Source: a candidate division WOR-3 bacterium | GTDB taxonomy: Bacteria > Hydrothermota > Hydrothermia > JBDRYB01 | Length of the DNA stretch: 64,000 nt | Assembly: GCA_039803205.1 (NCBI GenBank) | Contig: JBDRYB010000004.1 | Coordinates: forward strand, 1 to 64,000 | Direction: 5' to 3' | Shown: positions 1 through 64,000 of the stretch, piece by piece | How positions within the stretch are numbered: the stretch's first letter is position 1 | Layout of the letters: every line of letters starts with the position of its first letter | The notes under the pieces: generated by a model | Told to the model about the DNA's origin: nothing | Database searches by the model: none | Seen by the model: the letters and a program-made list of their open reading frames with translations, nothing else | Position numbers and translations under genes: made by a program

Positions 1-220
1 GGGTCTTAACCCATTTGCCCACCCATTCCTTTATCCCTTTGGTGGGTGCCTTTGAGGTTATTATCCTCTGGAAGGCCTCAGAGGCCATATCCCTGCCTGT
101 TTCTCTGAGAGCACACGAGAGCTTCTCCTCAACGAGTTTCATCCAGACCTCAGGTTGATCTATACTTATCTCATCCAGCTCTATCTGGATGCTCACGGTC
201 CTAGTGATCGTGATGTTCAT
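1..220 (-). CDS. Partial ORF running off the window edge; possible transposase N-terminus (ISLre2/ISKra4/ISH6-like)
   Basis: AAAGGAG SD then ATG at 220; frame open to position 1 (MNITITRTVSIQIELDE...KEWVGKWVKT); transposase call is resemblance only. Confidence 0.35.
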   Translation of the reverse strand, partial: MNITITRTVSIQIELDEISIDQPEVWMKLVEEKLSCALRETGRDMASEAFQRIITSKAPTKGIKEWVGKWVKT

Positions 221-349
221 GGGCCATCTCCTTTCATCTTTCCATTTTTTCCATACCTCTCAGAGGAGGTGGCCCATATTCTAATCCAAAGGCCGAATCC
301 GGGCCAGCTGTGCCCGGAAAACCGGACTGAACCTGGGAGCAATGCCAGC

Positions 350-379
350 TTGAAACCTACCAAATTGATAGGTTATACT
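350..379 (+). promoter_or_regulatory. sigma70-type promoter TTGAAA-18-TATACT
   Basis: Consensus boxes upstream of GGAGG SD (391-395) of hemerythrin gene. Confidence 0.65.
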
Positions 380-403
380 ATGAAGCTTACGGAGGATATG
401 CAC

Positions 404-949
404 ATGAACGGACCGACGCAAGTGCTCATGGATGAGCACAGGATAATAGAGGGTGCCCTCATTATACTTGAGGGGCTTTGCGATAGGATGGAAGCCGGGG
501 AGCTGGTTTCTCCGGATCACCTTGAGCAGATCGTTGACTTCATAGTGAGCTTCGCGGACAAGTATCACCACGCCAAGGAGGAGGGCATCCTTTTCCCGGC
601 CATGGTATCAGCAGGTTTCCCCATGAAAGGGGGGCCGATCGCTGTTATGCTGGCTGAGCATGAGCTCGGGAGGGGCTATGTAAGGGGAATGATAGCAGGG
701 GTTGATGAATACAGGGCTGGCAAAGGCCACCAAGGCTTCACTGAGAACGCGAGGAACTACATTGAGCTCCTCAGAGCCCACATAACTAAAGAGGATTCAA
801 TCCTCTACCCCATGGCCGAGGCAAGGCTCTCGGATGATGAGAAGGACAGGCTCTTTGAGGAATTCGAGAGGGTTAAGAGGGACCAGGGAGAAATAGAGGA
901 GGAGTTCAAGAGGAATCTTGAGGCAATAGCGAGGGCATATGATCTATAG
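404..949 (+). CDS. Hemerythrin domain protein
   Basis: Repeated H...HHxKEE...EH...HxxKE motifs; start moved to ATG 404 behind SD. Confidence 0.9.
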   Translation: MNGPTQVLMDEHRIIEGALIILEGLCDRMEAGELVSPDHLEQIVDFIVSFADKYHHAKEEGILFPAMVSAGFPMKGGPIAVMLAEHELGRGYVRGMIAGVDEYRAGKGHQGFTENARNYIELLRAHITKEDSILYPMAEARLSDDEKDRLFEEFERVKRDQGEIEEEFKRNLEAIARAYDL

Positions 950-1648
950 GATCTTGCACCAGGTCACATCCGTTCTCGCTATCCTATAACCCCATTTGAG
1001 ATACAGGGCCGTAGCTGGGTAATTGTATGCCTGGGTCCTCACCTCCGCTACCCTTATGCCGCGCTCAAGATAGGCCTTGTGCGCCGCGGCCACCAGGGCT
1101 GAGCCGGTGCCCTTGGGGGCTTTACGGCACGCACCTATTAATATTATAACCCCCTTATCATTAAGTCTCAGGGTCACATACCCCACAGGCCCTTCGCCAG
1201 CATCAACCACTAAAACGAGGTCAGCCGCATCTCCAAGCACGCTGTTTTCGGCCCACGCCGCGAACAAGTCATCAGCCTCCTCTTTGGTGAAGAACGGGTC
1301 ATGGTAAAACCTGCTCGTGAGAAAGAGGCCCTTGCTTATCTCCCTCAGCGCTGGAACATCTTCTGGGGTAGCGACTCGCACGGGAAGGCTTGGCTCCGCC
1401 CCATCGTCCACCTCCCTGGCGAATGTTATCCCCACATCCGTCAGATAAAACCCTTCTCCGGAGAGGAGATACCCCCATTCAATCTGAGAACCTTGGAATC
1501 TCGCGGTAAGGTGCTTGTAGCCAGCCTCTCTGGCCTCGTCCAGAACCCTCCTCAGATCCTTCTTCGCAAAATCCCCTGATATGATGAGCCCTCCCATCTT
1601 CCTGCGAAAATGCATGGTGTCCCACGCTCTCTCGGCTATCTCAATCAT
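944..1648 (-). CDS. GNAT acetyltransferase, WecD-like (dTDP-amino-sugar acetyltransferase)
   Basis: WDTxHF N-terminus, SRFYHDP, KGTGSAL acetyl-CoA loop, TQxxNxxAxxLY. Confidence 0.75.
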   Translation of the reverse strand: MIEIAERAWDTMHFRRKMGGLIISGDFAKKDLRRVLDEAREAGYKHLTARFQGSQIEWGYLLSGEGFYLTDVGITFAREVDDGAEPSLPVRVATPEDVPALREISKGLFLTSRFYHDPFFTKEEADDLFAAWAENSVLGDAADLVLVVDAGEGPVGYVTLRLNDKGVIILIGACRKAPKGTGSALVAAAHKAYLERGIRVAEVRTQAYNYPATALYLKWGYRIARTDVTWCKIL

Positions 1649-2561
1649 CTGTCTTATCCATGAGTATGTAAATGGGCCTCCTGAGGGCCTCAGCGTATAG
1701 CTTGCCGAGGTATTCGCCCATTATGCCCAGAACGGTCAGGACAACGCCCCCGAGAAACAGCATCGCGGCCATCATTGAGGCGTATCCCAGAACAGCATAT
1801 CCCCCGAATATCTTCCTCAGGATGATGTAGAGGCCAAGGAGGAGGGAGAGAAAAGCAACGCCGAGACCGAGATAGGTTGATAGCCTCAGAGGAAGGACCG
1901 AGAAGCTCGTGACCGCGTTTATTGCCAAAGAGATCATCTTGCGTAGGCTATACTTGGTCCGGCCTGCGGCTCGCTGGCTATGTTCAACCTCCACGCTCGT
2001 CCATGGAAAACCTGTCCAGGCCATTAGTCCGTGGATGAACCTGTGGGATTCCCTCATCTCTCTCAGAGCGTCCGCGACCTCCTTCCGCATGACTCGGAGC
2101 ATGGTCTGGTTCTCAGGCATGGAAACGCCTCCGACCCTGTTTATCCATTTCCAAAAAAGCGCGCCTGCAACCCTCTTGAAAAACGGGTCCTGTCGCGTTT
2201 TTCTTATGCCGTAGACGAGGTAATACCCTTCTTTGATCTTCTGGATCAGCTTGGGGAGCTCCTCAGGGCTGTCCTGGAGGTCAGCGTCCATCATGGCTAT
2301 CAGCTCGCCCCTCGCCGCGTCGAGGCCCGCTGTGATGGCTATGTGGTGGCCGAAGTTCCTCGAGAACCTTATTCCCCTTACCCTCTTATCCCTCTCGTGC
2401 AGGGAGACTATCTTGGCCCAGGAGCCGTCCCGTGAGCCATCGTCCACCAATATGATCTCGTGCTCATGGGTTATCCCCTCAAGCACACCAGATAGCCTGG
2501 CGTAGAGGTTTTCCAGGTTTTCCTCCTCGTTGAAAACAGGAACCACGACCGAAAGCCTCAC
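1641..2561 (-). CDS. GT2 polyprenol-phosphate glycosyltransferase (GtrB/ArnC-like)
   Basis: VVPVFNEE, VDDGSRD, FSRNFGH, DADLQD, two C-terminal TM helices; GTG start at 2561. Confidence 0.92.
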   Translation of the reverse strand: MRLSVVVPVFNEEENLENLYARLSGVLEGITHEHEIILVDDGSRDGSWAKIVSLHERDKRVRGIRFSRNFGHHIAITAGLDAARGELIAMMDADLQDSPEELPKLIQKIKEGYYLVYGIRKTRQDPFFKRVAGALFWKWINRVGGVSMPENQTMLRVMRKEVADALREMRESHRFIHGLMAWTGFPWTSVEVEHSQRAAGRTKYSLRKMISLAINAVTSFSVLPLRLSTYLGLGVAFLSLLLGLYIILRKIFGGYAVLGYASMMAAMLFLGGVVLTVLGIMGEYLGKLYAEALRRPIYILMDKTDD

Positions 2562-2567
2562 GGCTAT

Positions 2568-2629
2568 ATTATGAACCAAGCCTCCGTATGTTTTTCAAGT
2601 TGAAAAGCAACCAGGCTAAAGAGTAGAAT
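2568..2629. promoter_or_regulatory. Back-to-back divergent promoters
   Basis: Plus: TTGAAA(2600)-18-TAGAAT-6-ATG; minus: TTGAAA-19-CATAAT-6-GTG; the -35 boxes form palindrome TTTTCAAGTTGAAAA. Confidence 0.65.
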
Positions 2630-2635
2630 CTGTTA

Positions 2636-3295
2636 ATGCAGGTTATCTACGAGATAATAATATCCCCCAGAAAGGCCTTTGAGCGAATAAAAGAAAAGCC
2701 CCGTTGGTGGCAGGGCCTTCTCGTTGTGATCCCGCTTATAATACTGGGCGACCTCGTTGGGGTCTGGGGAGGCTATGAATTCATAATCCAGATGTCCCAG
2801 GAAAGGCTCTCCCAACTCAGCCCTGAGCAGGCCGAGGCCGCGGCCAGGTGGATGACCTTGCCGGCCATGCTCGGCACAACAGCGATAAACAAGCTGATAC
2901 TCGTCCCGATAGTGGTTCTCATACAGACGGTCGTATTCCACCTCCTGGTTCCCCTCTCTGGAGGGGAGGCGAATTTCGGGAGGGCCTTTGGGATAGTCGT
3001 GTGGTCAAAGATGGCTATAGCGGTCGGCTCGTGGGCAACCGGCCTCCTGACCCTCGCTATGGGCCAACCATTCAGGACTGACCTGGGGCTTCTGGTGGAT
3101 GTGAATTCAAGGTTGCAGGGAGGGCTTTCTCAGGTAGAGCTGTTCTCGCTCTGGAGCCTCGTTCTCGTATCAGAGGGAATGTTCAGGGTCCTCGGATGCA
3201 AGCGCCAAGCCGCGTATCCGATGGTTTTTGGCCTTTGGGCGGTCTGGGTCGCGATATCGTTTGGCGTTGGCGCTTTCGTTGGGAAACTAGGATGA
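2636..3295 (+). CDS. YIP1-family membrane protein
   Basis: IIISPRKAFERIKEKPRWW start and about 5 TM segments. Confidence 0.8.
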   Translation: MQVIYEIIISPRKAFERIKEKPRWWQGLLVVIPLIILGDLVGVWGGYEFIIQMSQERLSQLSPEQAEAAARWMTLPAMLGTTAINKLILVPIVVLIQTVVFHLLVPLSGGEANFGRAFGIVVWSKMAIAVGSWATGLLTLAMGQPFRTDLGLLVDVNSRLQGGLSQVELFSLWSLVLVSEGMFRVLGCKRQAAYPMVFGLWAVWVAISFGVGAFVGKLG

Positions 3296-3652
3296 TTACC
3301 CCTTGCCCCGCACCTTGGCCGGGATGAACCCGTTCCTCTCAAGCCCAGGCAATATGTAGTGGCTCACGAGATTGTCCCAGAAAGCCTTCTCGGAGATCAT
3401 GCCCTCCCCGATGTTTATGACTATCTCTTGGTGAAACCGGAGCTCCGGGCCCGCTTTCCGGAGGAGATCGAGAAGGCTCAGAGCGCTCATCGCGAGACCA
3501 AAGGCCTGGCCGCCAGGCACCACTCCAGCCATTCCAAACACCGAGCCAGTTCCTCCCCCACAGATAGCCGAAAGCGCCCTCATGGCACTTGATAATTGCT
3601 TGAGGGTTCCCGACAGGTCTTTGAGGGCATCCTTCAGGGAATTTTCTACCAT
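3296..3652 (-). CDS. Hypothetical protein (Gly/Ala-rich helical; resembles tape-measure C-terminus)
   Basis: GAAAGGAG SD, clean 118-aa ORF. Confidence 0.55.
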   Translation of the reverse strand: MVENSLKDALKDLSGTLKQLSSAMRALSAICGGGTGSVFGMAGVVPGGQAFGLAMSALSLLDLLRKAGPELRFHQEIVINIGEGMISEKAFWDNLVSHYILPGLERNGFIPAKVRGKG

Positions 3653-3697
3653 TACAGGTCTCCTTTCGCGCTAAATAGTGCGCGGGGAACGAGGGCT

Positions 3698-4621
3698 CTA
3701 GCGAATGACAAGAACCTTTTTCAAGAGGACCGAATTACCTACCTCTGCCCTCAAGAAAAACGCGCCGGATGGCATCTTGGGAATCGGTATGGTGTGAGTT
3801 CCAGGGCCGCATAAACCCTCAAAGGGATGCGCCATGAGGGCACCTGAGGGGGAGTAGACCGATAGCGAGACCCGTGCTGGGGCTGGCAAATAAACCATGG
3901 CCTCAAAGCTCCCGCTGACGACCGGAGGAGCCGAGAGCAGGGGTCGCTCTGGCACCCCCCCTTCGGACACAGTCCCCCCTGGAAAGAGGATGAATTCGCC
4001 ATAACCAGCTGGATCATACCAGGGGGAAAGGTTCTGCGGCCAGTAGCCTATCAGTCCCCATTCGTCATCAGCGTAGAACAGGTGAACACCGATCGTGTCC
4101 TCCCAGCCAGACACGGCGTTGGTCCCGATAAACTGGGGCCCGGAATCAGCATGTGGGCTGAGGAGATAGATGGCCCACTCGCAAACGACATGGCCTAAAC
4201 CCTCTGAAAACGAATAGATCACCTGGTTTGCGGGATACCAACCCCCCCATGTGAAATCCTCAAGCCACCAAGAACAAAACCAACCATTGTCCGAGCCGAG
4301 CGCGTTGATGCCCTCAGTCGTATCAGACTTCGGCCATTTGCCTGAGTTGTCATCATCAAAAGCGGCTGAAGGCTGGGAGTGGCCCGAGAGGACAGTGTCC
4401 TTAAGGCAATCAAACGCCATGTATAGGTAAAAACGATCGTGGACGACATAAACGAGGCAATCTCCTGGCTCCTCGGGGTTTCCATCAACCCCAAGGGTAT
4501 CGGATATATCAACGACAGCCGCGGAATCCCATTCTCCCTGGGCGAGAACGCCATCTATGGTTGGGGGATGGGTTGTTGGTGGAACCAAAACCTGAAACTG
4601 CGCGAGAGCAAAAGCTATCAT
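3698..4621 (-). CDS. Secreted CBM9/DOMON-like protein with T9SS-type CTD
   Basis: PTIDGVLAQGEW, HDRFYLYMAF motifs; CTD VYSPSG...GAFFLR...KKVLVIR; start re-assigned to ATG 4621. Confidence 0.75.
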   Translation of the reverse strand: MIAFALAQFQVLVPPTTHPPTIDGVLAQGEWDSAAVVDISDTLGVDGNPEEPGDCLVYVVHDRFYLYMAFDCLKDTVLSGHSQPSAAFDDDNSGKWPKSDTTEGINALGSDNGWFCSWWLEDFTWGGWYPANQVIYSFSEGLGHVVCEWAIYLLSPHADSGPQFIGTNAVSGWEDTIGVHLFYADDEWGLIGYWPQNLSPWYDPAGYGEFILFPGGTVSEGGVPERPLLSAPPVVSGSFEAMVYLPAPARVSLSVYSPSGALMAHPFEGLCGPGTHTIPIPKMPSGAFFLRAEVGNSVLLKKVLVIR

Positions 4622-4742
4622 GACACAATTATAACCCTTTTCCTCCGCGAATCGCAAGCGCAATGGCCCAATAGGGATCCCTCTGTAACATTTCTCCCCA
4701 TTCCCTCGTCTTATTGTTTGTGATAAACCGGAGGAAAAACAG

Positions 4743-5138
4743 ATGGATATAGGAGACCTGATCGGACTCTTTTCTGTGATGGGCGTGTTCGGCATCCCCG
4801 TGTCCTTCTTCATCGCGGTGGTCCTCATAGTATCCATAAGCCTTGTCTATGCCTACATGAAGAGGAATATGATGCACAAGCAGATAAAGTCCGCCGTGGA
4901 ACGGGGCATGACAGCAGAGGAAATAAGGGTGCTGGTCAACGCACTAGGGGCCAACGGCAGGAGAAGGAGCGACCTCCTGGGCGGCATAACCATCTTAGCT
5001 TGGGGCGCTGGGCTTGGAGGGTTCTTCCTCGTCAACCAGCTTTGGGGAATAGCCATCCTTCTCGGCCTGCCTTTGGTGATAATAGGCGCGGCAAAGATAG
5101 TCTATTGGGCGATATCCGAGAGAAAAAAGGAGGCCTGA
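4743..5138 (+). CDS. Small membrane protein (DUF6249-like)
   Basis: GGAGG SD; TM, MHKQIKSAVERG, two TM helices. Confidence 0.6.
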   Translation: MDIGDLIGLFSVMGVFGIPVSFFIAVVLIVSISLVYAYMKRNMMHKQIKSAVERGMTAEEIRVLVNALGANGRRRSDLLGGITILAWGAGLGGFFLVNQLWGIAILLGLPLVIIGAAKIVYWAISERKKEA

Positions 5139-5140
5139 GC

Positions 5141-5815
5141 ATGAGACGGTCCGCGTTCATATGGCTTCTTCTCGCATCCTGTTGCCTGAACCTCAAAAAG
5201 GAAAAGAAGGAGGAACACGAGTTGGATTTCCCGCCCGGGCCCGTGCTCACGGTATCGGCCTCAGCCGCAGGAGTAACCATGAGGCCATCAGAGGACTCCC
5301 TCGCTCACATGAGCGTGAAGGGCGGCCTAAAGGAGGCCGAGGGCAAATATGAGATATCCGGCGCGGGAGCGGAGATGTTCGTGCCTTCGGGAACCGCTGT
5401 CGTGCTTGATGCTGTCCTGGCCGGAATTGAGGGCGTGGCCCCTGACAGCGCGATAGTGGACGCCACCCTTTCCGGCGTTGATCTTGAGGGATGGAAGGCG
5501 GGCAAGCTGAACCTCTTCATGTCCGGAGGCTCGGTTGTCCTGGCTCCTGATGCAAGAAGCTTCTCGGCGTTCGTGAAGTGGTCTGGCCTTGAACTCTATG
5601 TTCCGGAGGGCGTTTTCATAAAGCTTGAGGCTGACACATCCGGGGCCGGATTTGAGATAGAGGAAGGCATAATCTCTGAGCAAGGGATCCCCGTCAGCAT
5701 AGAAGCGCGAGGCGCTGGGGTTGAGATAAAGAGGTGGAAACCAGGCACAAAGAGAAAGGTTAATATAGGCGTTAAGGTTAAGAGGGGCGAGGACTCCTCT
5801 GGGAAGGCCGAATAG
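5141..5815 (+). CDS. Lipoprotein, DUF4097/adhesin-like beta-repeat
   Basis: MRRSAFIWLLLASC lipobox; GGAGG SD upstream. Confidence 0.55.
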   Translation: MRRSAFIWLLLASCCLNLKKEKKEEHELDFPPGPVLTVSASAAGVTMRPSEDSLAHMSVKGGLKEAEGKYEISGAGAEMFVPSGTAVVLDAVLAGIEGVAPDSAIVDATLSGVDLEGWKAGKLNLFMSGGSVVLAPDARSFSAFVKWSGLELYVPEGVFIKLEADTSGAGFEIEEGIISEQGIPVSIEARGAGVEIKRWKPGTKRKVNIGVKVKRGEDSSGKAE

Positions 5816-5873
5816 AATAGCACAACCTCCTATAAGTTGCCCGGCGATACCCGCCGGGCTTATGCTTTTGGCC

Positions 5874-6365
5874 TTGAAAGTAGCGATAATGTCTGATAGT
5901 CATGATAACTGCGACTCCTTAGCGAGGGCGCTTTCGGTTGCGGCTCTCCGGGGGGCAGAGCACATCATCCACCTTGGCGACATCATTTCCCCTTTTACAT
6001 CAAGGGTTTTCAGGGCCCATTTTGGCGGACGGTTAACATTGCTTTTCGGAAACAACGACGGAGACAGGGTTGGACTCATGGAGAAGTTCTCCCCCCTCGG
6101 AGCAGAGTTTCACCATCCCCCAGCGAGCCTTCAGCTCGGCGGCCTCAGGATAGCGGCCATGCACGAACCTTTGTTCCCCGAGTTTCTCTCCGCCAGCAAG
6201 CGCTTCCATGCAATAATGTGGGGACACACCCACCAATTGGAGATAAAGGAGATAGACGGGGTTCTTGTCATAAATCCAGGGGAGCTTCACGGATTTCTAA
6301 CGGGCAAGAGGACATTCGTTCTTCTTGACACAGAAACCATGAAACCAGAGGTGATACAGGTATGA
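5874..6365 (+). CDS. YfcE-family metallophosphoesterase
   Basis: SDSHDN, HLGD, GNND, GHTH, INPGE; TTG start behind TTGCCC-18-TATGCT promoter. Confidence 0.9.
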   Translation: MKVAIMSDSHDNCDSLARALSVAALRGAEHIIHLGDIISPFTSRVFRAHFGGRLTLLFGNNDGDRVGLMEKFSPLGAEFHHPPASLQLGGLRIAAMHEPLFPEFLSASKRFHAIMWGHTHQLEIKEIDGVLVINPGELHGFLTGKRTFVLLDTETMKPEVIQV

Positions 6366-6405
6366 GCTCCTGGTTGCTCGTTAAAAACCAAAGGCAAAAG
6401 AGAAC

Positions 6406-6879
6406 ATGACATGGCTTTATATCGTAGTTGATCTTCTGGTGGTCCTGTTTTTGCTCATATGGGCAAGAACAGGGTGGCGCAGGGGCCTTATCGTTGAACT
6501 GGCAACCCTCATAGGCCTCATCCTCGGCATATTCCTCGCTTTTAGGTTTTCGCCTGCGCTCTCCGAAAGGCTAGGGTGGACGAAGAACGGTCTGCTGGAC
6601 GCCGCGATATGGTTTGCCATAACCTTCATAGCGGTATATATCCTCGCGCAGGTCATAGGGGAGTGGCTCTCAGGAAAGGCGAGGAGGATCCGCCTTGGTG
6701 TTTTGGACAAGGTTCTGGGCCTAATCCTCTCTCTCATAGAAGGGCTTTGCTTCATCTCCGCTGTTGGTTACGCCCTCAACCGCTTCCCTGAGGGCGCGCG
6801 CTTTGTGGGTAGCACTTACCTCTTCAAGGCCATAACCCAGGCAGGGACCGGTCTATTCGTGAGGCTATTTGGGGGATAA
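6406..6879 (+). CDS. cvpA: CvpA (colicin V production) family membrane protein
   Basis: GWRRGLIVE, LDKVLGLIL motifs, 4 TM. Confidence 0.85.
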   Translation: MTWLYIVVDLLVVLFLLIWARTGWRRGLIVELATLIGLILGIFLAFRFSPALSERLGWTKNGLLDAAIWFAITFIAVYILAQVIGEWLSGKARRIRLGVLDKVLGLILSLIEGLCFISAVGYALNRFPEGARFVGSTYLFKAITQAGTGLFVRLFGG

Positions 6880-6881
6880 CT

Positions 6882-7352
6882 TTGGATAGGCTCTTCGCGC
6901 CATGGCGGATGGCTTATATCCTGATGGCTGACGAGGCCTCGTGCATATTCTGCGAACTCCCAAAGGAGGATAGGGACGAGGAGAACCTGATCCTATTGAG
7001 GGGCGAGGCCTGCTTCGTGCTCCTGAACCGCTTCCCGTATAATCCCGGCCACCTGATGATAGCCCCTTACAGGCACGCAGAATCCCTTTCTGAGATCTCA
7101 GAGAGCGAATCGCGCGAGATGATGGGGCTTCTCGCAAGGATGGAGCGCGTCATTTCGGAAGCGATGAAACCCCATGGCTTCAACATCGGGATAAACATGG
7201 GCAGGGTGGCTGGCGCTGGCTTCGGACACCTGCACGCGCACATCGTTCCCAGGTGGTCGGGTGATACCAACTTCATGCCAGTTATAGGTGATGTTAAGGT
7301 AGTCTCAGAGGCCCTATCAGAAACTTACCACAAGCTTAAGGAGAGGCTCTAG
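6882..7352 (+). CDS. HIT-family hydrolase (Ap4A phosphorylase-like)
   Basis: LFAPWRMAYI, CIFC, NRFPYNPGH, HLHAHIVPRW. Confidence 0.93.
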   Translation: MDRLFAPWRMAYILMADEASCIFCELPKEDRDEENLILLRGEACFVLLNRFPYNPGHLMIAPYRHAESLSEISESESREMMGLLARMERVISEAMKPHGFNIGINMGRVAGAGFGHLHAHIVPRWSGDTNFMPVIGDVKVVSEALSETYHKLKERL

Positions 7353-7444
7353 TCCAGGTTTATATTGCCCGTGTTCGTTAAGCGCGAGTAGTTGCACCCG
7401 CCCCTCCATATGGCTTATGCTATGTCGCGAACGGAGAAACGGTC

Positions 7445-7831
7445 ATGAATGTATCGGAGATACTTGAAAGCGCCATAGAGGACCTCAGGCTCAGGGTTCC
7501 TGAGATAGAGGCCGCGGCCCTGGTCACCGCGGATGGGCTTATCGTCGCGGCTTCTGGAAGTCTAGGTGTTGAGGAGGACCAGCTCTTTCTGGGCGGGGTC
7601 ATGGCAACCGCCCTTACTGCTGGCGAGCGCATATCAGCGGAGCTTGATAGGGGTAGTTTCCAAAACCTCTTTGTCAAGGGCGAGAAGGGTTATGTTCTGC
7701 TGACGGGAATAGGCGAGGACAAGGTTCTGGCCTTGGTCGCAAACGAAAAGGTCAAGCTTGGGATGCTGTTCCTCGAGTCAAAGCGTCTCTCGGACATGCT
7801 TGAGGAATTGTTCAAAACCCAACAGATATGA
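7445..7831 (+). CDS. Roadblock/LC7 (MglB-like) protein
   Basis: AALVTADGLIVA, LFVKGEKGYVLL, KLGMLF. Confidence 0.9.
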   Translation: MNVSEILESAIEDLRLRVPEIEAAALVTADGLIVAASGSLGVEEDQLFLGGVMATALTAGERISAELDRGSFQNLFVKGEKGYVLLTGIGEDKVLALVANEKVKLGMLFLESKRLSDMLEELFKTQQI

Positions 7832-8259
7832 AAAAGGTCCTGGATCTCTGGTTTTATGCTTTCAGCAGGCGCTCCCTGAGACACATAAGAGCCCTGGTAG
7901 CGGATATGACCCTGGACATGGGCCTCAGGGAGGAGGAATCATACGACATAGAGACGGTCGTGGAGGAGGCGCTCGCTAATGCCATGGAACACGCTTATCC
8001 AGAGGGCTATGGCCCCATAAAGATAGTCATGCGCAGGGTCAGGGGAGGAATCTCCATAGTGGTCAGGGATTGGGGCAAGCCCCTCTCTCCGGAGATCATT
8101 GAGGCCGCGGCTGATGTTGAGGAGTGGTTCAAGGAAGGCAAGGAGAGGGGTATGGGCATAGCCTTCATGAAAGCACTCGTGGATAAGTTTGAATACAAGA
8201 ACCTCTCTGAGGGGAAGGAGATAAGGCTCTTCAAGAAGCTCAAGGCAGAAAGACATTGA
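7828..8259 (+). CDS. RsbW/SpoIIAB-like anti-sigma Ser/Thr kinase
   Basis: EALANAMEHAY N-box, DWG, RGMGIAFMKALVD G2 box. Confidence 0.9.
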   Translation: MKKVLDLWFYAFSRRSLRHIRALVADMTLDMGLREEESYDIETVVEEALANAMEHAYPEGYGPIKIVMRRVRGGISIVVRDWGKPLSPEIIEAAADVEEWFKEGKERGMGIAFMKALVDKFEYKNLSEGKEIRLFKKLKAERH

Positions 8260-9794
8260 CCCAGGAAAGACCCTTCAAGAAGAAATTCGGCCTGAGGCTG
8301 AAGTTCGCGCTCTGGACGATATTCTTCGTTCTCATCATGCTGGCCGGGGTCTTCATCTACTTCATAAACAGACAAATAAACACCCTGACCAAGGAGATGG
8401 AGCGCAACGGTGTTGCCCTGGCAACATCTTTCTCAGCGGCCGCTAAAGAGCCCTTCATCTTTGATGACGATCTGACCTTGGTCACGATGGCCGCGAATGT
8501 TAGGAAATCCAATCCTGGCATACTATACTGCGTTATAACGGACACGAAGGAAATAATCAAAGCGCACCCGGACTCGGTCCTCCTGAGGGATAAACCCTTT
8601 AAGCCTCCCCAGAAATTAACCACGAGGCGCGAGGTTCTCGCGGACGAAGGGTTTCCCGTGCTGATAAGCGAGGGACCGACTGGATATGACATAAGGGCCC
8701 CTATTGTCGTGAAGGAGCCCAGAACAGGCAAACCGAGCGAGGCTGGGTATGTTCATTTTGGGTTTTCAAAGGACGCCATAACAAAGGCGGTAAGGGAAAC
8801 CCTGGCTGGCCTAATCAGCGTGGCTGCGGCCTGCGCGATAATTGGAATCCTCGGAATATTCCTCCTCACGAGCATGGTCGTCAGGGGCATAGTTCGCCTC
8901 ACAAAGGATATTGAGATAATAGGCCGGGGAGACTTGAGCCATCCCGTTCAGGTTAAGAGCAGGGACGAGGTTGGCCTCATCGCTCACTCGGTTGAGGTCA
9001 TGGCGAGGAACCTGAAGGAAGCCCAGGCCAGGCTCCTTGAGACAGAGCGATTCAAGCATGAGGTTGAGATAGCCCAAAGGATACAGGCGATCCTTTTGCC
9101 GAGGGCCCTTCCCAGGATAGCCGGTCACGAGGTATCCGCTTACTATCAGCCAGCCCTAGTCGTTGGCGGAGATTACTATGATTTCTTCAGGATGGCAAAG
9201 GGAAAGGCAGGCTTCATAATGGCTGATGTGGCGGGGAAAGGCGTTGGTGGCTCCCTGATAATGGTGATGACGAGAACCATGGCCAACATGGAGGCGGCTT
9301 TTGATGATAACCCGAAGGACCTCCTGGTCTCCTTGCACGAGCAGTTGAGGGGAGAGATACCTGAGGACATGTTCGTGACCGCTTGCGCTGTGGCTCTAGA
9401 ACCGGAAACGAGCAGGGTTCAGATCTGCTCAGCTGGGCACAATCCCTCCGTCCTTTTCAGGGCCTCTGTCGGTAAGGCTGGCTGGCTTGAACCAGAAGGC
9501 GCTCCTTTGGGCATATCCCTCCTTTCTCGGGAGCAATACTCTGAGATCCTTGAGATGTCCGAGTTCACCCTCCTGCCAGGGGACGCGATCGTTCTCTACA
9601 CCGATGGGGTGACCGAGGCCATGAACGAGGCGGGCGATCAGTTTGGGGAGGGTAGGCTCCTTGATGTGATCGCCAGGCAAGGCTCGGGTTCCGCTGTTGA
9701 TATCAGGAATGCCATAGTAAGGGAAATAGAGAATTTCACCAAGGGCGCGCCCCAATCGGACGACATAACTCTGATGGTGATAAAGAGGATTTAG
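8256..9794 (+). CDS. Membrane sensor, HAMP plus SpoIIE/RsbU PP2C phosphatase
   Basis: 2 TM, HAMP (SRDEVG), VGGDYYD, ADVAGKG, LYTDGVTEA, DDIT. Confidence 0.93.
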   Translation: MTQERPFKKKFGLRLKFALWTIFFVLIMLAGVFIYFINRQINTLTKEMERNGVALATSFSAAAKEPFIFDDDLTLVTMAANVRKSNPGILYCVITDTKEIIKAHPDSVLLRDKPFKPPQKLTTRREVLADEGFPVLISEGPTGYDIRAPIVVKEPRTGKPSEAGYVHFGFSKDAITKAVRETLAGLISVAAACAIIGILGIFLLTSMVVRGIVRLTKDIEIIGRGDLSHPVQVKSRDEVGLIAHSVEVMARNLKEAQARLLETERFKHEVEIAQRIQAILLPRALPRIAGHEVSAYYQPALVVGGDYYDFFRMAKGKAGFIMADVAGKGVGGSLIMVMTRTMANMEAAFDDNPKDLLVSLHEQLRGEIPEDMFVTACAVALEPETSRVQICSAGHNPSVLFRASVGKAGWLEPEGAPLGISLLSREQYSEILEMSEFTLLPGDAIVLYTDGVTEAMNEAGDQFGEGRLLDVIARQGSGSAVDIRNAIVREIENFTKGAPQSDDITLMVIKRI

Positions 9795-9871
9795 CCCCGG
9801 GATTTTGAATCCGAAAAGCGGCTAATTAGCGGTCCTTGAACCAGTAATGCCCAAAGGCTTATCATATCCCC

Positions 9872-11122
9872 ATGATCGCTGTAATCCTGACCATCGTCCT
9901 GCTGGGGGTTCTGATAATCGTTCACGAGCTGGGCCACTTCCTCGCGGCCCGCTGGCGGGGGGTCAGGGTTGAGCGCTTCTCGGTTGGCTTCGGGCCAAAG
10001 GTGTGGGGATTCAAGCGCGGGGATACCGAATACATGCTCTCGGCTATCCCCCTTGGGGGATATGTGAAGATGGTGGGGGACGACCCTGAGACGGCCGAGG
10101 GCAAGTCGGACGAGTTTTTGGGGAGGCCTCTGGGGGACAGGTTCCTGATAATCCTCGCGGGGCCAATAGCAAACCTGGCCCTGGGCTTTCTGTTTTTCTT
10201 CGAGGCAGGGCTTTTCGGAAGGGATTATTTCCCCGGCAACACAATAGCGAGGGTCAAGGAGGGCTCTCCGGCACAGAGGTCTGGGCTCATGCCGGGTGAC
10301 AGGATAATCTCCGTGAACGGGAAACCCTTCTCAGATTGGGGAGATGCCCCAGCCGGGAAGGCCAGGCTCGGGGTTCTCAGGGGCCAGGATACTGTTTCGC
10401 TGGATGTTGAGAGCCTTGATGGCGCTGAGCCCTACATACCGCCTGTTCTCGGAAGGATCGTTCCAGGGGAACCAGCTGAGAGGGCTGGGCTCATTGAGGG
10501 AGATACGGTTATCTCTGTTGACTCCGTTTCCGTAGAGACATGGGGGCAGATGGTTGAATACATAAGGGGGAAGCCGGAACAAGAGATATTAATCAGGTTA
10601 AAGAGGGGAGCGGATACGCTTGCGGTTTCAATAAAACCAAGGACAGAGACCACTCTTGAGGATGGCAAGGAGAAAAAGATAGGGATGATCGGGGTCATGG
10701 CTCCTGTAATGAGGAAACCAATCGGGGTTCCGGAGGCACTTAGGTCAGCACTCGCTGAGACCATCTATGCGGCTGGTTTCATATTCTTCATACTGATAAA
10801 GATAATAACGGGCGGTGTTTCTCCGGGGTCACTTGGAGGCCCGCTTATGATCGGGAAGGCAATAGGCCAGAGCTGGGCCCTCGGCCTACAGAGGCTTCTT
10901 TGGACAGCTGGCCTCATATCCGTGAACCTCTGCGTGATAAACCTACTGCCCATACCAGCCCTTGATGGCGGACACCTAACGGTCTTCTCCATAGAGGGCA
11001 TTCTGAGACGCAGGATACCTCCCAAGTGGCACATGGGGATCCAGATAGCGGGCCTAATACTGGTCGGCGCGCTCATGATACTCGTGACCTTCATGGACAT
11101 AAGGAGGCTTTTCCTCAGATGA
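9872..11122 (+). CDS. rseP: RIP metalloprotease RseP
   Basis: HELGH, PDZ domains, NLLPIPALDGG. Confidence 0.95.
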   Translation: MIAVILTIVLLGVLIIVHELGHFLAARWRGVRVERFSVGFGPKVWGFKRGDTEYMLSAIPLGGYVKMVGDDPETAEGKSDEFLGRPLGDRFLIILAGPIANLALGFLFFFEAGLFGRDYFPGNTIARVKEGSPAQRSGLMPGDRIISVNGKPFSDWGDAPAGKARLGVLRGQDTVSLDVESLDGAEPYIPPVLGRIVPGEPAERAGLIEGDTVISVDSVSVETWGQMVEYIRGKPEQEILIRLKRGADTLAVSIKPRTETTLEDGKEKKIGMIGVMAPVMRKPIGVPEALRSALAETIYAAGFIFFILIKIITGGVSPGSLGGPLMIGKAIGQSWALGLQRLLWTAGLISVNLCVINLLPIPALDGGHLTVFSIEGILRRRIPPKWHMGIQIAGLILVGALMILVTFMDIRRLFLR

Positions 11123-11733
11123 TAAGAAAGAAGGCCGTGAATACGGAGTTCGGTTCTAATTGCTACCTCCTCGGAGACATGTTGAGCGGCGATGCCATCC
11201 TGATAGACCCATCGGTTGGGCCGGAGGATATAGTGGACATCTCAGAGGGATTTGATGTCCTCGCTATAGTGGTGACCCACTCTCACTTTGATCACATTCT
11301 TCATCTAAGGGAGGCGGTTGCTCTTACGCACGCGCCAGTTATGGTTGGCGCAGGAGATGCTGTTGGTATACAAGATCCAGCGGTTAACCTTTCCATTTAT
11401 CTCGGAAGACCAGTAGCATCCGACCCCCCGGATAGACTGCTTGCCGAGGGTGATGTGATCTCCGTCGGGAGGTGGGAGTTTCATGTGCTTGAGACCCCCG
11501 GCCATTCCCCGGGTTCTATTACCCTCGTTTGTCCCTCCGCAAAGGTCATCATAACGGGGGACACCCTTTTCGCTGAGTCCATAGGAAGGACCGACCTTCC
11601 GGGAGGAAACGAGGAGGAGCTGGCAAGGAGCATCAGAAGGATAGCCTGCCTAGGCGATGATTTTAGGGTATTGCCTGGCCACGGTCCAGAGGCATTCATA
11701 TGGGAAATGAAGGAGATAAACCCGTTCCTCTAG
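11119..11733 (+). CDS. MBL-fold hydrolase (glyoxalase II-like)
   Basis: THSHFDH, PGHSPG, GDTLF, PGHG; ATGA overlap with rseP stop. Confidence 0.92.
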   Translation: MIRKKAVNTEFGSNCYLLGDMLSGDAILIDPSVGPEDIVDISEGFDVLAIVVTHSHFDHILHLREAVALTHAPVMVGAGDAVGIQDPAVNLSIYLGRPVASDPPDRLLAEGDVISVGRWEFHVLETPGHSPGSITLVCPSAKVIITGDTLFAESIGRTDLPGGNEEELARSIRRIACLGDDFRVLPGHGPEAFIWEMKEINPFL

Positions 11734-12620
11734 AGCTCGGAAAGAGGATAGAGGATTTCGTCCGGTATCTCCTCTCGGAGAGGGGATATTCCAGGAACAC
11801 GGCGGAGTCATACAGGGATGACCTTGAGGCCCTGGGCGCTTTTCTCTGTGAAAAGGGGCTTGATCTGCCCGATGTTAGCCTTCCCCTGCTCAGCGAGTTC
11901 ATGATAAGGCAGGACGCGGAGGGAAAATCCCCTTCCTCAAGGGAGCGCGCGATCGCGGCCATGAGGAGCTTTTTCAGGTTCCTCACCGTGGAAATGGATT
12001 ACCCCGCTAATCCCGCGGAACTCCTTGAGTCGCCCAGAAAGAGCAAGGAGTTGCCGGACTACCTATCGTATGAGGAGACCGAGGCACTTTTGGCTCAGCC
12101 GAAGACAGATACCCCCGGAGGGCTGAGGGATAAAGCCATACTTGAAACCATGTATGCAACGGGCATAAGGGCATCCGAGACCGTCTCCCTGAGGCTGTTG
12201 GACATCGATCTTGATGAGTCCCTCCTTAGGGTTATGGGAAAGGGATCAAAGGAGCGCCTTGTCCCTTTTGGGCTTCCGTGCAAAAGGGCGCTTGAAGCGT
12301 ATCTGAGGGAAGGCAGGGGGAAATTGACCAAAGGCAGGAGCTCATCATGGCTATTCGTGAACGCGAGGGGGGGCAAGCTCTCCAGAGTAGGGCTGTGGAA
12401 AATGCTCAAGAAATACGCTAGGATGATAGGCCTGGCCGAGAGGGTTCACCCTCACATCCTGAGGCACACATTCGCAACCCACATGCTAATGGGGGGCTGT
12501 GACCTAAGGGCCCTCCAGGAGATGCTGGGGCATTCAAGATTGACAACCACCCAGATCTATACCCACCTTGATATATCAAGGCTCAGAGACCTCCACCAGA
12601 GGTTTCATCCGAGGGGCTAG
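11700..12620 (+). CDS. xerD: Tyrosine recombinase XerD
   Basis: YATGIR, GKGSKER, HILRHTFATH, LGH, TTQIYTH, FHPR C-terminus. Confidence 0.9.
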   Translation: MGNEGDKPVPLELGKRIEDFVRYLLSERGYSRNTAESYRDDLEALGAFLCEKGLDLPDVSLPLLSEFMIRQDAEGKSPSSRERAIAAMRSFFRFLTVEMDYPANPAELLESPRKSKELPDYLSYEETEALLAQPKTDTPGGLRDKAILETMYATGIRASETVSLRLLDIDLDESLLRVMGKGSKERLVPFGLPCKRALEAYLREGRGKLTKGRSSSWLFVNARGGKLSRVGLWKMLKKYARMIGLAERVHPHILRHTFATHMLMGGCDLRALQEMLGHSRLTTTQIYTHLDISRLRDLHQRFHPRG

Positions 12621-12656
12621 GAAGGGCTATTGTTAGATCACCCATCTAAAATACAT

Positions 12657-12890
12657 GAGACCTCTGATAAACCCACCCCTAAGCTCTCCCTGTTCCCCCT
12701 CTGGGCCGGTTTCAGGCGCGGCTAGCCCTCACTTGATCTGAGGCCCTTGTTATCGTTCCTCCGTGCCCTCTTTGCCTCCTTCTGGTGGATCGCGCCCGTT
12801 CCCCGCAGGGTTGGCGGTCTCCTCCAGTAATCTTTGGAACATCTTTCCAACCTTGGGGTCTATATGGACATGAACGAGAAGAAAACCTCA
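12657..12890 (-). mobile_element. Possible IS5-family end remnant
   Basis: GAGACCTCTGATAAACCC resembles IS5-type terminal IRs; no partner IR or intact transposase. Confidence 0.25.
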
Positions 12891-12960
12891 GATGGGTTCG
12901 GGTGGGTTCGGGAATGCCCGAGCCCTTATAATATCAAAAGACACCAACGGAGGTTCAATC

Positions 12961-13818
12961 ATGAAAAGGCTCCTTATCACAGCAATAGCAGTGGTTGTGC
13001 CCCTGGCCGGGCAAACCAAGACCGTAGGCGGCGGCACGAGCAAAACCCCAATTACCCCCCAGCCTGACACCCAGCGCGCCTACATCCAACCTGTTGAGAA
13101 CGGCCTGATAAACTGGACAGACGGATACATAAGGGCGAGAGGCTACGCTGTGGTCTCTGAGAAGGAGGCCAACAAGCAAAAGGCCAGGCTCGGCGCTGAG
13201 CGCGCCGCGACCGTCATAGCCCAGAGGAATCTCTTGGAGATAGCCAAAGGCGTCTACATCAACTCAGAGACCGTAGTTGAGGACATGATGCTCTCGTCTG
13301 ATGTTATCGTGTCCAGGGTTGAGGGCGTTGTAAAGGGCGCTAGGATGGTTGGCCAGCCTCACTGGCTCCCGGACGGCGTTGTAATGGTTGAGATGGAGAT
13401 GCCCTTGTATGGCCAAAACAGCCTGCTCTCGGCCGTTGTTCCGAACACGCCGACCACAGCGAAACCGGACTCCCAGGCCCTCAAAGCTCTGGGAAATGTG
13501 CCCTGCATAGTCATAGACGCGAAGGGCCAGGTTCAGCCCGGACTCATGCCCCGGTTCTTTGACGAGAACGGCAACCTACTTCTTGATCTATCCCAGATCA
13601 TAGACCCAAATAACCCTCAGGGCATCAGGTATGTGAACAGCGTAGGGGATGTCCTTCAGTGCGGAGAGCAGTCCTGGGTTATTGAGGCCATAGACGCTGT
13701 TGGCAAAGGCAAAACGGATATGATCGTGGGCGAGAAATCAAAGGACAAGCTCAATTGGCTCAAGAAGGCCGGCAAGTTCCTCTGGGAGGCGGGTAAGACA
13801 TTCCTGCTCCTGTTCTAA
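12961..13818 (+). CDS. Exported LPP20-like domain protein
   Basis: GGAGG SD, signal peptide, INWTDGYIRARG...AERAA...RNLLE...VEGVVKGA. Confidence 0.65.
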   Translation: MKRLLITAIAVVVPLAGQTKTVGGGTSKTPITPQPDTQRAYIQPVENGLINWTDGYIRARGYAVVSEKEANKQKARLGAERAATVIAQRNLLEIAKGVYINSETVVEDMMLSSDVIVSRVEGVVKGARMVGQPHWLPDGVVMVEMEMPLYGQNSLLSAVVPNTPTTAKPDSQALKALGNVPCIVIDAKGQVQPGLMPRFFDENGNLLLDLSQIIDPNNPQGIRYVNSVGDVLQCGEQSWVIEAIDAVGKGKTDMIVGEKSKDKLNWLKKAGKFLWEAGKTFLLLF

Positions 13819-13829
13819 AGGAGGACGAG

Positions 13830-14906
13830 ATGACCGGAATTCTACTGATTTTGACCCTTCAGGCCAGCGATGCCAGGGACACATCCTATGTTGAGGTCAC
13901 AGCGGAAGGGGTCGCGGCCCTGGGAGCATCCGCTGACATAGCGAGGGACAACGCAATAAAAGACGCGCTCAGGAAGGCCGTTGAGCAGGGCGTCGGAGCA
14001 TACATAGATTCAAAGACCGCTGTTGACAACTACGAGCTCCTCTACGACAAGATATACTCTCACGCACAGGGCTATGTCGCGTCATACGAGGTCGTGAAGG
14101 AGAAGGCGGATAAGGATGCTGGGTTATACCGTGTTTGGATAAAGGCAAAGGTCAAAACGGGTATCATCCAGAACGACCTCGTTGCAATGGGCATCTTGGT
14201 CTCGGAGATGGGGAGGCCTCGGCTCGCGGTTGTGGTTGACAATGAGGACCTGGCATACACCCTTGAGGATTACTTCCAGGAACAGGGCTTTCCCTTGGTT
14301 GACCTTCCTACAGTGAAGAAGGTCCTGAAGGCGGATGAGCTGGATCTCCTAATAGACGGTGACAAGCGCACGGCTCAGAAGGTCGCGACCCTAACCGGAG
14401 CCGAGATACTGATAACCGGAAGGGCAGAGGTCTCATCCGAGATGAAGAAACTCCCTTACACGGACGAGAAGAAGACCATATACACGGCGAAACTGCGGGT
14501 GAAGGCGGTTGAGGCCCTCACTGGCGAGGTCATTGCCGTCTCATCCCTGAAACGCTCTCTGCCGTTTTCCGAGGAAGAGGTGATAAAGCTGGTTGGGGAT
14601 TCCTCCGCTAAGGAGCTCTCGTCTGAGATACTGAAGAAGTGGACCCTGCGAAGGAATGTCATACACATCATCATCAAGGGAGCCACCGCGGCAAAGATAG
14701 GCAAGATAAAGACCGGCATAAGGGAGAACATTCGCGGGGTATCCGAGGTCCTGGATAGGGGAATGGTTGAGGGCTACGCCATAATTGAGGTCGTTGCTGA
14801 GACGAATCCACAAGAGGTCCTTGACGCTATAAGGGAGAAGGAAAAGATCCTCGGCATACAGGTTGTCGCATACGAGGGTCAGCGCATAGAGGCAAAGGCC
14901 AAGTAG
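13830..14906 (+). CDS. FlgT N-terminal-domain protein
   Basis: AEGVA...ARDNAIKDALRKAVEQGVGAYIDS motif. Confidence 0.75.
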   Translation: MTGILLILTLQASDARDTSYVEVTAEGVAALGASADIARDNAIKDALRKAVEQGVGAYIDSKTAVDNYELLYDKIYSHAQGYVASYEVVKEKADKDAGLYRVWIKAKVKTGIIQNDLVAMGILVSEMGRPRLAVVVDNEDLAYTLEDYFQEQGFPLVDLPTVKKVLKADELDLLIDGDKRTAQKVATLTGAEILITGRAEVSSEMKKLPYTDEKKTIYTAKLRVKAVEALTGEVIAVSSLKRSLPFSEEEVIKLVGDSSAKELSSEILKKWTLRRNVIHIIIKGATAAKIGKIKTGIRENIRGVSEVLDRGMVEGYAIIEVVAETNPQEVLDAIREKEKILGIQVVAYEGQRIEAKAK

Positions 14907-14943
14907 TGGTAAACCTTGTGGTTGCTCCGTTATCGGAAACCCT

Positions 14944-14968
14944 AGGCCCCGAAAAGACGGGGCCTTTT
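14944..14968 (+). terminator. Intrinsic terminator-like hairpin (with alternative fold)
   Basis: AGGCCCCG-AAAAGA-CGGGGCCT-TTT. Confidence 0.55.
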
Positions 14969-14981
14969 CGGAGGTGAGAAC

Positions 14982-15845
14982 ATGAAGAGGTTTCTAATTT
15001 TCGTAGGCCTCCTCGCTCTTTCCTGCAAGGAATCCGAGGTAACATACCCTTATTTCCAACGCATCTTTTCTTCCCCGGATGTTAACCCGGTCAACATACG
15101 ATATTACGACGGATACATCTATTTTCTTGATTCGGGCACGGGCGAGATATGGCGAGTGAAAGCAGAAGAGGGAGGAGCAAAAAGGGTTGGGCCTTCTGGG
15201 TATCAGTTTGATGTCTCCGGCGCGGGCATAGCCGTTGTTTCATTCCAGGGCGAGAACAGAGTTGATGTATATGACCTCTCAGGGAAACCAATCCATTCCG
15301 CTGTCCTGCACAGCCCTTATCCCATTAGGGTCAGATACGGCCCTGAGGATGAGCTTTACGCGGTTGTTCTGACAGAGGGGGATGCGGGGCCTCTTCTCAG
15401 GCTTAATCCGGACTCAGGCACAGCCGACACGGCCTTCCCGAGGGTTGGAGAGGAGTTCGTCCTTCGGGCCGACAGGGCGTATTATTTCTCTCCGGATGAG
15501 GGCAAGGTCGTGGCCTGCGTGCTTTGGGACACAACCACAACCTCCTTCTGGACAGGAAAGCCGGAAATGCCGGATGTCTTTCTGCACCATGTTCACCTTG
15601 ACCTTGCCCCGAACGGGAGGAGCCTCCTGGTGAGCCCGCTTCTAATCCTTGATACCCAGACCGGAATACAGACCCCCATTCACACTGATCCCTACGAGCA
15701 CGGCACAGAGCTTGAGGGCGGGGTCTCCTGGGATCAGGAGGGAAGCGGGTTCTTCTTCAACGCAAGGGAGCTGGACACGACCCGCGCTCAACAAAGCGAA
15801 TACACTCATTACTGGACGATCTGGTATTACGGGAACCCTGAGTGA
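14982..15845 (+). CDS. Lipoprotein, probable beta-propeller
   Basis: GGAGGT SD; MKRFLIFVGLLALSC lipobox; beta-rich. Confidence 0.65.
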   Translation: MKRFLIFVGLLALSCKESEVTYPYFQRIFSSPDVNPVNIRYYDGYIYFLDSGTGEIWRVKAEEGGAKRVGPSGYQFDVSGAGIAVVSFQGENRVDVYDLSGKPIHSAVLHSPYPIRVRYGPEDELYAVVLTEGDAGPLLRLNPDSGTADTAFPRVGEEFVLRADRAYYFSPDEGKVVACVLWDTTTTSFWTGKPEMPDVFLHHVHLDLAPNGRSLLVSPLLILDTQTGIQTPIHTDPYEHGTELEGGVSWDQEGSGFFFNARELDTTRAQQSEYTHYWTIWYYGNPE

Positions 15846-15901
15846 TCCCTCGGCCGGCCTGGAAAATCCACGCGCTTTCGGCTGATAATATGGGGCCTCA
15901 G

Positions 15902-18430
15902 ATGAACTACCCAGCTAATGAGATAGAAAGAAAGTGGCGGGCCCGGTGGCGAGAAGAGGGGCTTTTTAGGGCTCCGGACCACCCGAGAAAAAAGTACTAT
16001 GTCCTTGAGATGTATCCGTATCCCTCCGGCAGAGACCTCCACATGGGACACATGAAGAACTATGTTATAGGTGATGTGATAGCGAGGCTCAAGAGGATGG
16101 AGGGATACGATGTTCTATATCCTATGGGGTGGGATTCCTTTGGCCTTCCTGCAGAGAACGCGGCTATTCAGCACGGGGTTCATCCGGAGAAGTGGGCAGA
16201 GGAAAACATAGCGGGCTACAAGGAGAGCCTGATGAACCTCGGCCAGTCGTATGACTGGGAAAGGGAGATAGCCACATCAAGGCCGGACTACTACAGGTGG
16301 AACCAGTGGCTGTTTCTCCTCCTCCTTAAGAGAGGCCTCGCATACAGAAAGGGTGGATTCGTGAACTGGTGCCCTTCTTGCAACACGGTTCTCGCTAACG
16401 AGCAGGTCATAGAGGGAAAGTGCGAGAGGTGTCACAGCCCCGTGACGAAACGCAAGCTCGTCCAGTGGTTCTTCAGGATAACGGCCTACGCGGAAAGGCT
16501 CCTTAAAGACCTTGAACTCCTGAGGGATGGTTGGCCTCCGCACATCCTGAAACAACAGGAGGATTGGATAGGCAGGAGCGAGGGAACCGAGATAATCTTC
16601 CCAGTTGAGGGAAAGGATCTGAGAATTTCGGTTTTCACCACGAGGGCTGACACCCTTTTCGGGGTCACATTCATGACCGTAGCGCCTGAGTGGGAGGGGC
16701 TTGATGAGCTTGTCAGCCGCTCCCCAGAAAGGGCAAGGGTTGAAGACTATGTTAAAGAGGCGCTCAGCAGATCGGAAATAGAAAGGGCATCCACCGAGAG
16801 GCCGAAGACAGGCGTGTTCACGGGGATATATGCCCTACACCCCTTCACCCGCGAGAGGATACCCGTTTTCGTTGGGGATTATGTCCTGGGTGGATACGGA
16901 ACGGGCGCGGTGATGGGCGTTCCAGCGCACGATCAGCGCGATTTTGAGTTCGCGAAAAAGATGGGCCTCCCGATAAGGGTTGTGATAAAACCCTTGGATG
17001 GCCCAGAGCCATCACCTGAGACCATGGATAGGGCTTATGAGGAACCGGGAATAATGGTCAACTCAGGGGAGTTCTCCATGCTCTCAACCTCCGAGGGCAT
17101 CCGGAGGGTCTCAGAGGCTTTAGCAAGAATGGGTTTGGGCGGGCAAACCGTTGCCTACAGGCTGAGGGACTGGCTCATATCCCGTCAGAGATACTGGGGA
17201 ACACCCATTCCGGTAATTCACTGCGAGAACTGCGGGATTGTCCCTGTTCCAGAAGAAGACCTGCCCGTTCTCCTTCCCAAGGTAGAGGACTATATTCCCA
17301 AGGGAAGGAGCCCACTGGAAAACTCCGAGGAGTTCATGAACACAACATGCCCGAAGTGCAAGGGCCCTGCTAAGCGCGACCCGGACACGATGGACACATT
17401 CGTCGATTCTTCCTGGTATTACCTGAGATATCCTGACCCCAAAAACGATAAAGCGATATTCGATCCAGCCAAGACCAACGCTTGGCTTCCTGTTGATCAG
17501 TATATCGGCGGCGCCGAGCACGCCACCAAGCACCTCATATATGCCCGGTTTATTCACAAGGTCTTGCAGGACGAGGGCCTCGTTAAAACCCCTGAGCCTT
17601 TTCTCAGGCTCTTCAACCAGGGCCTGGTCCTAAAGAGGTTCTTCTGGTGCCCTGTTTGCCTTAGGGTTGTTCCGGACGCGGAAGCCAATGCCCACCCTCA
17701 TCCGACCGAAGAGAAGCTTGAGATGATGAGCAAATCCAGGGGAAATACGGTTCCAATAAGCTCCTTCACCGAGAAATACGGGGTTGATATTGGGAGGATA
17801 GCCCTGCTTTTTGCTGGTCCAGCTGACAAGGAGATGGAATGGACCGAAGCCGGCGCGGAGGGCGCACGCAGGTTCATAAACAGGCTCTGGAGGCTTTATC
17901 AGGAAAACCCGGCGAGCAAAGAGCCTCTCCCGGAAAACATGGACCAGGCCGAACGAGAGCTGTATTCCTTGCTTCAGAGGACCATAAAGGCGGTTCGGGA
18001 TGATCTATCTAGGTTCAGCTTCAACACGGCCATAGCGAGGCTCATGGAGCTGGTCAACGCGCTTTATGCCTTTGAAAAGAAAGGGGGTCCGGTCTTCTCA
18101 AAGGCCCTAAGGGATACCATACTCCTCATAGCCCCCCTTGCGCCGCACTTGGCTGAGGAGCTTTGGAGGGGTTGGGCCGGGGAGACCGAAAGCGTTTTCA
18201 GAAAGAATCTCCCTGAGCCGGATGAGAGGTATCTCGTTGAGGAGACGGTCATAATCCCCGTTCAGGTCAACGGTAAACTCCGAGCGAGGATTGAGGTTCC
18301 GGTTAGCACGAGTCAGGACGAGGTTCTGCAGAGGGCCCTTTCGGAAGAGAATGTGGCGAGATACCTGGAAGGGAAAGAGCCGCGCAGGGTCGTCTATGTG
18401 CCCGGAAGGACGCTTAACATAGTAGTATAG
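15902..18430 (+). CDS. leuS: Leucine--tRNA ligase
   Basis: MYPYPSG..HMGH, FTTRADT editing domain, DWLISRQRYWG, MMSKS. Confidence 0.97.
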   Translation: MNYPANEIERKWRARWREEGLFRAPDHPRKKYYVLEMYPYPSGRDLHMGHMKNYVIGDVIARLKRMEGYDVLYPMGWDSFGLPAENAAIQHGVHPEKWAEENIAGYKESLMNLGQSYDWEREIATSRPDYYRWNQWLFLLLLKRGLAYRKGGFVNWCPSCNTVLANEQVIEGKCERCHSPVTKRKLVQWFFRITAYAERLLKDLELLRDGWPPHILKQQEDWIGRSEGTEIIFPVEGKDLRISVFTTRADTLFGVTFMTVAPEWEGLDELVSRSPERARVEDYVKEALSRSEIERASTERPKTGVFTGIYALHPFTRERIPVFVGDYVLGGYGTGAVMGVPAHDQRDFEFAKKMGLPIRVVIKPLDGPEPSPETMDRAYEEPGIMVNSGEFSMLSTSEGIRRVSEALARMGLGGQTVAYRLRDWLISRQRYWGTPIPVIHCENCGIVPVPEEDLPVLLPKVEDYIPKGRSPLENSEEFMNTTCPKCKGPAKRDPDTMDTFVDSSWYYLRYPDPKNDKAIFDPAKTNAWLPVDQYIGGAEHATKHLIYARFIHKVLQDEGLVKTPEPFLRLFNQGLVLKRFFWCPVCLRVVPDAEANAHPHPTEEKLEMMSKSRGNTVPISSFTEKYGVDIGRIALLFAGPADKEMEWTEAGAEGARRFINRLWRLYQENPASKEPLPENMDQAERELYSLLQRTIKAVRDDLSRFSFNTAIARLMELVNALYAFEKKGGPVFSKALRDTILLIAPLAPHLAEELWRGWAGETESVFRKNLPEPDERYLVEETVIIPVQVNGKLRARIEVPVSTSQDEVLQRALSEENVARYLEGKEPRRVVYVPGRTLNIVV

Positions 18431-18434
18431 AAGA

Positions 18435-19166
18435 GTGGAAAAATCAGTCAAGAAGAGGACAGGTGTTCTTTTCGCTTTGGGTATTTTGACAGCCGCGGCT
18501 TCTGTAATCACGAGCACCGGCACGGCCTTTTTTTCTCTATACATGCTTTTCCTGAGCCCCCAGGGATTCGTAAAACCCTTTGTAGAAAGCCTATTCGTAA
18601 GGATACACCCAGCTTTCACTCTTCTGATTTCGCTTATCCTCCTTGCCATCATGATCCTCTGGATATGGATATCGCTAGCCCTTTCGTGGTATCCTGGCAT
18701 CTCGTTTCTTGAGGACTTCTTCTCTCATAGCTCTGGAACCAGGAACCCCGTAAGCCTCATCGTTGGTTTCTCCATCCTGCTCTCCCCCTTCCTGGAGATG
18801 CTGGTGGCAAGTTTCATATCAGAGTTCAAACCTTTCTATCTGGAAAGGACATTCCTACTCATCCTGGGAACCGGAGTCATCGCTGTCCTCGGTGGCCTCG
18901 CGAAGAGGATCCCCCACACGCTATCGTATCTATCCTCCATGTTCTCTTTTCTGGGCAAAGGTCCTCTGGCCTGGGCTTCGGTGGGTCTCGGCTTGGTGGG
19001 TTTTTTGCTCCTCTATATACAATTGTGGCTATCCGGTTTGATGGGGGGTATCACGGTTCCGCTATTCTGGCACATCCTGTTTGCTTATGTTGGTATAGCA
19101 AGCTACCATAGGATAAGGCTTCTTTCCATACTGGAAGCACTTGATCGTCCAAACCAAAAGCCTTAA
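18435..19166 (+). CDS. Hypothetical multi-pass membrane protein
   Basis: About 6 hydrophobic segments, directly after leuS. Confidence 0.6.
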   Translation: MEKSVKKRTGVLFALGILTAAASVITSTGTAFFSLYMLFLSPQGFVKPFVESLFVRIHPAFTLLISLILLAIMILWIWISLALSWYPGISFLEDFFSHSSGTRNPVSLIVGFSILLSPFLEMLVASFISEFKPFYLERTFLLILGTGVIAVLGGLAKRIPHTLSYLSSMFSFLGKGPLAWASVGLGLVGFLLLYIQLWLSGLMGGITVPLFWHILFAYVGIASYHRIRLLSILEALDRPNQKP

Positions 19167-19190
19167 TAATCTCCGCGAAAAGGAGATGCT

Positions 19191-19658
19191 ATGCTTGCAG
19201 TTGTTCTTTTCGGACTCGGTGTTGTTCTTGACGGGAGCTACCAGGCCCGGCCAGCAATAGGGGCCTACATAGTGGACATCCCAGCCTTCACGGATGAGGT
19301 TCTGGTAAGGTGGCTCGGAGCAAGGGCGGGGGCATATTACTCGCTCCCGTGGTTCGGTCCAACAAGGGACACCCTGATAAACGGGGATAGCGCTATTGTC
19401 CTTGAGAAAAAGGCCTGGGGATTTGAGTTCTCTTTGGGATACAGGGGTTCATGGCTTTACCTCGGCCCCCTGATGGGATATGGCTACAGGTGGGATGCCG
19501 TGAATAGGTCGTTTCTAAATGACACATCGTTCTGGTTCTATGGCGGAGTTGCGACGATAAGGATAAAGAGATTTTACCTTGAGGGGGGTTATCACACTGG
19601 CCGGGGGCCCTTTGGCGGGCTTGGGATGAGGGTCTATTTCCCGGAGGATTACGAGTAG
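19191..19658 (+). CDS. Small outer-membrane beta-barrel-like protein
   Basis: AAGGAG SD; alternating aromatic/Gly strands ending GLGMRVYF. Confidence 0.55.
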   Translation: MLAVVLFGLGVVLDGSYQARPAIGAYIVDIPAFTDEVLVRWLGARAGAYYSLPWFGPTRDTLINGDSAIVLEKKAWGFEFSLGYRGSWLYLGPLMGYGYRWDAVNRSFLNDTSFWFYGGVATIRIKRFYLEGGYHTGRGPFGGLGMRVYFPEDYE

Positions 19659-19681
19659 CGCGAGGCCTTATAATCTCTGCC

Positions 19682-20410
19682 ATGATAAGCTTGCTCCTTG
19701 CCGCAACGCTTAAATGGGGACCCTACATGGTTTCCTGGAAGAAATACGAGTTCGGCGATATGCCGGATGAGACGCCGACCTTAACCATATCTAAGGGCGG
19801 AAAGGTTCTTCGCTCATTTGAGGTCTGGAATGCTGATGCCAAAACCCTTGATGTTGATGGCGACGGCACGGCAGAGCTCCTCGTGACCGATTATTCAGGT
19901 GGCGCGCACTGCTGTTTTACCTATTACCTATACACCAGGAAGCCAGACCTGAAACTTTTGGGGGTCTTTGACATGGAAAACGGGTCCTTGGAGTTCAGGG
20001 ACCTGGACGGCGACGGCAATCTTGAGGCAGTGGGCGCTTACGATGGATTTGCTTATTACGATTACCCCTACGCGGTGACCCCGTGGATTCCCATTGTCTT
20101 CAGCCTCAAGTCCGGCAGGTATGTGGAGAACACCGAGGCCTTCCGCGATCTCATACGGGAAAGACTGGACGAATACTACCTGGCCAGCCCTCCCGAAGGC
20201 GACGAGGAATCAAGAAAATCGTGGGTAGTTGGGGTCTACGCGCACATGTGCCTCCTGGGCGAAGAAACCTCTGCCTGGGAGACCGTAAGGAGAACCTGCC
20301 CGGATATGCTTGACTGGCTATCGGAAAACAAGTCCGACATAAAGGCGACACTCGCGGCCATGAAGGACAGGGTCAGATACACCGAGGAGGCCTCCTGGGA
20401 AGAGGAGTAG
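19682..20410 (+). CDS. Exported FG-GAP/VCBS-like protein
   Basis: DVDGDG and DLDGDG Ca-binding loops, SGGAHCC motif. Confidence 0.7.
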   Translation: MISLLLAATLKWGPYMVSWKKYEFGDMPDETPTLTISKGGKVLRSFEVWNADAKTLDVDGDGTAELLVTDYSGGAHCCFTYYLYTRKPDLKLLGVFDMENGSLEFRDLDGDGNLEAVGAYDGFAYYDYPYAVTPWIPIVFSLKSGRYVENTEAFRDLIRERLDEYYLASPPEGDEESRKSWVVGVYAHMCLLGEETSAWETVRRTCPDMLDWLSENKSDIKATLAAMKDRVRYTEEASWEEE

Positions 20411-20455
20411 GACCTTTGCCCAGCCGCGAGGGCTTGGGTTATAATAATCGCTCTG

Positions 20456-21700
20456 ATGCCAGAATTAATAATTCCAGGTGAAGAAGGCGCAACCGCGAGT
20501 CGCGAGCTCATCATAACAAAGGAGGAGCTCTCCGCGGCCGAGGAGAGGATCATCAAGATCCTTTCCAAGAAGGTCAAGGTTCCAGGCTTCAGGCCAGGGA
20601 ATGTGCCTCCGAGCGTGGTCAAGGCAAAATTTGGGGATATGGTCCAGAAAGAAGCGCTTGAGGACGCGATAAACGAGAAGGTTAGAAAGGAACTCGGAGG
20701 AGTAAGGCCCATAGGCGGCGTGAGGGTCACAGAGATAGCTAGGCAGGAGGATGGTTCCCTCCGGGTGAGGATAGAATTTGAATCCATGCCGGAGATCAGG
20801 TTGCCCGATCTCTCACGGATAACGGTTGAGAAGAGGGTTATCACCATTTCTGATGTTGATGTCCTTGAGCAACTTGAGGCAATACAGAAATCCCTCGCGA
20901 CAATAGCGCCGGTTGAGGGGAGGGGAATAAGGGAAGGGGACACGATAATCGCTGAGATGACGGAGTTTGATCCCAGAGGAGAGGTCACATTCACGGGAAA
21001 GGTCTCAATAAGATACGCTAGGGATGAACTGGACCCATATCTCTACGATGCACTTGCTGAAAAGAGACCTGGGGATGAGTGCGAGATAAGCGTTGTCGCG
21101 GAAAACGAGAGGGGCGAGAACGAGGAAAGAAAACAGCATTACAAAGTGCTCTCGGTCAAGGAGGAGATCCTGCCCCCCCTGGATGACGAGTTTGCGAAGG
21201 CTCAGGGCTACGAAAGCCTTGAGGCCATGAAGGAAGCCATAAGAAAGAGGCTTGAGGAGCACATTGAACGGGAGCTTGAGAGCGAGTTTGAATGGAAGGT
21301 GATAAGGGCAATATACGATGCCGCGCCCTTTGAGCTTCCGCGCTCCTTGGTCCAAAAGCGCTATGAGTCAATAAAGGACGATGTGAAGATAGAGGCCCCG
21401 GACGGCTCCCCTGTCCCCGAGGATGTCCAGAAGGAGCAATTAATGAAATTGTCGGAGGATCTGGTTAAGCGAGACCTCATTCTCTCCAAGACAATAGAGG
21501 ATTATTCAATAGAGGCCACCCAAGAGGAGATTGATAGGGAGATAGCCGAGATGGCCGCGGAGCGCAAGATGAGCCCGGATGAATTCAGAAAAAAGGCCGC
21601 GAAATCAGGTGACCTCGAGAGGATAGCTTACATAGCCAGGTTGAAGAAGGCCATGGCGTTCCTCAAGGAAGCGGTGCACACGGAAATAGTCTTCCTGTAA
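20456..21700 (+). CDS. tig: Trigger factor
   Basis: KVPGFRPGNVP ribosome-binding loop, LPPLDDEFAK, FELPRSLV. Confidence 0.92.
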   Translation: MPELIIPGEEGATASRELIITKEELSAAEERIIKILSKKVKVPGFRPGNVPPSVVKAKFGDMVQKEALEDAINEKVRKELGGVRPIGGVRVTEIARQEDGSLRVRIEFESMPEIRLPDLSRITVEKRVITISDVDVLEQLEAIQKSLATIAPVEGRGIREGDTIIAEMTEFDPRGEVTFTGKVSIRYARDELDPYLYDALAEKRPGDECEISVVAENERGENEERKQHYKVLSVKEEILPPLDDEFAKAQGYESLEAMKEAIRKRLEEHIERELESEFEWKVIRAIYDAAPFELPRSLVQKRYESIKDDVKIEAPDGSPVPEDVQKEQLMKLSEDLVKRDLILSKTIEDYSIEATQEEIDREIAEMAAERKMSPDEFRKKAAKSGDLERIAYIARLKKAMAFLKEAVHTEIVFL

Positions 21701-21788
21701 ATCAATTTGTTGAAAACCGGGCATTTCTAATAGCTCTTGATCCTCCTCAACGAAACCATTATCATTTACACCTGAAGGAGGCTTAGAG

Positions 21789-24700
21789 ATGTTAATGTAT
21801 TTGCTTGTGGGAGCCGTCTTCAGCACGAGGCTCTCTTTTGAGCCAAGGGACATCTCCGTGTCCAACGAGGGCTATGGCGAGAGGTTCAGGCTTGAGGGTT
21901 GCTCATTTGATCTCATCCCGGGCATGCCTCTCATGCCTTTGAAACCAGTTATTGTAGCGTTGCCTTCCGGCGCGAAGAACCTGAGGCTGAGCTTCTCAGC
22001 AGGAGGAAGGGTCAGGGTGGCGGAGAATGTAAATTTGGAGCGTTTCCAAATATCAAGGGGGATAAACAAGGAGCTTGGGACCCCTGAGGCGCCGGAGCCG
22101 GCCATAACATCCAATTACCCAGCTCAGAGGGCCCGGCTTGCCAGGTTCGGATACATGAGGGGCCAGGCCCTCGCCGTTATCCAGGTCTTTCCCCTTGAGC
22201 TGACTCCCCAGGGCGAGCTTTACCTCTACAGATACATTGAGCTAACCCTTGAATACGATATGGGCGGGGATCATCCCTCAGGCCCTGGACTTGACCCCTA
22301 TTTCTACAATGTGCTTAAAGCCACTGTGGTGAACCCCGAGGCCCTTATGTCCCCGAGCTGGAACTCCACCAATCTTGACTACGCGATAATAACCCGAGAC
22401 AGGTTCCTTCCGGTCTTGGATTCTTTCGTCCTTCACAGAAAGCTCTCCGGCTACAGGGTTGAGGTCTTCACGCTTGATTGGTTCTCTTCCAATTTTCAGG
22501 GCAAGGATCTGCCCGAAAAGCTGAGGGCGGGGATAAAATGGCTCTGGGAGAACAGGGGGGTGAGGTTCGTTCTCTTGGTTGGCGCTCACGAGGACATACC
22601 CCCGAAGATGTGTTGGGTTCCTTGCTATGACCCTTATTACGGGGATAGCGTTGATACGGATTATTACTACGCGTGTCTGGATGGTGATTGGAACAAGAAC
22701 GGGGATTGGTTTTATGGGACCGTATGGGACAGCGTTGACCTATTCCCGGAGGTCTTCGTGGGCAGGCTTGCTGTTAGGGATACAGGGGAGCTCAGAGCCT
22801 TTCTCGCCAAGTGTTTTTCATATGACCTGAACCCCTCTCCTAACGCTGGTAGATACATGATCCATGTTGCTGACATATGGGAAACTGACGACAGCAAAAG
22901 GTATGCGAATGCCCTGAGGCAATACATACCGGATTCGGTTGAGGCTTACGAGATAAGCTTCGTGGAGGCAGAGAACCCGACCCAGACGACCCAGGAGTTC
23001 ATGGACTCAATTGAGATAGTTGGTCCGGGTTTTCTCATCTCAATGTGCCACGGCAACATGAATGGTGTGCAGGTGAACAGGAGAACGAACCAACGCCTGC
23101 GTCCATACCACATAAGGAACCTCACCAATTCCCCATTTTTCCTCATATGCATAGGATGTTATTACAACAACATCCATACCAGGTCCATAGGTAAGGATTT
23201 CATGCTCCAGCCAGGTGGGGGGGCTTTGGGGGTTCTCGGTTCGGTAAAAGAGGATTACCCTGAGATCTCCTGGTTTTCTCTCTTCTCGGAGATAGTGAGC
23301 AACTTCTACGGGGGGAACATGGAGACCGAGGGGCAGATAGACGCCCTGAGCAGGATGGTCTTGGCGGGTTCAGCGCAGGGCAATTCCGCAATCCTCAGAA
23401 CACTACTCGCTTATAGGCTTCACGGAGACCCGGGCGGGGTCCTGATAAACTGGCGAGTAGATTCCCTCTCGGTAACGCCTGATCCCTTGATCACGGATAC
23501 ATTCAGGGTCTATGTGAGCACGAGAGGTTCTCCCTGCCCCGGCGCCAGGGTCGTTCTCTACAGGGACTCCGTTGTCTGGCTCATGGAGGAGACCGGGCCA
23601 GATGGATATGCCAGGTTCAGGGACTTCCCTGTGAGGGTTGGAGACTACACGGTTTCCGTGTCCAAGAGGAACTACATACCGTGGCGTGGAACGGTTCCCG
23701 CACCAAACACCGGGGTTCAGGTCTCACTTTCGGAGATATGGGTTGATGATGACGACCATGACGGGATCGCTCATCCGGCCGAAACCCTTCGCATCCGCGC
23801 TAAAATAAGGAACTTTGGTTCAGCGGCCGGCAACAATGTCGCAATAAAGGCTGTGGGCATGGATCCTGACATATTCTTCATCAAGGACAGCGTCTACATA
23901 GGTATTCTCGGGCCTGGCGCTGAGAGGATGTGCACCCTTAGGGTCCGTGTTGCCGCCCGCCCGCGCCAGACATACGAACACGCGCTATACAGCATAAATA
24001 TATACAGAGGGGGTTCCTTGGGGGAGAGGGATTCCCTCTACTTGCCGGTAAAATCCGGAAGGCCGAAGATCACCGGGGTCAGAAGCTCCTTTTCTGGGGA
24101 TACGGTAAGGTTCAGCGTTGAGATAGTCAACGAGGGGCTTTACGATCTCAGAAACCTCAAGATGATGGTCTCATCCGCGGACGGCTCAAGCGTGCTCTTT
24201 GACAGCACATATACCATATCCCTTATCCCCCCCGGCAAGAACAGCTCTCACGCCCACACCTTTGGGGCTAGGCTCGTTTTTCCCATTAGCGAACCGAGAT
24301 TCAGCCTGCGCTTGGACGACAACGCCGGACCGTGGGATACATTCAACCTCCGTCTGAGGCCAGGTCCCACGATACCATCAGGGTTTGCATCCCCTACGCC
24401 GAACGGCGTATCCGTGTATTGGGGAAGGGCTCATAGGGCCTTTGGATACAAGGTATTCAGGGGAGCGGATATAGCCTATCCCGGCGTGATAAGCGCAACC
24501 ACCTTTTCGGATGAACCCTTGAATTATACTCAGATCTACACATACTCGGTTGTCGCGGTTGATTCCTTCCTGAACGAAGGAGAGGCGATAGGCCCCTTCG
24601 CCCAGAGGCCCAACCCGCCACACGGCCCTCATCCGCCCGTTAACGCGACTATGGCCTTTCGTCTTCCTCCTGTAATATGCAATATGGACCCATCATACCC

Positions 24701-26237
24701 TGGCTTGGAGGCTGTCTTCAACTCAAACTTCTACATGCCCCCATACGGCGATCCGGCTGTGCTTCACATCGTTCATGCTGACGGCACCCAACCTCCAGGC
24801 TTCCCCCTTGAAATGCGCGTGCTCAACGGCCAGGTTCTCCAGGCTATTGGGGATATAGATGGGGATAGCTTGCTTGAGTATGTTACCGGAGACATATGGA
24901 ACGATACCCTTTTCGCGTTCAATGCCGATGGGAGCCTGGTTCCTGGGTGGCCGGTTTACATGGGCGGTGACATTATCCATGTCCCTACTCCCGTTTTCAT
25001 GCAAGACTTTGATGCTGATGGGCTTCCAGAGATAGGTCTCTGGGGAACTGTTGGAACCCTATGGATATTGGACGGCAACGGGACAGTCATTTTGCAGAAA
25101 GCCCTTGGAGGGCCCTGGCAGCGCAACCTCCCGGCAACCGCTGACATAGATGACGACAAGGTGCCTGAGATAGCGGTCATGACCGGAGACTCAAGGCTTT
25201 ACCTTCTCAGGCCGGACGGGACGGTGCTCCCAGGCTTCCCCGTGACCGTGGACAGCTTGTCCTCCGATCTTGGAGGCGTAGCCATAGGCGAGCTGGTAAA
25301 GACATCCCCAGGCCTTGAGATAGTAACACTCACTTCAAAAGGAACCCTTACGGTCGTCTTGGCAACAGGAGCCATATATTCCCAAATAAACCCTTACTAC
25401 AGCGGCGCGGATTGCGTTCAACAGGGTCCGATATTAGCGGATTTCACGGGCGACGGAAACCTTGAGATAGCCTATGTGGGTTCAAAGTCAGCCGGCTACT
25501 CCGACACGACGGCCAGGGACTCGTGCTGGATAGTATCCCCTGAGGGAGAGCTCCTTTCGCCCCCGCTTCTGAAGACCAGGGGGAGGGGGGATGGGGGGAG
25601 CTACGCGACAGCAGGAGATATAGATGGGGATGGAGCGGCAGAACTCATAGTGCCTACCAGATACGGGACCATATTCGCTTTCAACTCGGATGGCACAATG
25701 GTGCTCGGATTCCCCATAGTAATACAGCATGATGGCTCGGCTGGCATTGAGATCCTGCCCGCGCTTTACGGGGGGGTTGCCATAGCGGATCAGAACCTAG
25801 ACGGTTTTGCTGACCTGCACGCGGTGACCTTCCAGGGGGTCTACCACGCTTGGGAGACATTCGTCCCTTACAGCAAGAAGGGATGGCTTTCCTGGGGACA
25901 CGACCGGTGGAACACCCGTGCCTACGCGTTCTGGCCCTCAGATGGCCCTGGGGTTGAGGAGGTCTCCGGGTCCGACCTCAGCTTTTTCCTGGCCCCCCCA
26001 ATTCCAAACCCCTCCCGTGGCAAGGTGAGCCTCCAGTTCGGGATACCAACGCCAGCGGAGGTTACCCTTGCTCTTTATGATGTGGCGGGTAGGAGAACGG
26101 ACATGCTCTTCTCGGGCAAACTAGAGCCAGGAGTTTATCGGATTGATAAAGAGATAACCAGGCCATCGGGCGTCTACTTCCTTAGACTGACCGCCGGAAG
26201 CCGGACCGCTGTGAGGAAAACGGTAATAGCCAGATAG
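21789..26237 (+). CDS. Gingipain-like C25 cysteine peptidase with propeptide, FG-GAP repeats and T9SS-type CTD
   Basis: FVLLVG, DYYYACLDG, VFVGR, CHG and GC catalytic residues, LHGDP; DIDGD repeats; PNP...YDVAGR...SGVYF...RK CTD. Confidence 0.9.
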   Translation: MLMYLLVGAVFSTRLSFEPRDISVSNEGYGERFRLEGCSFDLIPGMPLMPLKPVIVALPSGAKNLRLSFSAGGRVRVAENVNLERFQISRGINKELGTPEAPEPAITSNYPAQRARLARFGYMRGQALAVIQVFPLELTPQGELYLYRYIELTLEYDMGGDHPSGPGLDPYFYNVLKATVVNPEALMSPSWNSTNLDYAIITRDRFLPVLDSFVLHRKLSGYRVEVFTLDWFSSNFQGKDLPEKLRAGIKWLWENRGVRFVLLVGAHEDIPPKMCWVPCYDPYYGDSVDTDYYYACLDGDWNKNGDWFYGTVWDSVDLFPEVFVGRLAVRDTGELRAFLAKCFSYDLNPSPNAGRYMIHVADIWETDDSKRYANALRQYIPDSVEAYEISFVEAENPTQTTQEFMDSIEIVGPGFLISMCHGNMNGVQVNRRTNQRLRPYHIRNLTNSPFFLICIGCYYNNIHTRSIGKDFMLQPGGGALGVLGSVKEDYPEISWFSLFSEIVSNFYGGNMETEGQIDALSRMVLAGSAQGNSAILRTLLAYRLHGDPGGVLINWRVDSLSVTPDPLITDTFRVYVSTRGSPCPGARVVLYRDSVVWLMEETGPDGYARFRDFPVRVGDYTVSVSKRNYIPWRGTVPAPNTGVQVSLSEIWVDDDDHDGIAHPAETLRIRAKIRNFGSAAGNNVAIKAVGMDPDIFFIKDSVYIGILGPGAERMCTLRVRVAARPRQTYEHALYSINIYRGGSLGERDSLYLPVKSGRPKITGVRSSFSGDTVRFSVEIVNEGLYDLRNLKMMVSSADGSSVLFDSTYTISLIPPGKNSSHAHTFGARLVFPISEPRFSLRLDDNAGPWDTFNLRLRPGPTIPSGFASPTPNGVSVYWGRAHRAFGYKVFRGADIAYPGVISATTFSDEPLNYTQIYTYSVVAVDSFLNEGEAIGPFAQRPNPPHGPHPPVNATMAFRLPPVICNMDPSYPGLEAVFNSNFYMPPYGDPAVLHIVHADGTQPPGFPLEMRVLNGQVLQAIGDIDGDSLLEYVTGDIWNDTLFAFNADGSLVPGWPVYMGGDIIHVPTPVFMQDFDADGLPEIGLWGTVGTLWILDGNGTVILQKALGGPWQRNLPATADIDDDKVPEIAVMTGDSRLYLLRPDGTVLPGFPVTVDSLSSDLGGVAIGELVKTSPGLEIVTLTSKGTLTVVLATGAIYSQINPYYSGADCVQQGPILADFTGDGNLEIAYVGSKSAGYSDTTARDSCWIVSPEGELLSPPLLKTRGRGDGGSYATAGDIDGDGAAELIVPTRYGTIFAFNSDGTMVLGFPIVIQHDGSAGIEILPALYGGVAIADQNLDGFADLHAVTFQGVYHAWETFVPYSKKGWLSWGHDRWNTRAYAFWPSDGPGVEEVSGSDLSFFLAPPIPNPSRGKVSLQFGIPTPAEVTLALYDVAGRRTDMLFSGKLEPGVYRIDKEITRPSGVYFLRLTAGSRTAVRKTVIAR

Positions 26238-26246
26238 GAGGAAAAG

Positions 26247-27941
26247 ATAGGCCCGGAGATCTTCATCGGGGCCAGCCTCTTCCTGATCAACGGGAAGGAA
26301 CCTGAACCAATAGCGTGGTTTCTCCTGCCGGGCGAGACCCTGAGGGTTGACCTCGCGGATCCTCGTGACACCACAGATGTAAAATGGAGGTGCACGGGGG
26401 GCAAGTTCAGAAGAAAGGGCAAGGGCTCCGCTACTTGGGAGGCACCCGAGGAACCAGGCCCATATTGGATAAGCTCAGGCGCTTTTCCGGATTCGGTTTT
26501 GGTCTTCTCCATGATACCATACGACTCACTGAAAAAGGGAAAGATCAGAGGATACCCAATTGGGGATTACCCCGACCCAAAAAAAGGCGCCTCAACCATG
26601 ATTGAGGGGAATGCCCTGCAGTATTCCCATCCCCCTGGATTCATCATGGTTCCAGAGAGCCTGAGAGACCTTGCAATATCCCCTCGCTTCAGGCTGGGGG
26701 ATTTCGTGTGCCCTCAGCCGGATACATGGCCGAGATACATGTATTTAGAAAGGGAGCAGGTGGTATTTCTTGAGGAGCTCGCTGACACCTTGGGGGTTCC
26801 GGGGTTTCTGGTGGTCTCCGGTTATCGCTCGCCCTGGTATAACAGGAAGAGAGGGAGAGGCAAGTGGTCAAGGCACCAGTATGGAGACGCGACTGACATA
26901 ATCGTTGACCTTGACGGGGATTGGTTCATGGATGACCTAAACAGAGATGGAAAGGTTGATGTCCTGGACGCTTTTGTGATAACCGATGCCGTTGAACGAA
27001 TGAAAAAGAGATGGGGAAACATCTTTGGCATGGGCATATACAACTGGGGCAAAAACAGGACGCCTTTCGTTCACATAGACACGAGGGGATTTGATTCCTG
27101 GTGGAATCCCGAGAACTGGTCAGCGAGACTGATGCCGGATGATGAGGACAGGCTGATGATCGTGGACACGGGGCCCCCGGCATTCGCTGGCCTGGCCATG
27201 AGAACCATCGGTTTCCTGACATCCCTGCCGCCTGAAACCCTCGGGACAGATACCATTCCAGACCCAAAACCCCCTCCTGTAAGCAAGGGCCAGAGGGTCT
27301 TGGTTTCCCCATCAGGGAACGCTGTTTTCGTGTATCCGGGGCCGGACGCTACTGGCTGGAAGCTAGCCATGTATGACGAGACCGGGGCCAAGCTTTGGGA
27401 ATACGGTTCCTTGCTCTGGGCGAGCTCATCCTCTGATAGGAAACCTCCATCAGCGCTCGCTTTTTCTCCGGATGGGCTTTATCTCGCGCTTTTTCACGGG
27501 AGATCCCTTTATGTTTTCAGCAGGGACGAGGGCCTCATTTGGCAGAAAGTGATAATGAGGCCCATAGGCACTGACAGCGCCTCGCTCGCTTTCTCGGAGA
27601 AGGGCGATCTTCTCTACATGAGCGTGGGCGGGAGGGCTTACTGCTTTGATGTTAGGAATTACTCATTGGTTTGGGTGAGGAGCGGGGACTACAAGGAAAT
27701 AAGGCTAACTGACAGGGGTGACCTGGCATGCCTCAATCGGGCGGGGACCCTGGACCTCCTTGACCCAATTTCCGGAAGGAAGCGGGGGGAGTTCAATTGG
27801 TATGGCCTGGGTTACAGGGGCCACCATTGCACGGAAATAGAGCCCCTTTCCGAGGGGAGGGTTGCCCTTCAGTTCACCCCAATTGATCCAGCGAACGCCC
27901 TCGGGCCCTTCTATCTTCTTCTTGAGCCAGCCGCAAAATGA
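26247..27941 (+). CDS. Peptidase M15 (D-Ala-D-Ala Zn peptidase) fused to beta-propeller; probable ATA start
   Basis: SGYRSP, SRHQYGDATD, FVHIDTRG; frame open back to ATA 26247 behind AGGAGG. Confidence 0.8.
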   Translation: MGPEIFIGASLFLINGKEPEPIAWFLLPGETLRVDLADPRDTTDVKWRCTGGKFRRKGKGSATWEAPEEPGPYWISSGAFPDSVLVFSMIPYDSLKKGKIRGYPIGDYPDPKKGASTMIEGNALQYSHPPGFIMVPESLRDLAISPRFRLGDFVCPQPDTWPRYMYLEREQVVFLEELADTLGVPGFLVVSGYRSPWYNRKRGRGKWSRHQYGDATDIIVDLDGDWFMDDLNRDGKVDVLDAFVITDAVERMKKRWGNIFGMGIYNWGKNRTPFVHIDTRGFDSWWNPENWSARLMPDDEDRLMIVDTGPPAFAGLAMRTIGFLTSLPPETLGTDTIPDPKPPPVSKGQRVLVSPSGNAVFVYPGPDATGWKLAMYDETGAKLWEYGSLLWASSSSDRKPPSALAFSPDGLYLALFHGRSLYVFSRDEGLIWQKVIMRPIGTDSASLAFSEKGDLLYMSVGGRAYCFDVRNYSLVWVRSGDYKEIRLTDRGDLACLNRAGTLDLLDPISGRKRGEFNWYGLGYRGHHCTEIEPLSEGRVALQFTPIDPANALGPFYLLLEPAAK

Positions 27942-28567
27942 TCCAGAGGCTCATCGCCATCCAGCAAGAGCTTTCCTCCAAAGTGAGGATAGTTCCCCTT
28001 GGGGCCGAGCCTCGGCTTGTGGCTGGCGTTGATGCCTGGTGCCATCAAAGAACCATAAGGGCTGGGGTCGCTGTCTTCTCCCTGCCCGGTAAAATGCTGG
28101 TTTACGCCGAGGCCGCTGAGCGGGACGAGGAATTCCCATATGTGCCCTGTTTCCTTTCCTTCAGGGAGCTCTCTGCCATGACCGAGGCAATAAGAAGGCT
28201 ACCGGAGCCTCCGGATCTCATTCTCGTTGATGGCCAAGGAATAGCCCATCCCCGTGGTCTTGGAATAGCGAGCCATCTGGGGGTTGAGCTCGGGATACCC
28301 ACAATAGGTTGCGCTAAGAGCAGGCTGGTCGGAGAATACGAGGAGCCAGGCCCTGAGAGGGGTTCTTGGAGGCCCCTCGTCTATCAGGGAAGGACGGTTG
28401 GCGCTGTTCTGAGAACAAGGGCAAATGTAAGGCCCTTGTTCGTTTCTCCTGGACACCTGGTTTGCCTTGACGATGCGATAAGATTCGTGCTTGAATTCTG
28501 TAATGGATACCGGTTGCCAGAACCTCTGAGGGAAGCGGATAGGGTTTCCAGAGCCACGGGGTTTTAA
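27938..28567 (+). CDS. nfi: Endonuclease V
   Basis: VAGVD, FPYVPxFLSFRE, DGQGIAHPR, GCAKS, SPGH, RLPEP. Confidence 0.96.
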   Translation: MIQRLIAIQQELSSKVRIVPLGAEPRLVAGVDAWCHQRTIRAGVAVFSLPGKMLVYAEAAERDEEFPYVPCFLSFRELSAMTEAIRRLPEPPDLILVDGQGIAHPRGLGIASHLGVELGIPTIGCAKSRLVGEYEEPGPERGSWRPLVYQGRTVGAVLRTRANVRPLFVSPGHLVCLDDAIRFVLEFCNGYRLPEPLREADRVSRATGF

Positions 28568-28569
28568 TA

Positions 28570-30654
28570 TCACCCCACCCAGATCCCTTCTGTCCTCGCT
28601 CGCCTTTTTAGCGCTGAGGCTATCCGGGGATCCGAAAGCGGATCGCCCTCCCTGAGCAATCGGAGGGCATCCTCTCTCGCGGCCCTGATTATCTTTATGT
28701 CCCTCATCAGATCCGCTATCCTGAACTCAGGGATGCCGTGCTGGCGTGTTCCCATGAGCTCGCCTGGGCCCCTTAGCCTCAGATCCTCCTCGGCTATCCT
28801 GAACCCATCATCAGTCTCGCACATTATCCTCATTCGGGCCTCCGCGTCCTCGGAGAGGTGAGAGGGGGTGAGAAGTATGCAATAGGCCGTTTCCTGGCTC
28901 CGGTTTATCCTCCCTCGGAGCTGATGAAGTTGAGCGAGCCCGAACCTCTCCGCGTGTTCAATCACCATTCTCGTGGCTTGGGGCACATCAACCCCGACCT
29001 CTATGACCGTTGTTGAGACCAATATGTGCAGATTCCCGCGCCTGAAATCCTCCATCATCCTTCTGCGTTCCTCAGCCGGAACCCTTCCGTGCATGAGGCC
29101 GAACCTCACACCAACAGGGGCCATTGCTCTGAGCTCCTCGTAGAGCTCCTCTGCCGCGGCGATCTCAAGCTTATCGCTCTTTTCAATTAGGGGAGCAACA
29201 ACATATGCTTGCCTCCCCGCCAAAGCCTCCCCGAATAGCCACCTGTAGACCTCCTTTCTCTGGCCGTGTCTAACCCACTTCGTCTTGACCGGGCCCCGGC
29301 CAGGCGGTTTTTCGTCCATCACGGAGACATCAAGGTTGCCATACAGGGTTAGGGCAAGGGTCCTCGGAATAGGGGTGGCTGTCATTACGAGGAAATGCGG
29401 GAATGCCCCTGACGCCCTCCCCTTCTCCAGGAGCATGGCCCTCTGCGCGACCCCAAACCTGTGCTGCTCGTCAACTATGGCCAACACGAGACGCCTAAAC
29501 CTCACATCCTCCGTGATTATAGCGTGCGTTCCAACAACAACATCAGCCAAGCCTTTCTCCACCATGGCCAGGTTCTCTTCCCTCTTTTTCTTTGAAAGGC
29601 TCGATTCAAGTAGAACCACCCTTATCCCAAGGGGCTCCAGGTAATTCGCGAAAACCGAGTATGTTTGCTCAGCGAGGATCTCAGTTGGGGACATGACCGC
29701 GGCTTGGCCTCCGGATTCAACAGCCCTTACCACGGCATATGCCGCTACGGCCGTCTTTCCGGAGCCAACATCCCCCTGAAGCAACCTGTGCATGGGGGAG
29801 CCTGATGTGATGTCTCGCTCTATGTCCGATATGGCCCTTTCCTGCGCTCGCGTGAGCGTGAAACCGAGGCTCATCCTGAACCTTTCCGAGAGCTCCCCTG
29901 GAGGCGCAAAGGCAAATCCGCGCTCCTTTTCAACCGAGGCCTTTCCGAGGAATCTCAGGAAGAACAGGAGCATCTCTTCGTAGGCCAAAGTCTGCCTAGC
30001 GGCCTCAGCCCTCTCAAGGTCATCGGGAAAGTGAACCTGGGAGAGCGCCTCTCTCCTTGGCATGAGACGCCTTCTGGTTCTCAGCTCCTCCGGGATCACA
30101 TCAGAAATATCATCCCGGAGCTTGAGGAGCGCGTTCTGAATAGCGGCCCTCAGGTGCCTTGCCTGAAGCCCCTCTGTAAGAGGATATATGGGCAAAATCC
30201 TCCCAGCCACTAGGGAACGCTCAACCCCCGCTGGCCCCGAGAACGCCTCGTATTCTGGATGATATATGGTCTTTACCCTTGCCCTTCCCACATAGATCTT
30301 ACCCCAGAAGAGGAGGCTCATCCCCTGCCTTATGTTGTTGACCATGTATGGAGCGTTTCTCCAGACAAGCTCCATCACCCCTGTTCCGTCGGAGACAACG
30401 GCAACAGCGTCGCGGGACGAGCCTCGGTATCTCAACCCAGAGGTCTCTACCCTGGCCAGGAAAACCCCTTCCTCTCCTGGCCTCGCGGAGGCTATTCTCC
30501 GGAGCGTTCTCCTGTCAACATAACGGGCCGGTATGTGGAGGAGGAGGTCCTCTACAGAAAGTATGCCCATCCTCGCGAGAAGGTTAGCCCTCTTCGGGCC
30601 AACGCCCTTCACGAAACCCACATCCTCCCCGAGGGGGTCTTTTTTGTCCTTCAA
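28570..30654 (-). CDS. recG: ATP-dependent DNA helicase RecG
   Basis: LQGDVGSGKT, DEQHRFG, TATPIPRT, QLRGR, DLRLRGPGE. Confidence 0.97.
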   Translation of the reverse strand: MKDKKDPLGEDVGFVKGVGPKRANLLARMGILSVEDLLLHIPARYVDRRTLRRIASARPGEEGVFLARVETSGLRYRGSSRDAVAVVSDGTGVMELVWRNAPYMVNNIRQGMSLLFWGKIYVGRARVKTIYHPEYEAFSGPAGVERSLVAGRILPIYPLTEGLQARHLRAAIQNALLKLRDDISDVIPEELRTRRRLMPRREALSQVHFPDDLERAEAARQTLAYEEMLLFFLRFLGKASVEKERGFAFAPPGELSERFRMSLGFTLTRAQERAISDIERDITSGSPMHRLLQGDVGSGKTAVAAYAVVRAVESGGQAAVMSPTEILAEQTYSVFANYLEPLGIRVVLLESSLSKKKREENLAMVEKGLADVVVGTHAIITEDVRFRRLVLAIVDEQHRFGVAQRAMLLEKGRASGAFPHFLVMTATPIPRTLALTLYGNLDVSVMDEKPPGRGPVKTKWVRHGQRKEVYRWLFGEALAGRQAYVVAPLIEKSDKLEIAAAEELYEELRAMAPVGVRFGLMHGRVPAEERRRMMEDFRRGNLHILVSTTVIEVGVDVPQATRMVIEHAERFGLAQLHQLRGRINRSQETAYCILLTPSHLSEDAEARMRIMCETDDGFRIAEEDLRLRGPGELMGTRQHGIPEFRIADLMRDIKIIRAAREDALRLLREGDPLSDPRIASALKRRARTEGIWVG

Positions 30655-30933
30655 TACCTTAAAGTTTATCGCTTTCGGGCGTTTGGGCGCAAACTCCTAG
30701 GGGGCTTTTGAACGCGGCGAGCGGGTCTGTCCTTCTCGTTGGATCCGTCCGCAAAGGCCTATTTTACGGAAAGTTCTTGAAGCGGTTTGCTGTGCGTTCA
30801 AGGAAATAAAGGGCAATCTACTAGTGAACCTGGAGGGGCTTGAGATCTATCTCGTGGTGAGAGATACCCAGAGGCCGGGGAACCAATAGCGCAGTATTGA
30901 TCGCCCCTCTGTTCCTTGGTTATAATATCCGCT

Positions 30934-32415
30934 ATGCTTCTTTTTGTTGTTCTTTCCTGGACGGTTGAAACTTGGACCCAGTATGGGGGAGACAACTGGC
31001 ATTCCCATCACCAAGCCCTCAGAGGCGCTATGACGGCGGAGCCAATCGTCAAGTGGAGCTGTGTCGCGGATCACATGGTTGAGTCATACGGCCCCGGAAT
31101 CGCTGATTTGGATGGTGATGGCCATGCTGAGGTGATCTTCGGTTCCTGTGCCGGAACCATCTATTGCCTTGATGGCGCTAGCGGTTCTCTGCTCTGGAGC
31201 TACAAGACCGGCTCCGATGCCATTACAGCCGCTTTGGCTATGGATTTTGATGGGAACGGAGAATCCGAGGTTGTCATGGGCAGTTTTGACGGGGGGGCGT
31301 ATTGTTTTTCGGCATCAGGAGCGGTCAAATGGAGGTTTGAAACCTACGGGCAGATATGGTCTTCCCCGGCTGCCCTTGATGTTTCCGGGGATGGAAACCC
31401 TGAGGTCTTCGTTGGTTCCCGCTCAGACACCCTCTATTGCGTTGACGGTCCAACAGGCACGAGGAGGTGGGCATCGCCCGTTGGGGCTGACATAGGGCCC
31501 TCAGCGCCAGCAATTGGGGATGTCAACCTTGATGGCATCCCTGAGGTTCTCCTTGGCTGTGAGGATGGCAAGCTCTATTGCTTTGATGCTTTTAACGGCT
31601 CGCTTACCTGGAGCTACCAGACAGGCGGCGGCATATGGTCATCCCCGTGCATCCTCGTTCACGATGGAGCCAAGAGGATCCTTTTCGGTTCAAACGATGG
31701 GTATTTTTACTGCCTGAGCGGCTACGGTTCCCTGATCTGGAGGTATCATCTTGGAGGATACACGAACTCCTCACCTTCTTACGCTGATCTTGATGGGGAT
31801 GGTTCTGTTGAGGTTCTAATAGGCAATTCTGATGGTTTTTTGTTTTGCTTTGGTGTGGACGGCTCGTTGAAATGGAGATTTCCGATAAACTGCGATGTGC
31901 ACCGGGGCCCAGCAATAGCGGATCTTGATGGGGATGGGTTTCTGGAGGTTCTTTCCTCAGCCCACCACCACGATACCCTGAACTGCATCAGGCACGATGG
32001 GAATTTGGCGTGGAGGAAGGTTATGGGCTATGATGTCCACGACATAACAATTGGGGATGTTGACGGCGACGCCTGCGCTGAGATAGTCTTCGGCACTCAA
32101 TCCCCGACAACGCTCTGGGTCCTTGACGATCCAGCTGGAACCGAGGGTTGTGGAGCCGAGGCCCCTGAGAACCCAGGGGCCACGGATATTCCCTCCATAA
32201 TGGGTTTTCCAGGAGGCTTTAGGGTTTTGGTCCCCTATGGTTCTTTTCTGGAGGTGAGGCTTTACGACCCGACCGGAAGGCTTAATTCCCTTGTTTTTTC
32301 GGGGTATCTTGAGCAAGGCACCCACGAGTTCAGGCCAAAGGTGGCGAAGGGTGTATGGCTTCCAGTTATTAGGGGAGAGGGGTTCTGCATATCCGGAAGG
32401 TTTATCGTGAGATGA
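30934..32415 (+). CDS. PQQ-like/FG-GAP beta-propeller protein with T9SS-type CTD
   Basis: Repeated SSP..DLDGDG..E...G..DG.LYC...G.L.W units; LYDPTGR CTD; ATG 30934. Confidence 0.85.
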   Translation: MLLFVVLSWTVETWTQYGGDNWHSHHQALRGAMTAEPIVKWSCVADHMVESYGPGIADLDGDGHAEVIFGSCAGTIYCLDGASGSLLWSYKTGSDAITAALAMDFDGNGESEVVMGSFDGGAYCFSASGAVKWRFETYGQIWSSPAALDVSGDGNPEVFVGSRSDTLYCVDGPTGTRRWASPVGADIGPSAPAIGDVNLDGIPEVLLGCEDGKLYCFDAFNGSLTWSYQTGGGIWSSPCILVHDGAKRILFGSNDGYFYCLSGYGSLIWRYHLGGYTNSSPSYADLDGDGSVEVLIGNSDGFLFCFGVDGSLKWRFPINCDVHRGPAIADLDGDGFLEVLSSAHHHDTLNCIRHDGNLAWRKVMGYDVHDITIGDVDGDACAEIVFGTQSPTTLWVLDDPAGTEGCGAEAPENPGATDIPSIMGFPGGFRVLVPYGSFLEVRLYDPTGRLNSLVFSGYLEQGTHEFRPKVAKGVWLPVIRGEGFCISGRFIVR

Positions 32416-34268
32416 AGATATTGCTTCTTCTGATGGTCTCCGATGTATCGGTCGTTAGGTTCAACAAGGGCTTTGCGGCCTGTGAGGCATACTTTCCGTT
32501 TGAATACGAGGGCGAACCCATAACCTGGAGGCTCGGGCTTGGTCTCGTTGCGACCGAAAACGGTTTGCGGATAAGGGGTCAGGACACTGACCTAGATGAT
32601 AATGGCTGGCCCGATGTGACGGTTTCCTGCGGAGAATGGGTGGTTGACAGCGTGTTCAGGGTCTTCCTTAACAACGAGGGGAACTTTGATCTGCACGGGG
32701 TTCAATACGCTTGGGGAGACAAGGTCTTTCTTGATGGCCACAGCATCTCTGACTTCAACGCAAACGGCCTGCCTGACCTCCTCATAGACATAATGGGAAA
32801 CTTTGAATATCCAGATAACGCGCAGGTCTATTCTCTCTTGCTCTGGGATTGGCCGTGGAGCTTTGGCAGGATTGACAGCTTGGCATCATGGTGCACGGAG
32901 GCCTCGGTTAGCGCTGACCTGAACGGGGATGGCTACGAGGACTTAATCATGGCTGTTTTCAGGGATTCCATAAGTGGCCTAAATACCACGAGGAGCGCCA
33001 TATACTGGGGAGGGCCACGGGGCTTTTCGGACAAGAACAAGACACTCCTCTCAACCCTCGGGTGTCACGGCACAACAATAGCCGATCTGAACAGGGATGG
33101 ATACCTTGATCTTGTTTTCGCCAATACCTACGCCTCCTGGGGGCCTGACAGCGTTGATTCCTACATATATTGGGGAGGGCCTGACGGATACTCTGAGGCA
33201 AAAAGAACCCCTCTTGACACATACGGCGCTTATGGGGTAACCGTTGGGGACATAAACAGGGATGGGTGGCTTGACCTGGTATTTCCGCAGAGGGAGACCG
33301 AGAAATCCGCTATATTCTATGGTTCTCCAGCGGGTTTCTCCTATTACCCGAGCATGAGGCTCTACTCAAAAGGAGCGACGGCCGCCTGGCTTGAGGACCT
33401 GAACACCGATGGCTGGCTCGATCTCATCCTCGCTAGAAAGATAACCAATCAACACCCTGAGACCATAATATATTGGAACAGGGATGGGTTTTTCAGTAAC
33501 GAGGACACGACATGCCTCCCTGCTCCGGGCGGATACGGGCTTTTCTGCGAGGACTACAACCGGGACGGCTGGCCCGATATACTGATAATAAGCAAGGAGA
33601 ACTCATCCTCGGATTACAACACCTACTCCCTCATTTATTACAACCAGGGCAGACCCCCCTATTTCTCCAGAAGCTCAAGGGTTGATACCCTACCCGTTTT
33701 CGCGGCCGGGCGCGGGAGAACCATGGATTTCCCCGGAAATGTATATGACAGGAAACCAAGGCACACGATTATAGTTGACGCGCCAAGCTCCAAGCTCGGA
33801 ACCACCATTGACAGCATCATGGTCTTCGGGGAAACGCTTGGAGCAACAATAAAAGCGCGCTATCAGTGCGTTGATCCAACCGGGACCAAGATCTGGTTGC
33901 CACCCGGTGCGGGTTATCCCAGCCTTGGGCTCCGCGTCGCCCTTGAGATATGGTTTGACCCGAGATACGCTTCCGTATTCCGCCTTGATTCTGTCTACCT
34001 CTTCTGGCACGAGTGCCTAGAGCCATCCGTGATTCCAAAGGGGTTGCTCTGGACATCCCTCAGGGGGGATACCTTGTATTTCTACAGCCCAACGGATAAT
34101 TCAAGGGTTGATGTCTATAACATCCTCGGCCAGAAAGTCGGGAGCATGGACGCGGAAGCACCTGGAGGGTTTGCCCTCTCTGTCCCTGGGACCTCTGGGA
34201 TATACATAGCAAGGCTGGTTTCCGGAGGAAAGGAACTCAGGAGGCTGGTCTGGCGAAAGGTCAGATAG
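32412..34268 (+). CDS. FG-GAP/VCBS repeat protein with T9SS-type CTD
   Basis: DLNxDGYxDL...IYWG repeats; VYNILGQ...SGIYIAR CTD. Confidence 0.85.
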   Translation: MKILLLLMVSDVSVVRFNKGFAACEAYFPFEYEGEPITWRLGLGLVATENGLRIRGQDTDLDDNGWPDVTVSCGEWVVDSVFRVFLNNEGNFDLHGVQYAWGDKVFLDGHSISDFNANGLPDLLIDIMGNFEYPDNAQVYSLLLWDWPWSFGRIDSLASWCTEASVSADLNGDGYEDLIMAVFRDSISGLNTTRSAIYWGGPRGFSDKNKTLLSTLGCHGTTIADLNRDGYLDLVFANTYASWGPDSVDSYIYWGGPDGYSEAKRTPLDTYGAYGVTVGDINRDGWLDLVFPQRETEKSAIFYGSPAGFSYYPSMRLYSKGATAAWLEDLNTDGWLDLILARKITNQHPETIIYWNRDGFFSNEDTTCLPAPGGYGLFCEDYNRDGWPDILIISKENSSSDYNTYSLIYYNQGRPPYFSRSSRVDTLPVFAAGRGRTMDFPGNVYDRKPRHTIIVDAPSSKLGTTIDSIMVFGETLGATIKARYQCVDPTGTKIWLPPGAGYPSLGLRVALEIWFDPRYASVFRLDSVYLFWHECLEPSVIPKGLLWTSLRGDTLYFYSPTDNSRVDVYNILGQKVGSMDAEAPGGFALSVPGTSGIYIARLVSGGKELRRLVWRKVR

Positions 34269-34344
34269 CTTCTCTCGGATAAGGAACGGAATCCCCACGG
34301 GAGATAAAGGGCGTGAAGGGTGAACTTTGGTTTATAATTTGGGC

Positions 34345-35499
34345 TTGAGCGTTGACAGATCCGCTGTTGGAGAAAGAGGCCTGCGCGTTTTGCAGGTCGC
34401 GGATGTCTATTATCCTCATCCCGGCGGCATACCTGAGCACATAAAGCACTTAGCCGAGGGGCTTTCTGCCAGGGGCCACCATGTTGAGATTCTGAGCGCC
34501 CGTTTTCCGAAAAAGAATTTTCCGGATTGGGAGGACCCCCCCAATATCATCCGCGTCGGCAGGAGCGTGAGGATACCCGCCAACAAGTCCATGAGCTCCA
34601 TCACGGTCTCTGCCAGGCTCTCAAAGAAGGTCAAGGAGATAATCCTTCGGGGCCGATATGACATAGTTCACACCCACGGACCTATTGCCCCTGTTCTGCC
34701 CCTTTTGGCAGTAAAGCACGCGAACTGCAAGGTTGTCTCAACATTCCACGCGGCCCACGGCGATTCGCTTGGCTATGAGATATTCGGGGGATACCTGAGA
34801 AAGTGGCACGATAGGATAGACGGCAGGATAGCGGTTTCCCCTGTTGCAAGGGACAGCGTCGCGAGGTATTTCCCCGGGGAATTCAGGATAATCCCGAACG
34901 GGGTTGATGTGAAGAGGTTCAATCCGGACAACCCTCCCCTCCCACACCTTTCCGGCGCGAGGAACATCCTCTTCGTCGGCAGGCTTGAACCGAGAAAGGG
35001 CGCGAAGTTCCTCTTCCAGGCCTTGCCCTTTGTCCTAAGGAAGGTTCCGGACGCGAGGCTCGTTGTAGTCGGAACAGGGATGACCAGGTGGTATAAGAGG
35101 TTCATAGACCCCTCGGTCAAGCACAGGGTCCTCTTTGAGGGGTTCGTGAACCCGGACATCCTCCCCAGGTATTACACCTCCTCAGAGGTCTTCTGCTCAC
35201 CCGCGACCGGGGGCGAGAGCTTCGGCATAGTGCTTCTTGAGGCCATGGCATCCGGTGTTCCCATTGTGGCCTCGGACATACCCGGTTACAGGTGCGTTAT
35301 GGAGCACGGGGCCGAGGGATATTTCGCGGAACCGGAGGATCCACAAAGCATAGCGGAGGCGCTTATAAGGGTTCTCCTTGACCCGAACGCTCGGGAGATG
35401 GGGAAACGGGGCCGCGAAAAGGCAACAAGCCTTTATTCCTGGGAGAGGGTGGTGGGAATGGTTGAGGATTTCTACAGAGAGGTAATGGCCAGGCCTTGA
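34345..35499 (+). CDS. GT4 glycosyltransferase, PimA-like mannosyltransferase
   Basis: PGG, STFH, IIPNGVD, GRLEPRKG, GGESFGIVLLEAMA; TTG start. Confidence 0.85.
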   Translation: MSVDRSAVGERGLRVLQVADVYYPHPGGIPEHIKHLAEGLSARGHHVEILSARFPKKNFPDWEDPPNIIRVGRSVRIPANKSMSSITVSARLSKKVKEIILRGRYDIVHTHGPIAPVLPLLAVKHANCKVVSTFHAAHGDSLGYEIFGGYLRKWHDRIDGRIAVSPVARDSVARYFPGEFRIIPNGVDVKRFNPDNPPLPHLSGARNILFVGRLEPRKGAKFLFQALPFVLRKVPDARLVVVGTGMTRWYKRFIDPSVKHRVLFEGFVNPDILPRYYTSSEVFCSPATGGESFGIVLLEAMASGVPIVASDIPGYRCVMEHGAEGYFAEPEDPQSIAEALIRVLLDPNAREMGKRGREKATSLYSWERVVGMVEDFYREVMARP

Positions 35500-36803
35500 A
35501 AACCAAAACCCCTTCCTTCACGGGCGTCCTGAGATACAGGAACTTCACCATATTTTCCGTGGCGCAGATGATCTCCCAGTTCGGGGACAGGCTCAACAAC
35601 ATGGCGCTCCTTGGGCTCATTGGAGCCAAGGCCGCTGGCTCGCCCTTTGCCTTCTCCCAGATAGCGATATTCGCGAGCCTTCCTGTCCTCATATTCGGGC
35701 CCATGTCCGGCGTGCTCGCGGACAGGCTGAACAGGAAGTGGGTCCTGGTTGGGGTTGACGCGGCTCGGACCCTCATCGTCTTCCTGATACCGACCCTGGT
35801 ATATCTCACAGGAAACCTCATTCTGGTCAACCTCGCTGTCTTCTCAATATTCCTCCTCGGCCTCCTCTTTAACTCCGCGAAGATGAGCGTCCTGCCCCAC
35901 TTGGTAAGCGGAAAAGAGGAATATCTTATGGCGAACGCTGTGGCGAACTTCATAGGCCGCTTCGCAACATTTCTCGGGCTTCTTCTCGGTGGGTTCATCG
36001 TTGACCTCTACATCTGGCACGAGTTGGGTTGGGATGGTTGGCGCGCGGGTTTCTACATAGATGCTCTCACATACCTGGTCTCAGCCGCTTTCCTCTCCTC
36101 CATGAGCTTGCCCAGGATAGCCGTAAAACCGAGGGAAAAAACAAAAGGGGTTAAGAAGGGGAACAGCATATCGGTGATGTTCAGGGGAAGCTGGGATGAC
36201 ATAAGGTCAACCCTCTCGCTGATCAAGCGAAGAAGGCTGATCAGGCTCGTCTACGCTGGCGTCGCTCTCTCTGTTTTCTACATGGGCGCCGCATACTCCC
36301 TGGACATCATGATCGCCCAGCAGGTCTTCGGGTTCAGGACAAAGGGAACAGGGGTTCTCGGCGGGATACTCGGAATAGGGCTCATTATCGGTTCCCTTTT
36401 CGTTGGAAAATGGGGAAAGAGGTGGGGGGAGATGAGACTGATGTTCATAGGCCTTTTCGCGCTCGCTGTTCTCATGGGGCTCTCAGCTTTCACTTCGGAT
36501 TTCGTGCTCTTCTGCCTCCTGACCCTATTGGCAGGCTTTCTCATGTCCGTTGTCTTCGTTGTCCAGGATACCCTGTTTCACAGGATGGTTCCCCCGAGCC
36601 ACCGCGGAAGGATATTCGCGGTAAAGGAGCTCCTCTGGGCTGGCGGATTCATGGTCTCGGCAGTCTTCCTCGGAGCAGTGGGTGAGTTCATGAAGCTCTT
36701 CGTCAGCTACCACGCGGCTCTTCAATCCCTTTTGGTCTCCTGCGCGCTCGCGATAATCGCCTCGCTCGTCGCATCGCTTTTCTGGATCAGGAAAAGGGCA
36801 TAG
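35496..36803 (+). CDS. MFS transporter
   Basis: SQFGD, GVLADRLNRK motif A, about 12 TM. Confidence 0.88.
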   Translation: MKTKTPSFTGVLRYRNFTIFSVAQMISQFGDRLNNMALLGLIGAKAAGSPFAFSQIAIFASLPVLIFGPMSGVLADRLNRKWVLVGVDAARTLIVFLIPTLVYLTGNLILVNLAVFSIFLLGLLFNSAKMSVLPHLVSGKEEYLMANAVANFIGRFATFLGLLLGGFIVDLYIWHELGWDGWRAGFYIDALTYLVSAAFLSSMSLPRIAVKPREKTKGVKKGNSISVMFRGSWDDIRSTLSLIKRRRLIRLVYAGVALSVFYMGAAYSLDIMIAQQVFGFRTKGTGVLGGILGIGLIIGSLFVGKWGKRWGEMRLMFIGLFALAVLMGLSAFTSDFVLFCLLTLLAGFLMSVVFVVQDTLFHRMVPPSHRGRIFAVKELLWAGGFMVSAVFLGAVGEFMKLFVSYHAALQSLLVSCALAIIASLVASLFWIRKRA

Positions 36804-36904
36804 CGGCTCGTGAGCGGGCAAAATGCCCTTGAGTTTCAGAACCGGGTCGGGATTCCCTGAACGCGATCGTCAAATAGCGCATTACAAAGCCAAAATTTCA
36901 CCAC

Positions 36905-36936
36905 TTGACACACACACACACACAACAGAGCATAAT
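36905..36936 (+). promoter_or_regulatory. Promoter TTGACA-20-CATAAT with (CA)8 tract in spacer
   Basis: Perfect -35 at 36905-36910, -10 at 36931-36936, 5' hairpin 36945-36961, AAGGAGG SD. Confidence 0.75.
36909..36924 (+). repeat. (CA)8 simple sequence repeat
   Basis: Directly visible; no comparable tract noticed elsewhere in the window. Confidence 0.95.
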
Positions 36937-36970
36937 TTGGGGCCGCGGGCCCGTGGCCCGCAAGGAGGTT

Positions 36971-37489
36971 ATGATGAAGGGCTTCATAAAAACACTGGTG
37001 GCCGCGAGCATGACGCTCGCTATGGGATGCTCAAGGGACTGGATGGATTGGCCCTTGAGCCCGACTGAGGACGGAAAGGTGGTCATAGAAGGCGGAGGCG
37101 GAGAGGAGCCGGATTGGCAAGAGGCTTTCCCGGCAACAGTATATGGGACGATCCACTGGTGGCGGACGGATATAATGGGTAGCAATGGCTACATATATGT
37201 GTATGATGCGAACAGAAACTGCATATGCTCTCGTTACTGGGGATTTGTTATCCATGACCCCCAGCCCTTTGATGTATGCGGATGTGACCTCAGAACAGAT
37301 CGTCCGCTTCCCTGGTATGTGTGCGGAGAGGCATATGACGGCAACCTAGACATGTATTGGCACGACGAGGACACCATAACAGATCTCTCCGGTCGGTATA
37401 ACTGTCCAGGATTCAGGAAGAAGGCCCCTTCCACCGGAATAGATCTTTACCTTGGAGACCCTGGGCCGTGTCCGGAGTGTGAACAGTGA
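36971..37489 (+). CDS. Cys-rich lipoprotein of unknown function
   Basis: MMKGFIKTLVAASMTLAMGC lipobox; CIC, CGC, CPEC. Confidence 0.75.
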   Translation: MMKGFIKTLVAASMTLAMGCSRDWMDWPLSPTEDGKVVIEGGGGEEPDWQEAFPATVYGTIHWWRTDIMGSNGYIYVYDANRNCICSRYWGFVIHDPQPFDVCGCDLRTDRPLPWYVCGEAYDGNLDMYWHDEDTITDLSGRYNCPGFRKKAPSTGIDLYLGDPGPCPECEQ

Positions 37490-37493
37490 ATCC

Positions 37494-37535
37494 AAACCCC
37501 CTGGCGCAGGTTGAATCCCACGAGCCAGGGGGTTT
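37494..37535 (+). terminator. 12-bp inverted repeat, terminator-like, overlapping next promoter
   Basis: AAACCCCCTGGC...GCCAGGGGGTTT; loop holds TTGAAT, followed 18 nt later by TATTAT. Confidence 0.5.
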
Positions 37536-37547
37536 ATTATGTATGTC

Positions 37548-39107
37548 ATGATGCTGACAATGATCATCCTTTCACAGGTTGTCCAATGGGAGATTTTGTC
37601 TCCCTATCAGGGGTTTGGTCCTGGCAACAGAAATATCATGATACTACAGGATGGTATTCTCATCTTTGGGGGTAATAGACGAGACCCTTTGGGCGATACC
37701 TGTTGGGGTTTCTGCACAGGGGTGGACACGGCAAGTGGAATAACTCTCTGGGAGCATGAGTTCACCAACTACGAGAAGAGCATCATGTTCACCTTCGCTA
37801 AGGGAAAAGGAGAGTTTTTCAGCATAGGCCAGTGTTATACATCCTCCAATAATGACATCCTGGTTGCAAAGCTTGACGAATCAGGAAACTTGCTCTGGGA
37901 GAGACGAACCGGGAACCCTCTCTACGATGGCGCGGTGACATCAGCATTTGTGGATACGGGAGGCAATCTAGTTGTGGTTGGATGTGAATATGAGGAGAAT
38001 ACAGACATTTACATCCTTTCGTGGGATAGCGATGGCAATCTCAGATGGAGTTTTTCTTACGACTCGCCCTGGCACAAGGACGATTTTTCCTTTTCAGCAG
38101 GCATGGACGAGGAAGGAAGCACATATGCTGTTGGATATTATACGGGCCCGATAAAGGGAAAATGGACTGTGGCCCCCATGATCTTTGAGCTCAGCGAGAA
38201 CGGGAAACCAGGAATAACTTCTGGGCCTGCTGATACTTGCTATGGTCTCACTCCCCTCGTGATCAAGGTTGACAGCTCAGGGAACCTTATCTGGGTTGAT
38301 GATTGCGAATACTGGAATGTTGGTGGTGAGCTCATGTTTGCCGAATATAGCTTTGGAAGGTTATATGCCTCTGGTTTTGCCTGCAATGGCGACCTATATT
38401 CCCAGTGTGAGGATAAACAAGGTTTTCACTTTTGGCACGCTTGGGAAAACCAGAACTTCTTGACCATGGAGCCTCACGGCGGCTTTGTCGATATGCACGG
38501 GAATCTTTACCTCACTGGCCACAAGTGCAATCCGGGTCCGGATGCCTTCTTTGTCTCATATACCTTTTATGGAGAGAGAAGGGTTTTTAGAGAAGTGTTT
38601 CCTGGCTATGGAACGAGGATTGTGGGGGATTCGCTTGGAAATCTTTTTATCGGCGGAAGAGTGATAGATTCAATAGGCAAGGACTTCGCTGTTGCTAAGC
38701 TAGATACCTTGGGCAATCTCATATGGCTATACCGAAAGGACGACGGAACTCCCGACACCAATCAACCCGATCAATGTCTCGGACTCCTCCCGGACAATCG
38801 GGGAGGCGTATTCGCTACTGGTATGCTTTATGATTCTGTCATGACCCCTATTCACTATGTCGTTCATCTCGCTGATACGACAAGCGGGGTCAAGGAGAAT
38901 AAAAACCCTAAACCCGGCCTCACCATAATCCCCGCTCCCTCCGGCTTCTATATAACCGGCCCCTCAGGCGAGGCGAGGATTTACGATTCGGCTGGCCGGC
39001 TTGTTATGGCCAGGGAAATAAAGGGCAAGACCCTGATTAGCCCCCTGGTGCCCGGGGTCTATTTCGTGGTTGCTGGGAAGGAGAGGGTGAAGGTAGCGGT
39101 CCGCTAG
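37548..39107 (+). CDS. SBBP-like beta-propeller surface protein with T9SS-type CTD
   Basis: Repeated K.D..GNL.W units; IYDSAGR...PGVYFV CTD. Confidence 0.8.
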   Translation: MMLTMIILSQVVQWEILSPYQGFGPGNRNIMILQDGILIFGGNRRDPLGDTCWGFCTGVDTASGITLWEHEFTNYEKSIMFTFAKGKGEFFSIGQCYTSSNNDILVAKLDESGNLLWERRTGNPLYDGAVTSAFVDTGGNLVVVGCEYEENTDIYILSWDSDGNLRWSFSYDSPWHKDDFSFSAGMDEEGSTYAVGYYTGPIKGKWTVAPMIFELSENGKPGITSGPADTCYGLTPLVIKVDSSGNLIWVDDCEYWNVGGELMFAEYSFGRLYASGFACNGDLYSQCEDKQGFHFWHAWENQNFLTMEPHGGFVDMHGNLYLTGHKCNPGPDAFFVSYTFYGERRVFREVFPGYGTRIVGDSLGNLFIGGRVIDSIGKDFAVAKLDTLGNLIWLYRKDDGTPDTNQPDQCLGLLPDNRGGVFATGMLYDSVMTPIHYVVHLADTTSGVKENKNPKPGLTIIPAPSGFYITGPSGEARIYDSAGRLVMAREIKGKTLISPLVPGVYFVVAGKERVKVAVR

Positions 39108-39114
39108 CGGGCGC

Positions 39115-39966
39115 CTACTGCCATCGGTATTCAATTCGTGGGGAAAGGAGGGTCTTCAGCTCCCCGAGGACATCCTCGTCCTCATCACCGTAAAGGAGAA
39201 AACGGATGAGGCTGGGCTTCTTTGGCTTCTTCATGAGCTTGGCCTCCTTTAGTTTCCCCATAGCTTTCGCGCACTCAACAGCGTCGTGATAGCTCCCTGT
39301 TCTGTCCACGAGACCCATCTGCGCGGCCTGCCTCCCCGTGAGTATCCTGCCATCAGCGACCCTTAGGACATCCTCCCTGGAAAGCCTCCTGCCCGATACA
39401 ACGACATCAACGAACTGATCGTAGATGTCCTGGACAGCCGTGTCCAAAAGAGCCATCTCGGCCTCCGTCCTCTTACGGAACGGAGATGTTATGTCCTTGT
39501 GCTCATCCGACTTCACTACCTCAACCTCGGCTCCCATCTTCTTCAGGGTTCCCTCTATGACAGGGAGGGTCATTATCACCCCTATTGAACCCGTTATGGT
39601 TCCGGGTGAGGCTATTATGCTGTCAGCCGCGCAGGATATGTAGTATCCGCCTGAGGCCGCGACCGCGCCCATGTAGACAACAACGGGCTTTTTGTGTTCT
39701 TGGCGCGCCCTGAGGAGCGCGCGGTATATCTCGTCAGCCGCGACTACCTCTCCCCCTGGGCTGTCTATCTTCACGAGGATCACCTTCACCCTGCTGTCCT
39801 CGGAGAGCTTCTCTATCCACTGAACTGTCTTGTCAGGATCAACAAGGGCGCCCTCTATCTCAACCAAACCAATATAACCCCCTCGGTCAAAAACGAAACC
39901 AACGGTTAGAGCAGTTGCCGCACCCACTACAAGAACAATTCCTACCCCACAAAGAAACCTCTTCAT
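39115..39966 (-). CDS. sppA: Signal peptide peptidase SppA (S49)
   Basis: IDSPGG, AASGGYY, GSIGV, DGRILTG. Confidence 0.94.
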   Translation of the reverse strand: MKRFLCGVGIVLVVGAATALTVGFVFDRGGYIGLVEIEGALVDPDKTVQWIEKLSEDSRVKVILVKIDSPGGEVVAADEIYRALLRARQEHKKPVVVYMGAVAASGGYYISCAADSIIASPGTITGSIGVIMTLPVIEGTLKKMGAEVEVVKSDEHKDITSPFRKRTEAEMALLDTAVQDIYDQFVDVVVSGRRLSREDVLRVADGRILTGRQAAQMGLVDRTGSYHDAVECAKAMGKLKEAKLMKKPKKPSLIRFLLYGDEDEDVLGELKTLLSPRIEYRWQ

Positions 39967-39972
39967 GTTATC

Positions 39973-40530
39973 TCAGTCCCCCTTAGCAAACAGGAGGCCA
40001 GCCCTCAGAAACGGGTAGACATAGCCGTAGTTCGCGTCAAAGATGTATCCGGCGCCTGTTTCCAGGAAAAGCCCATTCCCCCAGGAGTATCCTCCAGAAC
40101 CCTTTACGCCCATTGTCCACTGCATGCCCGGATCGTTTTCGCCGCCAGAGAGAAGGAGGATGTGCAGTCCGGAGGCCAGCTTTAGGAACCAGCGGGACCT
40201 ATGAGGTTGGGTTCCAATACCTATCATTATGGGTATCTCCTTTATTGAGACATCCCTTTTTGTTTTCTTCCAGGTATTGTGTTCAGAATCATAAGCGCTG
40301 TCAACGAGGGTCGCGGGGCTCAGGTGCATCTGGTATCCTGTGGAAAGGAACATTCTGGTTTCAAGCGGCGGAAGGAATACTCCGGCCTCGGAGCTTATCC
40401 CGTAATTCATGCCATCGTGGGTTCCACCAGCGAATATCGCTCCACCTCCGCAAAACCAGAGGCCGGTCGGCTTGTCATCCCCCAAAAGGAGACCGCTCAT
40501 TAACAAAACGACAAAAGCGAGCTTTTTCAT
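39973..40530 (-). CDS. Outer-membrane beta-barrel-like protein
   Basis: MKKLAFVVLLMSGLLLG signal peptide, amphipathic strands. Confidence 0.6.
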   Translation of the reverse strand: MKKLAFVVLLMSGLLLGDDKPTGLWFCGGGAIFAGGTHDGMNYGISSEAGVFLPPLETRMFLSTGYQMHLSPATLVDSAYDSEHNTWKKTKRDVSIKEIPIMIGIGTQPHRSRWFLKLASGLHILLLSGGENDPGMQWTMGVKGSGGYSWGNGLFLETGAGYIFDANYGYVYPFLRAGLLFAKGD

Positions 40531-40629
40531 CCGGCCCCAAGTATAATCCTGGCCCCTAGGCGGTTTCAACAAAAGCAAACCTGAGTTGCACCAGCACTTA
40601 ATTCTACATTAAAATATGTCTCTGCCTGA

Positions 40630-42549
40630 ATGGCCAAAGTTATAGTAAAGGATAAGGAAGGGAATATTGTCGGCGAGATCGGGAAGGGAGGAAACCTTCT
40701 GGGATTCAAGGCCCAGGGCCTTCTTTACAGGGCCGATCGTGCCGTATACGACCTTTCGGTTCCCGTTCCCGAAGGGATAACTGAGGTCTATCTCGTTGAT
40801 TTTGATGATCCTGCTGGCAGGGAGGCTTACTGGCACACATCATCCCATATCCTCGCGCAAGCGGTCAAGGAGCTGTTTCCGCAGGCGAAGCTGGCAATAG
40901 GCCCCCCAATAGAGACAGGGTTCTACTATGATTTTGACATAGGCGATGGAACATTCTCCCCCGATGACCTCTCCGCTATAGAAAAGAGGGCTGGCGAGAT
41001 AATAGCCAGGGACCTGGAAATAAAGCGATTTGAGATGGAGAAAAGCGAGGCTACAAGGCTTTTCTCCGACAGGGGCGAAACCTACAAGACCGAATTGCTC
41101 CAAGAGATTCCGGATGAAAAGGTCACGGTTTACGCGCAGGGGGACTTCATTGATCTGTGCCGGGGGCCCCATTTGGCCTCAACGGGCGTGGTAAGCCGCA
41201 TAAAGATCCTCTCGGCATCAGGGGCATACTGGCGCGGGGACGAGAGAGGGCCTCGTCTCCAGAGGATATACGGCGTATCGTTCCCCACAGAGGAAGAGCT
41301 CTCGGATTTTCTGAGGAGGCTTGAGGAGGCGAAGCGGAGGGATCACCGAAAGCTGGGCGTTGAGCTTGATCTCTTCTCTTTCCACGAGGAGGCAGGGCCA
41401 GGGGTCGTCATATGGCACCCAAAGGGCGCCCTGGTCAGGGACATAATTGAGGATTACTGGCGCTCTGTCCACAGGGAAGAGGGATACGAGTTCATAAGGA
41501 GCCCACACCTCTTCCGCTCCAAGCTCTGGGAGACATCCGGCCACCTGGGCTTCTACCGGGAGAACATGTATGTGTTCAACCAGGACGACGAGGACTATGT
41601 TATAAAACCAATGAACTGCCCAGCGCACATCCTGGTTTATAAAACGAGAAAAAGGAGCTACCGCGACCTGCCCATGAGGCTCGCGGAGCTGGGCACTGTT
41701 TACCGGTATGAGCGCTCAGGGGTCCTCCACGGGTTATTCAGGGTTCGCGGGTTCACTCAGGATGACGCGCACATATTTTGCTCTCAGGACCAGTTCATTG
41801 ATGAGGTTAGGGGTGTTATAAGGCTCACCAAGAGAATACTGAGGAAGTTCGGGTTCCAGGACTACAAGATTGACCTTTCCGTCAAGGATCCGAAGAGGCC
41901 CGAGAAATACATGGGGGATGAGGAAGGGTGGGTCTTGGCTGAAAATGGGCTTGCGGAGGCCCTTTCGGCAGAGGGCCTGTCATACGAGGTTCAGGAAGGC
42001 GAATCCGCCTTCTACGGCCCCAAGATAGACATTCAACTCCACGATGCTCTCGGAAGACGGCATCAGTGCACGACAATACAGGTTGACTTCAACATACCAA
42101 CCAGGTTTGATGTCACCTACATAGGCCAGGATGGCCTTGAACACAGGGTAGTGATGATCCACAGGGCGATTCTGGGATCAATAGAGCGATTCTTCGGCAT
42201 CCTCCTAGAACACTATGGCGGAGCATTCCCGCTCTGGCTCGCGCCGGTTCAGGTTGTGGTTCTGCCTGTTGTCTCAGGGGTTAATCCGTATGCGGCAAAG
42301 ATAACCGAGACCCTCAGAGCAAAGGGCCTGCGCGCGGAGTTTGATCTGAGGCCAGAGCGAATCTCCTACAAGATAAGAGAGGCAGAGACCCAGAAGGTTC
42401 CATATATGGCAGTCGTGGGAAAGAGGGAAGCGGAATCCGGGAAGGTTTCGGTAAGAAAACGGGGAAGGGGTGATATGGGACCGATGGCCCTGGAGGAGTT
42501 CATCGGGATGGTTCTGGGTGAGCTCAAAGGGGAGGAGAATGTTTCCTGA
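40630..42549 (+). CDS. thrS: Threonine--tRNA ligase
   Basis: HTSSH, DLCRGPH, RDHRKLG, KPMNCP, RVRGFTQDDAH, FYGPKID. Confidence 0.98.
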   Translation: MAKVIVKDKEGNIVGEIGKGGNLLGFKAQGLLYRADRAVYDLSVPVPEGITEVYLVDFDDPAGREAYWHTSSHILAQAVKELFPQAKLAIGPPIETGFYYDFDIGDGTFSPDDLSAIEKRAGEIIARDLEIKRFEMEKSEATRLFSDRGETYKTELLQEIPDEKVTVYAQGDFIDLCRGPHLASTGVVSRIKILSASGAYWRGDERGPRLQRIYGVSFPTEEELSDFLRRLEEAKRRDHRKLGVELDLFSFHEEAGPGVVIWHPKGALVRDIIEDYWRSVHREEGYEFIRSPHLFRSKLWETSGHLGFYRENMYVFNQDDEDYVIKPMNCPAHILVYKTRKRSYRDLPMRLAELGTVYRYERSGVLHGLFRVRGFTQDDAHIFCSQDQFIDEVRGVIRLTKRILRKFGFQDYKIDLSVKDPKRPEKYMGDEEGWVLAENGLAEALSAEGLSYEVQEGESAFYGPKIDIQLHDALGRRHQCTTIQVDFNIPTRFDVTYIGQDGLEHRVVMIHRAILGSIERFFGILLEHYGGAFPLWLAPVQVVVLPVVSGVNPYAAKITETLRAKGLRAEFDLRPERISYKIREAETQKVPYMAVVGKREAESGKVSVRKRGRGDMGPMALEEFIGMVLGELKGEENVS

Positions 42550-42612
42550 GGGGAAGGGGCTCGTTCCGCGTGAAGATTTGACCTTGATAACCAATCATAA
42601 TACGATTTCGTC

Positions 42613-42942
42613 ATGATCGTCCTGGCACCCCTCGCGCTCTCCGGGCAAAGCCCATGGCCTAACATGCCCTTCTCGCCCCATGAAACCCTCAATGTCTACG
42701 CAAAAGGCTTGGCCATCCTTGACGCGAGAAACCCTCGTTATACCCTGATTGGGGTTCACCGTATAAACAGCGTGCCATTCAGAGGACGGGCGAGTATTTG
42801 CGCTCTAGACATTTACAATCCTAACTACTGTGAGATGAGTTCGGCCTCTGATCCGAGCGATCTCATGAAGGCTGGAGAGTGGAGAGGGGAACAATATCAT
42901 GTTTGGCCTCGCTCTGCTCACCATTCTACAGGAGGCAATTGA
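42613..42942 (+). pseudogene. Probable decayed secreted LVIVD-repeat-like gene
   Basis: Own promoter TTGACC-17-TACGAT-6-ATG; short signal; GLAILDARNP and ALDIYNP fragments; ends early. Confidence 0.35.
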
Positions 42943-42986
42943 GTGCTCTCAAGAAACCAACAAACCTTAAAAGGAGTTAAGTATAG

Positions 42987-43526
42987 ATGAGAAGACCGCC
43001 AAGAACGCCAGCAAAGAACATAGGCGCCAAGTATAGGATAAACGAGGAGATAACCTCAAAAGAGGTCGCTGTCGTGGATGAGACGGGAAAGGCCATCGGC
43101 ACGATGAGCATCCGGGAGGCACTTGACCTTGCCTACTCAAAGGAGCTTGACCTCGTTGAGGTTGCCCCAACCGCGACCCCGCCTGTCTGCAGAATAATGG
43201 ACTACGGCAAGTTCATCTACCAGGAGAAGAAGAAGCAGAGGGAATCAAAGGGCCACACATCAGAGGTCAAGGAAATAAGCCTTAGGCCAAACATATCTGA
43301 GCACGACCTCGGGGTAAAGCTCAGGAAGGCAAGGGAGTTTCTCGATGAGGGGCACAAGGTCCGTTTCAGGTTGGTATTCAAGGGAAGAGAGATAGTTCAC
43401 TCCGAGGAATACAAGGAGATCCTTTTCAGGATAGCCGAGGCCTTGGATGATGTGGCAAAGGTGGAGTCACAACCCGTTTTGAACGGAAAGATAATGCTGA
43501 TGCTCGTGAGGCCTGGCAAAAAATGA
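42987..43526 (+). CDS. infC: Translation initiation factor IF-3
   Basis: RINEEI, LDLVEVAP..PPVCRIMDYGKF, HDL..K, FKGRE. Confidence 0.97.
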   Translation: MRRPPRTPAKNIGAKYRINEEITSKEVAVVDETGKAIGTMSIREALDLAYSKELDLVEVAPTATPPVCRIMDYGKFIYQEKKKQRESKGHTSEVKEISLRPNISEHDLGVKLRKAREFLDEGHKVRFRLVFKGREIVHSEEYKEILFRIAEALDDVAKVESQPVLNGKIMLMLVRPGKK

Positions 43527-44395
43527 TCTGGCTCTGGCAGCTATATATCGCGGCCTCCCTACTCCTTATATGGGGCTTTATCGCGGTTATCTGGGCCAGA
43601 GGAGGAGCTGGATCAGGGTCATATGAGTTCATGAGGCTCGCGGTCTACACAGTGCCCGGACTCCTTGCCATAGGCTTCAAGTGGATAGTTGAGCGCAGGG
43701 GCTTCAGAAGGGCATTTCCGGAGCTCGGGGTCTCATGGGGACGCATGAGGTTCTGGCCTTTGATTATTCTCGTTCCAGCGGTAGCCATTACTGTATCCCA
43801 CGGGATCCCGGCGTTATCCGGAATCGCCAGGCCTGACCCCTCGCTTTCCGGGCTTGCGGAGGAAATAGCGAGGGCCGGCCAACCCATCCCTCCTGACATC
43901 TGGGGTTTCTTTTGGGCAAAACTCGGGCTTTCTCTTTCCCTTGGGCTCCTCATCTTTCTGCCTATTGCGGCGCTCGCCGAAATGGGCTTCAGGGCTTATC
44001 CCCTTGAGCTTCTCTCCGAGAGGTTCGGGCCGAGGCTCACCCTTGCCCTTGTCGGAGCTTTCTGGGCAATTGCCCTCCTTCCCTTCCTCTTCCTGAGGAA
44101 CCCATACGGCTCATGGCTTGGGATCCCCGTTTATCTTGGTTTCTCCTGGGGATGGGGGAGCCTTATGGCATGGCTATATACCAAAGCGAGAACGGTTCTC
44201 GTGCCCGCTCTCTGTCTCATCATCCTTGATGTTTTGGACCAATCCCTCTCATACATCCTGCCCGGAAACCCGCTCCTCTCGGGAGCAGAGGGAGTTTTTG
44301 GGGCCGGATTTTTGGTCATAATCGGATGTCTGGTGGTGGCCTTCACGGACAGGATATACATCCCTCCGAAAAAACCCAAGCCTGATAAACCCTGA
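43523..44395 (+). CDS. CPBP/CAAX-protease-like membrane protein with degenerate motifs
   Basis: LAEMGFRAY in place of EExxxR; family topology. Confidence 0.7.
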   Translation: MIWLWQLYIAASLLLIWGFIAVIWARGGAGSGSYEFMRLAVYTVPGLLAIGFKWIVERRGFRRAFPELGVSWGRMRFWPLIILVPAVAITVSHGIPALSGIARPDPSLSGLAEEIARAGQPIPPDIWGFFWAKLGLSLSLGLLIFLPIAALAEMGFRAYPLELLSERFGPRLTLALVGAFWAIALLPFLFLRNPYGSWLGIPVYLGFSWGWGSLMAWLYTKARTVLVPALCLIILDVLDQSLSYILPGNPLLSGAEGVFGAGFLVIIGCLVVAFTDRIYIPPKKPKPDKP

Positions 44396-44398
44396 GAT

Positions 44399-45823
44399 AT
44401 GCTGGCTCTCACTGCGCTTATCCTCTCATCGTATCCGAAAGCGCTGAGCCTCTTGGACAGGGGAGAGTTCTCTGCGGCCCTATCGGTTATAGACAGCGCT
44501 CTCAGGGATGATCCATCCGATACCCTTCTTCGCGAGCTCAGGGTGAGGGCTCTTCTCGGTCTCGGTAAGACTGACCAAGCGTTCAGGCTCGCGCTCTCGC
44601 TCGGCAAGGAGATCAACACCCAGGATGAATTCAGCAGGCTGTTCTACATTTTCAAATACGCTGGCCACGAGGAGGAAGGGATAAAACTCCTTGTGGAGGG
44701 GAGGAAATCCCTCAGAGATAACAAGGCATTTGCGAGGGAGATATACTCCTACTACATATCAAAGGGCGAGACAGAGAAGGCTTTGCCGGAGCTCTTCTCC
44801 TGCTCGGCTGACCCGAGGCTCCGCTATTGGCTTTCGGATGAGATCAGGAACCTTTCAACAAGAAACCCCAATGCGCTAGAAAGGCTCTCAGACTGGATGA
44901 TTGAAAATCCTCATCCAGAATGGCTTGAGGCGCTCTGTTACGAGCTGGCCCTGAAACAAGGGTTGTGGGAAACAGCGGGACGCTGGGCAGGCGGTGACGA
45001 AAACCTCATGGATGTGGCTGAGAGGGCAATATCCGAAGGAAACATAGCTGAAGCAGAGAGGCTTTTGGCTCAGGTCAAAACAAGGGGAGACAGGTATCAC
45101 GCGCTTAGGGGAGATTGCCTCTCGGCCCGGGGAAGGTATTCCGAGGCTGAGTCCGCTTATTCCGCTATAAACGATAGAACCACGAGGGAAACGAGGCTCT
45201 CCGGGCTTTACCTCGGCGCATACAATCAACCTGAGAGGGTTATTGGGCTTTCTGGAAACGCACCAGAGAAGGCAGAAGCCCTCATGAGAGCGGGGAAGTT
45301 TTCGGAAGCACTCGGTCTCGCATCCGAGATGGAGCCGCCGGACAGGCTCTATTATTCTGGAAAAGCAGGGCTGTTTCTCGGTCAAGACTGGGCCACCGAC
45401 AGCCTGAAGAAGTTCGTAGCGCTTTACTCCCGCGACGAGAGAGCGACATCTGCGCTCGCGTGGCTGGAGATATGCGCCAGCTCAGAGGGTTGGCCCTCTT
45501 ATTTCCAGGCCCTTCACCAGCTTGAGAAGGGGAGCTATGAAGCTGTGCTATCCTCGCAACCAGAGGATACAGCCCTGGCCGGTTATTTCGGGGTTCTCAG
45601 GGCAAGGGCTCTTGAGGGTTCTGGCAGAATAGAGGACGCGCTTGCCCTTTACGCCAAATTAGCTGATGCAGGAGGGCTTCCCGGAGCCGAGGCCGCTTTC
45701 AGGGCCTGGAGGCTTTGCCTCAACCTCAAGCGCGAGAGCGAAGCCAGGGGTTTCATGATGATCCTTGTCAGGAAATATCCCAGGACGCCTTACGGCATAA
45801 TAGCAAGGGAGTATGTGCCTTGA
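44399..45823 (+). CDS. Exported TPR-repeat protein
   Basis: Helical A/G/Y TPR pattern, ends LVRKYPRTPY. Confidence 0.7.
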   Translation: MLALTALILSSYPKALSLLDRGEFSAALSVIDSALRDDPSDTLLRELRVRALLGLGKTDQAFRLALSLGKEINTQDEFSRLFYIFKYAGHEEEGIKLLVEGRKSLRDNKAFAREIYSYYISKGETEKALPELFSCSADPRLRYWLSDEIRNLSTRNPNALERLSDWMIENPHPEWLEALCYELALKQGLWETAGRWAGGDENLMDVAERAISEGNIAEAERLLAQVKTRGDRYHALRGDCLSARGRYSEAESAYSAINDRTTRETRLSGLYLGAYNQPERVIGLSGNAPEKAEALMRAGKFSEALGLASEMEPPDRLYYSGKAGLFLGQDWATDSLKKFVALYSRDERATSALAWLEICASSEGWPSYFQALHQLEKGSYEAVLSSQPEDTALAGYFGVLRARALEGSGRIEDALALYAKLADAGGLPGAEAAFRAWRLCLNLKRESEARGFMMILVRKYPRTPYGIIAREYVP

Positions 45824-47220
45824 AGAGGGCCTTTCTCTTCAATCCGCCTACCGGCTTATACATCCGGGGCGAAGATAGGTGCCAGGTCCCCGTTGAGGAC
45901 CTAACCGCGACATCAGCCCGGATGCCCCTTGACCTAGCCTACATCGGAGCTGACCTTGAGAGGACAGGCCTGGATGTTCTCATCAGGGACTACCCTGTTG
46001 AGGGAGGGGATCCCGTAGCTGATGCCCTGGAGTTCCGTCCGGATATCGCTCTCGCCTCAACAACATCTTTTACCCTCAGAAAAGACCTCCAGTGGCTTGA
46101 GCGGCTGAAGGGTCATATCCCCGGCCTTTTGGTTGGGGTCAAGGGCGCGGAGGCAGAAGCAGAGGATAGAAGGCTCCTTGAGGAGTTCCCCTTCCTCGAT
46201 TTCGTGCTCGTGGGAGAATACGAGCTGACTATGGGGAAAATGGTGGCCGAACCCGATTGGCAAAGGGTTCCAGGGGTATCCTTCAGGAAAAACGGGGTGA
46301 TATTCGTCTCTGAGAAGGAACCCATCATAGAAGACCTGGATTTCCTACCGTTTCCAGCGAGGCATCTGATCCGAAATGAGCTCTATGTCCGACCGGACAC
46401 GGGTCAACCCCAGACAACCATACAGACAGGGAGGGGATGCCCTCACAAATGCATATATTGTCTTGCTCCATTGCTCTCTGGAACAAAGCTGAGACTGAGA
46501 AGCCCTGAGAGCCTGGGGGAGGAGATTGCGGAATGCGTGGAGGTTCACGGGATAAGAAACTTCTTCACCCGAGCGGACACATTCACCATGCACAAGAAGT
46601 GGACAATAGATGTTTGTAAGGAGATCCTGAAACGGGACCTAAGGATAAACTTCGCTTTCAATTCAAGGGTTGACACATTTGACAGAGAGCGTGCGGAGTG
46701 GATAAAAAAAGCAGGGGGCTGGCTCGTCGCTTTTGGGGTGGAATCCGGCTCGGAACGCTCCCTGAGGCTCATGGAAAAGGGCCACACCAAGGAGGATGCT
46801 CGCAGGGCTGTAGCTTTGGCAAAAGAGCTGGGTTTCGCCACATACATATTCTTCATAGTTGGGTTTCCGTGGGAAGATTGGAATGATCTGGAGGAGACTT
46901 TGGCTTTTGCTATGGAATTGGATGGAGATTACCTTGAAATGCACATAGCCGTGCCTTTCCCTGGGACGCCCCTATACGAGATGGTTAAGGATAAGGGGCT
47001 TCTGGTTCACCAGGATCTCACTGGTCTGGGCCACGGAACCCCTGCGGCTAGAACGGAACACCTTTCCTTGGATGAGATCAAAACCTGGCGAGAAAGGGCT
47101 TTGAGAAGATACTACACCAGGCCTGGCTACATATGGAGGATGATCCGCGGCGCGAAAAGCCCCCGCGTGGTCGCTAATTACATCAGATACGGGTTCAGGA
47201 GGGTCCTGAGAAGGGGATAG
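45820..47220 (+). CDS. B12-binding radical SAM enzyme
   Basis: GRGCPHKCIYC, GVESG, FIVGFPWE, PFPGTPLY; TTGA overlap start. Confidence 0.92.
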   Translation: MKRAFLFNPPTGLYIRGEDRCQVPVEDLTATSARMPLDLAYIGADLERTGLDVLIRDYPVEGGDPVADALEFRPDIALASTTSFTLRKDLQWLERLKGHIPGLLVGVKGAEAEAEDRRLLEEFPFLDFVLVGEYELTMGKMVAEPDWQRVPGVSFRKNGVIFVSEKEPIIEDLDFLPFPARHLIRNELYVRPDTGQPQTTIQTGRGCPHKCIYCLAPLLSGTKLRLRSPESLGEEIAECVEVHGIRNFFTRADTFTMHKKWTIDVCKEILKRDLRINFAFNSRVDTFDRERAEWIKKAGGWLVAFGVESGSERSLRLMEKGHTKEDARRAVALAKELGFATYIFFIVGFPWEDWNDLEETLAFAMELDGDYLEMHIAVPFPGTPLYEMVKDKGLLVHQDLTGLGHGTPAARTEHLSLDEIKTWRERALRRYYTRPGYIWRMIRGAKSPRVVANYIRYGFRRVLRRG

Positions 47221-47271
47221 GTTTCGGTATCAGCCAACTGCCATTTAGCCCCCAGGTTCAAGTCTCCAATT

Positions 47272-49398
47272 CTATCCCTCCAGGGTAATTAGCGCATCAA
47301 CTATCTCAAGGTCGTCCTCGTATAGCATGGCCGGGTTCGCGTCTATCTCCCTTATCTCAGGGAAGTCCATTATGAGCTGGGAAAGCCTTGATATGGTCTC
47401 CGCGAGGTATTCCACATCCTTCGGCTTCTTGCCCCTGTAGCCCTTGATTATCTCGTATGATTTTATCTCCTTTATCATCTCAAGAGCCTCAGCGGGGCTT
47501 ATGGGCGCGGCGCGGAAGGTTATGTCCTTCAGAACCTCCACGAATATCCCTCCCAGACCAAACATGACCAGGGGACCAAACTGGGGATCTTTTGACGCGC
47601 CCATGATGACCTCGGTCGCGCCTGGTCTCGCCATCTTCTGGATGAGGACGCCGTGAATTCTGGCATCAGGCTTGTATGCTCTCGCGTTGTGCATTATCGC
47701 GTCAAAAGCGGCCCGGACGCCGTCCTCGGATGAGATGTTCAGGACGACGCCCTTTGCTTCTGTCTTGTGGAGTATGTCGGGGGAAAGTATTTTCAAAGCC
47801 AACGGGAAACCCATGGCCCTGGCCGCGCCCACGGCCTCGTGCTCGTTATTCACCATCACGCTCTTGACATAAGGGAGGCCGTAGCACTTGAAGACCATTC
47901 CGGCCTCGTATTCCGTCAAAGCGAGGCGGGATTCTGACCTCACTCGGTTGAGGATCTCCCTAACTCCATCGCGGTCAACTTCCCATGGTTCAAACTCGCC
48001 GTTTCTCTGTGCTCTTTCAAGGTATCTGCCCCATTCCCTGAGGGTCCCCATTGAGCTCATGGTGAACTCAGGGTCATCGTAGAACGGTATGCCGTGCTGG
48101 ATGAGCCATTCGCCAGCGGCCTCGCTCCTTTCACCGCCAACATATGCTACAACAACTGGCTTATCCGTTTTCGTCTCCTGTATGACCTCGTATATGCCCT
48201 GGGCTATGTCTAGGGGGTCTGTCTGCGCTGTCTCGCAGTATAGAACCACAACCCCATGGGTCCAAGGGTGAGTTAAGGCGTCCCGAAGAGCACCTGAGTA
48301 GTTCTCTCTGTCGCCCATCCCGGTTATATCAACTGGGTTCCTCGGAGAACCGAACTCCGGCATCCACTTTCGCATGGCATCCTGAAGGTCCTGCGGTGGT
48401 TCCTGCAAAGGAATCCCGTAATACTCGGCCGCATCTGTCCCGAGAACGCCTATCCCTCCTCCATTAGTGATAATAAGAAGGTTATCCCCTCTCATGGGGT
48501 TCAGGTTCGCCAGAGCCTCTGCCCTGTGAAATAGCCCTGGAACCGTGAACGCCTGAAGCACTCCAACTTGTCTGAAGAGGCTCTTGTAGACCTTTGGTGA
48601 ACCAGCGAGGGAGCCAGTGTGGCTCCTGGTTGCTACCTCTCCCCTCTTTGATACCCCTGCCTTAAGGGCAACTATGGGCTTGCTGCACCTCTTGGCCTTT
48701 TCCAAGAACTTCCTTCCATCCTTGAAACCCTCTATATACAAGCATATAACCTTCGTGTTCTCATCCTGATCCAGAGCCTCAACAAAGTCGGCAAAATCAA
48801 GCCCTGCCATGTTTCCGTGGGATATAACATGAGACATGCCTATCTTCTTCAGAACTGTCTGTCCTATTAGCCCAATGAGCAGGGCACCCGACTGAGATAC
48901 GAAGGCTATTTTCCCCGGATAAGGGAGGTGCGGCGAAAAAGAGGCGTTGCATTTTGCTGGGTTTGAGAGGGTTCCTATGATGTTCGGGCCAACGAGCCAC
49001 ATGTTGTATTTATCGCAGATCTCCCGAAGTTTCCTTTCCGCTTCTACATTTCCCACCTCAGCGAATCCCGAAGATATGACCGTGACGCCGCCCATCCCTT
49101 TCTTTCCGCACTGCTCAACCACATCTAGGACGAGCTTCTGTGGCACCGTTATCACGGCAAAGGACACCTCGCCCGGAACATCAAGGATTGAGGGATAGCA
49201 CTTAATGCCAAGTATCTCATCAGCATTGGGGTTTATCGGGTATATCTTTCCCTCAAAACCCCCTTCCTTTAGGCCCTTGACCACCATGTAGCCTATACTG
49301 CCTTCCTTTCTGGAGGCTCCTATTACCGCAACGGCTTTGGGGTTAAAAAGGGTGCTCAGATCGTATTTCTTGCTTTTGGTAAAGGTTTCCTTTTCCAT
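47272..49398 (-). CDS. Acetate--CoA ligase (ADP-forming), fused alpha/beta
   Basis: VAVIGAS, GPN, SQSGA, SHTGSLAG, NPVD, ATP-grasp HKTE, DPQFGP, DANP. Confidence 0.93.
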   Translation of the reverse strand: MEKETFTKSKKYDLSTLFNPKAVAVIGASRKEGSIGYMVVKGLKEGGFEGKIYPINPNADEILGIKCYPSILDVPGEVSFAVITVPQKLVLDVVEQCGKKGMGGVTVISSGFAEVGNVEAERKLREICDKYNMWLVGPNIIGTLSNPAKCNASFSPHLPYPGKIAFVSQSGALLIGLIGQTVLKKIGMSHVISHGNMAGLDFADFVEALDQDENTKVICLYIEGFKDGRKFLEKAKRCSKPIVALKAGVSKRGEVATRSHTGSLAGSPKVYKSLFRQVGVLQAFTVPGLFHRAEALANLNPMRGDNLLIITNGGGIGVLGTDAAEYYGIPLQEPPQDLQDAMRKWMPEFGSPRNPVDITGMGDRENYSGALRDALTHPWTHGVVVLYCETAQTDPLDIAQGIYEVIQETKTDKPVVVAYVGGERSEAAGEWLIQHGIPFYDDPEFTMSSMGTLREWGRYLERAQRNGEFEPWEVDRDGVREILNRVRSESRLALTEYEAGMVFKCYGLPYVKSVMVNNEHEAVGAARAMGFPLALKILSPDILHKTEAKGVVLNISSEDGVRAAFDAIMHNARAYKPDARIHGVLIQKMARPGATEVIMGASKDPQFGPLVMFGLGGIFVEVLKDITFRAAPISPAEALEMIKEIKSYEIIKGYRGKKPKDVEYLAETISRLSQLIMDFPEIREIDANPAMLYEDDLEIVDALITLEG

Positions 49399-49518
49399 AG
49401 GATATTATATTATAAACCCGGAAGTCGCTCTCGTGCAAGGAATTCCCATGCTGGTGATCCTTATGCGCTGCAATTGGCCTTGCGCAAGAGTTAGGCTAGG
49501 CCTTAAGATATGTGCATT

Positions 49519-50337
49519 ATGATTCCTGTGATGCTAAATTGGGTTTTGGTTTCGGAGGATACCCTGGCCACGGCTTTTGTCTCAGAAAACCTCGCTTTCA
49601 AGGCAGAGGTTCATCCGGGAGACACAGCCTACACCATAGAGGTTTCTTCGGCACAAGGGAGCTGGAGCATAGGTATCCAGTGGGGGCCGGAAACTGACAT
49701 CCAGCTTGCGGATGACGGTTCTCTGGTGCTCACCCAGGGCAAAAGGATGAGCGTGTATAGGGATGCCAAGCTGTCCTGGAGCACCGATATCGGCAACGCC
49801 CTTCCCCTTGTATTGGGAGAATATGTTCTTTTGCTCTCAAATCAAGGGATCGTGCTCTACTTTACATCGGGCCTTAAGCCGGTAGGGGAATATGAGCTCG
49901 TTCCACCGCTTGACATATCCGAATCAGCAGTTGCCGGAATATGGAACGGGAAGCTCAGGTTATACCGTGATAAAAAGAAGGAATGGGCGCTCCCATACGA
50001 GTATCCGAGGTTCACCGAGATATGCAAAAAGGGGGTAGCGGTCGCGTTTCCGAGAAACCTCGTGTTCTACGATTTCTCAGGGAACAAGCTCTGGGACAAG
50101 GAACTTCCCGTCTCAACATCCGCCCTGCACTGCGGCGGCGGCCTCATATGGATTGCTGGAACCAACCCTGATTCCAGGAAGGCGGAACTCTGGGCATTTT
50201 CTGATGATGGCTCTGAGCGTGCTCACTTCACATACGATAATCCAAAAGAGCCAGCCTTCGTATCCAGGATATTCTGCGACGGCGAAACCCTGAGGGTCTT
50301 CGTCTCAAGGGTCCTCTACACATACAAGACACAGTGA
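49519..50337 (+). CDS. Hypothetical exported beta-propeller-like protein
   Basis: YDFSGNKLW-type strands; promoter TTGCGC-18-TAAGAT upstream. Confidence 0.55.
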   Translation: MIPVMLNWVLVSEDTLATAFVSENLAFKAEVHPGDTAYTIEVSSAQGSWSIGIQWGPETDIQLADDGSLVLTQGKRMSVYRDAKLSWSTDIGNALPLVLGEYVLLLSNQGIVLYFTSGLKPVGEYELVPPLDISESAVAGIWNGKLRLYRDKKKEWALPYEYPRFTEICKKGVAVAFPRNLVFYDFSGNKLWDKELPVSTSALHCGGGLIWIAGTNPDSRKAELWAFSDDGSERAHFTYDNPKEPAFVSRIFCDGETLRVFVSRVLYTYKTQ

Positions 50338-50345
50338 GGCAAGGC

Positions 50346-51590
50346 ATGATCCCGGCCCTCGTTATCTCAATACCCTGGCCCCTCGTTCCACAGGACCAGG
50401 CCCATCCAGTAGGAAACTCGTGGGGGGAGTATCAGGAATACTCAGGGGACCCATCCGGAGCCTACCTGCACCCTGGGGTTGATGTGATGGGAGTCACATC
50501 GGGAAAGGAGGTTCGTGCGGTTGCTTCGGGATGGGTGAAGGCTTGGATGAGCCTTGGCGGCGACATCTACTGGCGGGTTGCCACATCTGACAACAACACA
50601 TCCGATTGGTCGGACGGATGGCTTTACGCTCACATAGACCCAAACAGGTATCATGTGAATGTTGGGGATCAAGTTTCAACGGGAACAACAATAGGCTACC
50701 TGGTCGTGTGGCCCGTTCCAGGCTTTGACCACTGCCACTTCGCCCGGATACGCCACCACGGGACAAACTGGAACGACGCTGGCTGGCGCTTTATAAGAAA
50801 CCCACTGGTTGATCTTGCCCCTAACACGGATACCGTCAAACCAATCTTTGAATCAACGGGGATGAGCGGCTCTTGCAATTTCGCATTTAGGCGAAACAAC
50901 TCAAGCATCTATCTTTCCCCGGATTCCCTTTACGGCAAGGTTGATGTAATAGCCAAGATCCATGACAAATTCGGGATCTCCTGGGGCTATCCAACATACG
51001 AGAGAATAGGTGTCTACAGGATAAGCTACGAGGTGAAGGGAGCGGTTCCTTTGACCTTATCCTTCCTCTTTAGGGACACCCTTAACTACAACAGTTATGG
51101 AATCGTCTACACCATCTACGAGTATGACAACCAGCTTCAGACCCAGGGAAACTATGAAGCAAGGGAATACTACTACATCGTCACCAACACAGATGGGGAT
51201 TCAACCGTTGAGACATCGGATAGCCTGGAGGCTTGGGATACAAGCGCTCTGCCCGATGGGGAATACTGGTTCGTGGTCCAGGCAGAAGACGAGCACGGCA
51301 ATGTGAAAAGGGATTCCTGCCTCGTTAAGACCAGAAACGGGAATCCAGGCGCTGATGAAGGAGGAACCCCATCAGCCTTCCAGATGGGGCCGAGGGTCTT
51401 CTTGAACGAGAGCTGGGTTAAGGTGCCCCTGGACTGGCCAGAACCCTTGCTCTACGATGTGTCCGGTAAGAAGGTGGAGGGGATTTACGGGAATGAGGCC
51501 GGCTCATACCGAATAGCGCCTGAGGCATCTGGGGTCTATTTCCTCGTGCTAAAAGGAAAGAGGCTCAAGATGCTCAAGCTCTCACAATAA
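50346..51590 (+). CDS. M23-like metallopeptidase with T9SS-type CTD
   Basis: HPGVD (HxxxD), YAHID, HCH (HxH); LYDVSGK...GVYFL CTD. Confidence 0.8.
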   Translation: MIPALVISIPWPLVPQDQAHPVGNSWGEYQEYSGDPSGAYLHPGVDVMGVTSGKEVRAVASGWVKAWMSLGGDIYWRVATSDNNTSDWSDGWLYAHIDPNRYHVNVGDQVSTGTTIGYLVVWPVPGFDHCHFARIRHHGTNWNDAGWRFIRNPLVDLAPNTDTVKPIFESTGMSGSCNFAFRRNNSSIYLSPDSLYGKVDVIAKIHDKFGISWGYPTYERIGVYRISYEVKGAVPLTLSFLFRDTLNYNSYGIVYTIYEYDNQLQTQGNYEAREYYYIVTNTDGDSTVETSDSLEAWDTSALPDGEYWFVVQAEDEHGNVKRDSCLVKTRNGNPGADEGGTPSAFQMGPRVFLNESWVKVPLDWPEPLLYDVSGKKVEGIYGNEAGSYRIAPEASGVYFLVLKGKRLKMLKLSQ

Positions 51591-51661
51591 CCCTCATTTG
51601 TGCTGATTGCTTGGGGGCTTGACAAAAGGGTATAATATTCTCATATGTAGGGAGGTGAAAT

Positions 51662-53545
51662 ATGTTGCTTTATCTCCTCATCGTAGCTGGAGCAGGTTCT
51701 CTCACCGAGGCGGGCTCGGCAATAAGGGGCTTCTTCTATGACCCGAGCCTTTTCTTGGTGAACGAAAATGCTACCAAAACGAGAACCGTGAAGGTTCCTA
51801 GCATGGCAACGCCTATAAGGTGGAGCGGATGCGACGGATATGAGGCTCAACCGCTTCAAACCATCTACTGCTATAACACAGCCGCTCCTTCGGATTGGGC
51901 TTTCTGGTGCGCGGAGACCTTCAAGAGCTCAGACGGCATAACCGTGGAGCTATACTACAACGACGATGGCTCAAACGACGGGTGGTGCGATGACAGCTAC
52001 CGCGCCGCTTCAAACTATACGGGCACGAACGCTTTGAACTATGTCCTGGCTAATCACAACATAGGATACCTAGGAATATTCACAGGAGGATCATCTGGCC
52101 CCCCAGAGGGCGCTTATTACATCTACGGATCAGGTTCCTACACCGAGTCATACGAGGCTGTTTTCGTTGATTGCTACTCAACCAGCCCATACATGAACAG
52201 CAGCAACATGCTCGGGGACGAGATTCTCCTCCTGTGCGATGCTGGATACCCTGGGGTTCCCTTTGATGTTGGTTCCCTAACAGCGGGCTCAGCTTATGTC
52301 TTCTACGCTTACTCTTATCCCGTCGGTGGCAGCTGCGACCCCTACATGGCGATCCATCGCGGGCAGAACGACGCGACATACAACTGGCAAGCAAGGGGCG
52401 AATGGGAAGGCTGGTATAACAACACCGGTGCTGGCTCAGGGGAATCCGTGGTGTTCACGCCGGCGGCCTCCGGCCGATACGCTATACAGATAGGCCAGTG
52501 GAACCAAGGGGGCGCTCCGGAGGATACATTCGGCGTCGGATTCTACCCATACTTCAGCAACATGACCAACGAGACCCCGATTGACATACCGGACGGCGGC
52601 TTGGGCAGGTTTGTCCAACCGGACACAGTGAAGCGCTGGGCTGTTGTTGGGACAAAACCAGGAGGCACGGACGATTACGATGTCTTCATCAAGGCCACGC
52701 ACGACATAAACGCGATTTGGGATCCAGCCCTTTTGGGTTATTCAAACCTTGCCGGAAACGATCTGACGGATTTCGTTCTCATAAACTATCATAACCGCTT
52801 CGGCAGTGCCATAACAGGCGTTGACTGGTTCACTCGCTTCAACAAGATGACATGCAACCGCGTTGCAAGCGGGGAATGGTGCAGGAGCCACGGGATCATC
52901 TCGGATACCTCAAGCGCTTCATACGGGCCATACAGCTACACCGCGAGGGAAGTCGCTTGGAGCTGGGACATAATCCCGGTCCAATGCCCCCCATCGGATA
53001 CCCATGGCCTCATCATATATGTGGACATAACCTCAGGATCAATTGACCTCGGAATAGCGATCGCGGACCCGGATAACGGAGATTTTCAGGGGCGCAGCGG
53101 AGGGAGCCTCACGATAGCCAATTCTTCCGGCGCCGGAGGGGATGAAATGCTCATCTGGCAACCAGATTTTATGGCAGACACCTATGGCCTCGCTGTTTTC
53201 TCAGAGAACATGAACTCCGGGACATTCCAGATAACCTACAGGTGTCCGAGGCCGCTTGATACATACGAGGCGCCAGGAGACCATCCCCAAGAGCTCAGCT
53301 TGAGGCTTAAAACCAGCCCAATTCAGGATATTCTCTCTTTCACCCTCGGCCTCCCAGGAGACACCAGGGTTGAGCTCGCCATATATGACGCGACCGGAAG
53401 GGTTGTCGTGTCAAAGGACCTGGGTCATTTCCAGCCCGGCTGGCACGAGATAAACGAGGACATCTCAACCCTGACGAAAGGAGTGTTCTTTGTCAGGGTC
53501 AGGACACAGATGGGTTGGCTCCAGAGAAAGGTGATCCTCAAATAA
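51662..53545 (+). CDS. Secreted multi-domain protein with T9SS-type CTD
   Basis: GGAGGT SD; beta-sandwich-like repeats; IYDATGR...GVFFVR...RK CTD. Confidence 0.75.
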   Translation: MLLYLLIVAGAGSLTEAGSAIRGFFYDPSLFLVNENATKTRTVKVPSMATPIRWSGCDGYEAQPLQTIYCYNTAAPSDWAFWCAETFKSSDGITVELYYNDDGSNDGWCDDSYRAASNYTGTNALNYVLANHNIGYLGIFTGGSSGPPEGAYYIYGSGSYTESYEAVFVDCYSTSPYMNSSNMLGDEILLLCDAGYPGVPFDVGSLTAGSAYVFYAYSYPVGGSCDPYMAIHRGQNDATYNWQARGEWEGWYNNTGAGSGESVVFTPAASGRYAIQIGQWNQGGAPEDTFGVGFYPYFSNMTNETPIDIPDGGLGRFVQPDTVKRWAVVGTKPGGTDDYDVFIKATHDINAIWDPALLGYSNLAGNDLTDFVLINYHNRFGSAITGVDWFTRFNKMTCNRVASGEWCRSHGIISDTSSASYGPYSYTAREVAWSWDIIPVQCPPSDTHGLIIYVDITSGSIDLGIAIADPDNGDFQGRSGGSLTIANSSGAGGDEMLIWQPDFMADTYGLAVFSENMNSGTFQITYRCPRPLDTYEAPGDHPQELSLRLKTSPIQDILSFTLGLPGDTRVELAIYDATGRVVVSKDLGHFQPGWHEINEDISTLTKGVFFVRVRTQMGWLQRKVILK

Positions 53546-53567
53546 CCCAAGTTTTTTCAATAATCGC

Positions 53568-53588
53568 GGCCCCTCTCGGGGCCTTTTT
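53568..53588 (+). terminator. Intrinsic terminator
   Basis: GGCCCC-TCTC-GGGGCC-TTTTT between convergent genes. Confidence 0.75.
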
Positions 53589-54705
53589 ATTTGCTTGCCT
53601 CCTCAACTATACGCCAGAACCTCTCTCTTACCTTATGAGCTGAAAAATCCTCAGCCCTTTGTCTCGCGGCCCGGCCCATCCTCTCAGAAAGAGGGTCATC
53701 CGCCAGCAGGGAGACGATCCTCTCGGCCAATCCGATGTGATCCCCAGGCTGAACGAAAAAACCCTCCCTGGCCTCGGAAATGATCTCGGGCCCTGCTCCA
53801 ACTGGGGTTATAATGCAGGCTAGACCAGCTGAGAGTGCTTCCGCTAGAGCGACCGAAAACCCCTCTGAATAGGAAGGGAGGACAAAGACCCTTGATGATG
53901 CAAAGATCCTGATCTTGTCCTCTCCTCGTAGGTCCCTGTAGAACTCAAGGTAGCCCTCAAGTCCATTCTGTTTTATCTCTTTCCAGAAGACCTCATTCGG
54001 ATCCTCTGGAACAAGCCTCTTGCCGCTTGTCGCGTCCCAAAATATGTTCGTCTCCCTTCTCTTTGGCCAACCAACAAATACGAACTTAGCGGAGGGAACC
54101 TCCCTGACTACAATTGGCACGGCCCTCAAAAGGGTGGTGTATCCCTTCGCATGGGAAAGGTGTCCGACAAACAGGACGCGCCTCGGCCTGGGATAAGGAG
54201 CCAGAGGAAAATCCGGAGCCGGGTTCGGTAAAACATATACCCTCCTGACTAAGCCGGCGAACATGGGCGCAAGGCGTTCGGCTTGAACTATTGCCCCTGA
54301 TGCGAGCCTCAGGCAAACTCTCACAACCAGGCGCGTGAAGGGGTCCGTATCTCTGAGGAAGAAACCGAAATGCCCTCCCCTGAAGTGAAGCAAGGGCCGC
54401 GATCCAAGGGCTCTGGAGAGGATTATTACGATGGAATCCCTAACCCAACCGAGCCGGGTAGCTGTTATGGAATAGTAGACTATTCTAGGGCGCCAGGATA
54501 AGAGCTGAAACAGGAGAACCAGGATGATCCTAATGAGGCTCACGATGCCAGCAACCCCAACTGTTCCTCTCGCCTCAGGGGAGCGCCTGTAGTTCGTGTT
54601 TATGACCCTGAGATCAAAAGGATGGTTGGCCTCAAGAAGGAGGGCGCTCGCGTTTTCGGGGCCGGTATATGGCGGCGGAAGGGGAACAACCGCGAGGAGC
54701 TTCAT
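53587..54705 (-). CDS. GT4 glycosyltransferase
   Basis: PLPPPYTG, FVGHL..KG, LPSYSEGF...EAL; TGATG-coupled start 54705. Confidence 0.9.
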   Translation of the reverse strand: MKLLAVVPLPPPYTGPENASALLLEANHPFDLRVINTNYRRSPEARGTVGVAGIVSLIRIILVLLFQLLSWRPRIVYYSITATRLGWVRDSIVIILSRALGSRPLLHFRGGHFGFFLRDTDPFTRLVVRVCLRLASGAIVQAERLAPMFAGLVRRVYVLPNPAPDFPLAPYPRPRRVLFVGHLSHAKGYTTLLRAVPIVVREVPSAKFVFVGWPKRRETNIFWDATSGKRLVPEDPNEVFWKEIKQNGLEGYLEFYRDLRGEDKIRIFASSRVFVLPSYSEGFSVALAEALSAGLACIITPVGAGPEIISEAREGFFVQPGDHIGLAERIVSLLADDPLSERMGRAARQRAEDFSAHKVRERFWRIVEEASK

Positions 54706-55478
54706 CAGAAGGAGAAGGAGAGCTTGAAATAAGGGCAGAACCGCTCGTGCACGAACCAAGATGGACCATAGGTATACGCGATATCCAGAAGGGTATCCGG
54801 AGGGAAAGACAACTTCTCAGAACCCACCCCAACTCCTCTGCGGGTATCCCACACGAGAACCCCCCAGCCTTCCGGTGGTATCTCAGGGTGGAACCTGGAC
54901 CAAAGAGGAACATAGATGAATCCGATCTCAAAATAGGACCCCTCGCCCACACGGTAAATTCCGAATGTATACGGATTATAGTTGCCGGGGATTATGCACC
55001 AAAGGAGCAGGGGGAGATCCTCTTGGCCACGGTATATATCAGAAATGCCCGTATATTCGTTCAAAAAAGGGTTATCAAGAATCATCCACTGGTATCTGAA
55101 GCCCCATTCGTTCATATTTCCTCTGAAGTGGGCATCGGAGATATACGCGCCCAGGCTTGCCCACGCGATGTCCATCAGGGAAACAGGGCATGTTCGCAGT
55201 ATGTAATGTTCACCGAGCTCACAGCCCGCAAAGGCAAAAATAGTAATCGGCAATGCCGCGTCGCCCAGCCAAGGGTGCATAAAGGATTCAAGCATATATC
55301 CCCCGGCAAAGTGCCCCTGATAGAAAGAACTGAAATACTGGCCGAACTCGCATTTCTCGTCCTGGAAGTGAAGTTTGGTAAACCAGAGGTCCACGCTTAT
55401 CGTCGTGAACCTGTCGCCCTCATAGTCGTAATAAATGTCCCTCTGCCAGAAGAGCCCGGAAGCCAGAGCCAAGATCAA
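54705..55478 (-). CDS. Hypothetical exported/outer-membrane protein
   Basis: Overlaps both neighbours; terminal Phe (FKLSFSF). Confidence 0.55.
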   Translation of the reverse strand: MILALASGLFWQRDIYYDYEGDRFTTISVDLWFTKLHFQDEKCEFGQYFSSFYQGHFAGGYMLESFMHPWLGDAALPITIFAFAGCELGEHYILRTCPVSLMDIAWASLGAYISDAHFRGNMNEWGFRYQWMILDNPFLNEYTGISDIYRGQEDLPLLLWCIIPGNYNPYTFGIYRVGEGSYFEIGFIYVPLWSRFHPEIPPEGWGVLVWDTRRGVGVGSEKLSFPPDTLLDIAYTYGPSWFVHERFCPYFKLSFSF

Positions 55479-56188
55479 ATCTTCACCTCCTCTATCTTTT
55501 CTTTACCGAATCCCACGAGACTCAGAAACTCACCCTCCAAGACTATGTATGTGAAAGCGCTTAGCCAATCCCCAGCGCAAGCCAGGACTTTATCGTTGAC
55601 CTTCCGGAGGAAAGGGGTGTGGAAGTGTCCTGCCACGAGGCACCGGATGTCCTCCGTCATTTCCTTGAGCATCCAAGCAGTGACCTCCGGCGGCAGCTCA
55701 AGCCTTCCTGACTTGACTCGCGAGAGCTTTGAGACCCATGAAGCCAGAGGGACTCCAAGAGCAGGGTGAATAAGCGAATACATCCAGGTCAAAAAGGGAT
55801 TTCCCAGAATTAGTCGTCCGAGGCTATTGCGCCTTCCTATCATGTCTCCATGGACAGCAATGAGCCTATTCCCCCCGAGGTCAAACATGACGCCCCCCTT
55901 TCTTACCTTTGGCCCGAAAGATTCAAGCAACCTCCCAGCCCATATGTCATGGTTACCTGGTATGTAAAATATCTCTGCCCTTTCAGAGAGCTCCTTGAAG
56001 GCACACAGAATTGGGAAATGCCCAGCCTGTATCATGTCCGGATATTCAAACCAGAAATCAAATATGTCCCCAAGGAGAACCAGGGTATCCCCCTCATCTA
56101 TCTCATCCAAAAACATGAGAAACCGAGAGAGACGCTCCGGATCCGGCTTGGGCTCAAAATGGCAATCCCCAGCAAAGAATATCCTCAT
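55475..56188 (-). CDS. lpxH: UDP-2,3-diacylglucosamine hydrolase (LpxH-like)
   Basis: GDCH, LGDIFDFWFEY, GNHD, HGD, GHFH, GDW. Confidence 0.85.
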   Translation of the reverse strand: MRIFFAGDCHFEPKPDPERLSRFLMFLDEIDEGDTLVLLGDIFDFWFEYPDMIQAGHFPILCAFKELSERAEIFYIPGNHDIWAGRLLESFGPKVRKGGVMFDLGGNRLIAVHGDMIGRRNSLGRLILGNPFLTWMYSLIHPALGVPLASWVSKLSRVKSGRLELPPEVTAWMLKEMTEDIRCLVAGHFHTPFLRKVNDKVLACAGDWLSAFTYIVLEGEFLSLVGFGKEKIEEVKI

Positions 56189-56571
56189 CTGCTTCCCGCT
56201 TTCATTACGCTCCTGGCCGCTAAAGCAGAATCAACAAGGCCAATCAGTATGAGAAGCCAGGCAAAGAGCTTGTTTCCGCCCAGAAACGAGGTGAGGAGGG
56301 CCGATGAATTGAAAAACAGAACTATGAGCGCTACGGTCAAGAGGACGAGGTTGAAATTGAGAGAGTCTTCCGGTATTGTGCCGTGGAGGCGCTTCTTGAG
56401 CCATTTGGCGAGGTATTCAGAGCCAAATGAGCCTATGAGGGCTATCAGAAAAGCAATCCAAATGAGGCCTTGACGCTCATGGATTGGACCGAGTTTCCAA
56501 ATTACAGCGGCCGCGGCCAGTGAAGGCACTAGCGAGACCAAAAGATAAACCAGAATATACTTTCTCCGCAT
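56185..56571 (-). CDS. Small 4-TM membrane protein
   Basis: ATGA overlap with lpxH; promoter TTGAAC-18-TATCCT-7-ATG. Confidence 0.65.
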   Translation of the reverse strand: MRRKYILVYLLVSLVPSLAAAAVIWKLGPIHERQGLIWIAFLIALIGSFGSEYLAKWLKKRLHGTIPEDSLNFNLVLLTVALIVLFFNSSALLTSFLGGNKLFAWLLILIGLVDSALAARSVMKAGSR

Positions 56572-56667
56572 GGGCTAAAGGATATTGCCATAGGCGGTTT
56601 TGGTTCAACTCGTGGCGCTTGCGGTTCATGTGCTAGTTGGATTATAATTTGTAAGCGGAGGTTCATT

Positions 56668-58020
56668 ATGATTGGTTTTATGATGGGAATTTTGCTCGCA
56701 GGGGGTTGGTGGAGGCAGTGGGATGGCGGGGGAGATGACTGGGGATACTCGGTTTGTGTGGACGGCGCAAACAACATCATAGTCGGCGGAGACAGCTACA
56801 ACCCTGGAACCGGAACGATTGACGGACACATCTGGAAATACGACTCCTCGGGCAATCTCCTCTGGGATACCCCCATACCAAACCCAGGCAACCAGCTCTT
56901 CAGGGGCATTGACACCGACACCGACAACAATATCTATGTGTGCATGACAGATTATCTGGCCAATAAGATGCTCGTCGTGAAATACACATCAACAGGAAGC
57001 TTCAGGTGGAGCTTCTCCTTTGGCCCAAACAGCAATGCTCTTTATGAGGTGCACGACATATGGGTTGACAGGGACAGGGTCTTCGCGGTTGGCTTTGAGA
57101 ATGACACCGTTGAGGACACGATCACCATGGTCCTCCACTACATTGATACAGGAGGAACCCTCATCAGAACAGTATACTGGAACGGACGCGGCATCTTCGG
57201 CGCTGATGCTTTTGGCCACTCGGTCTGCGTCAACTCCGCGGGCAATCCGGTTGCGGGCGGATGCAGGGTTGATTATCCCCTACCCAATTACAAGGCAATG
57301 CTTGTTGAGTTCTCCAGAACAACCGGCCAGGAGGTGAGGCGAGTTGAGTTCAATCCCACGAACTACTGGGAGTTCGTTGAGGACATAGATGTCCACCCCA
57401 GCGGAGACCTGGTCTTCGTCGTGAGGGTTGATTCAGACCCGAAAAGCTCTTATGTCTGCCGATACACCAGCACTTTCTCTCCCGTGTGGCAGAGAAGCAT
57501 ATCCTCAGGAGCAATAAGATATAGCCTCTACGGCGTTGATGTCGGGCCCGGGGACACGGTTCTGGTCTCAGGCCTACTCCAGGAGAACGGCCAGGACGCG
57601 GAGTTCTGGATCAGAAAATACAATTGGAGTGGAGATTCGGTCTGGGGAACAACAATAGACCACAGCCTAGGATACGACGATTGGTCAGAGGATTGCGCTT
57701 GGGATAAAACAGGCTATGTGATAGCCGCTGGCGGAACCGTGGCCGGGGGAACAAACAAGGATATGCTCGTCTACAAATTGCCCCTTCCGCCGGTTGGATC
57801 AGAGGAGTCTGGGAAGCCGTGCCAGGGCATCCAGGCCGTTCCAAATCCTTTCAGAACAGAAATAACCATATCGGGAGCAGAAGGCCCATATCATGTATAT
57901 GACGCGAGCGGAAGGCTCCTCTTCGCAACAACAGATAAGAGATTTGGGGGGTGGCTTGAGCCGGGGGTCTATTTCATAGGGACCAAGAAGGGGATGATCA
58001 GGGTAATAAAGATCAGGTGA
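56668..58020 (+). CDS. SBBP-like beta-propeller protein with T9SS-type CTD
   Basis: GGAGG SD; KYDSSGNLLW repeats; PNPF...YDASGR...PGVYF CTD. Confidence 0.82.
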   Translation: MIGFMMGILLAGGWWRQWDGGGDDWGYSVCVDGANNIIVGGDSYNPGTGTIDGHIWKYDSSGNLLWDTPIPNPGNQLFRGIDTDTDNNIYVCMTDYLANKMLVVKYTSTGSFRWSFSFGPNSNALYEVHDIWVDRDRVFAVGFENDTVEDTITMVLHYIDTGGTLIRTVYWNGRGIFGADAFGHSVCVNSAGNPVAGGCRVDYPLPNYKAMLVEFSRTTGQEVRRVEFNPTNYWEFVEDIDVHPSGDLVFVVRVDSDPKSSYVCRYTSTFSPVWQRSISSGAIRYSLYGVDVGPGDTVLVSGLLQENGQDAEFWIRKYNWSGDSVWGTTIDHSLGYDDWSEDCAWDKTGYVIAAGGTVAGGTNKDMLVYKLPLPPVGSEESGKPCQGIQAVPNPFRTEITISGAEGPYHVYDASGRLLFATTDKRFGGWLEPGVYFIGTKKGMIRVIKIR

Positions 58021-58065
58021 AGAAAGCAAAATCGGCCTCGGGCCACGCATTCGTAGGGGTGAGAG

Positions 58066-60039
58066 CTACAGACCTCCGATCCCATCAGCCACGAGCTCAG
58101 CCACATCCCTGACCATCACATCCTCTCTATCAGCATCCTTGAGGCCATCCTCAAGCATGGTCGCGCAGAATGGGCAAGCGGTCGCTATGAGGCTCGCCCG
58201 GGTCCCAATGGCCTCGGATGTCCTACGCCTGTATATCTTCTCGCCAATCCTCTCCTCCATAAAGAAGCGCCCGCCTCCTCCACCGCAACAGAGGGAATAG
58301 GCTCGTGCGTTCTTCATCTCTGTTATCTCGCCCATATGAGAGAGAACAGCCCTCGGTTCGTCGTAGCGGCCCGAGTGCCTTCCGAGATAACAGGGATCGT
58401 GATATGTTATGAGCTTCCCTGTCCGAGGAGGGCTTATCTTGCCCTCTTGGATCAGCTTCAGGATAAATCTCGGGTGGTCTATCACGCTGATTCTCACCCC
58501 GAACTGGGGATACTCATTTCTGAGAACAAAATAGCAGTGAGGACATATGGTTATAACCCTTCTCACCCCCAGGGCCGAGAATGTCTCAGCGTTCTCGGCG
58601 GCCAGCATCTGAAAGAGATACTCGTTTCCCGTTCTGCGGGCGAGATCCCCGTTGCACTTGAACAGAGAACCAGCCACCCCGAATCTCACATCCGCGGCCA
58701 GGAGGATCCTGACCATAGCCCTTGCTATTTTTTGGCCCCGAGGGTCTAGCGCGCCAGCGCATCCCTCCCAGAGAAGATACTCGGGGTTTTCGGCCTGATC
58801 AAACCTCTTGGCCCCTGTGTCCGAGAACCACTCGTCCCTCTTAACAGCCTCTATGCCCCATGGATTACCGTATATCTCAAGGGCTTTGTAGGCAGGGTTT
58901 AGCTCAGGGGGGTTCTGACCCATGTCAAGCACGAGCCCCTGCCTGGCGTGAAGGAGGGCCATCATCGGCTCATTTGCCATCGGGCATATCTCCATGCAAG
59001 CCGAGCAGGTAGTGCAGGAGAATATCGCGTCTTGGGTGAGAACCCCCTCTGTTATTGGCCTATCATAGGCCCTTTCCCAGAGTAGGAACCTCGTGTTTTC
59101 AACGACCGATTTCGGGGAAAGGGGCTTTCTGGTCAGATAAGCGGGGCAATTGTCCTGGCACCTGCCGCATTCTATACAGGCGAAGGAATCAAGAAGGTTC
59201 TTCCAGGGAAGATGAGCCAGGTTTATGGCGCCGAAGTGCTCCAGGTTCTCGTTCTCAAGCTCCAGCCTCTCCATCTTTCCGTGGGGCTCCATCTTCCTGA
59301 AGAAGAGGTTCACTGGCCCGAAGAAAAGGTGCACATGCTTGCAGTGCGGCATGTAAAAGAGGAAAGCAATGAAAACCCCCATGCCCATCCACCAACCCGC
59401 TTTCTGAAGAGCGTGGGCTGAACCTCCCGAAAGCACTGAGGCCACCAGCGATGAAAACGGCAAAAAGAGGCCCGCAAAAGCATCCGGCTCCGCGGCCATT
59501 GCGGCGCCAGTTTCCAGGAAATACGATGCCATATGCAGGAATATGAGCGAGAAGACTATAATTGATTCAATGGTGGGCATGAACCTGGCCTTCGGATGAA
59601 CGAGAACACCTCCTCCCTCGGTATCCACATAGAGCCCACGGGGTCTAAGGGCAAACCTCCTTATGGCAAGGGTCACTACCCCTATGAGCGCGAGAAAAGC
59701 GGTTAAATCCAGGAGGGTCGCGAGGTGCCTGAGCGCGGGTATCCGATGCAGAGAGGGGCCTCCAAGGCCTCCTGATACGCTGAAAGCCACGGTCGCAACG
59801 AAGGCAAAGAAGGCCCACGCTATAAAAGCGTGCATTATCCCCGAGAATATCCTCCTGCCACCTATGGAGCAAGACTGTATAATGGGTCTCCACAGTGCTC
59901 CCCAGAGCCGCAGAAGGGGCCTATCGGTTCTTTTTATGGCCTTGCCCTTTCGGGCGGATGACCACCTGAGCCATATCCCATAGATGAAAGCCATCCAGCC
60001 AAAGATAAAGAGAAGCAGAAAAATTACCTTCTCAATCAT
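58066..60039 (-). CDS. Membrane Fe-S oxidoreductase (FadF/HdrD-GlpC type)
   Basis: TM N-terminus; CIECGRCQDNCP, CTTCSACMEICP; YHDPCYLGR, CCGGGGG, ACPFC. Confidence 0.92.
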   Translation of the reverse strand: MIEKVIFLLLFIFGWMAFIYGIWLRWSSARKGKAIKRTDRPLLRLWGALWRPIIQSCSIGGRRIFSGIMHAFIAWAFFAFVATVAFSVSGGLGGPSLHRIPALRHLATLLDLTAFLALIGVVTLAIRRFALRPRGLYVDTEGGGVLVHPKARFMPTIESIIVFSLIFLHMASYFLETGAAMAAEPDAFAGLFLPFSSLVASVLSGGSAHALQKAGWWMGMGVFIAFLFYMPHCKHVHLFFGPVNLFFRKMEPHGKMERLELENENLEHFGAINLAHLPWKNLLDSFACIECGRCQDNCPAYLTRKPLSPKSVVENTRFLLWERAYDRPITEGVLTQDAIFSCTTCSACMEICPMANEPMMALLHARQGLVLDMGQNPPELNPAYKALEIYGNPWGIEAVKRDEWFSDTGAKRFDQAENPEYLLWEGCAGALDPRGQKIARAMVRILLAADVRFGVAGSLFKCNGDLARRTGNEYLFQMLAAENAETFSALGVRRVITICPHCYFVLRNEYPQFGVRISVIDHPRFILKLIQEGKISPPRTGKLITYHDPCYLGRHSGRYDEPRAVLSHMGEITEMKNARAYSLCCGGGGGRFFMEERIGEKIYRRRTSEAIGTRASLIATACPFCATMLEDGLKDADREDVMVRDVAELVADGIGGL

Positions 60040-60098
60040 AAGGCCTAAAATTCTAACGGACGAAACAAACCCCCTGCACCCACGCTTGAGCTCTAACC

Positions 60099-60803
60099 TT
60101 ACTCTATGGGCTTGAACATGTCCTTCGTTACCCCGCAGACAGGACAAGTCCAGGTATCCGGCAGGCTCTCAAATGAGGTTCCGGGCGGTATCTTGCCATC
60201 CGGATCCCCCTTCTCGGGGTCATAGATGTAGCCGCAGACAGAGCAACGGTATTTTCTCAAAAGTGCCTTTGCTTCTGAGGGTTCTTTTGACATCGGCTCT
60301 TCTCCCTGGTATGTTGGGGCCTTCGGCGGAGAATAGCCCTTCTTTACCTGGTGATAATAGGCATAAGTCATGGGTTCAGCCTCGGCAAGGACCTCCGCAT
60401 CCAGAACCTCGCCCACGAATATCGTGTGGGTTCCCACATCCACCGACTCCGTTACCCTGCACTCAAACCAAGCGACCGCGTTCTCCGTGACTACGGGCGC
60501 GCCGGTCTTGCCGATGAAGTGTTTCGTGTCCGAGAGCTTATCGATCTCTCGGCCTGACTTGAACCCGAACTTGCCGATGAAGGGCATGGGTGTATCCTGG
60601 GCCAGGACAGAGACCGAAAATATCCCTGATTCCTTCACGAACTCGCAGGTCAGGTTCCCGTTGTTGAGCGCGACCGCGATCTTGGGCGGCTCCGCGGTGA
60701 CCTGAACAGCGACATTCGCTATCTGGCCGTTGAGCCTGTCTCCTTTCTTTGAAGCCACGACGAAGACGCCGTAGCTGATCTTGTGAAAAGCGGATCTGTT
60801 CAC
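60099..60803 (-). CDS. Flavin reductase-rubredoxin fusion (high-molecular-weight rubredoxin)
   Basis: FGFKSGR, GTHTIF, YAYYH; CSVCGY...WTCPVCG. Confidence 0.92.
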
Positions 60804-61312
60804 GCCCTTCCCTCCACATCAAATTCCATCATGCCGAACCAGAACCCAGTTTGTGTAACGAAGTCCAGCTGAGCCTGGATGAGCTCGCGGTGGCCTTCCT
60901 CAACCTCCGCCAGCTGTTTGAAGACCTCTTTAACCTTGGGGTCATCAGCCTTTTCTGACTGCTCACGGTAGAAATCCCTTGTCTCAATCTCCATCCTGAG
61001 CGCGGCTCGGAGAGCATCAGCATCGTGGGCATCTGACTTGCTTCCCTTGGTGCGCTCCATCTTTTTCAAGCGTGGCATGAATCGCTGGATCTCAGACTCC
61101 GGTATCTTGAGGCTTTCGGTCGGGGATCGGCTGGCCACAGCCTTCATGCTCTCAAAAAGCCTCATGTGCGCGAACTCCTCCCTCGCTAGCCAGATGAACA
61201 TGTCCTTGCCATCGGAGGATGATGTCCTCAGAGCGAAGTCCATGTATGCCCTCATGCCTTCTTTTTCTATCTCAATGGCATGTTCTAGAGCGCCGTGTAG
61301 ATCGTAAGCCAT
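60800..61312 (-). CDS. Ferritin/rubrerythrin-family diiron protein
   Basis: [15 protein letters not shown]...FY, EEGH. Confidence 0.88.
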
Positions 61313-61375
61313 GATAACCTTCCTTTCTAGTAGTTAAATTATAAGGCCCAACGGGTTCAGGATGCCACCTTCACG

Positions 61376-62974
61376 CTATCTTGCCACGAAAACAACCATC
61401 CTCCTGAGGCCCTTTCCTTCCAGAACAGCTATATACGAGCCGAGTTTAAGAAAGCCGAGTCCAAACTCACAGGGCTCCTCCCAAAGCCCCTCCTTCAATA
61501 CGGCTATTAGCCTGCCCGTTGCATCGTAGATCGAGAGCCTCGCGTATAGCCCCGGGCCGGGAAAGGCCTTTAGCGTTCTGCCAGCGAAGACGAGGCCCGG
61601 CTGTTCGCGCTCGCGCTCAGAAACAGAGATCTTTGGCAGTATATAGATGGTGGTCGTGTCATCGGAGGGGATGCTATCAACCAGAACCTCGGCGAACCCA
61701 TCGGGCGCCATGCGCAGGATATGCCCGGGTCCAAGGACATCATATTCATAACCGGGGTTCATCTTGGGCCAAACCCTCCCTCTGTAGAATGTCCTTGGGC
61801 TGTTGTTGTCTATGGTTATCGTGCAGGTCGTGCTGTCATAGTTATAGACATAGCTGAGCCTGAGATTCCAGAGCAAAAGCGAACCGAGGCCATCCGGAAG
61901 CCCGTTCCTGTCCTGATCCTCAAGGAAAGATGTGATCGTGTCCCTCGTTATCTCAACCCTCCTGTAGCCCAAGGTGTCCTTGCTGGGCTTACAGGTGCTC
62001 AGCGCCTGAAGAAAATAAGGGGTTGTTGGATAAACCGAAACATCTCCCTGAATCCATGTGCTATCCGAGAGAAAGAAACGGTTATGGTGGGTGTGGCCGT
62101 GGAGGACAAGACTGAGCCCTTGGTTCTTTGAGAGGTTTATGAACTCATCCCTTCCGTGGGTGTTTGATCTGTCCGAGCCATCGTAGTCAATCACAGGGCC
62201 GTGCATCATGGCGAGCTTCTGGGTGAAGGAGCTGTGTTCGCTGAGCACAGAATCAGCCCAGGCTATCTGGCCTGGGTCCAGACCCCAGCAACGGGCGTTT
62301 GGGGAATCTGGGTCAAGAGGTCCCGTGTTCATGCAAAGCATAAGAAGCCAATCCGAATAGGTGAAGAGGTAATTCAACTCGGGGTTCACGAGCGCGGGGT
62401 AATTGGTCATTGTGGTCCTAGGAGCGTGATCGTGGTTGCCAGGGGCCGTAAAAATGGGCACCATGAGCTCGGACGCGGCATCAAGGAACTGAGCATACCA
62501 GGTCGGGGATTCAGCTTCCTCGCCGGCCTCAACTAGGTCTCCGGTTATCACGATGAAATCAGGATATATGGTGTTGGCCTCAATTACTGCTTGGCGAAAC
62601 CTAAGGAGCTCCTGCGCCGTGTTGCCTATGTGGATGTCAGTGAGCTGAAGGAAAACAACCGTATCCCTCCATGCCGGATAGATCATGAGAGCGTTGGCCT
62701 GGGTATCTGAGCCCTCGGGGGTTGAGAGGATCATGTCGTAAATCCCTGGCTCTGCAATGTATGGGATACTGAAGGACGAGCGCCAAAGGGTATCCGCAGG
62801 GGTGGGGGTTGATGAGCCTAGGTCATACTCCGAGAACCTGCTCTGGATCCTGAGGGAGGCCGGGTTCGGCTGGCCAGAGGCATAGAGGACAACCAGGGAA
62901 TCACCAGGGATAGCCAGGCAAGCGTTCGCCAGCCTGGGATGATAAATCCAAACCGCTAACAGAAAAACGAGCAT
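61376..62974 (-). CDS. Secreted calcineurin-like metallophosphoesterase with T9SS-type CTD
   Basis: TDIH, TGD, GNHD, GHTH; IYDATGR CTD; ATG 62974. Confidence 0.85.
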   Translation of the reverse strand: MLVFLLAVWIYHPRLANACLAIPGDSLVVLYASGQPNPASLRIQSRFSEYDLGSSTPTPADTLWRSSFSIPYIAEPGIYDMILSTPEGSDTQANALMIYPAWRDTVVFLQLTDIHIGNTAQELLRFRQAVIEANTIYPDFIVITGDLVEAGEEAESPTWYAQFLDAASELMVPIFTAPGNHDHAPRTTMTNYPALVNPELNYLFTYSDWLLMLCMNTGPLDPDSPNARCWGLDPGQIAWADSVLSEHSSFTQKLAMMHGPVIDYDGSDRSNTHGRDEFINLSKNQGLSLVLHGHTHHNRFFLSDSTWIQGDVSVYPTTPYFLQALSTCKPSKDTLGYRRVEITRDTITSFLEDQDRNGLPDGLGSLLLWNLRLSYVYNYDSTTCTITIDNNSPRTFYRGRVWPKMNPGYEYDVLGPGHILRMAPDGFAEVLVDSIPSDDTTTIYILPKISVSEREREQPGLVFAGRTLKAFPGPGLYARLSIYDATGRLIAVLKEGLWEEPCEFGLGFLKLGSYIAVLEGKGLRRMVVFVAR

Positions 62975-63028
62975 AGCTAAAATATAAGGGTTTTGGTTTG
63001 GAACTTCAAGGTGAAGATGAGCCGCCAA

Positions 63029-63376
63029 CTATATGACGGCCAAGATGAACCTGATAATGTCCTTTATTGAGTTCAGATTCATCAGCATCACGAGCCATAT
63101 GGCAAGTGAAGCGCCGAGTCCAGCCCCAAGCCATGTAAGGGCTTCCAATCCGAGAGAGGCATAGCTGAGCCTGTAGGCCCTCATTCTTTCAATTATCTGG
63201 CCAGGCAAATCAGGGGGCATTTGGGGGAACGAGAGCATGGCATCAAGCCTCCGATAAACCTCCATCTCCCCTCGGCATGCCTGGCAGGCCTCCAAGTGCT
63301 TCAGGAGCTCAGCGGGGTCATCCAGCAATCCCGCGAGATACTCCGGGATTTTATCCCTGGCCTCCGAGCAGTTCAT
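63029..63376 (-). CDS. Zinc-binding anti-sigma factor (zf-HC2) with TM helix
   Basis: MNC...HLEACQAC. Confidence 0.88.
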   Translation of the reverse strand: MNCSEARDKIPEYLAGLLDDPAELLKHLEACQACRGEMEVYRRLDAMLSFPQMPPDLPGQIIERMRAYRLSYASLGLEALTWLGAGLGASLAIWLVMLMNLNSIKDIIRFILAVI

Positions 63377-63881
63377 CCTCTTTACCCCTTAGGGCTTCGC
63401 GAAGCTTCTTCCTAGCCCTGAACATTATAACCCGGACATTCACCTCGGTTAAACCGAGAAGATCCCCTATCTCACCCGCAGAAAACCCTGCCTTGTAGTG
63501 GAGGTTTATGACCTCGCGCTCGCGCTCGTCCAAAGACCTCAAGGCCTCATCCAATATCATTCCCCTGCGATCGGGAAGGCCGTATGGCTCAGGCGCATCC
63601 TCTATGCTCTCAGGCGCCTTCATCATGCGCCTCGCCATATCAATGGCACAGCGTCTCGCTATTGAGTAGAGCCATGTTGAGAAACGGGAGTCTCCCCTGA
63701 AGCCCTTTAGACCCAGATATGCCTTTAGAAAAGCATTTTGGGAAGCGTCCCGCGCGGCCTCGGCGTCCCCGAGCACCGAATAAGCAACCGCAAACACCAT
63801 ACGAGAGTATCTCATGACGAGGACCTCAAAGGAGGCCATGTGGCCCTTTTTCGCTCTCTCAACGAGCCGCTCATCATCCAC
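63351..63881 (-). CDS. ECF RNA polymerase sigma factor
   Basis: DASQNAFLKAY, FSTWLYSIA, region 4 EIGDLLG...FRARKKLR; GTG start. Confidence 0.93.
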   Translation of the reverse strand: MDDERLVERAKKGHMASFEVLVMRYSRMVFAVAYSVLGDAEAARDASQNAFLKAYLGLKGFRGDSRFSTWLYSIARRCAIDMARRMMKAPESIEDAPEPYGLPDRRGMILDEALRSLDEREREVINLHYKAGFSAGEIGDLLGLTEVNVRVIMFRARKKLREALRGKEDELLGGQG

Positions 63882-63946
63882 TTGCATATTATGACGCAGA
63901 GAAATATGGTTTCGTTACAAAGGGTGCTCTTATAATTATCGGAAAC

Positions 63947-64000
63947 ATGATCGCGGTGGCTATTATAGCGTTTGACTTGAGCATATCTGGAAGCTTGGGG
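63947..64000 (+). CDS. Partial ORF, probably exported protein
   Basis: TATAAT 10 nt upstream; MIAVAIIAFDLSISG runs off window. Confidence 0.45.
   Translation, partial: MIAVAIIAFDLSISGSLG

Follow-up and report, generated by a model that had tools for sequence, protein, structure and literature searches.

Most exported proteins of this WOR-3 bacterium, including essential outer-membrane machinery, start with about 7–14 apolar residues and no positive charge; the N-termini are confirmed in the genome, and export of the proteins that carry them is predicted. Our best reading, which we hold to be probable, is that these are minimal Sec/SPase I signals without an n-region, with a presumed Sec route and cleavage. 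Short N-termini on proteins bound to leave the cytoplasm, the positions of their starts, a Gln register, the presence of the export machinery and the absence of SRP are established here.

Going by the names of its LepB, SecY, and BamA relatives, the host probably belongs to the class Hydrothermia. We began from a window of 64,000 nucleotides, in which an earlier note had described 11 such N-termini and three lipoprotein signals (5141, 14982, and 36971). The translations agree with it at all of these sites. The features of the window are as follows:

4601..4621, minus strand: 7-residue uncharged signal then Gln, on a 307-aa protein with a T9SS tail (ORF 3698–4621); leaderless start
4628..4633, minus strand: TATAAT -10 box ending 6 nt before the ATG at 4621
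5141..5185, plus strand: lipoprotein signal, classical basic (control)
12961..13011, plus strand: SPase I-type signal, classical basic, then Gln (internal control, not among the examples of the earlier note)
13830..13859, plus strand: further 10-residue uncharged signal then Gln, on a 358-aa FlgT_N-like protein; SD 7, first possible start
14982..15026, plus strand: lipoprotein signal, classical basic (control)
19682..19705, plus strand: uncharged signal of about 8 residues, on a 242-aa FG-GAP-like protein; leaderless, no in-frame upstream ATG, GTG, or TTG
21789..21815, plus strand: uncharged signal of about 9 residues, on a 1482-aa PorU/gingipain-like protein with a T9SS tail; SD 7, first possible start
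30897..30926, plus strand: sigma70-type promoter match (consensus match only), -10 ending 7 nt before the ATG at 30934
30934..30957, plus strand: uncharged signal of about 8 residues, on a 493-aa PQQ-type propeller with a T9SS tail
32412..32441, plus strand: short signal of about 10 residues with one Lys, on a 618-aa protein with a T9SS tail; intermediate form
36971..37030, plus strand: lipoprotein signal, classical basic (control)
37511..37540, plus strand: promoter match (consensus match), -10 overlapping an alternative ATG at 37539
37548..37574, plus strand: 9-residue uncharged signal then Gln, on a 519-aa SBBP propeller with a T9SS tail
39115..39966, minus strand: SppA-type S49 peptidase of the signal peptide peptidase family (PF01343, E 8e-47)
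44399..44428, plus strand: 10-residue uncharged signal, TPR domain from residue 11–13; in-frame stop 2 codons upstream
50334..50369, plus strand: short signal of an M23-like protein with a T9SS tail; start at GTG 50334 (adds Arg) or ATG 50346 (no Arg)
51662..51691, plus strand: uncharged signal of about 10 residues; SD, in-frame stop 2 codons upstream
55458..55478, minus strand: 7-residue uncharged signal, TTG start; SD 7, first possible start
56668..56700, plus strand: 11-residue uncharged signal, on a 450-aa propeller with a T9SS tail; first possible start
62954..62974, minus strand: uncharged signal of about 7 residues, on a 532-aa metallophosphoesterase with a T9SS tail; leaderless

A lipobox Cys is absent from all 11 examples. 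The proteins at 19682, 44399, and 55478 are without a T9SS tail, which corrects the earlier example set, and TIGR04183 matches four window proteins, two of them above cut-off.

Genome-wide, an iterated profile found 241 T9SS tails. We counted signals in the 181 tail proteins whose start was set by nucleotide signals alone, and excluded 52 of 233 that had no confident start. An apolar N-terminal segment is present in 175 of the 181 and absent in 6; 144 are short, uncharged, and apolar, and 31 are classical and basic. The 144 have no Lys or Arg in the first five residues or ahead of the apolar segment. Mean hydropathy in the short class is high at positions 4–10 and about 0 from position 12, whereas in the basic class it stays high to about 16. 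By the Gln register described below, signals run from 7 to 14 residues (median 11), so that the textbook total of about 18–30 aa is not reached; the short segments first proposed are thus real, with a range somewhat wider than the 7–12 residues then given. The same short/classical classifier returned 169 short and 84 classical signals among 1223 ORFs of this genome; applied to 200 kb of E. coli K-12 (110 ORFs), it returned 2 short ones, both false positives, and 15 classical ones, which places the abundance of short signals above chance. Skp and SprA of the host also begin with short signals, as does BamA. Lipoproteins are set apart: 43 of 45 identified by lipobox across the genome have long, basic signals, and two possible short ones occur among 10 loose matches. 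The short class is without any Arg and hence without a twin-arginine motif; one TatA-like ORF is encoded.

Could the starts have been misplaced? If real starts lay upstream, or used rare codons, ordinary signals would be given back. The 144 short-signal starts are supported by an SD sequence in 129 cases and a leaderless arrangement in 15. The called start is the first ATG, GTG, or TTG after an in-frame stop in 100 of the 144; in 40 an alternative start lies upstream, no more than 35 codons from where the apolar segment ends, and in the other 104 there is none, and a Lys or Arg could be acquired from an upstream start in only 23. Across 1352 long ORFs, the hexamer TAHWWT ends 6 nt ahead of the first ATG in 72 and 7 nt ahead in 37, against a background of about 8 at spacings of 12–17 nt; leaderless starts are therefore real in this genome. 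As had been reported, -10-like hexamers end 6–7 nt upstream of the ATG at 4621, 19682, 30934, 37548, and 62974. Full -35/-10 matches are found at 30897–30926 and 37511–37540, in a whole scan that is near chance (15 versus 10.7 ± 3.0). The overlap of the -10 with ATG 37539 favours the start at 37548, and an in-frame ATG at 4837 would give the protein at 4621 additional residues that are polar and lie upstream of its -10 box. The signal at 50346 had been offered as an uncharged example. Its ATG start fits, but an in-frame GTG at 50334, which overlaps the stop of the upstream gene (GTGA), would add a four-residue n-region with Arg, and the example is ambiguous for that reason. Misplacement may hold for single cases such as this one. 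As a general account we give it almost no chance: besides the SD or -10 at the called ATG, many genes have an in-frame stop 1–11 codons away, the in-frame residues upstream are polar and so would not lengthen the h-region, and true short-signal orthologues in a congener keep the start in two of two cases while the upstream frame differs.

Part of the short signals carry a mark at their presumed end. A small residue followed by Gln ([SAG]Q, with Q at 8–15) occurs in 52 of the 144, compared with a null mean of 6.6 (maximum 16 in 1000 draws), and is missing in 92. Of 75 first Gln residues, 55 directly follow Ser, Ala, or Gly. In one paralogue family of 27 proteins, 18 have Gln exactly 3 residues ahead of the mature motif, with a Met-to-Gln distance of 10 to 15. 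This register points to likely cleavage at 7–14 residues. At the inferred site, position -3 is Leu, Ile, or Phe in 43 of 52 (Leu in 31), and Leu at -3 departs from the Ala-x-Ala rule for SPase I sites. We found no plant-type glutaminyl cyclase (PF05096), and comparison did not place the three M28 proteins of the genome as cyclases. A Gln that follows the SPase I site is documented as a Bacteroidetes pattern (PMC5837995).

A signal of 7–11 residues cannot span the bilayer as a helix, which speaks against the preferred reading, in that the cut site would still have to reach SPase I. This shortness, the non-canonical Leu at -3, and the S49 peptidase gene inside the window would all suit Sec signals that are not removed by SPase I, being either kept or shortened after export by a different periplasmic protease such as S49/SppA. 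We regard that as unlikely, because small residue-Gln also closes classical signals here (15 of 31) and BamA signals of related phyla, the distance from Gln to the mature fold is constant, and a normal LepB is encoded. Under SPase I cleavage, the S49 peptidase could possibly serve in disposal of the cleaved peptides.

BamA orthologues bound the signals by stop codons. With any start codon allowed, the stop-bounded maximum before the POTRA1 register is 10 residues in genome G063, 11 in G083, 12 in G161, and 13 in G108; BamA of G070, for contrast, has 19 residues from ATG to the register. Bounds of 10–15 residues were found in 10 of 41 orthologues. Together with the genome-wide counts and the Gln register, they uphold the proposal of a minimal signal class on exported proteins other than lipoproteins. 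In a set of 120 BamA relatives, short signals prevail at close range (24 of the nearest 30) and basic ones at long range (26 of the farthest 30). All 18 Hydrothermia orthologues examined have short N-termini (labelled by eye; three with one Lys), and so do 9 of 23 WOR-3 genomes of other classes, representing nine families. Limiting the trait to one lineage, as first suggested, is thus too narrow: its distribution over WOR-3 is patchy. Even within Hydrothermia the short share ranges from 2 of 16 (G144) to 169 of 253 (the host). The samples for comparison between genomes are of 6–103 kb per genome, were partly picked at strong TIGR04183 matches, and cover the BamA region or little more in five SRP-bearing families (G066, G069, G076, G091, and G161) and in G145.

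Two signal classes in one cell, with lipoproteins on one only, are what two routes would yield, as if a dedicated, unrecognised chaperone or a non-Sec translocase read the short peptides. This seems highly improbable to us, given the intermediates (short signals with one Lys, and uncharged forms of 13–14 residues) and the switches of signal class among orthologues along the BamA tree (a quick tree, midpoint-rooted). Classical SPase I-type signals also coexist with short ones, in 31 of 181 tail proteins and in the ORF at 12961.

The absence of SRP suggests another origin. Ffh and FtsY were found in 0 of 64 Hydrothermia genomes and SRP RNA was not found in the host genome, so that the set expected of an SRP-dependent signal anchor (Ffh, FtsY, 4.5S RNA, and about 20 apolar residues) is not present in the host. 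In addition, the residue in SecY TM10 that corresponds to E. coli Ser405 is Arg in 10 of 10 Hydrothermia genomes and 0 of 20 others (across the phylum, SecY was compared via protein relatives without genome labels and one motif). SRP loss and a lineage-specific SecY change might then have made a new targeting route with short signals as its code, as the uniformly short Hydrothermia BamA would suggest. We consider this very unlikely. First, the nine other-class genomes with short BamA all have strong SRP54-family matches (E 1.2e-65 or better), with both Ffh and FtsY found in G004 and G161, and the SecY Arg pattern occurs in 0 of 8 tested. Second, family f26 (G060 and G070) is SRP-less, yet has classical BamA signals, and G070 gave 3 short and 15 classical signals, near the E. 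coli false-positive level. Third, the short share varies inside Hydrothermia. SRP loss and the SecY Arg hence do not explain the signals; on these genome comparisons SRP loss is weakened as an origin and rejected as a cause, and a causal tie to SRP is not supported. The uncoupling of short signals from SRP loss, as read from these genomes, is new in this analysis; the 64 SRP-less Hydrothermia genomes are a separate, independent lead.

Machinery for the preferred reading, minimal Sec/SPase I signals, is present: the host encodes SecA, SecY, LepB (SPase I), SprA (above cut-off), and the PorV family, and at the catalytic, pocket, and pore sites that were compared none of SecA, SecY, and SPase I departs from the canonical form. 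An adapted SPase I had also been suggested and is not supported. Its catalytic and pocket residues do not differ between genomes with short signals (21) and those with classical ones (10); the 3 to 4 columns that differ include none that is catalytic and are confounded by kinship, and no SPase I change tracks Leu at -3. The SecA motor is canonical; the PPXD of the protein carries an insertion of about 100 aa that is unalignable to solved structures, and the signal-binding groove thereby falls outside the comparison. At what we take to be the prl allele positions of SecY, we considered Ser68Val (plug) as a prl-like change and rejected it, as it is not lineage-specific and is common to TA06, Zixibacteria, and Edwardsbacteria. 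The host agrees with E. coli in its pore-ring Ile residues and at the TM7 positions. Translocons of E. coli prl mutants accept defective signals (PMC8669966), and a prl-like translocon tolerant of weak signals would explain the trait; the host differs from prl in its E. coli-like pore ring and TM7, and its Arg at 405 goes with the class and not with short signals. GldM was found in 0 of 5 genomes, and the same search also gave 0 of 14 in controls. An apparent loss of YidC in the host is an assembly gap (43 of 45 genomes have YidC, both congeners among them), and a broken fmt was likewise discarded, as the TGA is a true stop.

We suggest that the signal comprises Met and about 6–13 apolar residues, and that it lacks a basic n-region and has hardly any separate c-region. 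The short apolar stretch would bind SecA and the SecY lateral gate, and SecA would drive SRP-independent export by threading the protein via SecYEG. Ordinary SPase I would cut after (L/I/F)-x-(S/A/G), often leaving Gln exposed, and the mature protein would pass to the periplasm, to BAM, or out via a T9SS-like SprA/PorV channel. Lipoproteins probably retain long basic signals since Lgt and LspA would require a membrane-spanning helix. We infer the Sec route, SPase I cleavage, and this reason for the lipoprotein exemption.

Canonical bacterial Sec/SPase I signals have an n-h-c architecture of about 18–30 aa. Like them, the WOR-3 signals are N-terminal apolar segments on periplasmic, outer-membrane, and secreted proteins, with a small residue at the presumed -1 and with SecA, SecYEG, and LepB present; unlike them, they are about half as long, have an h-region from residue 2–4, a bulky -3, no separate c-region, and no basic n-region. 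The canonical signal has a positive charge ahead of the hydrophobic sequence (PMC8669966). The Bacteroidetes Q-rule, as described in PMC5837995, shares the Gln-rich presumed +1, the exclusion of lipoproteins, and the T9SS-type cargo; there it concerns the residue after a SignalP-predictable signal, whereas in WOR-3 the signal itself is minimal, and the Gln mark reaches 36% in the host (52 of 144) against an average of 71% in Bacteroidetes. T9SS type A cargo carries a Sec signal plus a CTD (PMC12618676). The host resembles that description in its TIGR04183-like tails, SprA over cut-off, and PorV family, and departs from it in that the N-terminal signal is minimal and also found on BamA, Skp, and SprA.

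A literature search, with subscription journals and supplements outside its scope, found no paper on such signals or on SRP loss in WOR-3. Because these tags are about half the textbook length and have no positive charge, standard export rules and prediction do not cover this lineage, and predictors trained on classical signals probably overlook much of the WOR-3 secretome. The signals would indicate how short a Sec signal can be in nature. BamA orthologues and propeller paralogues, with signals of 7 versus 19 residues in lineages with and without SRP, offer a test set in which the purpose of the n-region and the need for a membrane span before cleavage are now directly testable. It is an even call, on the sequences compared, whether a large part of the phylum builds its envelope (BamA, Skp, SprA, and hundreds of cargo proteins) on cleavable, non-spanning signals of 6–11 neutral residues, with Sec/SPase I active sites unchanged and with one class also inserting membrane proteins without SRP. 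If it does, a Sec signal would by its design need neither a basic n-region nor a transmembrane helix, and its cleavage would take place with no anchor in the bilayer.

The earlier note had read 11 short N-termini and three lipoprotein signals in the window, and translation agreed with all of them. Eight of the 11 short-headed proteins carry a tail like the C-terminal sorting domain of T9SS cargo. The start at 50346 is ambiguous: the short ATG is there, but the GTG at 50334, which is coupled to the stop upstream, adds an Arg. Two window genes were assigned as follows.

21789-26237, PorU/gingipain-like protein of 1482 aa with a T9SS tail, scoring under all family cut-offs
39115-39966, (-) strand, S49 peptidase of the SppA type, classical and basic at its N-terminus

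The lipoprotein gene at 36971 is closely preceded by a run of (CA)n dinucleotides (about 36905-36930), which lies between TTGACA and a -10-like box, possibly as a phase-variable promoter spacer.

Across the source genome (2.32 Mb, 95.9% complete; the relatives of its SPase I, SecY, and BamA bear the names candidate division WOR-3, Ca. Hydrothermales, or Hydrothermota), a search with an iterated profile gave ~241 proteins with a T9SS tail in 2.3 Mb, among them large paralogous beta-propeller families. Starts were assigned from nucleotides alone (Shine-Dalgarno [SD] sequence, -10 box, codon, and position). From 233 tail proteins of 150 aa or more whose 5' end was present, we kept 181 with a confident ATG and left out 52. 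The N-terminus is uncharged in 144 of the 181, with the apolar segment ending at residue 11 (median), and basic in 31 (median 16); six have no apolar segment and are probably start miscalls. A fixed classifier counted 169 short and 84 classical (longer, basic) signals in the source genome, versus 2 and 15 for 200 kb from E. coli.

That the true starts lie upstream, restoring ordinary signals, is extremely improbable. The short starts stand against longer ones: the called ATG is the first ATG, GTG, or TTG past an in-frame stop in 100/144. An upstream ATG, GTG, or TTG within 35 codons of the apolar-segment end exists in only 40/144, with K/R gained in 23; permitting four rarer start codons gives some upstream option in 83/144. 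The average residue at -3 to -7 is polar, however, and an upstream start would therefore not lengthen the h-region. In 10 BamA orthologs, in-frame stops cap the signal at 10-15 residues with any start codon. Leaderless starts are supported genome-wide by -10 hexamers peaking 6 and 7 nt ahead of first ATGs (72 and 37, versus ~8). Leaderless genes are common (in the window, 4621, 9872, 19682, 30934, 37548, and 62974), beside strong SD-led genes.

BamA also starts with a short uncharged segment, as do a second Omp85 protein (whose POTRA begins at residue 13), Skp, SprA, and TPR proteins; Skp and some other labels come from motif recognition plus ortholog search. These folds are unrelated, so the short segment does not belong to any single one. 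Lipoproteins, like the three in the earlier note, keep classical signals: of 45 lipobox proteins, 43 have a basic signal, with Cys at median position 18. A looser lipobox rule gave two possible short lipoproteins among 10 matches genome-wide. Exceptions to the rule are two or three candidate ultrashort lipoproteins in the source genome and G048, with Cys at residue 8-9. We infer that the exemption fits enzymes needing a true membrane helix.

Among the 144 short tail proteins, 52 have [S/A/G]-Gln with Gln at 8-15, versus 6.6 in mature-region draws, and the putative -3 residue is L, I, or F in 43/52. This putative site implies signals that are short, as proposed, but of 7-14 residues (median 11) rather than 7-12. 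Of the 27 members of one propeller family, 18 have Gln exactly 3 residues ahead of a conserved mature motif, whereas the distance from Gln to Met ranges from 10 to 15; the position of Gln thus follows the mature fold, as expected of a +1 residue. In Bacteroidetes, according to PMC5837995, SPase I cleavage exposes Gln in ~71% of substrates. No glutaminyl cyclase was identified in the source genome. That the short segments stay uncleaved, or are trimmed otherwise, appears rather unlikely.

The genome encodes SecA, SecY, SecD/F, LspA, Def, Fmt, LepB, SprA, and PorV (SecD/F, LspA, and Def are assigned on motifs only), the PorV family with seven matches; SprA is present, but a GldM search, which matched none of 14 controls either, did not detect GldM in the source genome. 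Separate machinery reading the short signals is highly unlikely. In an alignment to E. coli SPase I, LepB shows an intact Ser/Lys dyad, and the suggested SPase I adaptation found no support: no residue of the catalytic site or the pocket divides short-signal from classical genomes in a set of 31 WOR-3 sequences. SecY keeps the isoleucines at what we take to be the pore-ring positions. Relative to solved structures, SecA (L087:196-3228) has a ~100-aa insertion in PPXD and a Cys-rich one near residues 635-680.

Ffh, FtsY, and SRP RNA are missing from the source genome, and FtsY-family GTPases from 64/64 genomes of its class, probably Hydrothermia (44 at least 90% complete; controls matched 14/14); YidC is retained. 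Family f26 apparently represents a second SRP loss, possibly together with f25 and f28; f19, f23, and f27 reach only E about 1e-40 to 1e-47, their SRP GTPases being perhaps divergent. At SecY residue 399 (L088:3124-4437), the start of TM10, Arg replaces E. coli Ser405, a pattern found in 10/10 class genomes and 0/20 others (flanking differences could also give a miss). Relatives with this Arg also carry an acidic residue at the TM5 end; a salt bridge between the two is our guess.

We compared BamA orthologs, labeled by eye, in 41 genomes. In all 18 from the class, Gln or the mature register is preceded by no more than about 14 residues (one Lys in 3). Of 23 from other classes, nine are short (G003, G004, G011, G017, G052, G066, G076, G145, and G161) and 14 classical, including G019, G060, and G070. 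All nine short-BamA genomes have strong SRP54-family matches, and in G004 and G161 the presence of Ffh as well as FtsY was confirmed, whereas the family of G060 and G070 has no real SRP match in 8 genomes, yet these two have classical BamA. Hence, neither SRP loss nor the SecY Arg explains the trait: SRP is missing in the class, but this comparison argues against a causal tie, and a code driven by SRP loss is quite unlikely. Sampled loci gave 42 short/79 classical in the class (17 genomes), 33/46 with SRP and short BamA (9), 22/79 with present or weak SRP and classical BamA (11), and 3/17 in SRP-less others (3). In a quick BamA tree, short forms fall in several clades with classical ones interleaved; among 120 relatives, those named as Glassbacteria, Krumholzibacteriia, Latescibacterota, and Marinimicrobia have the classical form, and one named as TA06 has the short form. 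Short signals are therefore real but phylum-wide and patchy, not the property of one lineage; the source genome is highest among well-sampled ones (kin are not independent).

BamA and SprA must be exported to function, and we infer the Sec route with SPase I cleavage for both. We favor, as the probable route, post-translational export: SecA/SecYEG would read a signal cut down to Met plus a short h-region, and ordinary SPase I would cleave behind a bulky-x-small motif. Such a peptide is too short to span the bilayer, so presentation of the cut site is a physical puzzle for this route; as one possibility, the neutral, perhaps still formylated N-terminus may follow the chain into the lateral gate rather than remain cytoplasmic. 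Our literature searches found no description of such signals. WOR-3 short signals would work like Sec/SPase I signals but lack two defining features, the basic n-region and the length, and we therefore count them as a variant of that class rather than a member.

Follow-up and report, generated by a model that had tools for sequence, protein, structure and literature searches.

The question raised by this locus is whether a short CA repeat, lying between the −35 and −10 boxes of a promoter that precedes a predicted lipoprotein gene, sets the transcription of that gene through its length. The repeat lies in a window of 64,000 nucleotides (the whole stretch of DNA that was analysed, positions 1 to 64,000 of contig JBDRYB010000004.1, here contig C4 of genome G000) from a candidate division WOR-3 bacterium. 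Our analysis favors a model in which the tract acts as a phase-variation switch of the hif/vmm type, driven by slipped-strand mispairing in the promoter spacer. We consider this reading likely, with the promoter probably OFF in this assembly.

The promoter and the cassette behind it

The first-pass annotation had described a TTGACA box running into (CA)8, a 20-nt spacer and a CATAAT box, with a 7-bp hairpin, AAGGAGG and a lipoprotein gene downstream. The sequence bears out each of these elements, the lipoprotein being a prediction, with the refinement that the −35 hexamer itself supplies the eighth CA. The perfect dinucleotide run spans 17 nt, (AC)8A or (CA)8, and the spacer itself (36911–36930, 20 nt) consists of (CA)7 followed by ACAGAG. 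The features of the locus, from upstream to downstream, are these:

36816–36828, forward strand: weak terminator-like stem between the MFS gene and the promoter (1 site against a shuffle average of 3.1)
36848–36904, forward strand: upstream block in common with a paralogous promoter on contig C6 (blastn, 87% over 117 nt against G000:C6:46800-46691)
36905–36910, forward strand: −35 hexamer TTGACA, its last letters forming the first repeat unit (TTG invariant in 14/14 aligned promoters)
36908–36924, forward strand: CA tract, the variable part of the spacer and the longest dinucleotide run in the genome
36925–36930, forward strand: fixed 6-nt spacer end ACAGAG (homologous promoters also have 6 nt at this place, G001:C75 has 4 nt)
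36931–36936, forward strand: −10 hexamer CATAAT without a TG extension (−10 and the subsequent TTG aligned in 14/14 promoters)
36945–36961, forward strand: 7-bp hairpin at the predicted mRNA 5' end, likely a stabiliser (leader fold)
36962–36968, forward strand: ribosome-binding site AAGGAGG
36974–37489, forward strand: predicted lipoprotein, 171 aa, 9 Cys (alignment A1, AlphaFold model)
37495–37534, forward strand: strong intergenic hairpin (−25.7 kcal/mol for the intergenic region) that overlaps the promoter of the propeller gene and may terminate the lipoprotein mRNA
37511–37540, forward strand: separate promoter TTGAAT-18-TATTAT, 7 nt before ATG 37548
37548–39107, forward strand: secreted beta-propeller protein, second gene of the cassette (weak PQQ_2/propeller matches)

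The upstream block shows 5 differences among the aligned metagenome contigs, and the A/T-rich stretch within it, directly 5' of the −35 box, appears to be UP-element-like. No other TTG lies 15–19 nt upstream of the −10 box as an alternative −35. Our promoter scanner accepts spacers of 16–18 nt only, and the 20-nt site is therefore unlisted. The lipoprotein gene most likely starts at ATG 36974 and not at TTG 36905. The leader hairpin recurs in four homologous leaders (7 pairs, one with a two-sided change and five invariant); that it begins at the predicted transcript start (about 36943) and is conserved in homologues may lend weak support to that start site. A GC-rich palindrome (36937–36952, and in homologues) overlaps the predicted start site at the point where swapped cassettes diverge; it may serve as an operator or as a preferred site of recombination.

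The predicted lipoprotein comprises a signal peptide ending in G-C19, a disordered linker and, at residues 48–171, a beta-sandwich that AlphaFold models confidently with 9 strands (pLDDT 76.6). By eye in alignment A1, the signal peptides of the family carry a near-invariant G-C in a relaxed lipobox (LAMG-C), P0015 lacking the Cys. The protein has no family match in Pfam or NCBIfam and no Foldseek match at E 0.001, and the ESM Atlas yields unnamed clusters only (0.89–0.90), with TM scores of at most 0.53. The highest structural match is the type III secretion pilotin ExsB (2yjl, Z 8.2, rmsd 3.1, 95 aligned), followed by matches at Z 7.4 and 7.3 and by Mfa-like and Bacteroidota fimbrial proteins (type V pilin, Mfa-FimB-like; Z 6.0–6.8); with typical noise at 7–8, all of these, the pilotin included, are at noise level. 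The family occurs in 3 of 272 genomes of the phylum, all of one genus. Its members are few and highly diverse, and several carry an identical leader on different bodies (P0014, P0017, P0018).

Upstream lies an MFS gene (35496–36803). In homologous cassettes, too, the lipoprotein gene is followed by a propeller gene, and at other cassettes as well this gene has its own promoter within a hairpin; hairpins like that at 37495–37534 fold at three homologous cassettes. The propeller protein has a weak type-IX-like C-terminal tail (NF047494, E 4e-14; TIGR04183, E 0.0037; both below cut-off), and its mRNA is likely leaderless, judging from the position of its promoter. Because the propeller gene has a promoter of its own behind a strong hairpin, the CA tract likely controls the lipoprotein alone. 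Separately, a second, partial copy of the hairpin-promoter element lies at G000:C4:126556-126582.

Tract length, spacer optimum and mismatch repair

The tract is well beyond what base composition would predict. Among the 20 dinucleotide runs of at least 10 nt in G000 (2,316,562 bases) it is the longest, and an order-5 Markov model expects 0.0014 runs of at least 17 nt (1 seen) and 0.077 of at least 14 nt (2 seen). In each of the two longest runs the first bases belong to a TTGAC hexamer, and 6 nt separate the last base from a −10 box. Mononucleotide runs of at least 8 are depleted (A/T, 9 against 54 expected; G/C, 11 against 52), and thus G000 is not generally repeat-rich. Its G17, C16 and C13 runs were considered as further promoter switches and rejected, none of them lying in a promoter: the G17 run (G000:C41:3580) sits at the end of an insertion-sequence remnant, and the C13 and C16 runs (G000:C14:4896-4992) adjoin an N gap where a CRISPR-like array begins and are likely assembly noise.

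The claim that an 18-nt spacer is the local norm held for all nine promoters cited in its support (each TTGNNN, 18 nt and a −10-like hexamer) and extends to the whole genome. Counts of TTGNNN-x-TA[TC]AAT in G000, which are motif counts and not mapped starts, were 21, 64, 203, 39 and 17 for x = 16 to 20 over a background of about 20, and 18, 55, 130, 26 and 15 once shadow matches were removed; a bump at 20 nt in looser promoter counts vanished with the same correction. Promoters with the full TTGAC use 17- and 18-nt spacers about equally (17 versus 12 genome-wide, 19 versus 22 once crude ORF calls are excluded). Deletion of a single CA unit would thus bring the spacer from 20 nt, near background like 16, to the genome peak at 18 nt, as had been proposed. 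With six fixed bases and a dinucleotide tract every reachable spacer is even, so that 18 is reachable, and 2-nt steps from 20 skip 17; since the −10 box lacks a TG extension and no second TTG is available, 18 nt is the one favorable allele within reach. As a general observation, promoter-like motifs in G000 have a TTGA −35 and an 18-nt peak, and in many of them an ATG follows after about 7 nt, as in leaderless genes.

The stretch is present in four runs, X1–X4, all hot-spring metagenomes from one study, of which X1 and X2 are possible sources of the assembly and X3 is not marked as one; the comparison is of contigs only. The X1 and X2 contigs break at the tract because C4 and C6 have flanks in common. 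The X3 contig spans 36510–36953 with four SNPs and no gaps relative to the assembly; it joins the MFS flank to 36953, and the 20-nt allele is therefore real. The X4 contig (depth 8) covers 36300–37039 with 736 letters for 740 reference bases and is thus 4 nt shorter. It has no gap outside the skipped repeat 36905–36934, inside which one gap row was dropped (the aligner deems such rows mostly false), and the simplest reading of these alignments is a (CA)6 allele with a spacer of 16 nt. Since X3 and X4 have four SNPs in common relative to the assembly, close strains appear to differ in tract length, on the evidence of one X4 contig. At 36885, which like 36952 distinguishes C4 from C6, X4 has the base of the paralogue, and its shorter tract could therefore stem from gene conversion. 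At homologous sites in a sister species, by contrast with this variant, the tract was the same in all four same-site pairs (L039/L040, L036/L042, L037/L043, L020/L029), where it has 5–6 units or is interrupted; two of the four sites carry genes that lack an ATG. A separate observation is that contigs of about 1.0 and 1.9 kb in X1 and X2, at genome depth, match the 5' region of the lipoprotein gene (window 37001–37114) and are absent from the assembly; at least one more cassette is thus unbinned, possibly without a promoter.

Slipped-strand changes persist in the absence of mismatch repair. MutS_I (MutS1) was found in none of the 3 genomes of the genus, compared with 60 of the 61 other genomes of its class, and the MutL domain (PF01119) in 0 of 3 against 44 of 61; nor was NucS found in any of the three (G000, G001, G002). 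These genomes are 86–98% complete, so that absence here means not found rather than proven absent, and since they are related it counts as one evolutionary event. G000 has one MutS-type gene, whose score assigns it to MutS2. Family f2 has MutS1, but 0 of its 12 genomes match the MutL domain. The candidate switch thus coincides with a genus-specific failure to find MutS1.

These observations suggest the following mechanism. Because the tract extends from the −35 hexamer itself, gains and losses of units would leave both boxes intact and alter their spacing by 2 nt, as the sequence itself indicates. The six fixed bases would keep the spacer even, and by the motif counts exactly one allele would fall within the 17–18 nt window; the effect on transcription is expected from the biology of sigma-70, the promoter being of a predicted housekeeping-sigma type. 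The 20-nt spacer seen here would be an OFF or low state, from which loss of one CA unit would restore the commonest spacing in the genome. Slips would probably persist, given that none of MutS1, MutL and NucS turned up in the genus, and the switch would presumably act on the lipoprotein alone. It would probably serve as bet-hedging, with a putative surface protein that carries a cost at times, such as when phages attack; that the switch hides a phage or predator receptor, as the first-pass annotation suggested, is a conjecture.

Homologous promoters and competing explanations

The first-pass annotation had called for a comparison with related genomes, and there tract lengths do differ among homologous promoters, although the 4/4 identical same-site pairs of the sister species offer no such variation. 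The second-longest dinucleotide run of G000, (CT)7 at C38:11670, gives an 18-nt spacer before a radical-SAM/SPASM gene whose nearest relatives are peptide maturases. On C6, the paralogous promoter contains (CA)5, its spacer is 14 nt long, and the lipoprotein gene behind it has an internal deletion; G002:C85 has (CT)6 and a 16-nt spacer before an intact lipoprotein gene; and G001:C75 has a 10-nt spacer before an intact cassette. At the site orthologous to the C4 promoter, G001 (C355) has an interrupted CT tract with a 14-nt spacer, no ATG and a large deletion, and G002 has no cassette; at G002:C89 the spacer is 12 nt and the gene is gone. In JGI metagenomes, 11 of 25 pattern matches belong to the promoter family, with spacers of 14, 16, 18 and 20 nt, and the other 14 were set aside as unrelated or mixed tracts. 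Ten matches come from a further (sister) species, 70–77% identical to the three genus genomes at a neighbouring gene, with spacers of 14, 16 and 18 nt at four sites. L031 has (CT)8 and a 20-nt spacer before an intact exported protein of 133 aa; membership of this protein in the lipoprotein family was not supported (hhalign probability 6%, signal peptide only).

Across homologous cassettes of the genus and the sister species, spacers range from 10 to 20 nt and are always even, and CA or CT fills the same slot. The TTG, the −10 box and the TTG after it are invariant in 14/14 aligned promoters, with tract length and unit varying between them. Where the spacer is within one step of 18 the gene is intact in 6 of 8 cases, and where it is 14 nt or less the gene is broken in 5 of 6 (Fisher p 0.051, with loci that are not independent and L029 left out as it lies at a contig end). 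No CA-type allele with an 18-nt spacer occurs among all the promoters compared. Outside the genus, 36 loose-pattern matches in 269 WOR-3 genomes have at most five pure units; the spacers of such matches are mostly 16–17 nt. The comparison shows the predicted promoter to be a reusable module, standing before a small family of putatively exported beta-sandwich proteins and one radical-SAM peptide maturase. The first-pass annotation had recognised neither that the locus belongs to a family of cassettes nor that the propeller gene has an 18-nt-spacer promoter to itself.

Three loci deserve mention in their own right. The C38 gene (G000:C38:11666-13116; L014:3667-5117) encodes a 439-aa radical-SAM/SPASM protein (TIGR04334, E 6e-110 but under cut-off) with no match at E 1e-20 in G001 or G002, and a Cys-containing ORF begins after it at the contig end, so the locus is possibly a switchable modified-peptide cluster. 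A third G000 cassette (C24:25869-27984; L018) has a lipoprotein gene without its N-terminal part and promoter, beside an intact propeller gene. In L020 (1555–2448, reverse strand), an unrelated body of 298 aa without a Pfam match is fused to the constant leader of the family behind an 18-nt promoter.

Taken together, recurrence of the tract with other lengths and units, one same-site length variant, the genome-wide 18-nt optimum and the repair genes not found speak for the switch; the unchanged same-site pairs speak against it, as do the intact gene behind the 10-nt spacer of G001:C75 and the 18-nt spacer of L020, whose gene is frameshifted by one extra base in an A run within the part that encodes the signal peptide. 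In a rather unlikely alternative, the tract is a mutation-prone relic that drifts slowly, OFF alleles becoming fixed when the gene is costly and the cassette then decaying, with the 20-nt spacer marking early decay. Many cassettes are indeed broken or gone (the C6 deletion, the decayed orthologous site in G001, none in G002, ATA for ATG at two sister-species sites), the same-site pairs do not vary, and section 6 of PMC11868660 warns that short tracts can be mutation-prone without phase variation. Against decay, however, the longest perfect tracts (C4, C38, L031) precede intact genes and are no more than one step away from 18, the C4 allele is longer than the optimum whereas decayed copies are shorter, and the same design is found with two repeat units and in several phyla.

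Cassettes also appear to move. In the sister species, L034 and L043 carry one cassette at different flanks (97.8% over 2.3 kb), and one flank carries different cassettes in L037 versus L043, which diverge right after the −10 region, and in L034 versus L039; metagenome misjoins at repeats may account for some of these swaps. The junctions fall within the common promoter block, and the cassettes have a further 250 nt or so in common at the C-terminal tail. Constant leaders, interchangeable bodies and mosaic junctions, the marks of cassette recombination, are thus all present there, and the hybrid CA-then-CT tracts of L020, L029 and L034 appear to point the same way. These hybrids, the L034/L043 and L037/L043 swaps, the identical leaders on different bodies and the X4 base at 36885 would also fit a view that tract length is altered mainly by recombination among dispersed cassettes, that is, by promoter gene conversion with the tract as a passenger. 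We regard this as quite improbable: conversion merely redistributes lengths that slippage has made, the 4-nt-shorter X4 allele fits neither C4 (8 units) nor C6 (5 units), and the C38 and L031 tracts occur without a lipoprotein cassette.

Expression might instead be independent of the spacer, through read-through from the glycosyltransferase-MFS operon, an activator or another promoter, and the tract would then have little effect. Between the MFS gene and the promoter there is no more than the weak terminator-like stem, and the conserved upstream block could bind a regulator. This explanation is nonetheless very unlikely, since the module is also divergent at C6 and G001:C75, where read-through is impossible, there is neither an alternative −35 nor an extended −10, and no regulator gene adjoins the locus. 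Finally, an assembler error, either in the extra unit, as the first-pass annotation had allowed, or in the assignment of tract lengths to C4 and C6, is largely refuted and hardly tenable, because the breaks of the X1 and X2 contigs at the tract, whose flanks are alike in C4 and C6, are offset by the gapless X3 contig, of the same length from the MFS flank to 36953.

Known switches and TTGAC-seeded tracts in other phyla

Should the tract indeed be a switch, its mechanism would be textbook and of a type best documented in pathogens; its particular features are the hot-spring lineage, the coincidence with repair genes not found in the genus, the cassette family and the recurring TTGAC-seeded design. 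The closest counterpart is hifA/hifB of Haemophilus influenzae, a fimbrial promoter in which (TA)9-11 separates the −35 box from the −10 box (van Ham 1993, summarized in PMC2651432 and PMC3899988). Both have a dinucleotide spacer tract, 2-nt steps and an exported surface protein downstream, here a predicted one. In contrast to hifA/hifB, the present tract is CA or CT seeded by the −35 box, serves one direction only, has an optimum of 18 nt and 8 units, belongs to a hot-spring organism, and its switching is a prediction from sequence. Eight units place it at the short end of known dinucleotide switches, to judge by the (TA)9-11 given in PMC2651432 and the 10–16 units given in PMC3053259. According to the latter, Vmm and other lipoprotein genes of Mycoplasma mycoides have poly-TA promoter tracts, and there, as here, several lipoprotein genes per genome each have a dinucleotide promoter tract of its own length. 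Relative to that account, the protein family here is unrelated, the genome is GC-rich, the tracts are shorter, the second cassette gene has its own promoter, and a radical-SAM gene carries the tract too. In the poly-G spacer of Neisseria meningitidis porA and the vlp promoter tracts of Mycoplasma hyorhinis, spacer length sets the transcription of a surface protein, as PMC3899988 reports; porA moves by one-base steps through graded levels, whereas two-base steps here would skip 17 and 19 and leave one ON allele.

The cassettes also resemble systems of recombination-based antigenic variation in their constant leader, variable bodies, dispersed copies and mosaic junctions. Borrelia vls and vmp vary by recombination, with constant leaders and variable cassettes. 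Neisserial pilin, mentioned in PMC11868660, is another such system. In contrast to pilin and Borrelia, swaps here are seen only between metagenome assemblies. More speculatively, there may be two layers of surface variation in this genus of hot-spring WOR-3, which would have lost mismatch repair, a portable repeat promoter tuned to 18 nt switching private, hypervariable lipoproteins and recombination shuffling the cassettes at promoter-leader and C-terminal-tail repeats, with the TTGAC-seeded switch having arisen independently in many phyla and being findable by one pattern search. We hold this wider picture as tentative.

Section 6 of PMC11868660 reserves the term phase variation for reversible switching at about 1e-5 or more without selection, and section 8 poses as an open question whether multi-locus phase variation is restricted to pathogens. 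With its few related loci, the present case is a candidate for multi-locus variation in a hot-spring phylum that has not been cultured, and the pressure of host immunity is unlikely to be what drives it there. Our literature search, which most subscription journals lay beyond, turned up no paper on phase variation in WOR-3; for WOR-3 with mutS it returned only unrelated material, and among titles and abstracts we found nothing describing this locus or the TTGAC-seeded design.

Since the design (a TTGAC-seeded repeat ending at a −10 box) is searchable, it could be used to survey how widely such switches occur beyond pathogens. The pattern of TTGAC, six more W-C units and a −10 box occurs at 48 loci in 185,579 GTDB genomes (a raw count, with no matched control for the whole collection). 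At 28 of them (among L097–L144) the tract is pure CA or CT of at least 13 nt, and the other 20 were set aside as unrelated or mixed. By record title the hosts include Bacilli, Mycoplasmataceae, Acidobacteriota, Fimbriimonadaceae, Patescibacteria, Planctomycetes, Helicobacter vulpis and Campylobacter, several of the gut and rumen matches being kin. Viral contigs gave no match to the promoter pattern. By eye, most loci have a ribosome-binding site and an ORF close downstream, often a predicted lipoprotein. Their spacers bracket 17 and are mostly odd (20/28), which is to be expected where the tract runs into the T of the −10 box. Homologous lipoprotein promoters of L117 and L142, 85% alike, have spacers of 15 and 19 nt, and both members of another pair, 99% alike, have 21. 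In 25 of these genomes, four further tracts that had not been chosen for a −10 box each had a −10-like hexamer and a gene, and the reversed pattern gave no match there. MutS_I occurs in 8 of the 25, suggesting that repair loss is common but not required for TTGAC-seeded tracts. One genome of 0.8 Mb (G277) holds up to four TTGAC-seeded tract copies.
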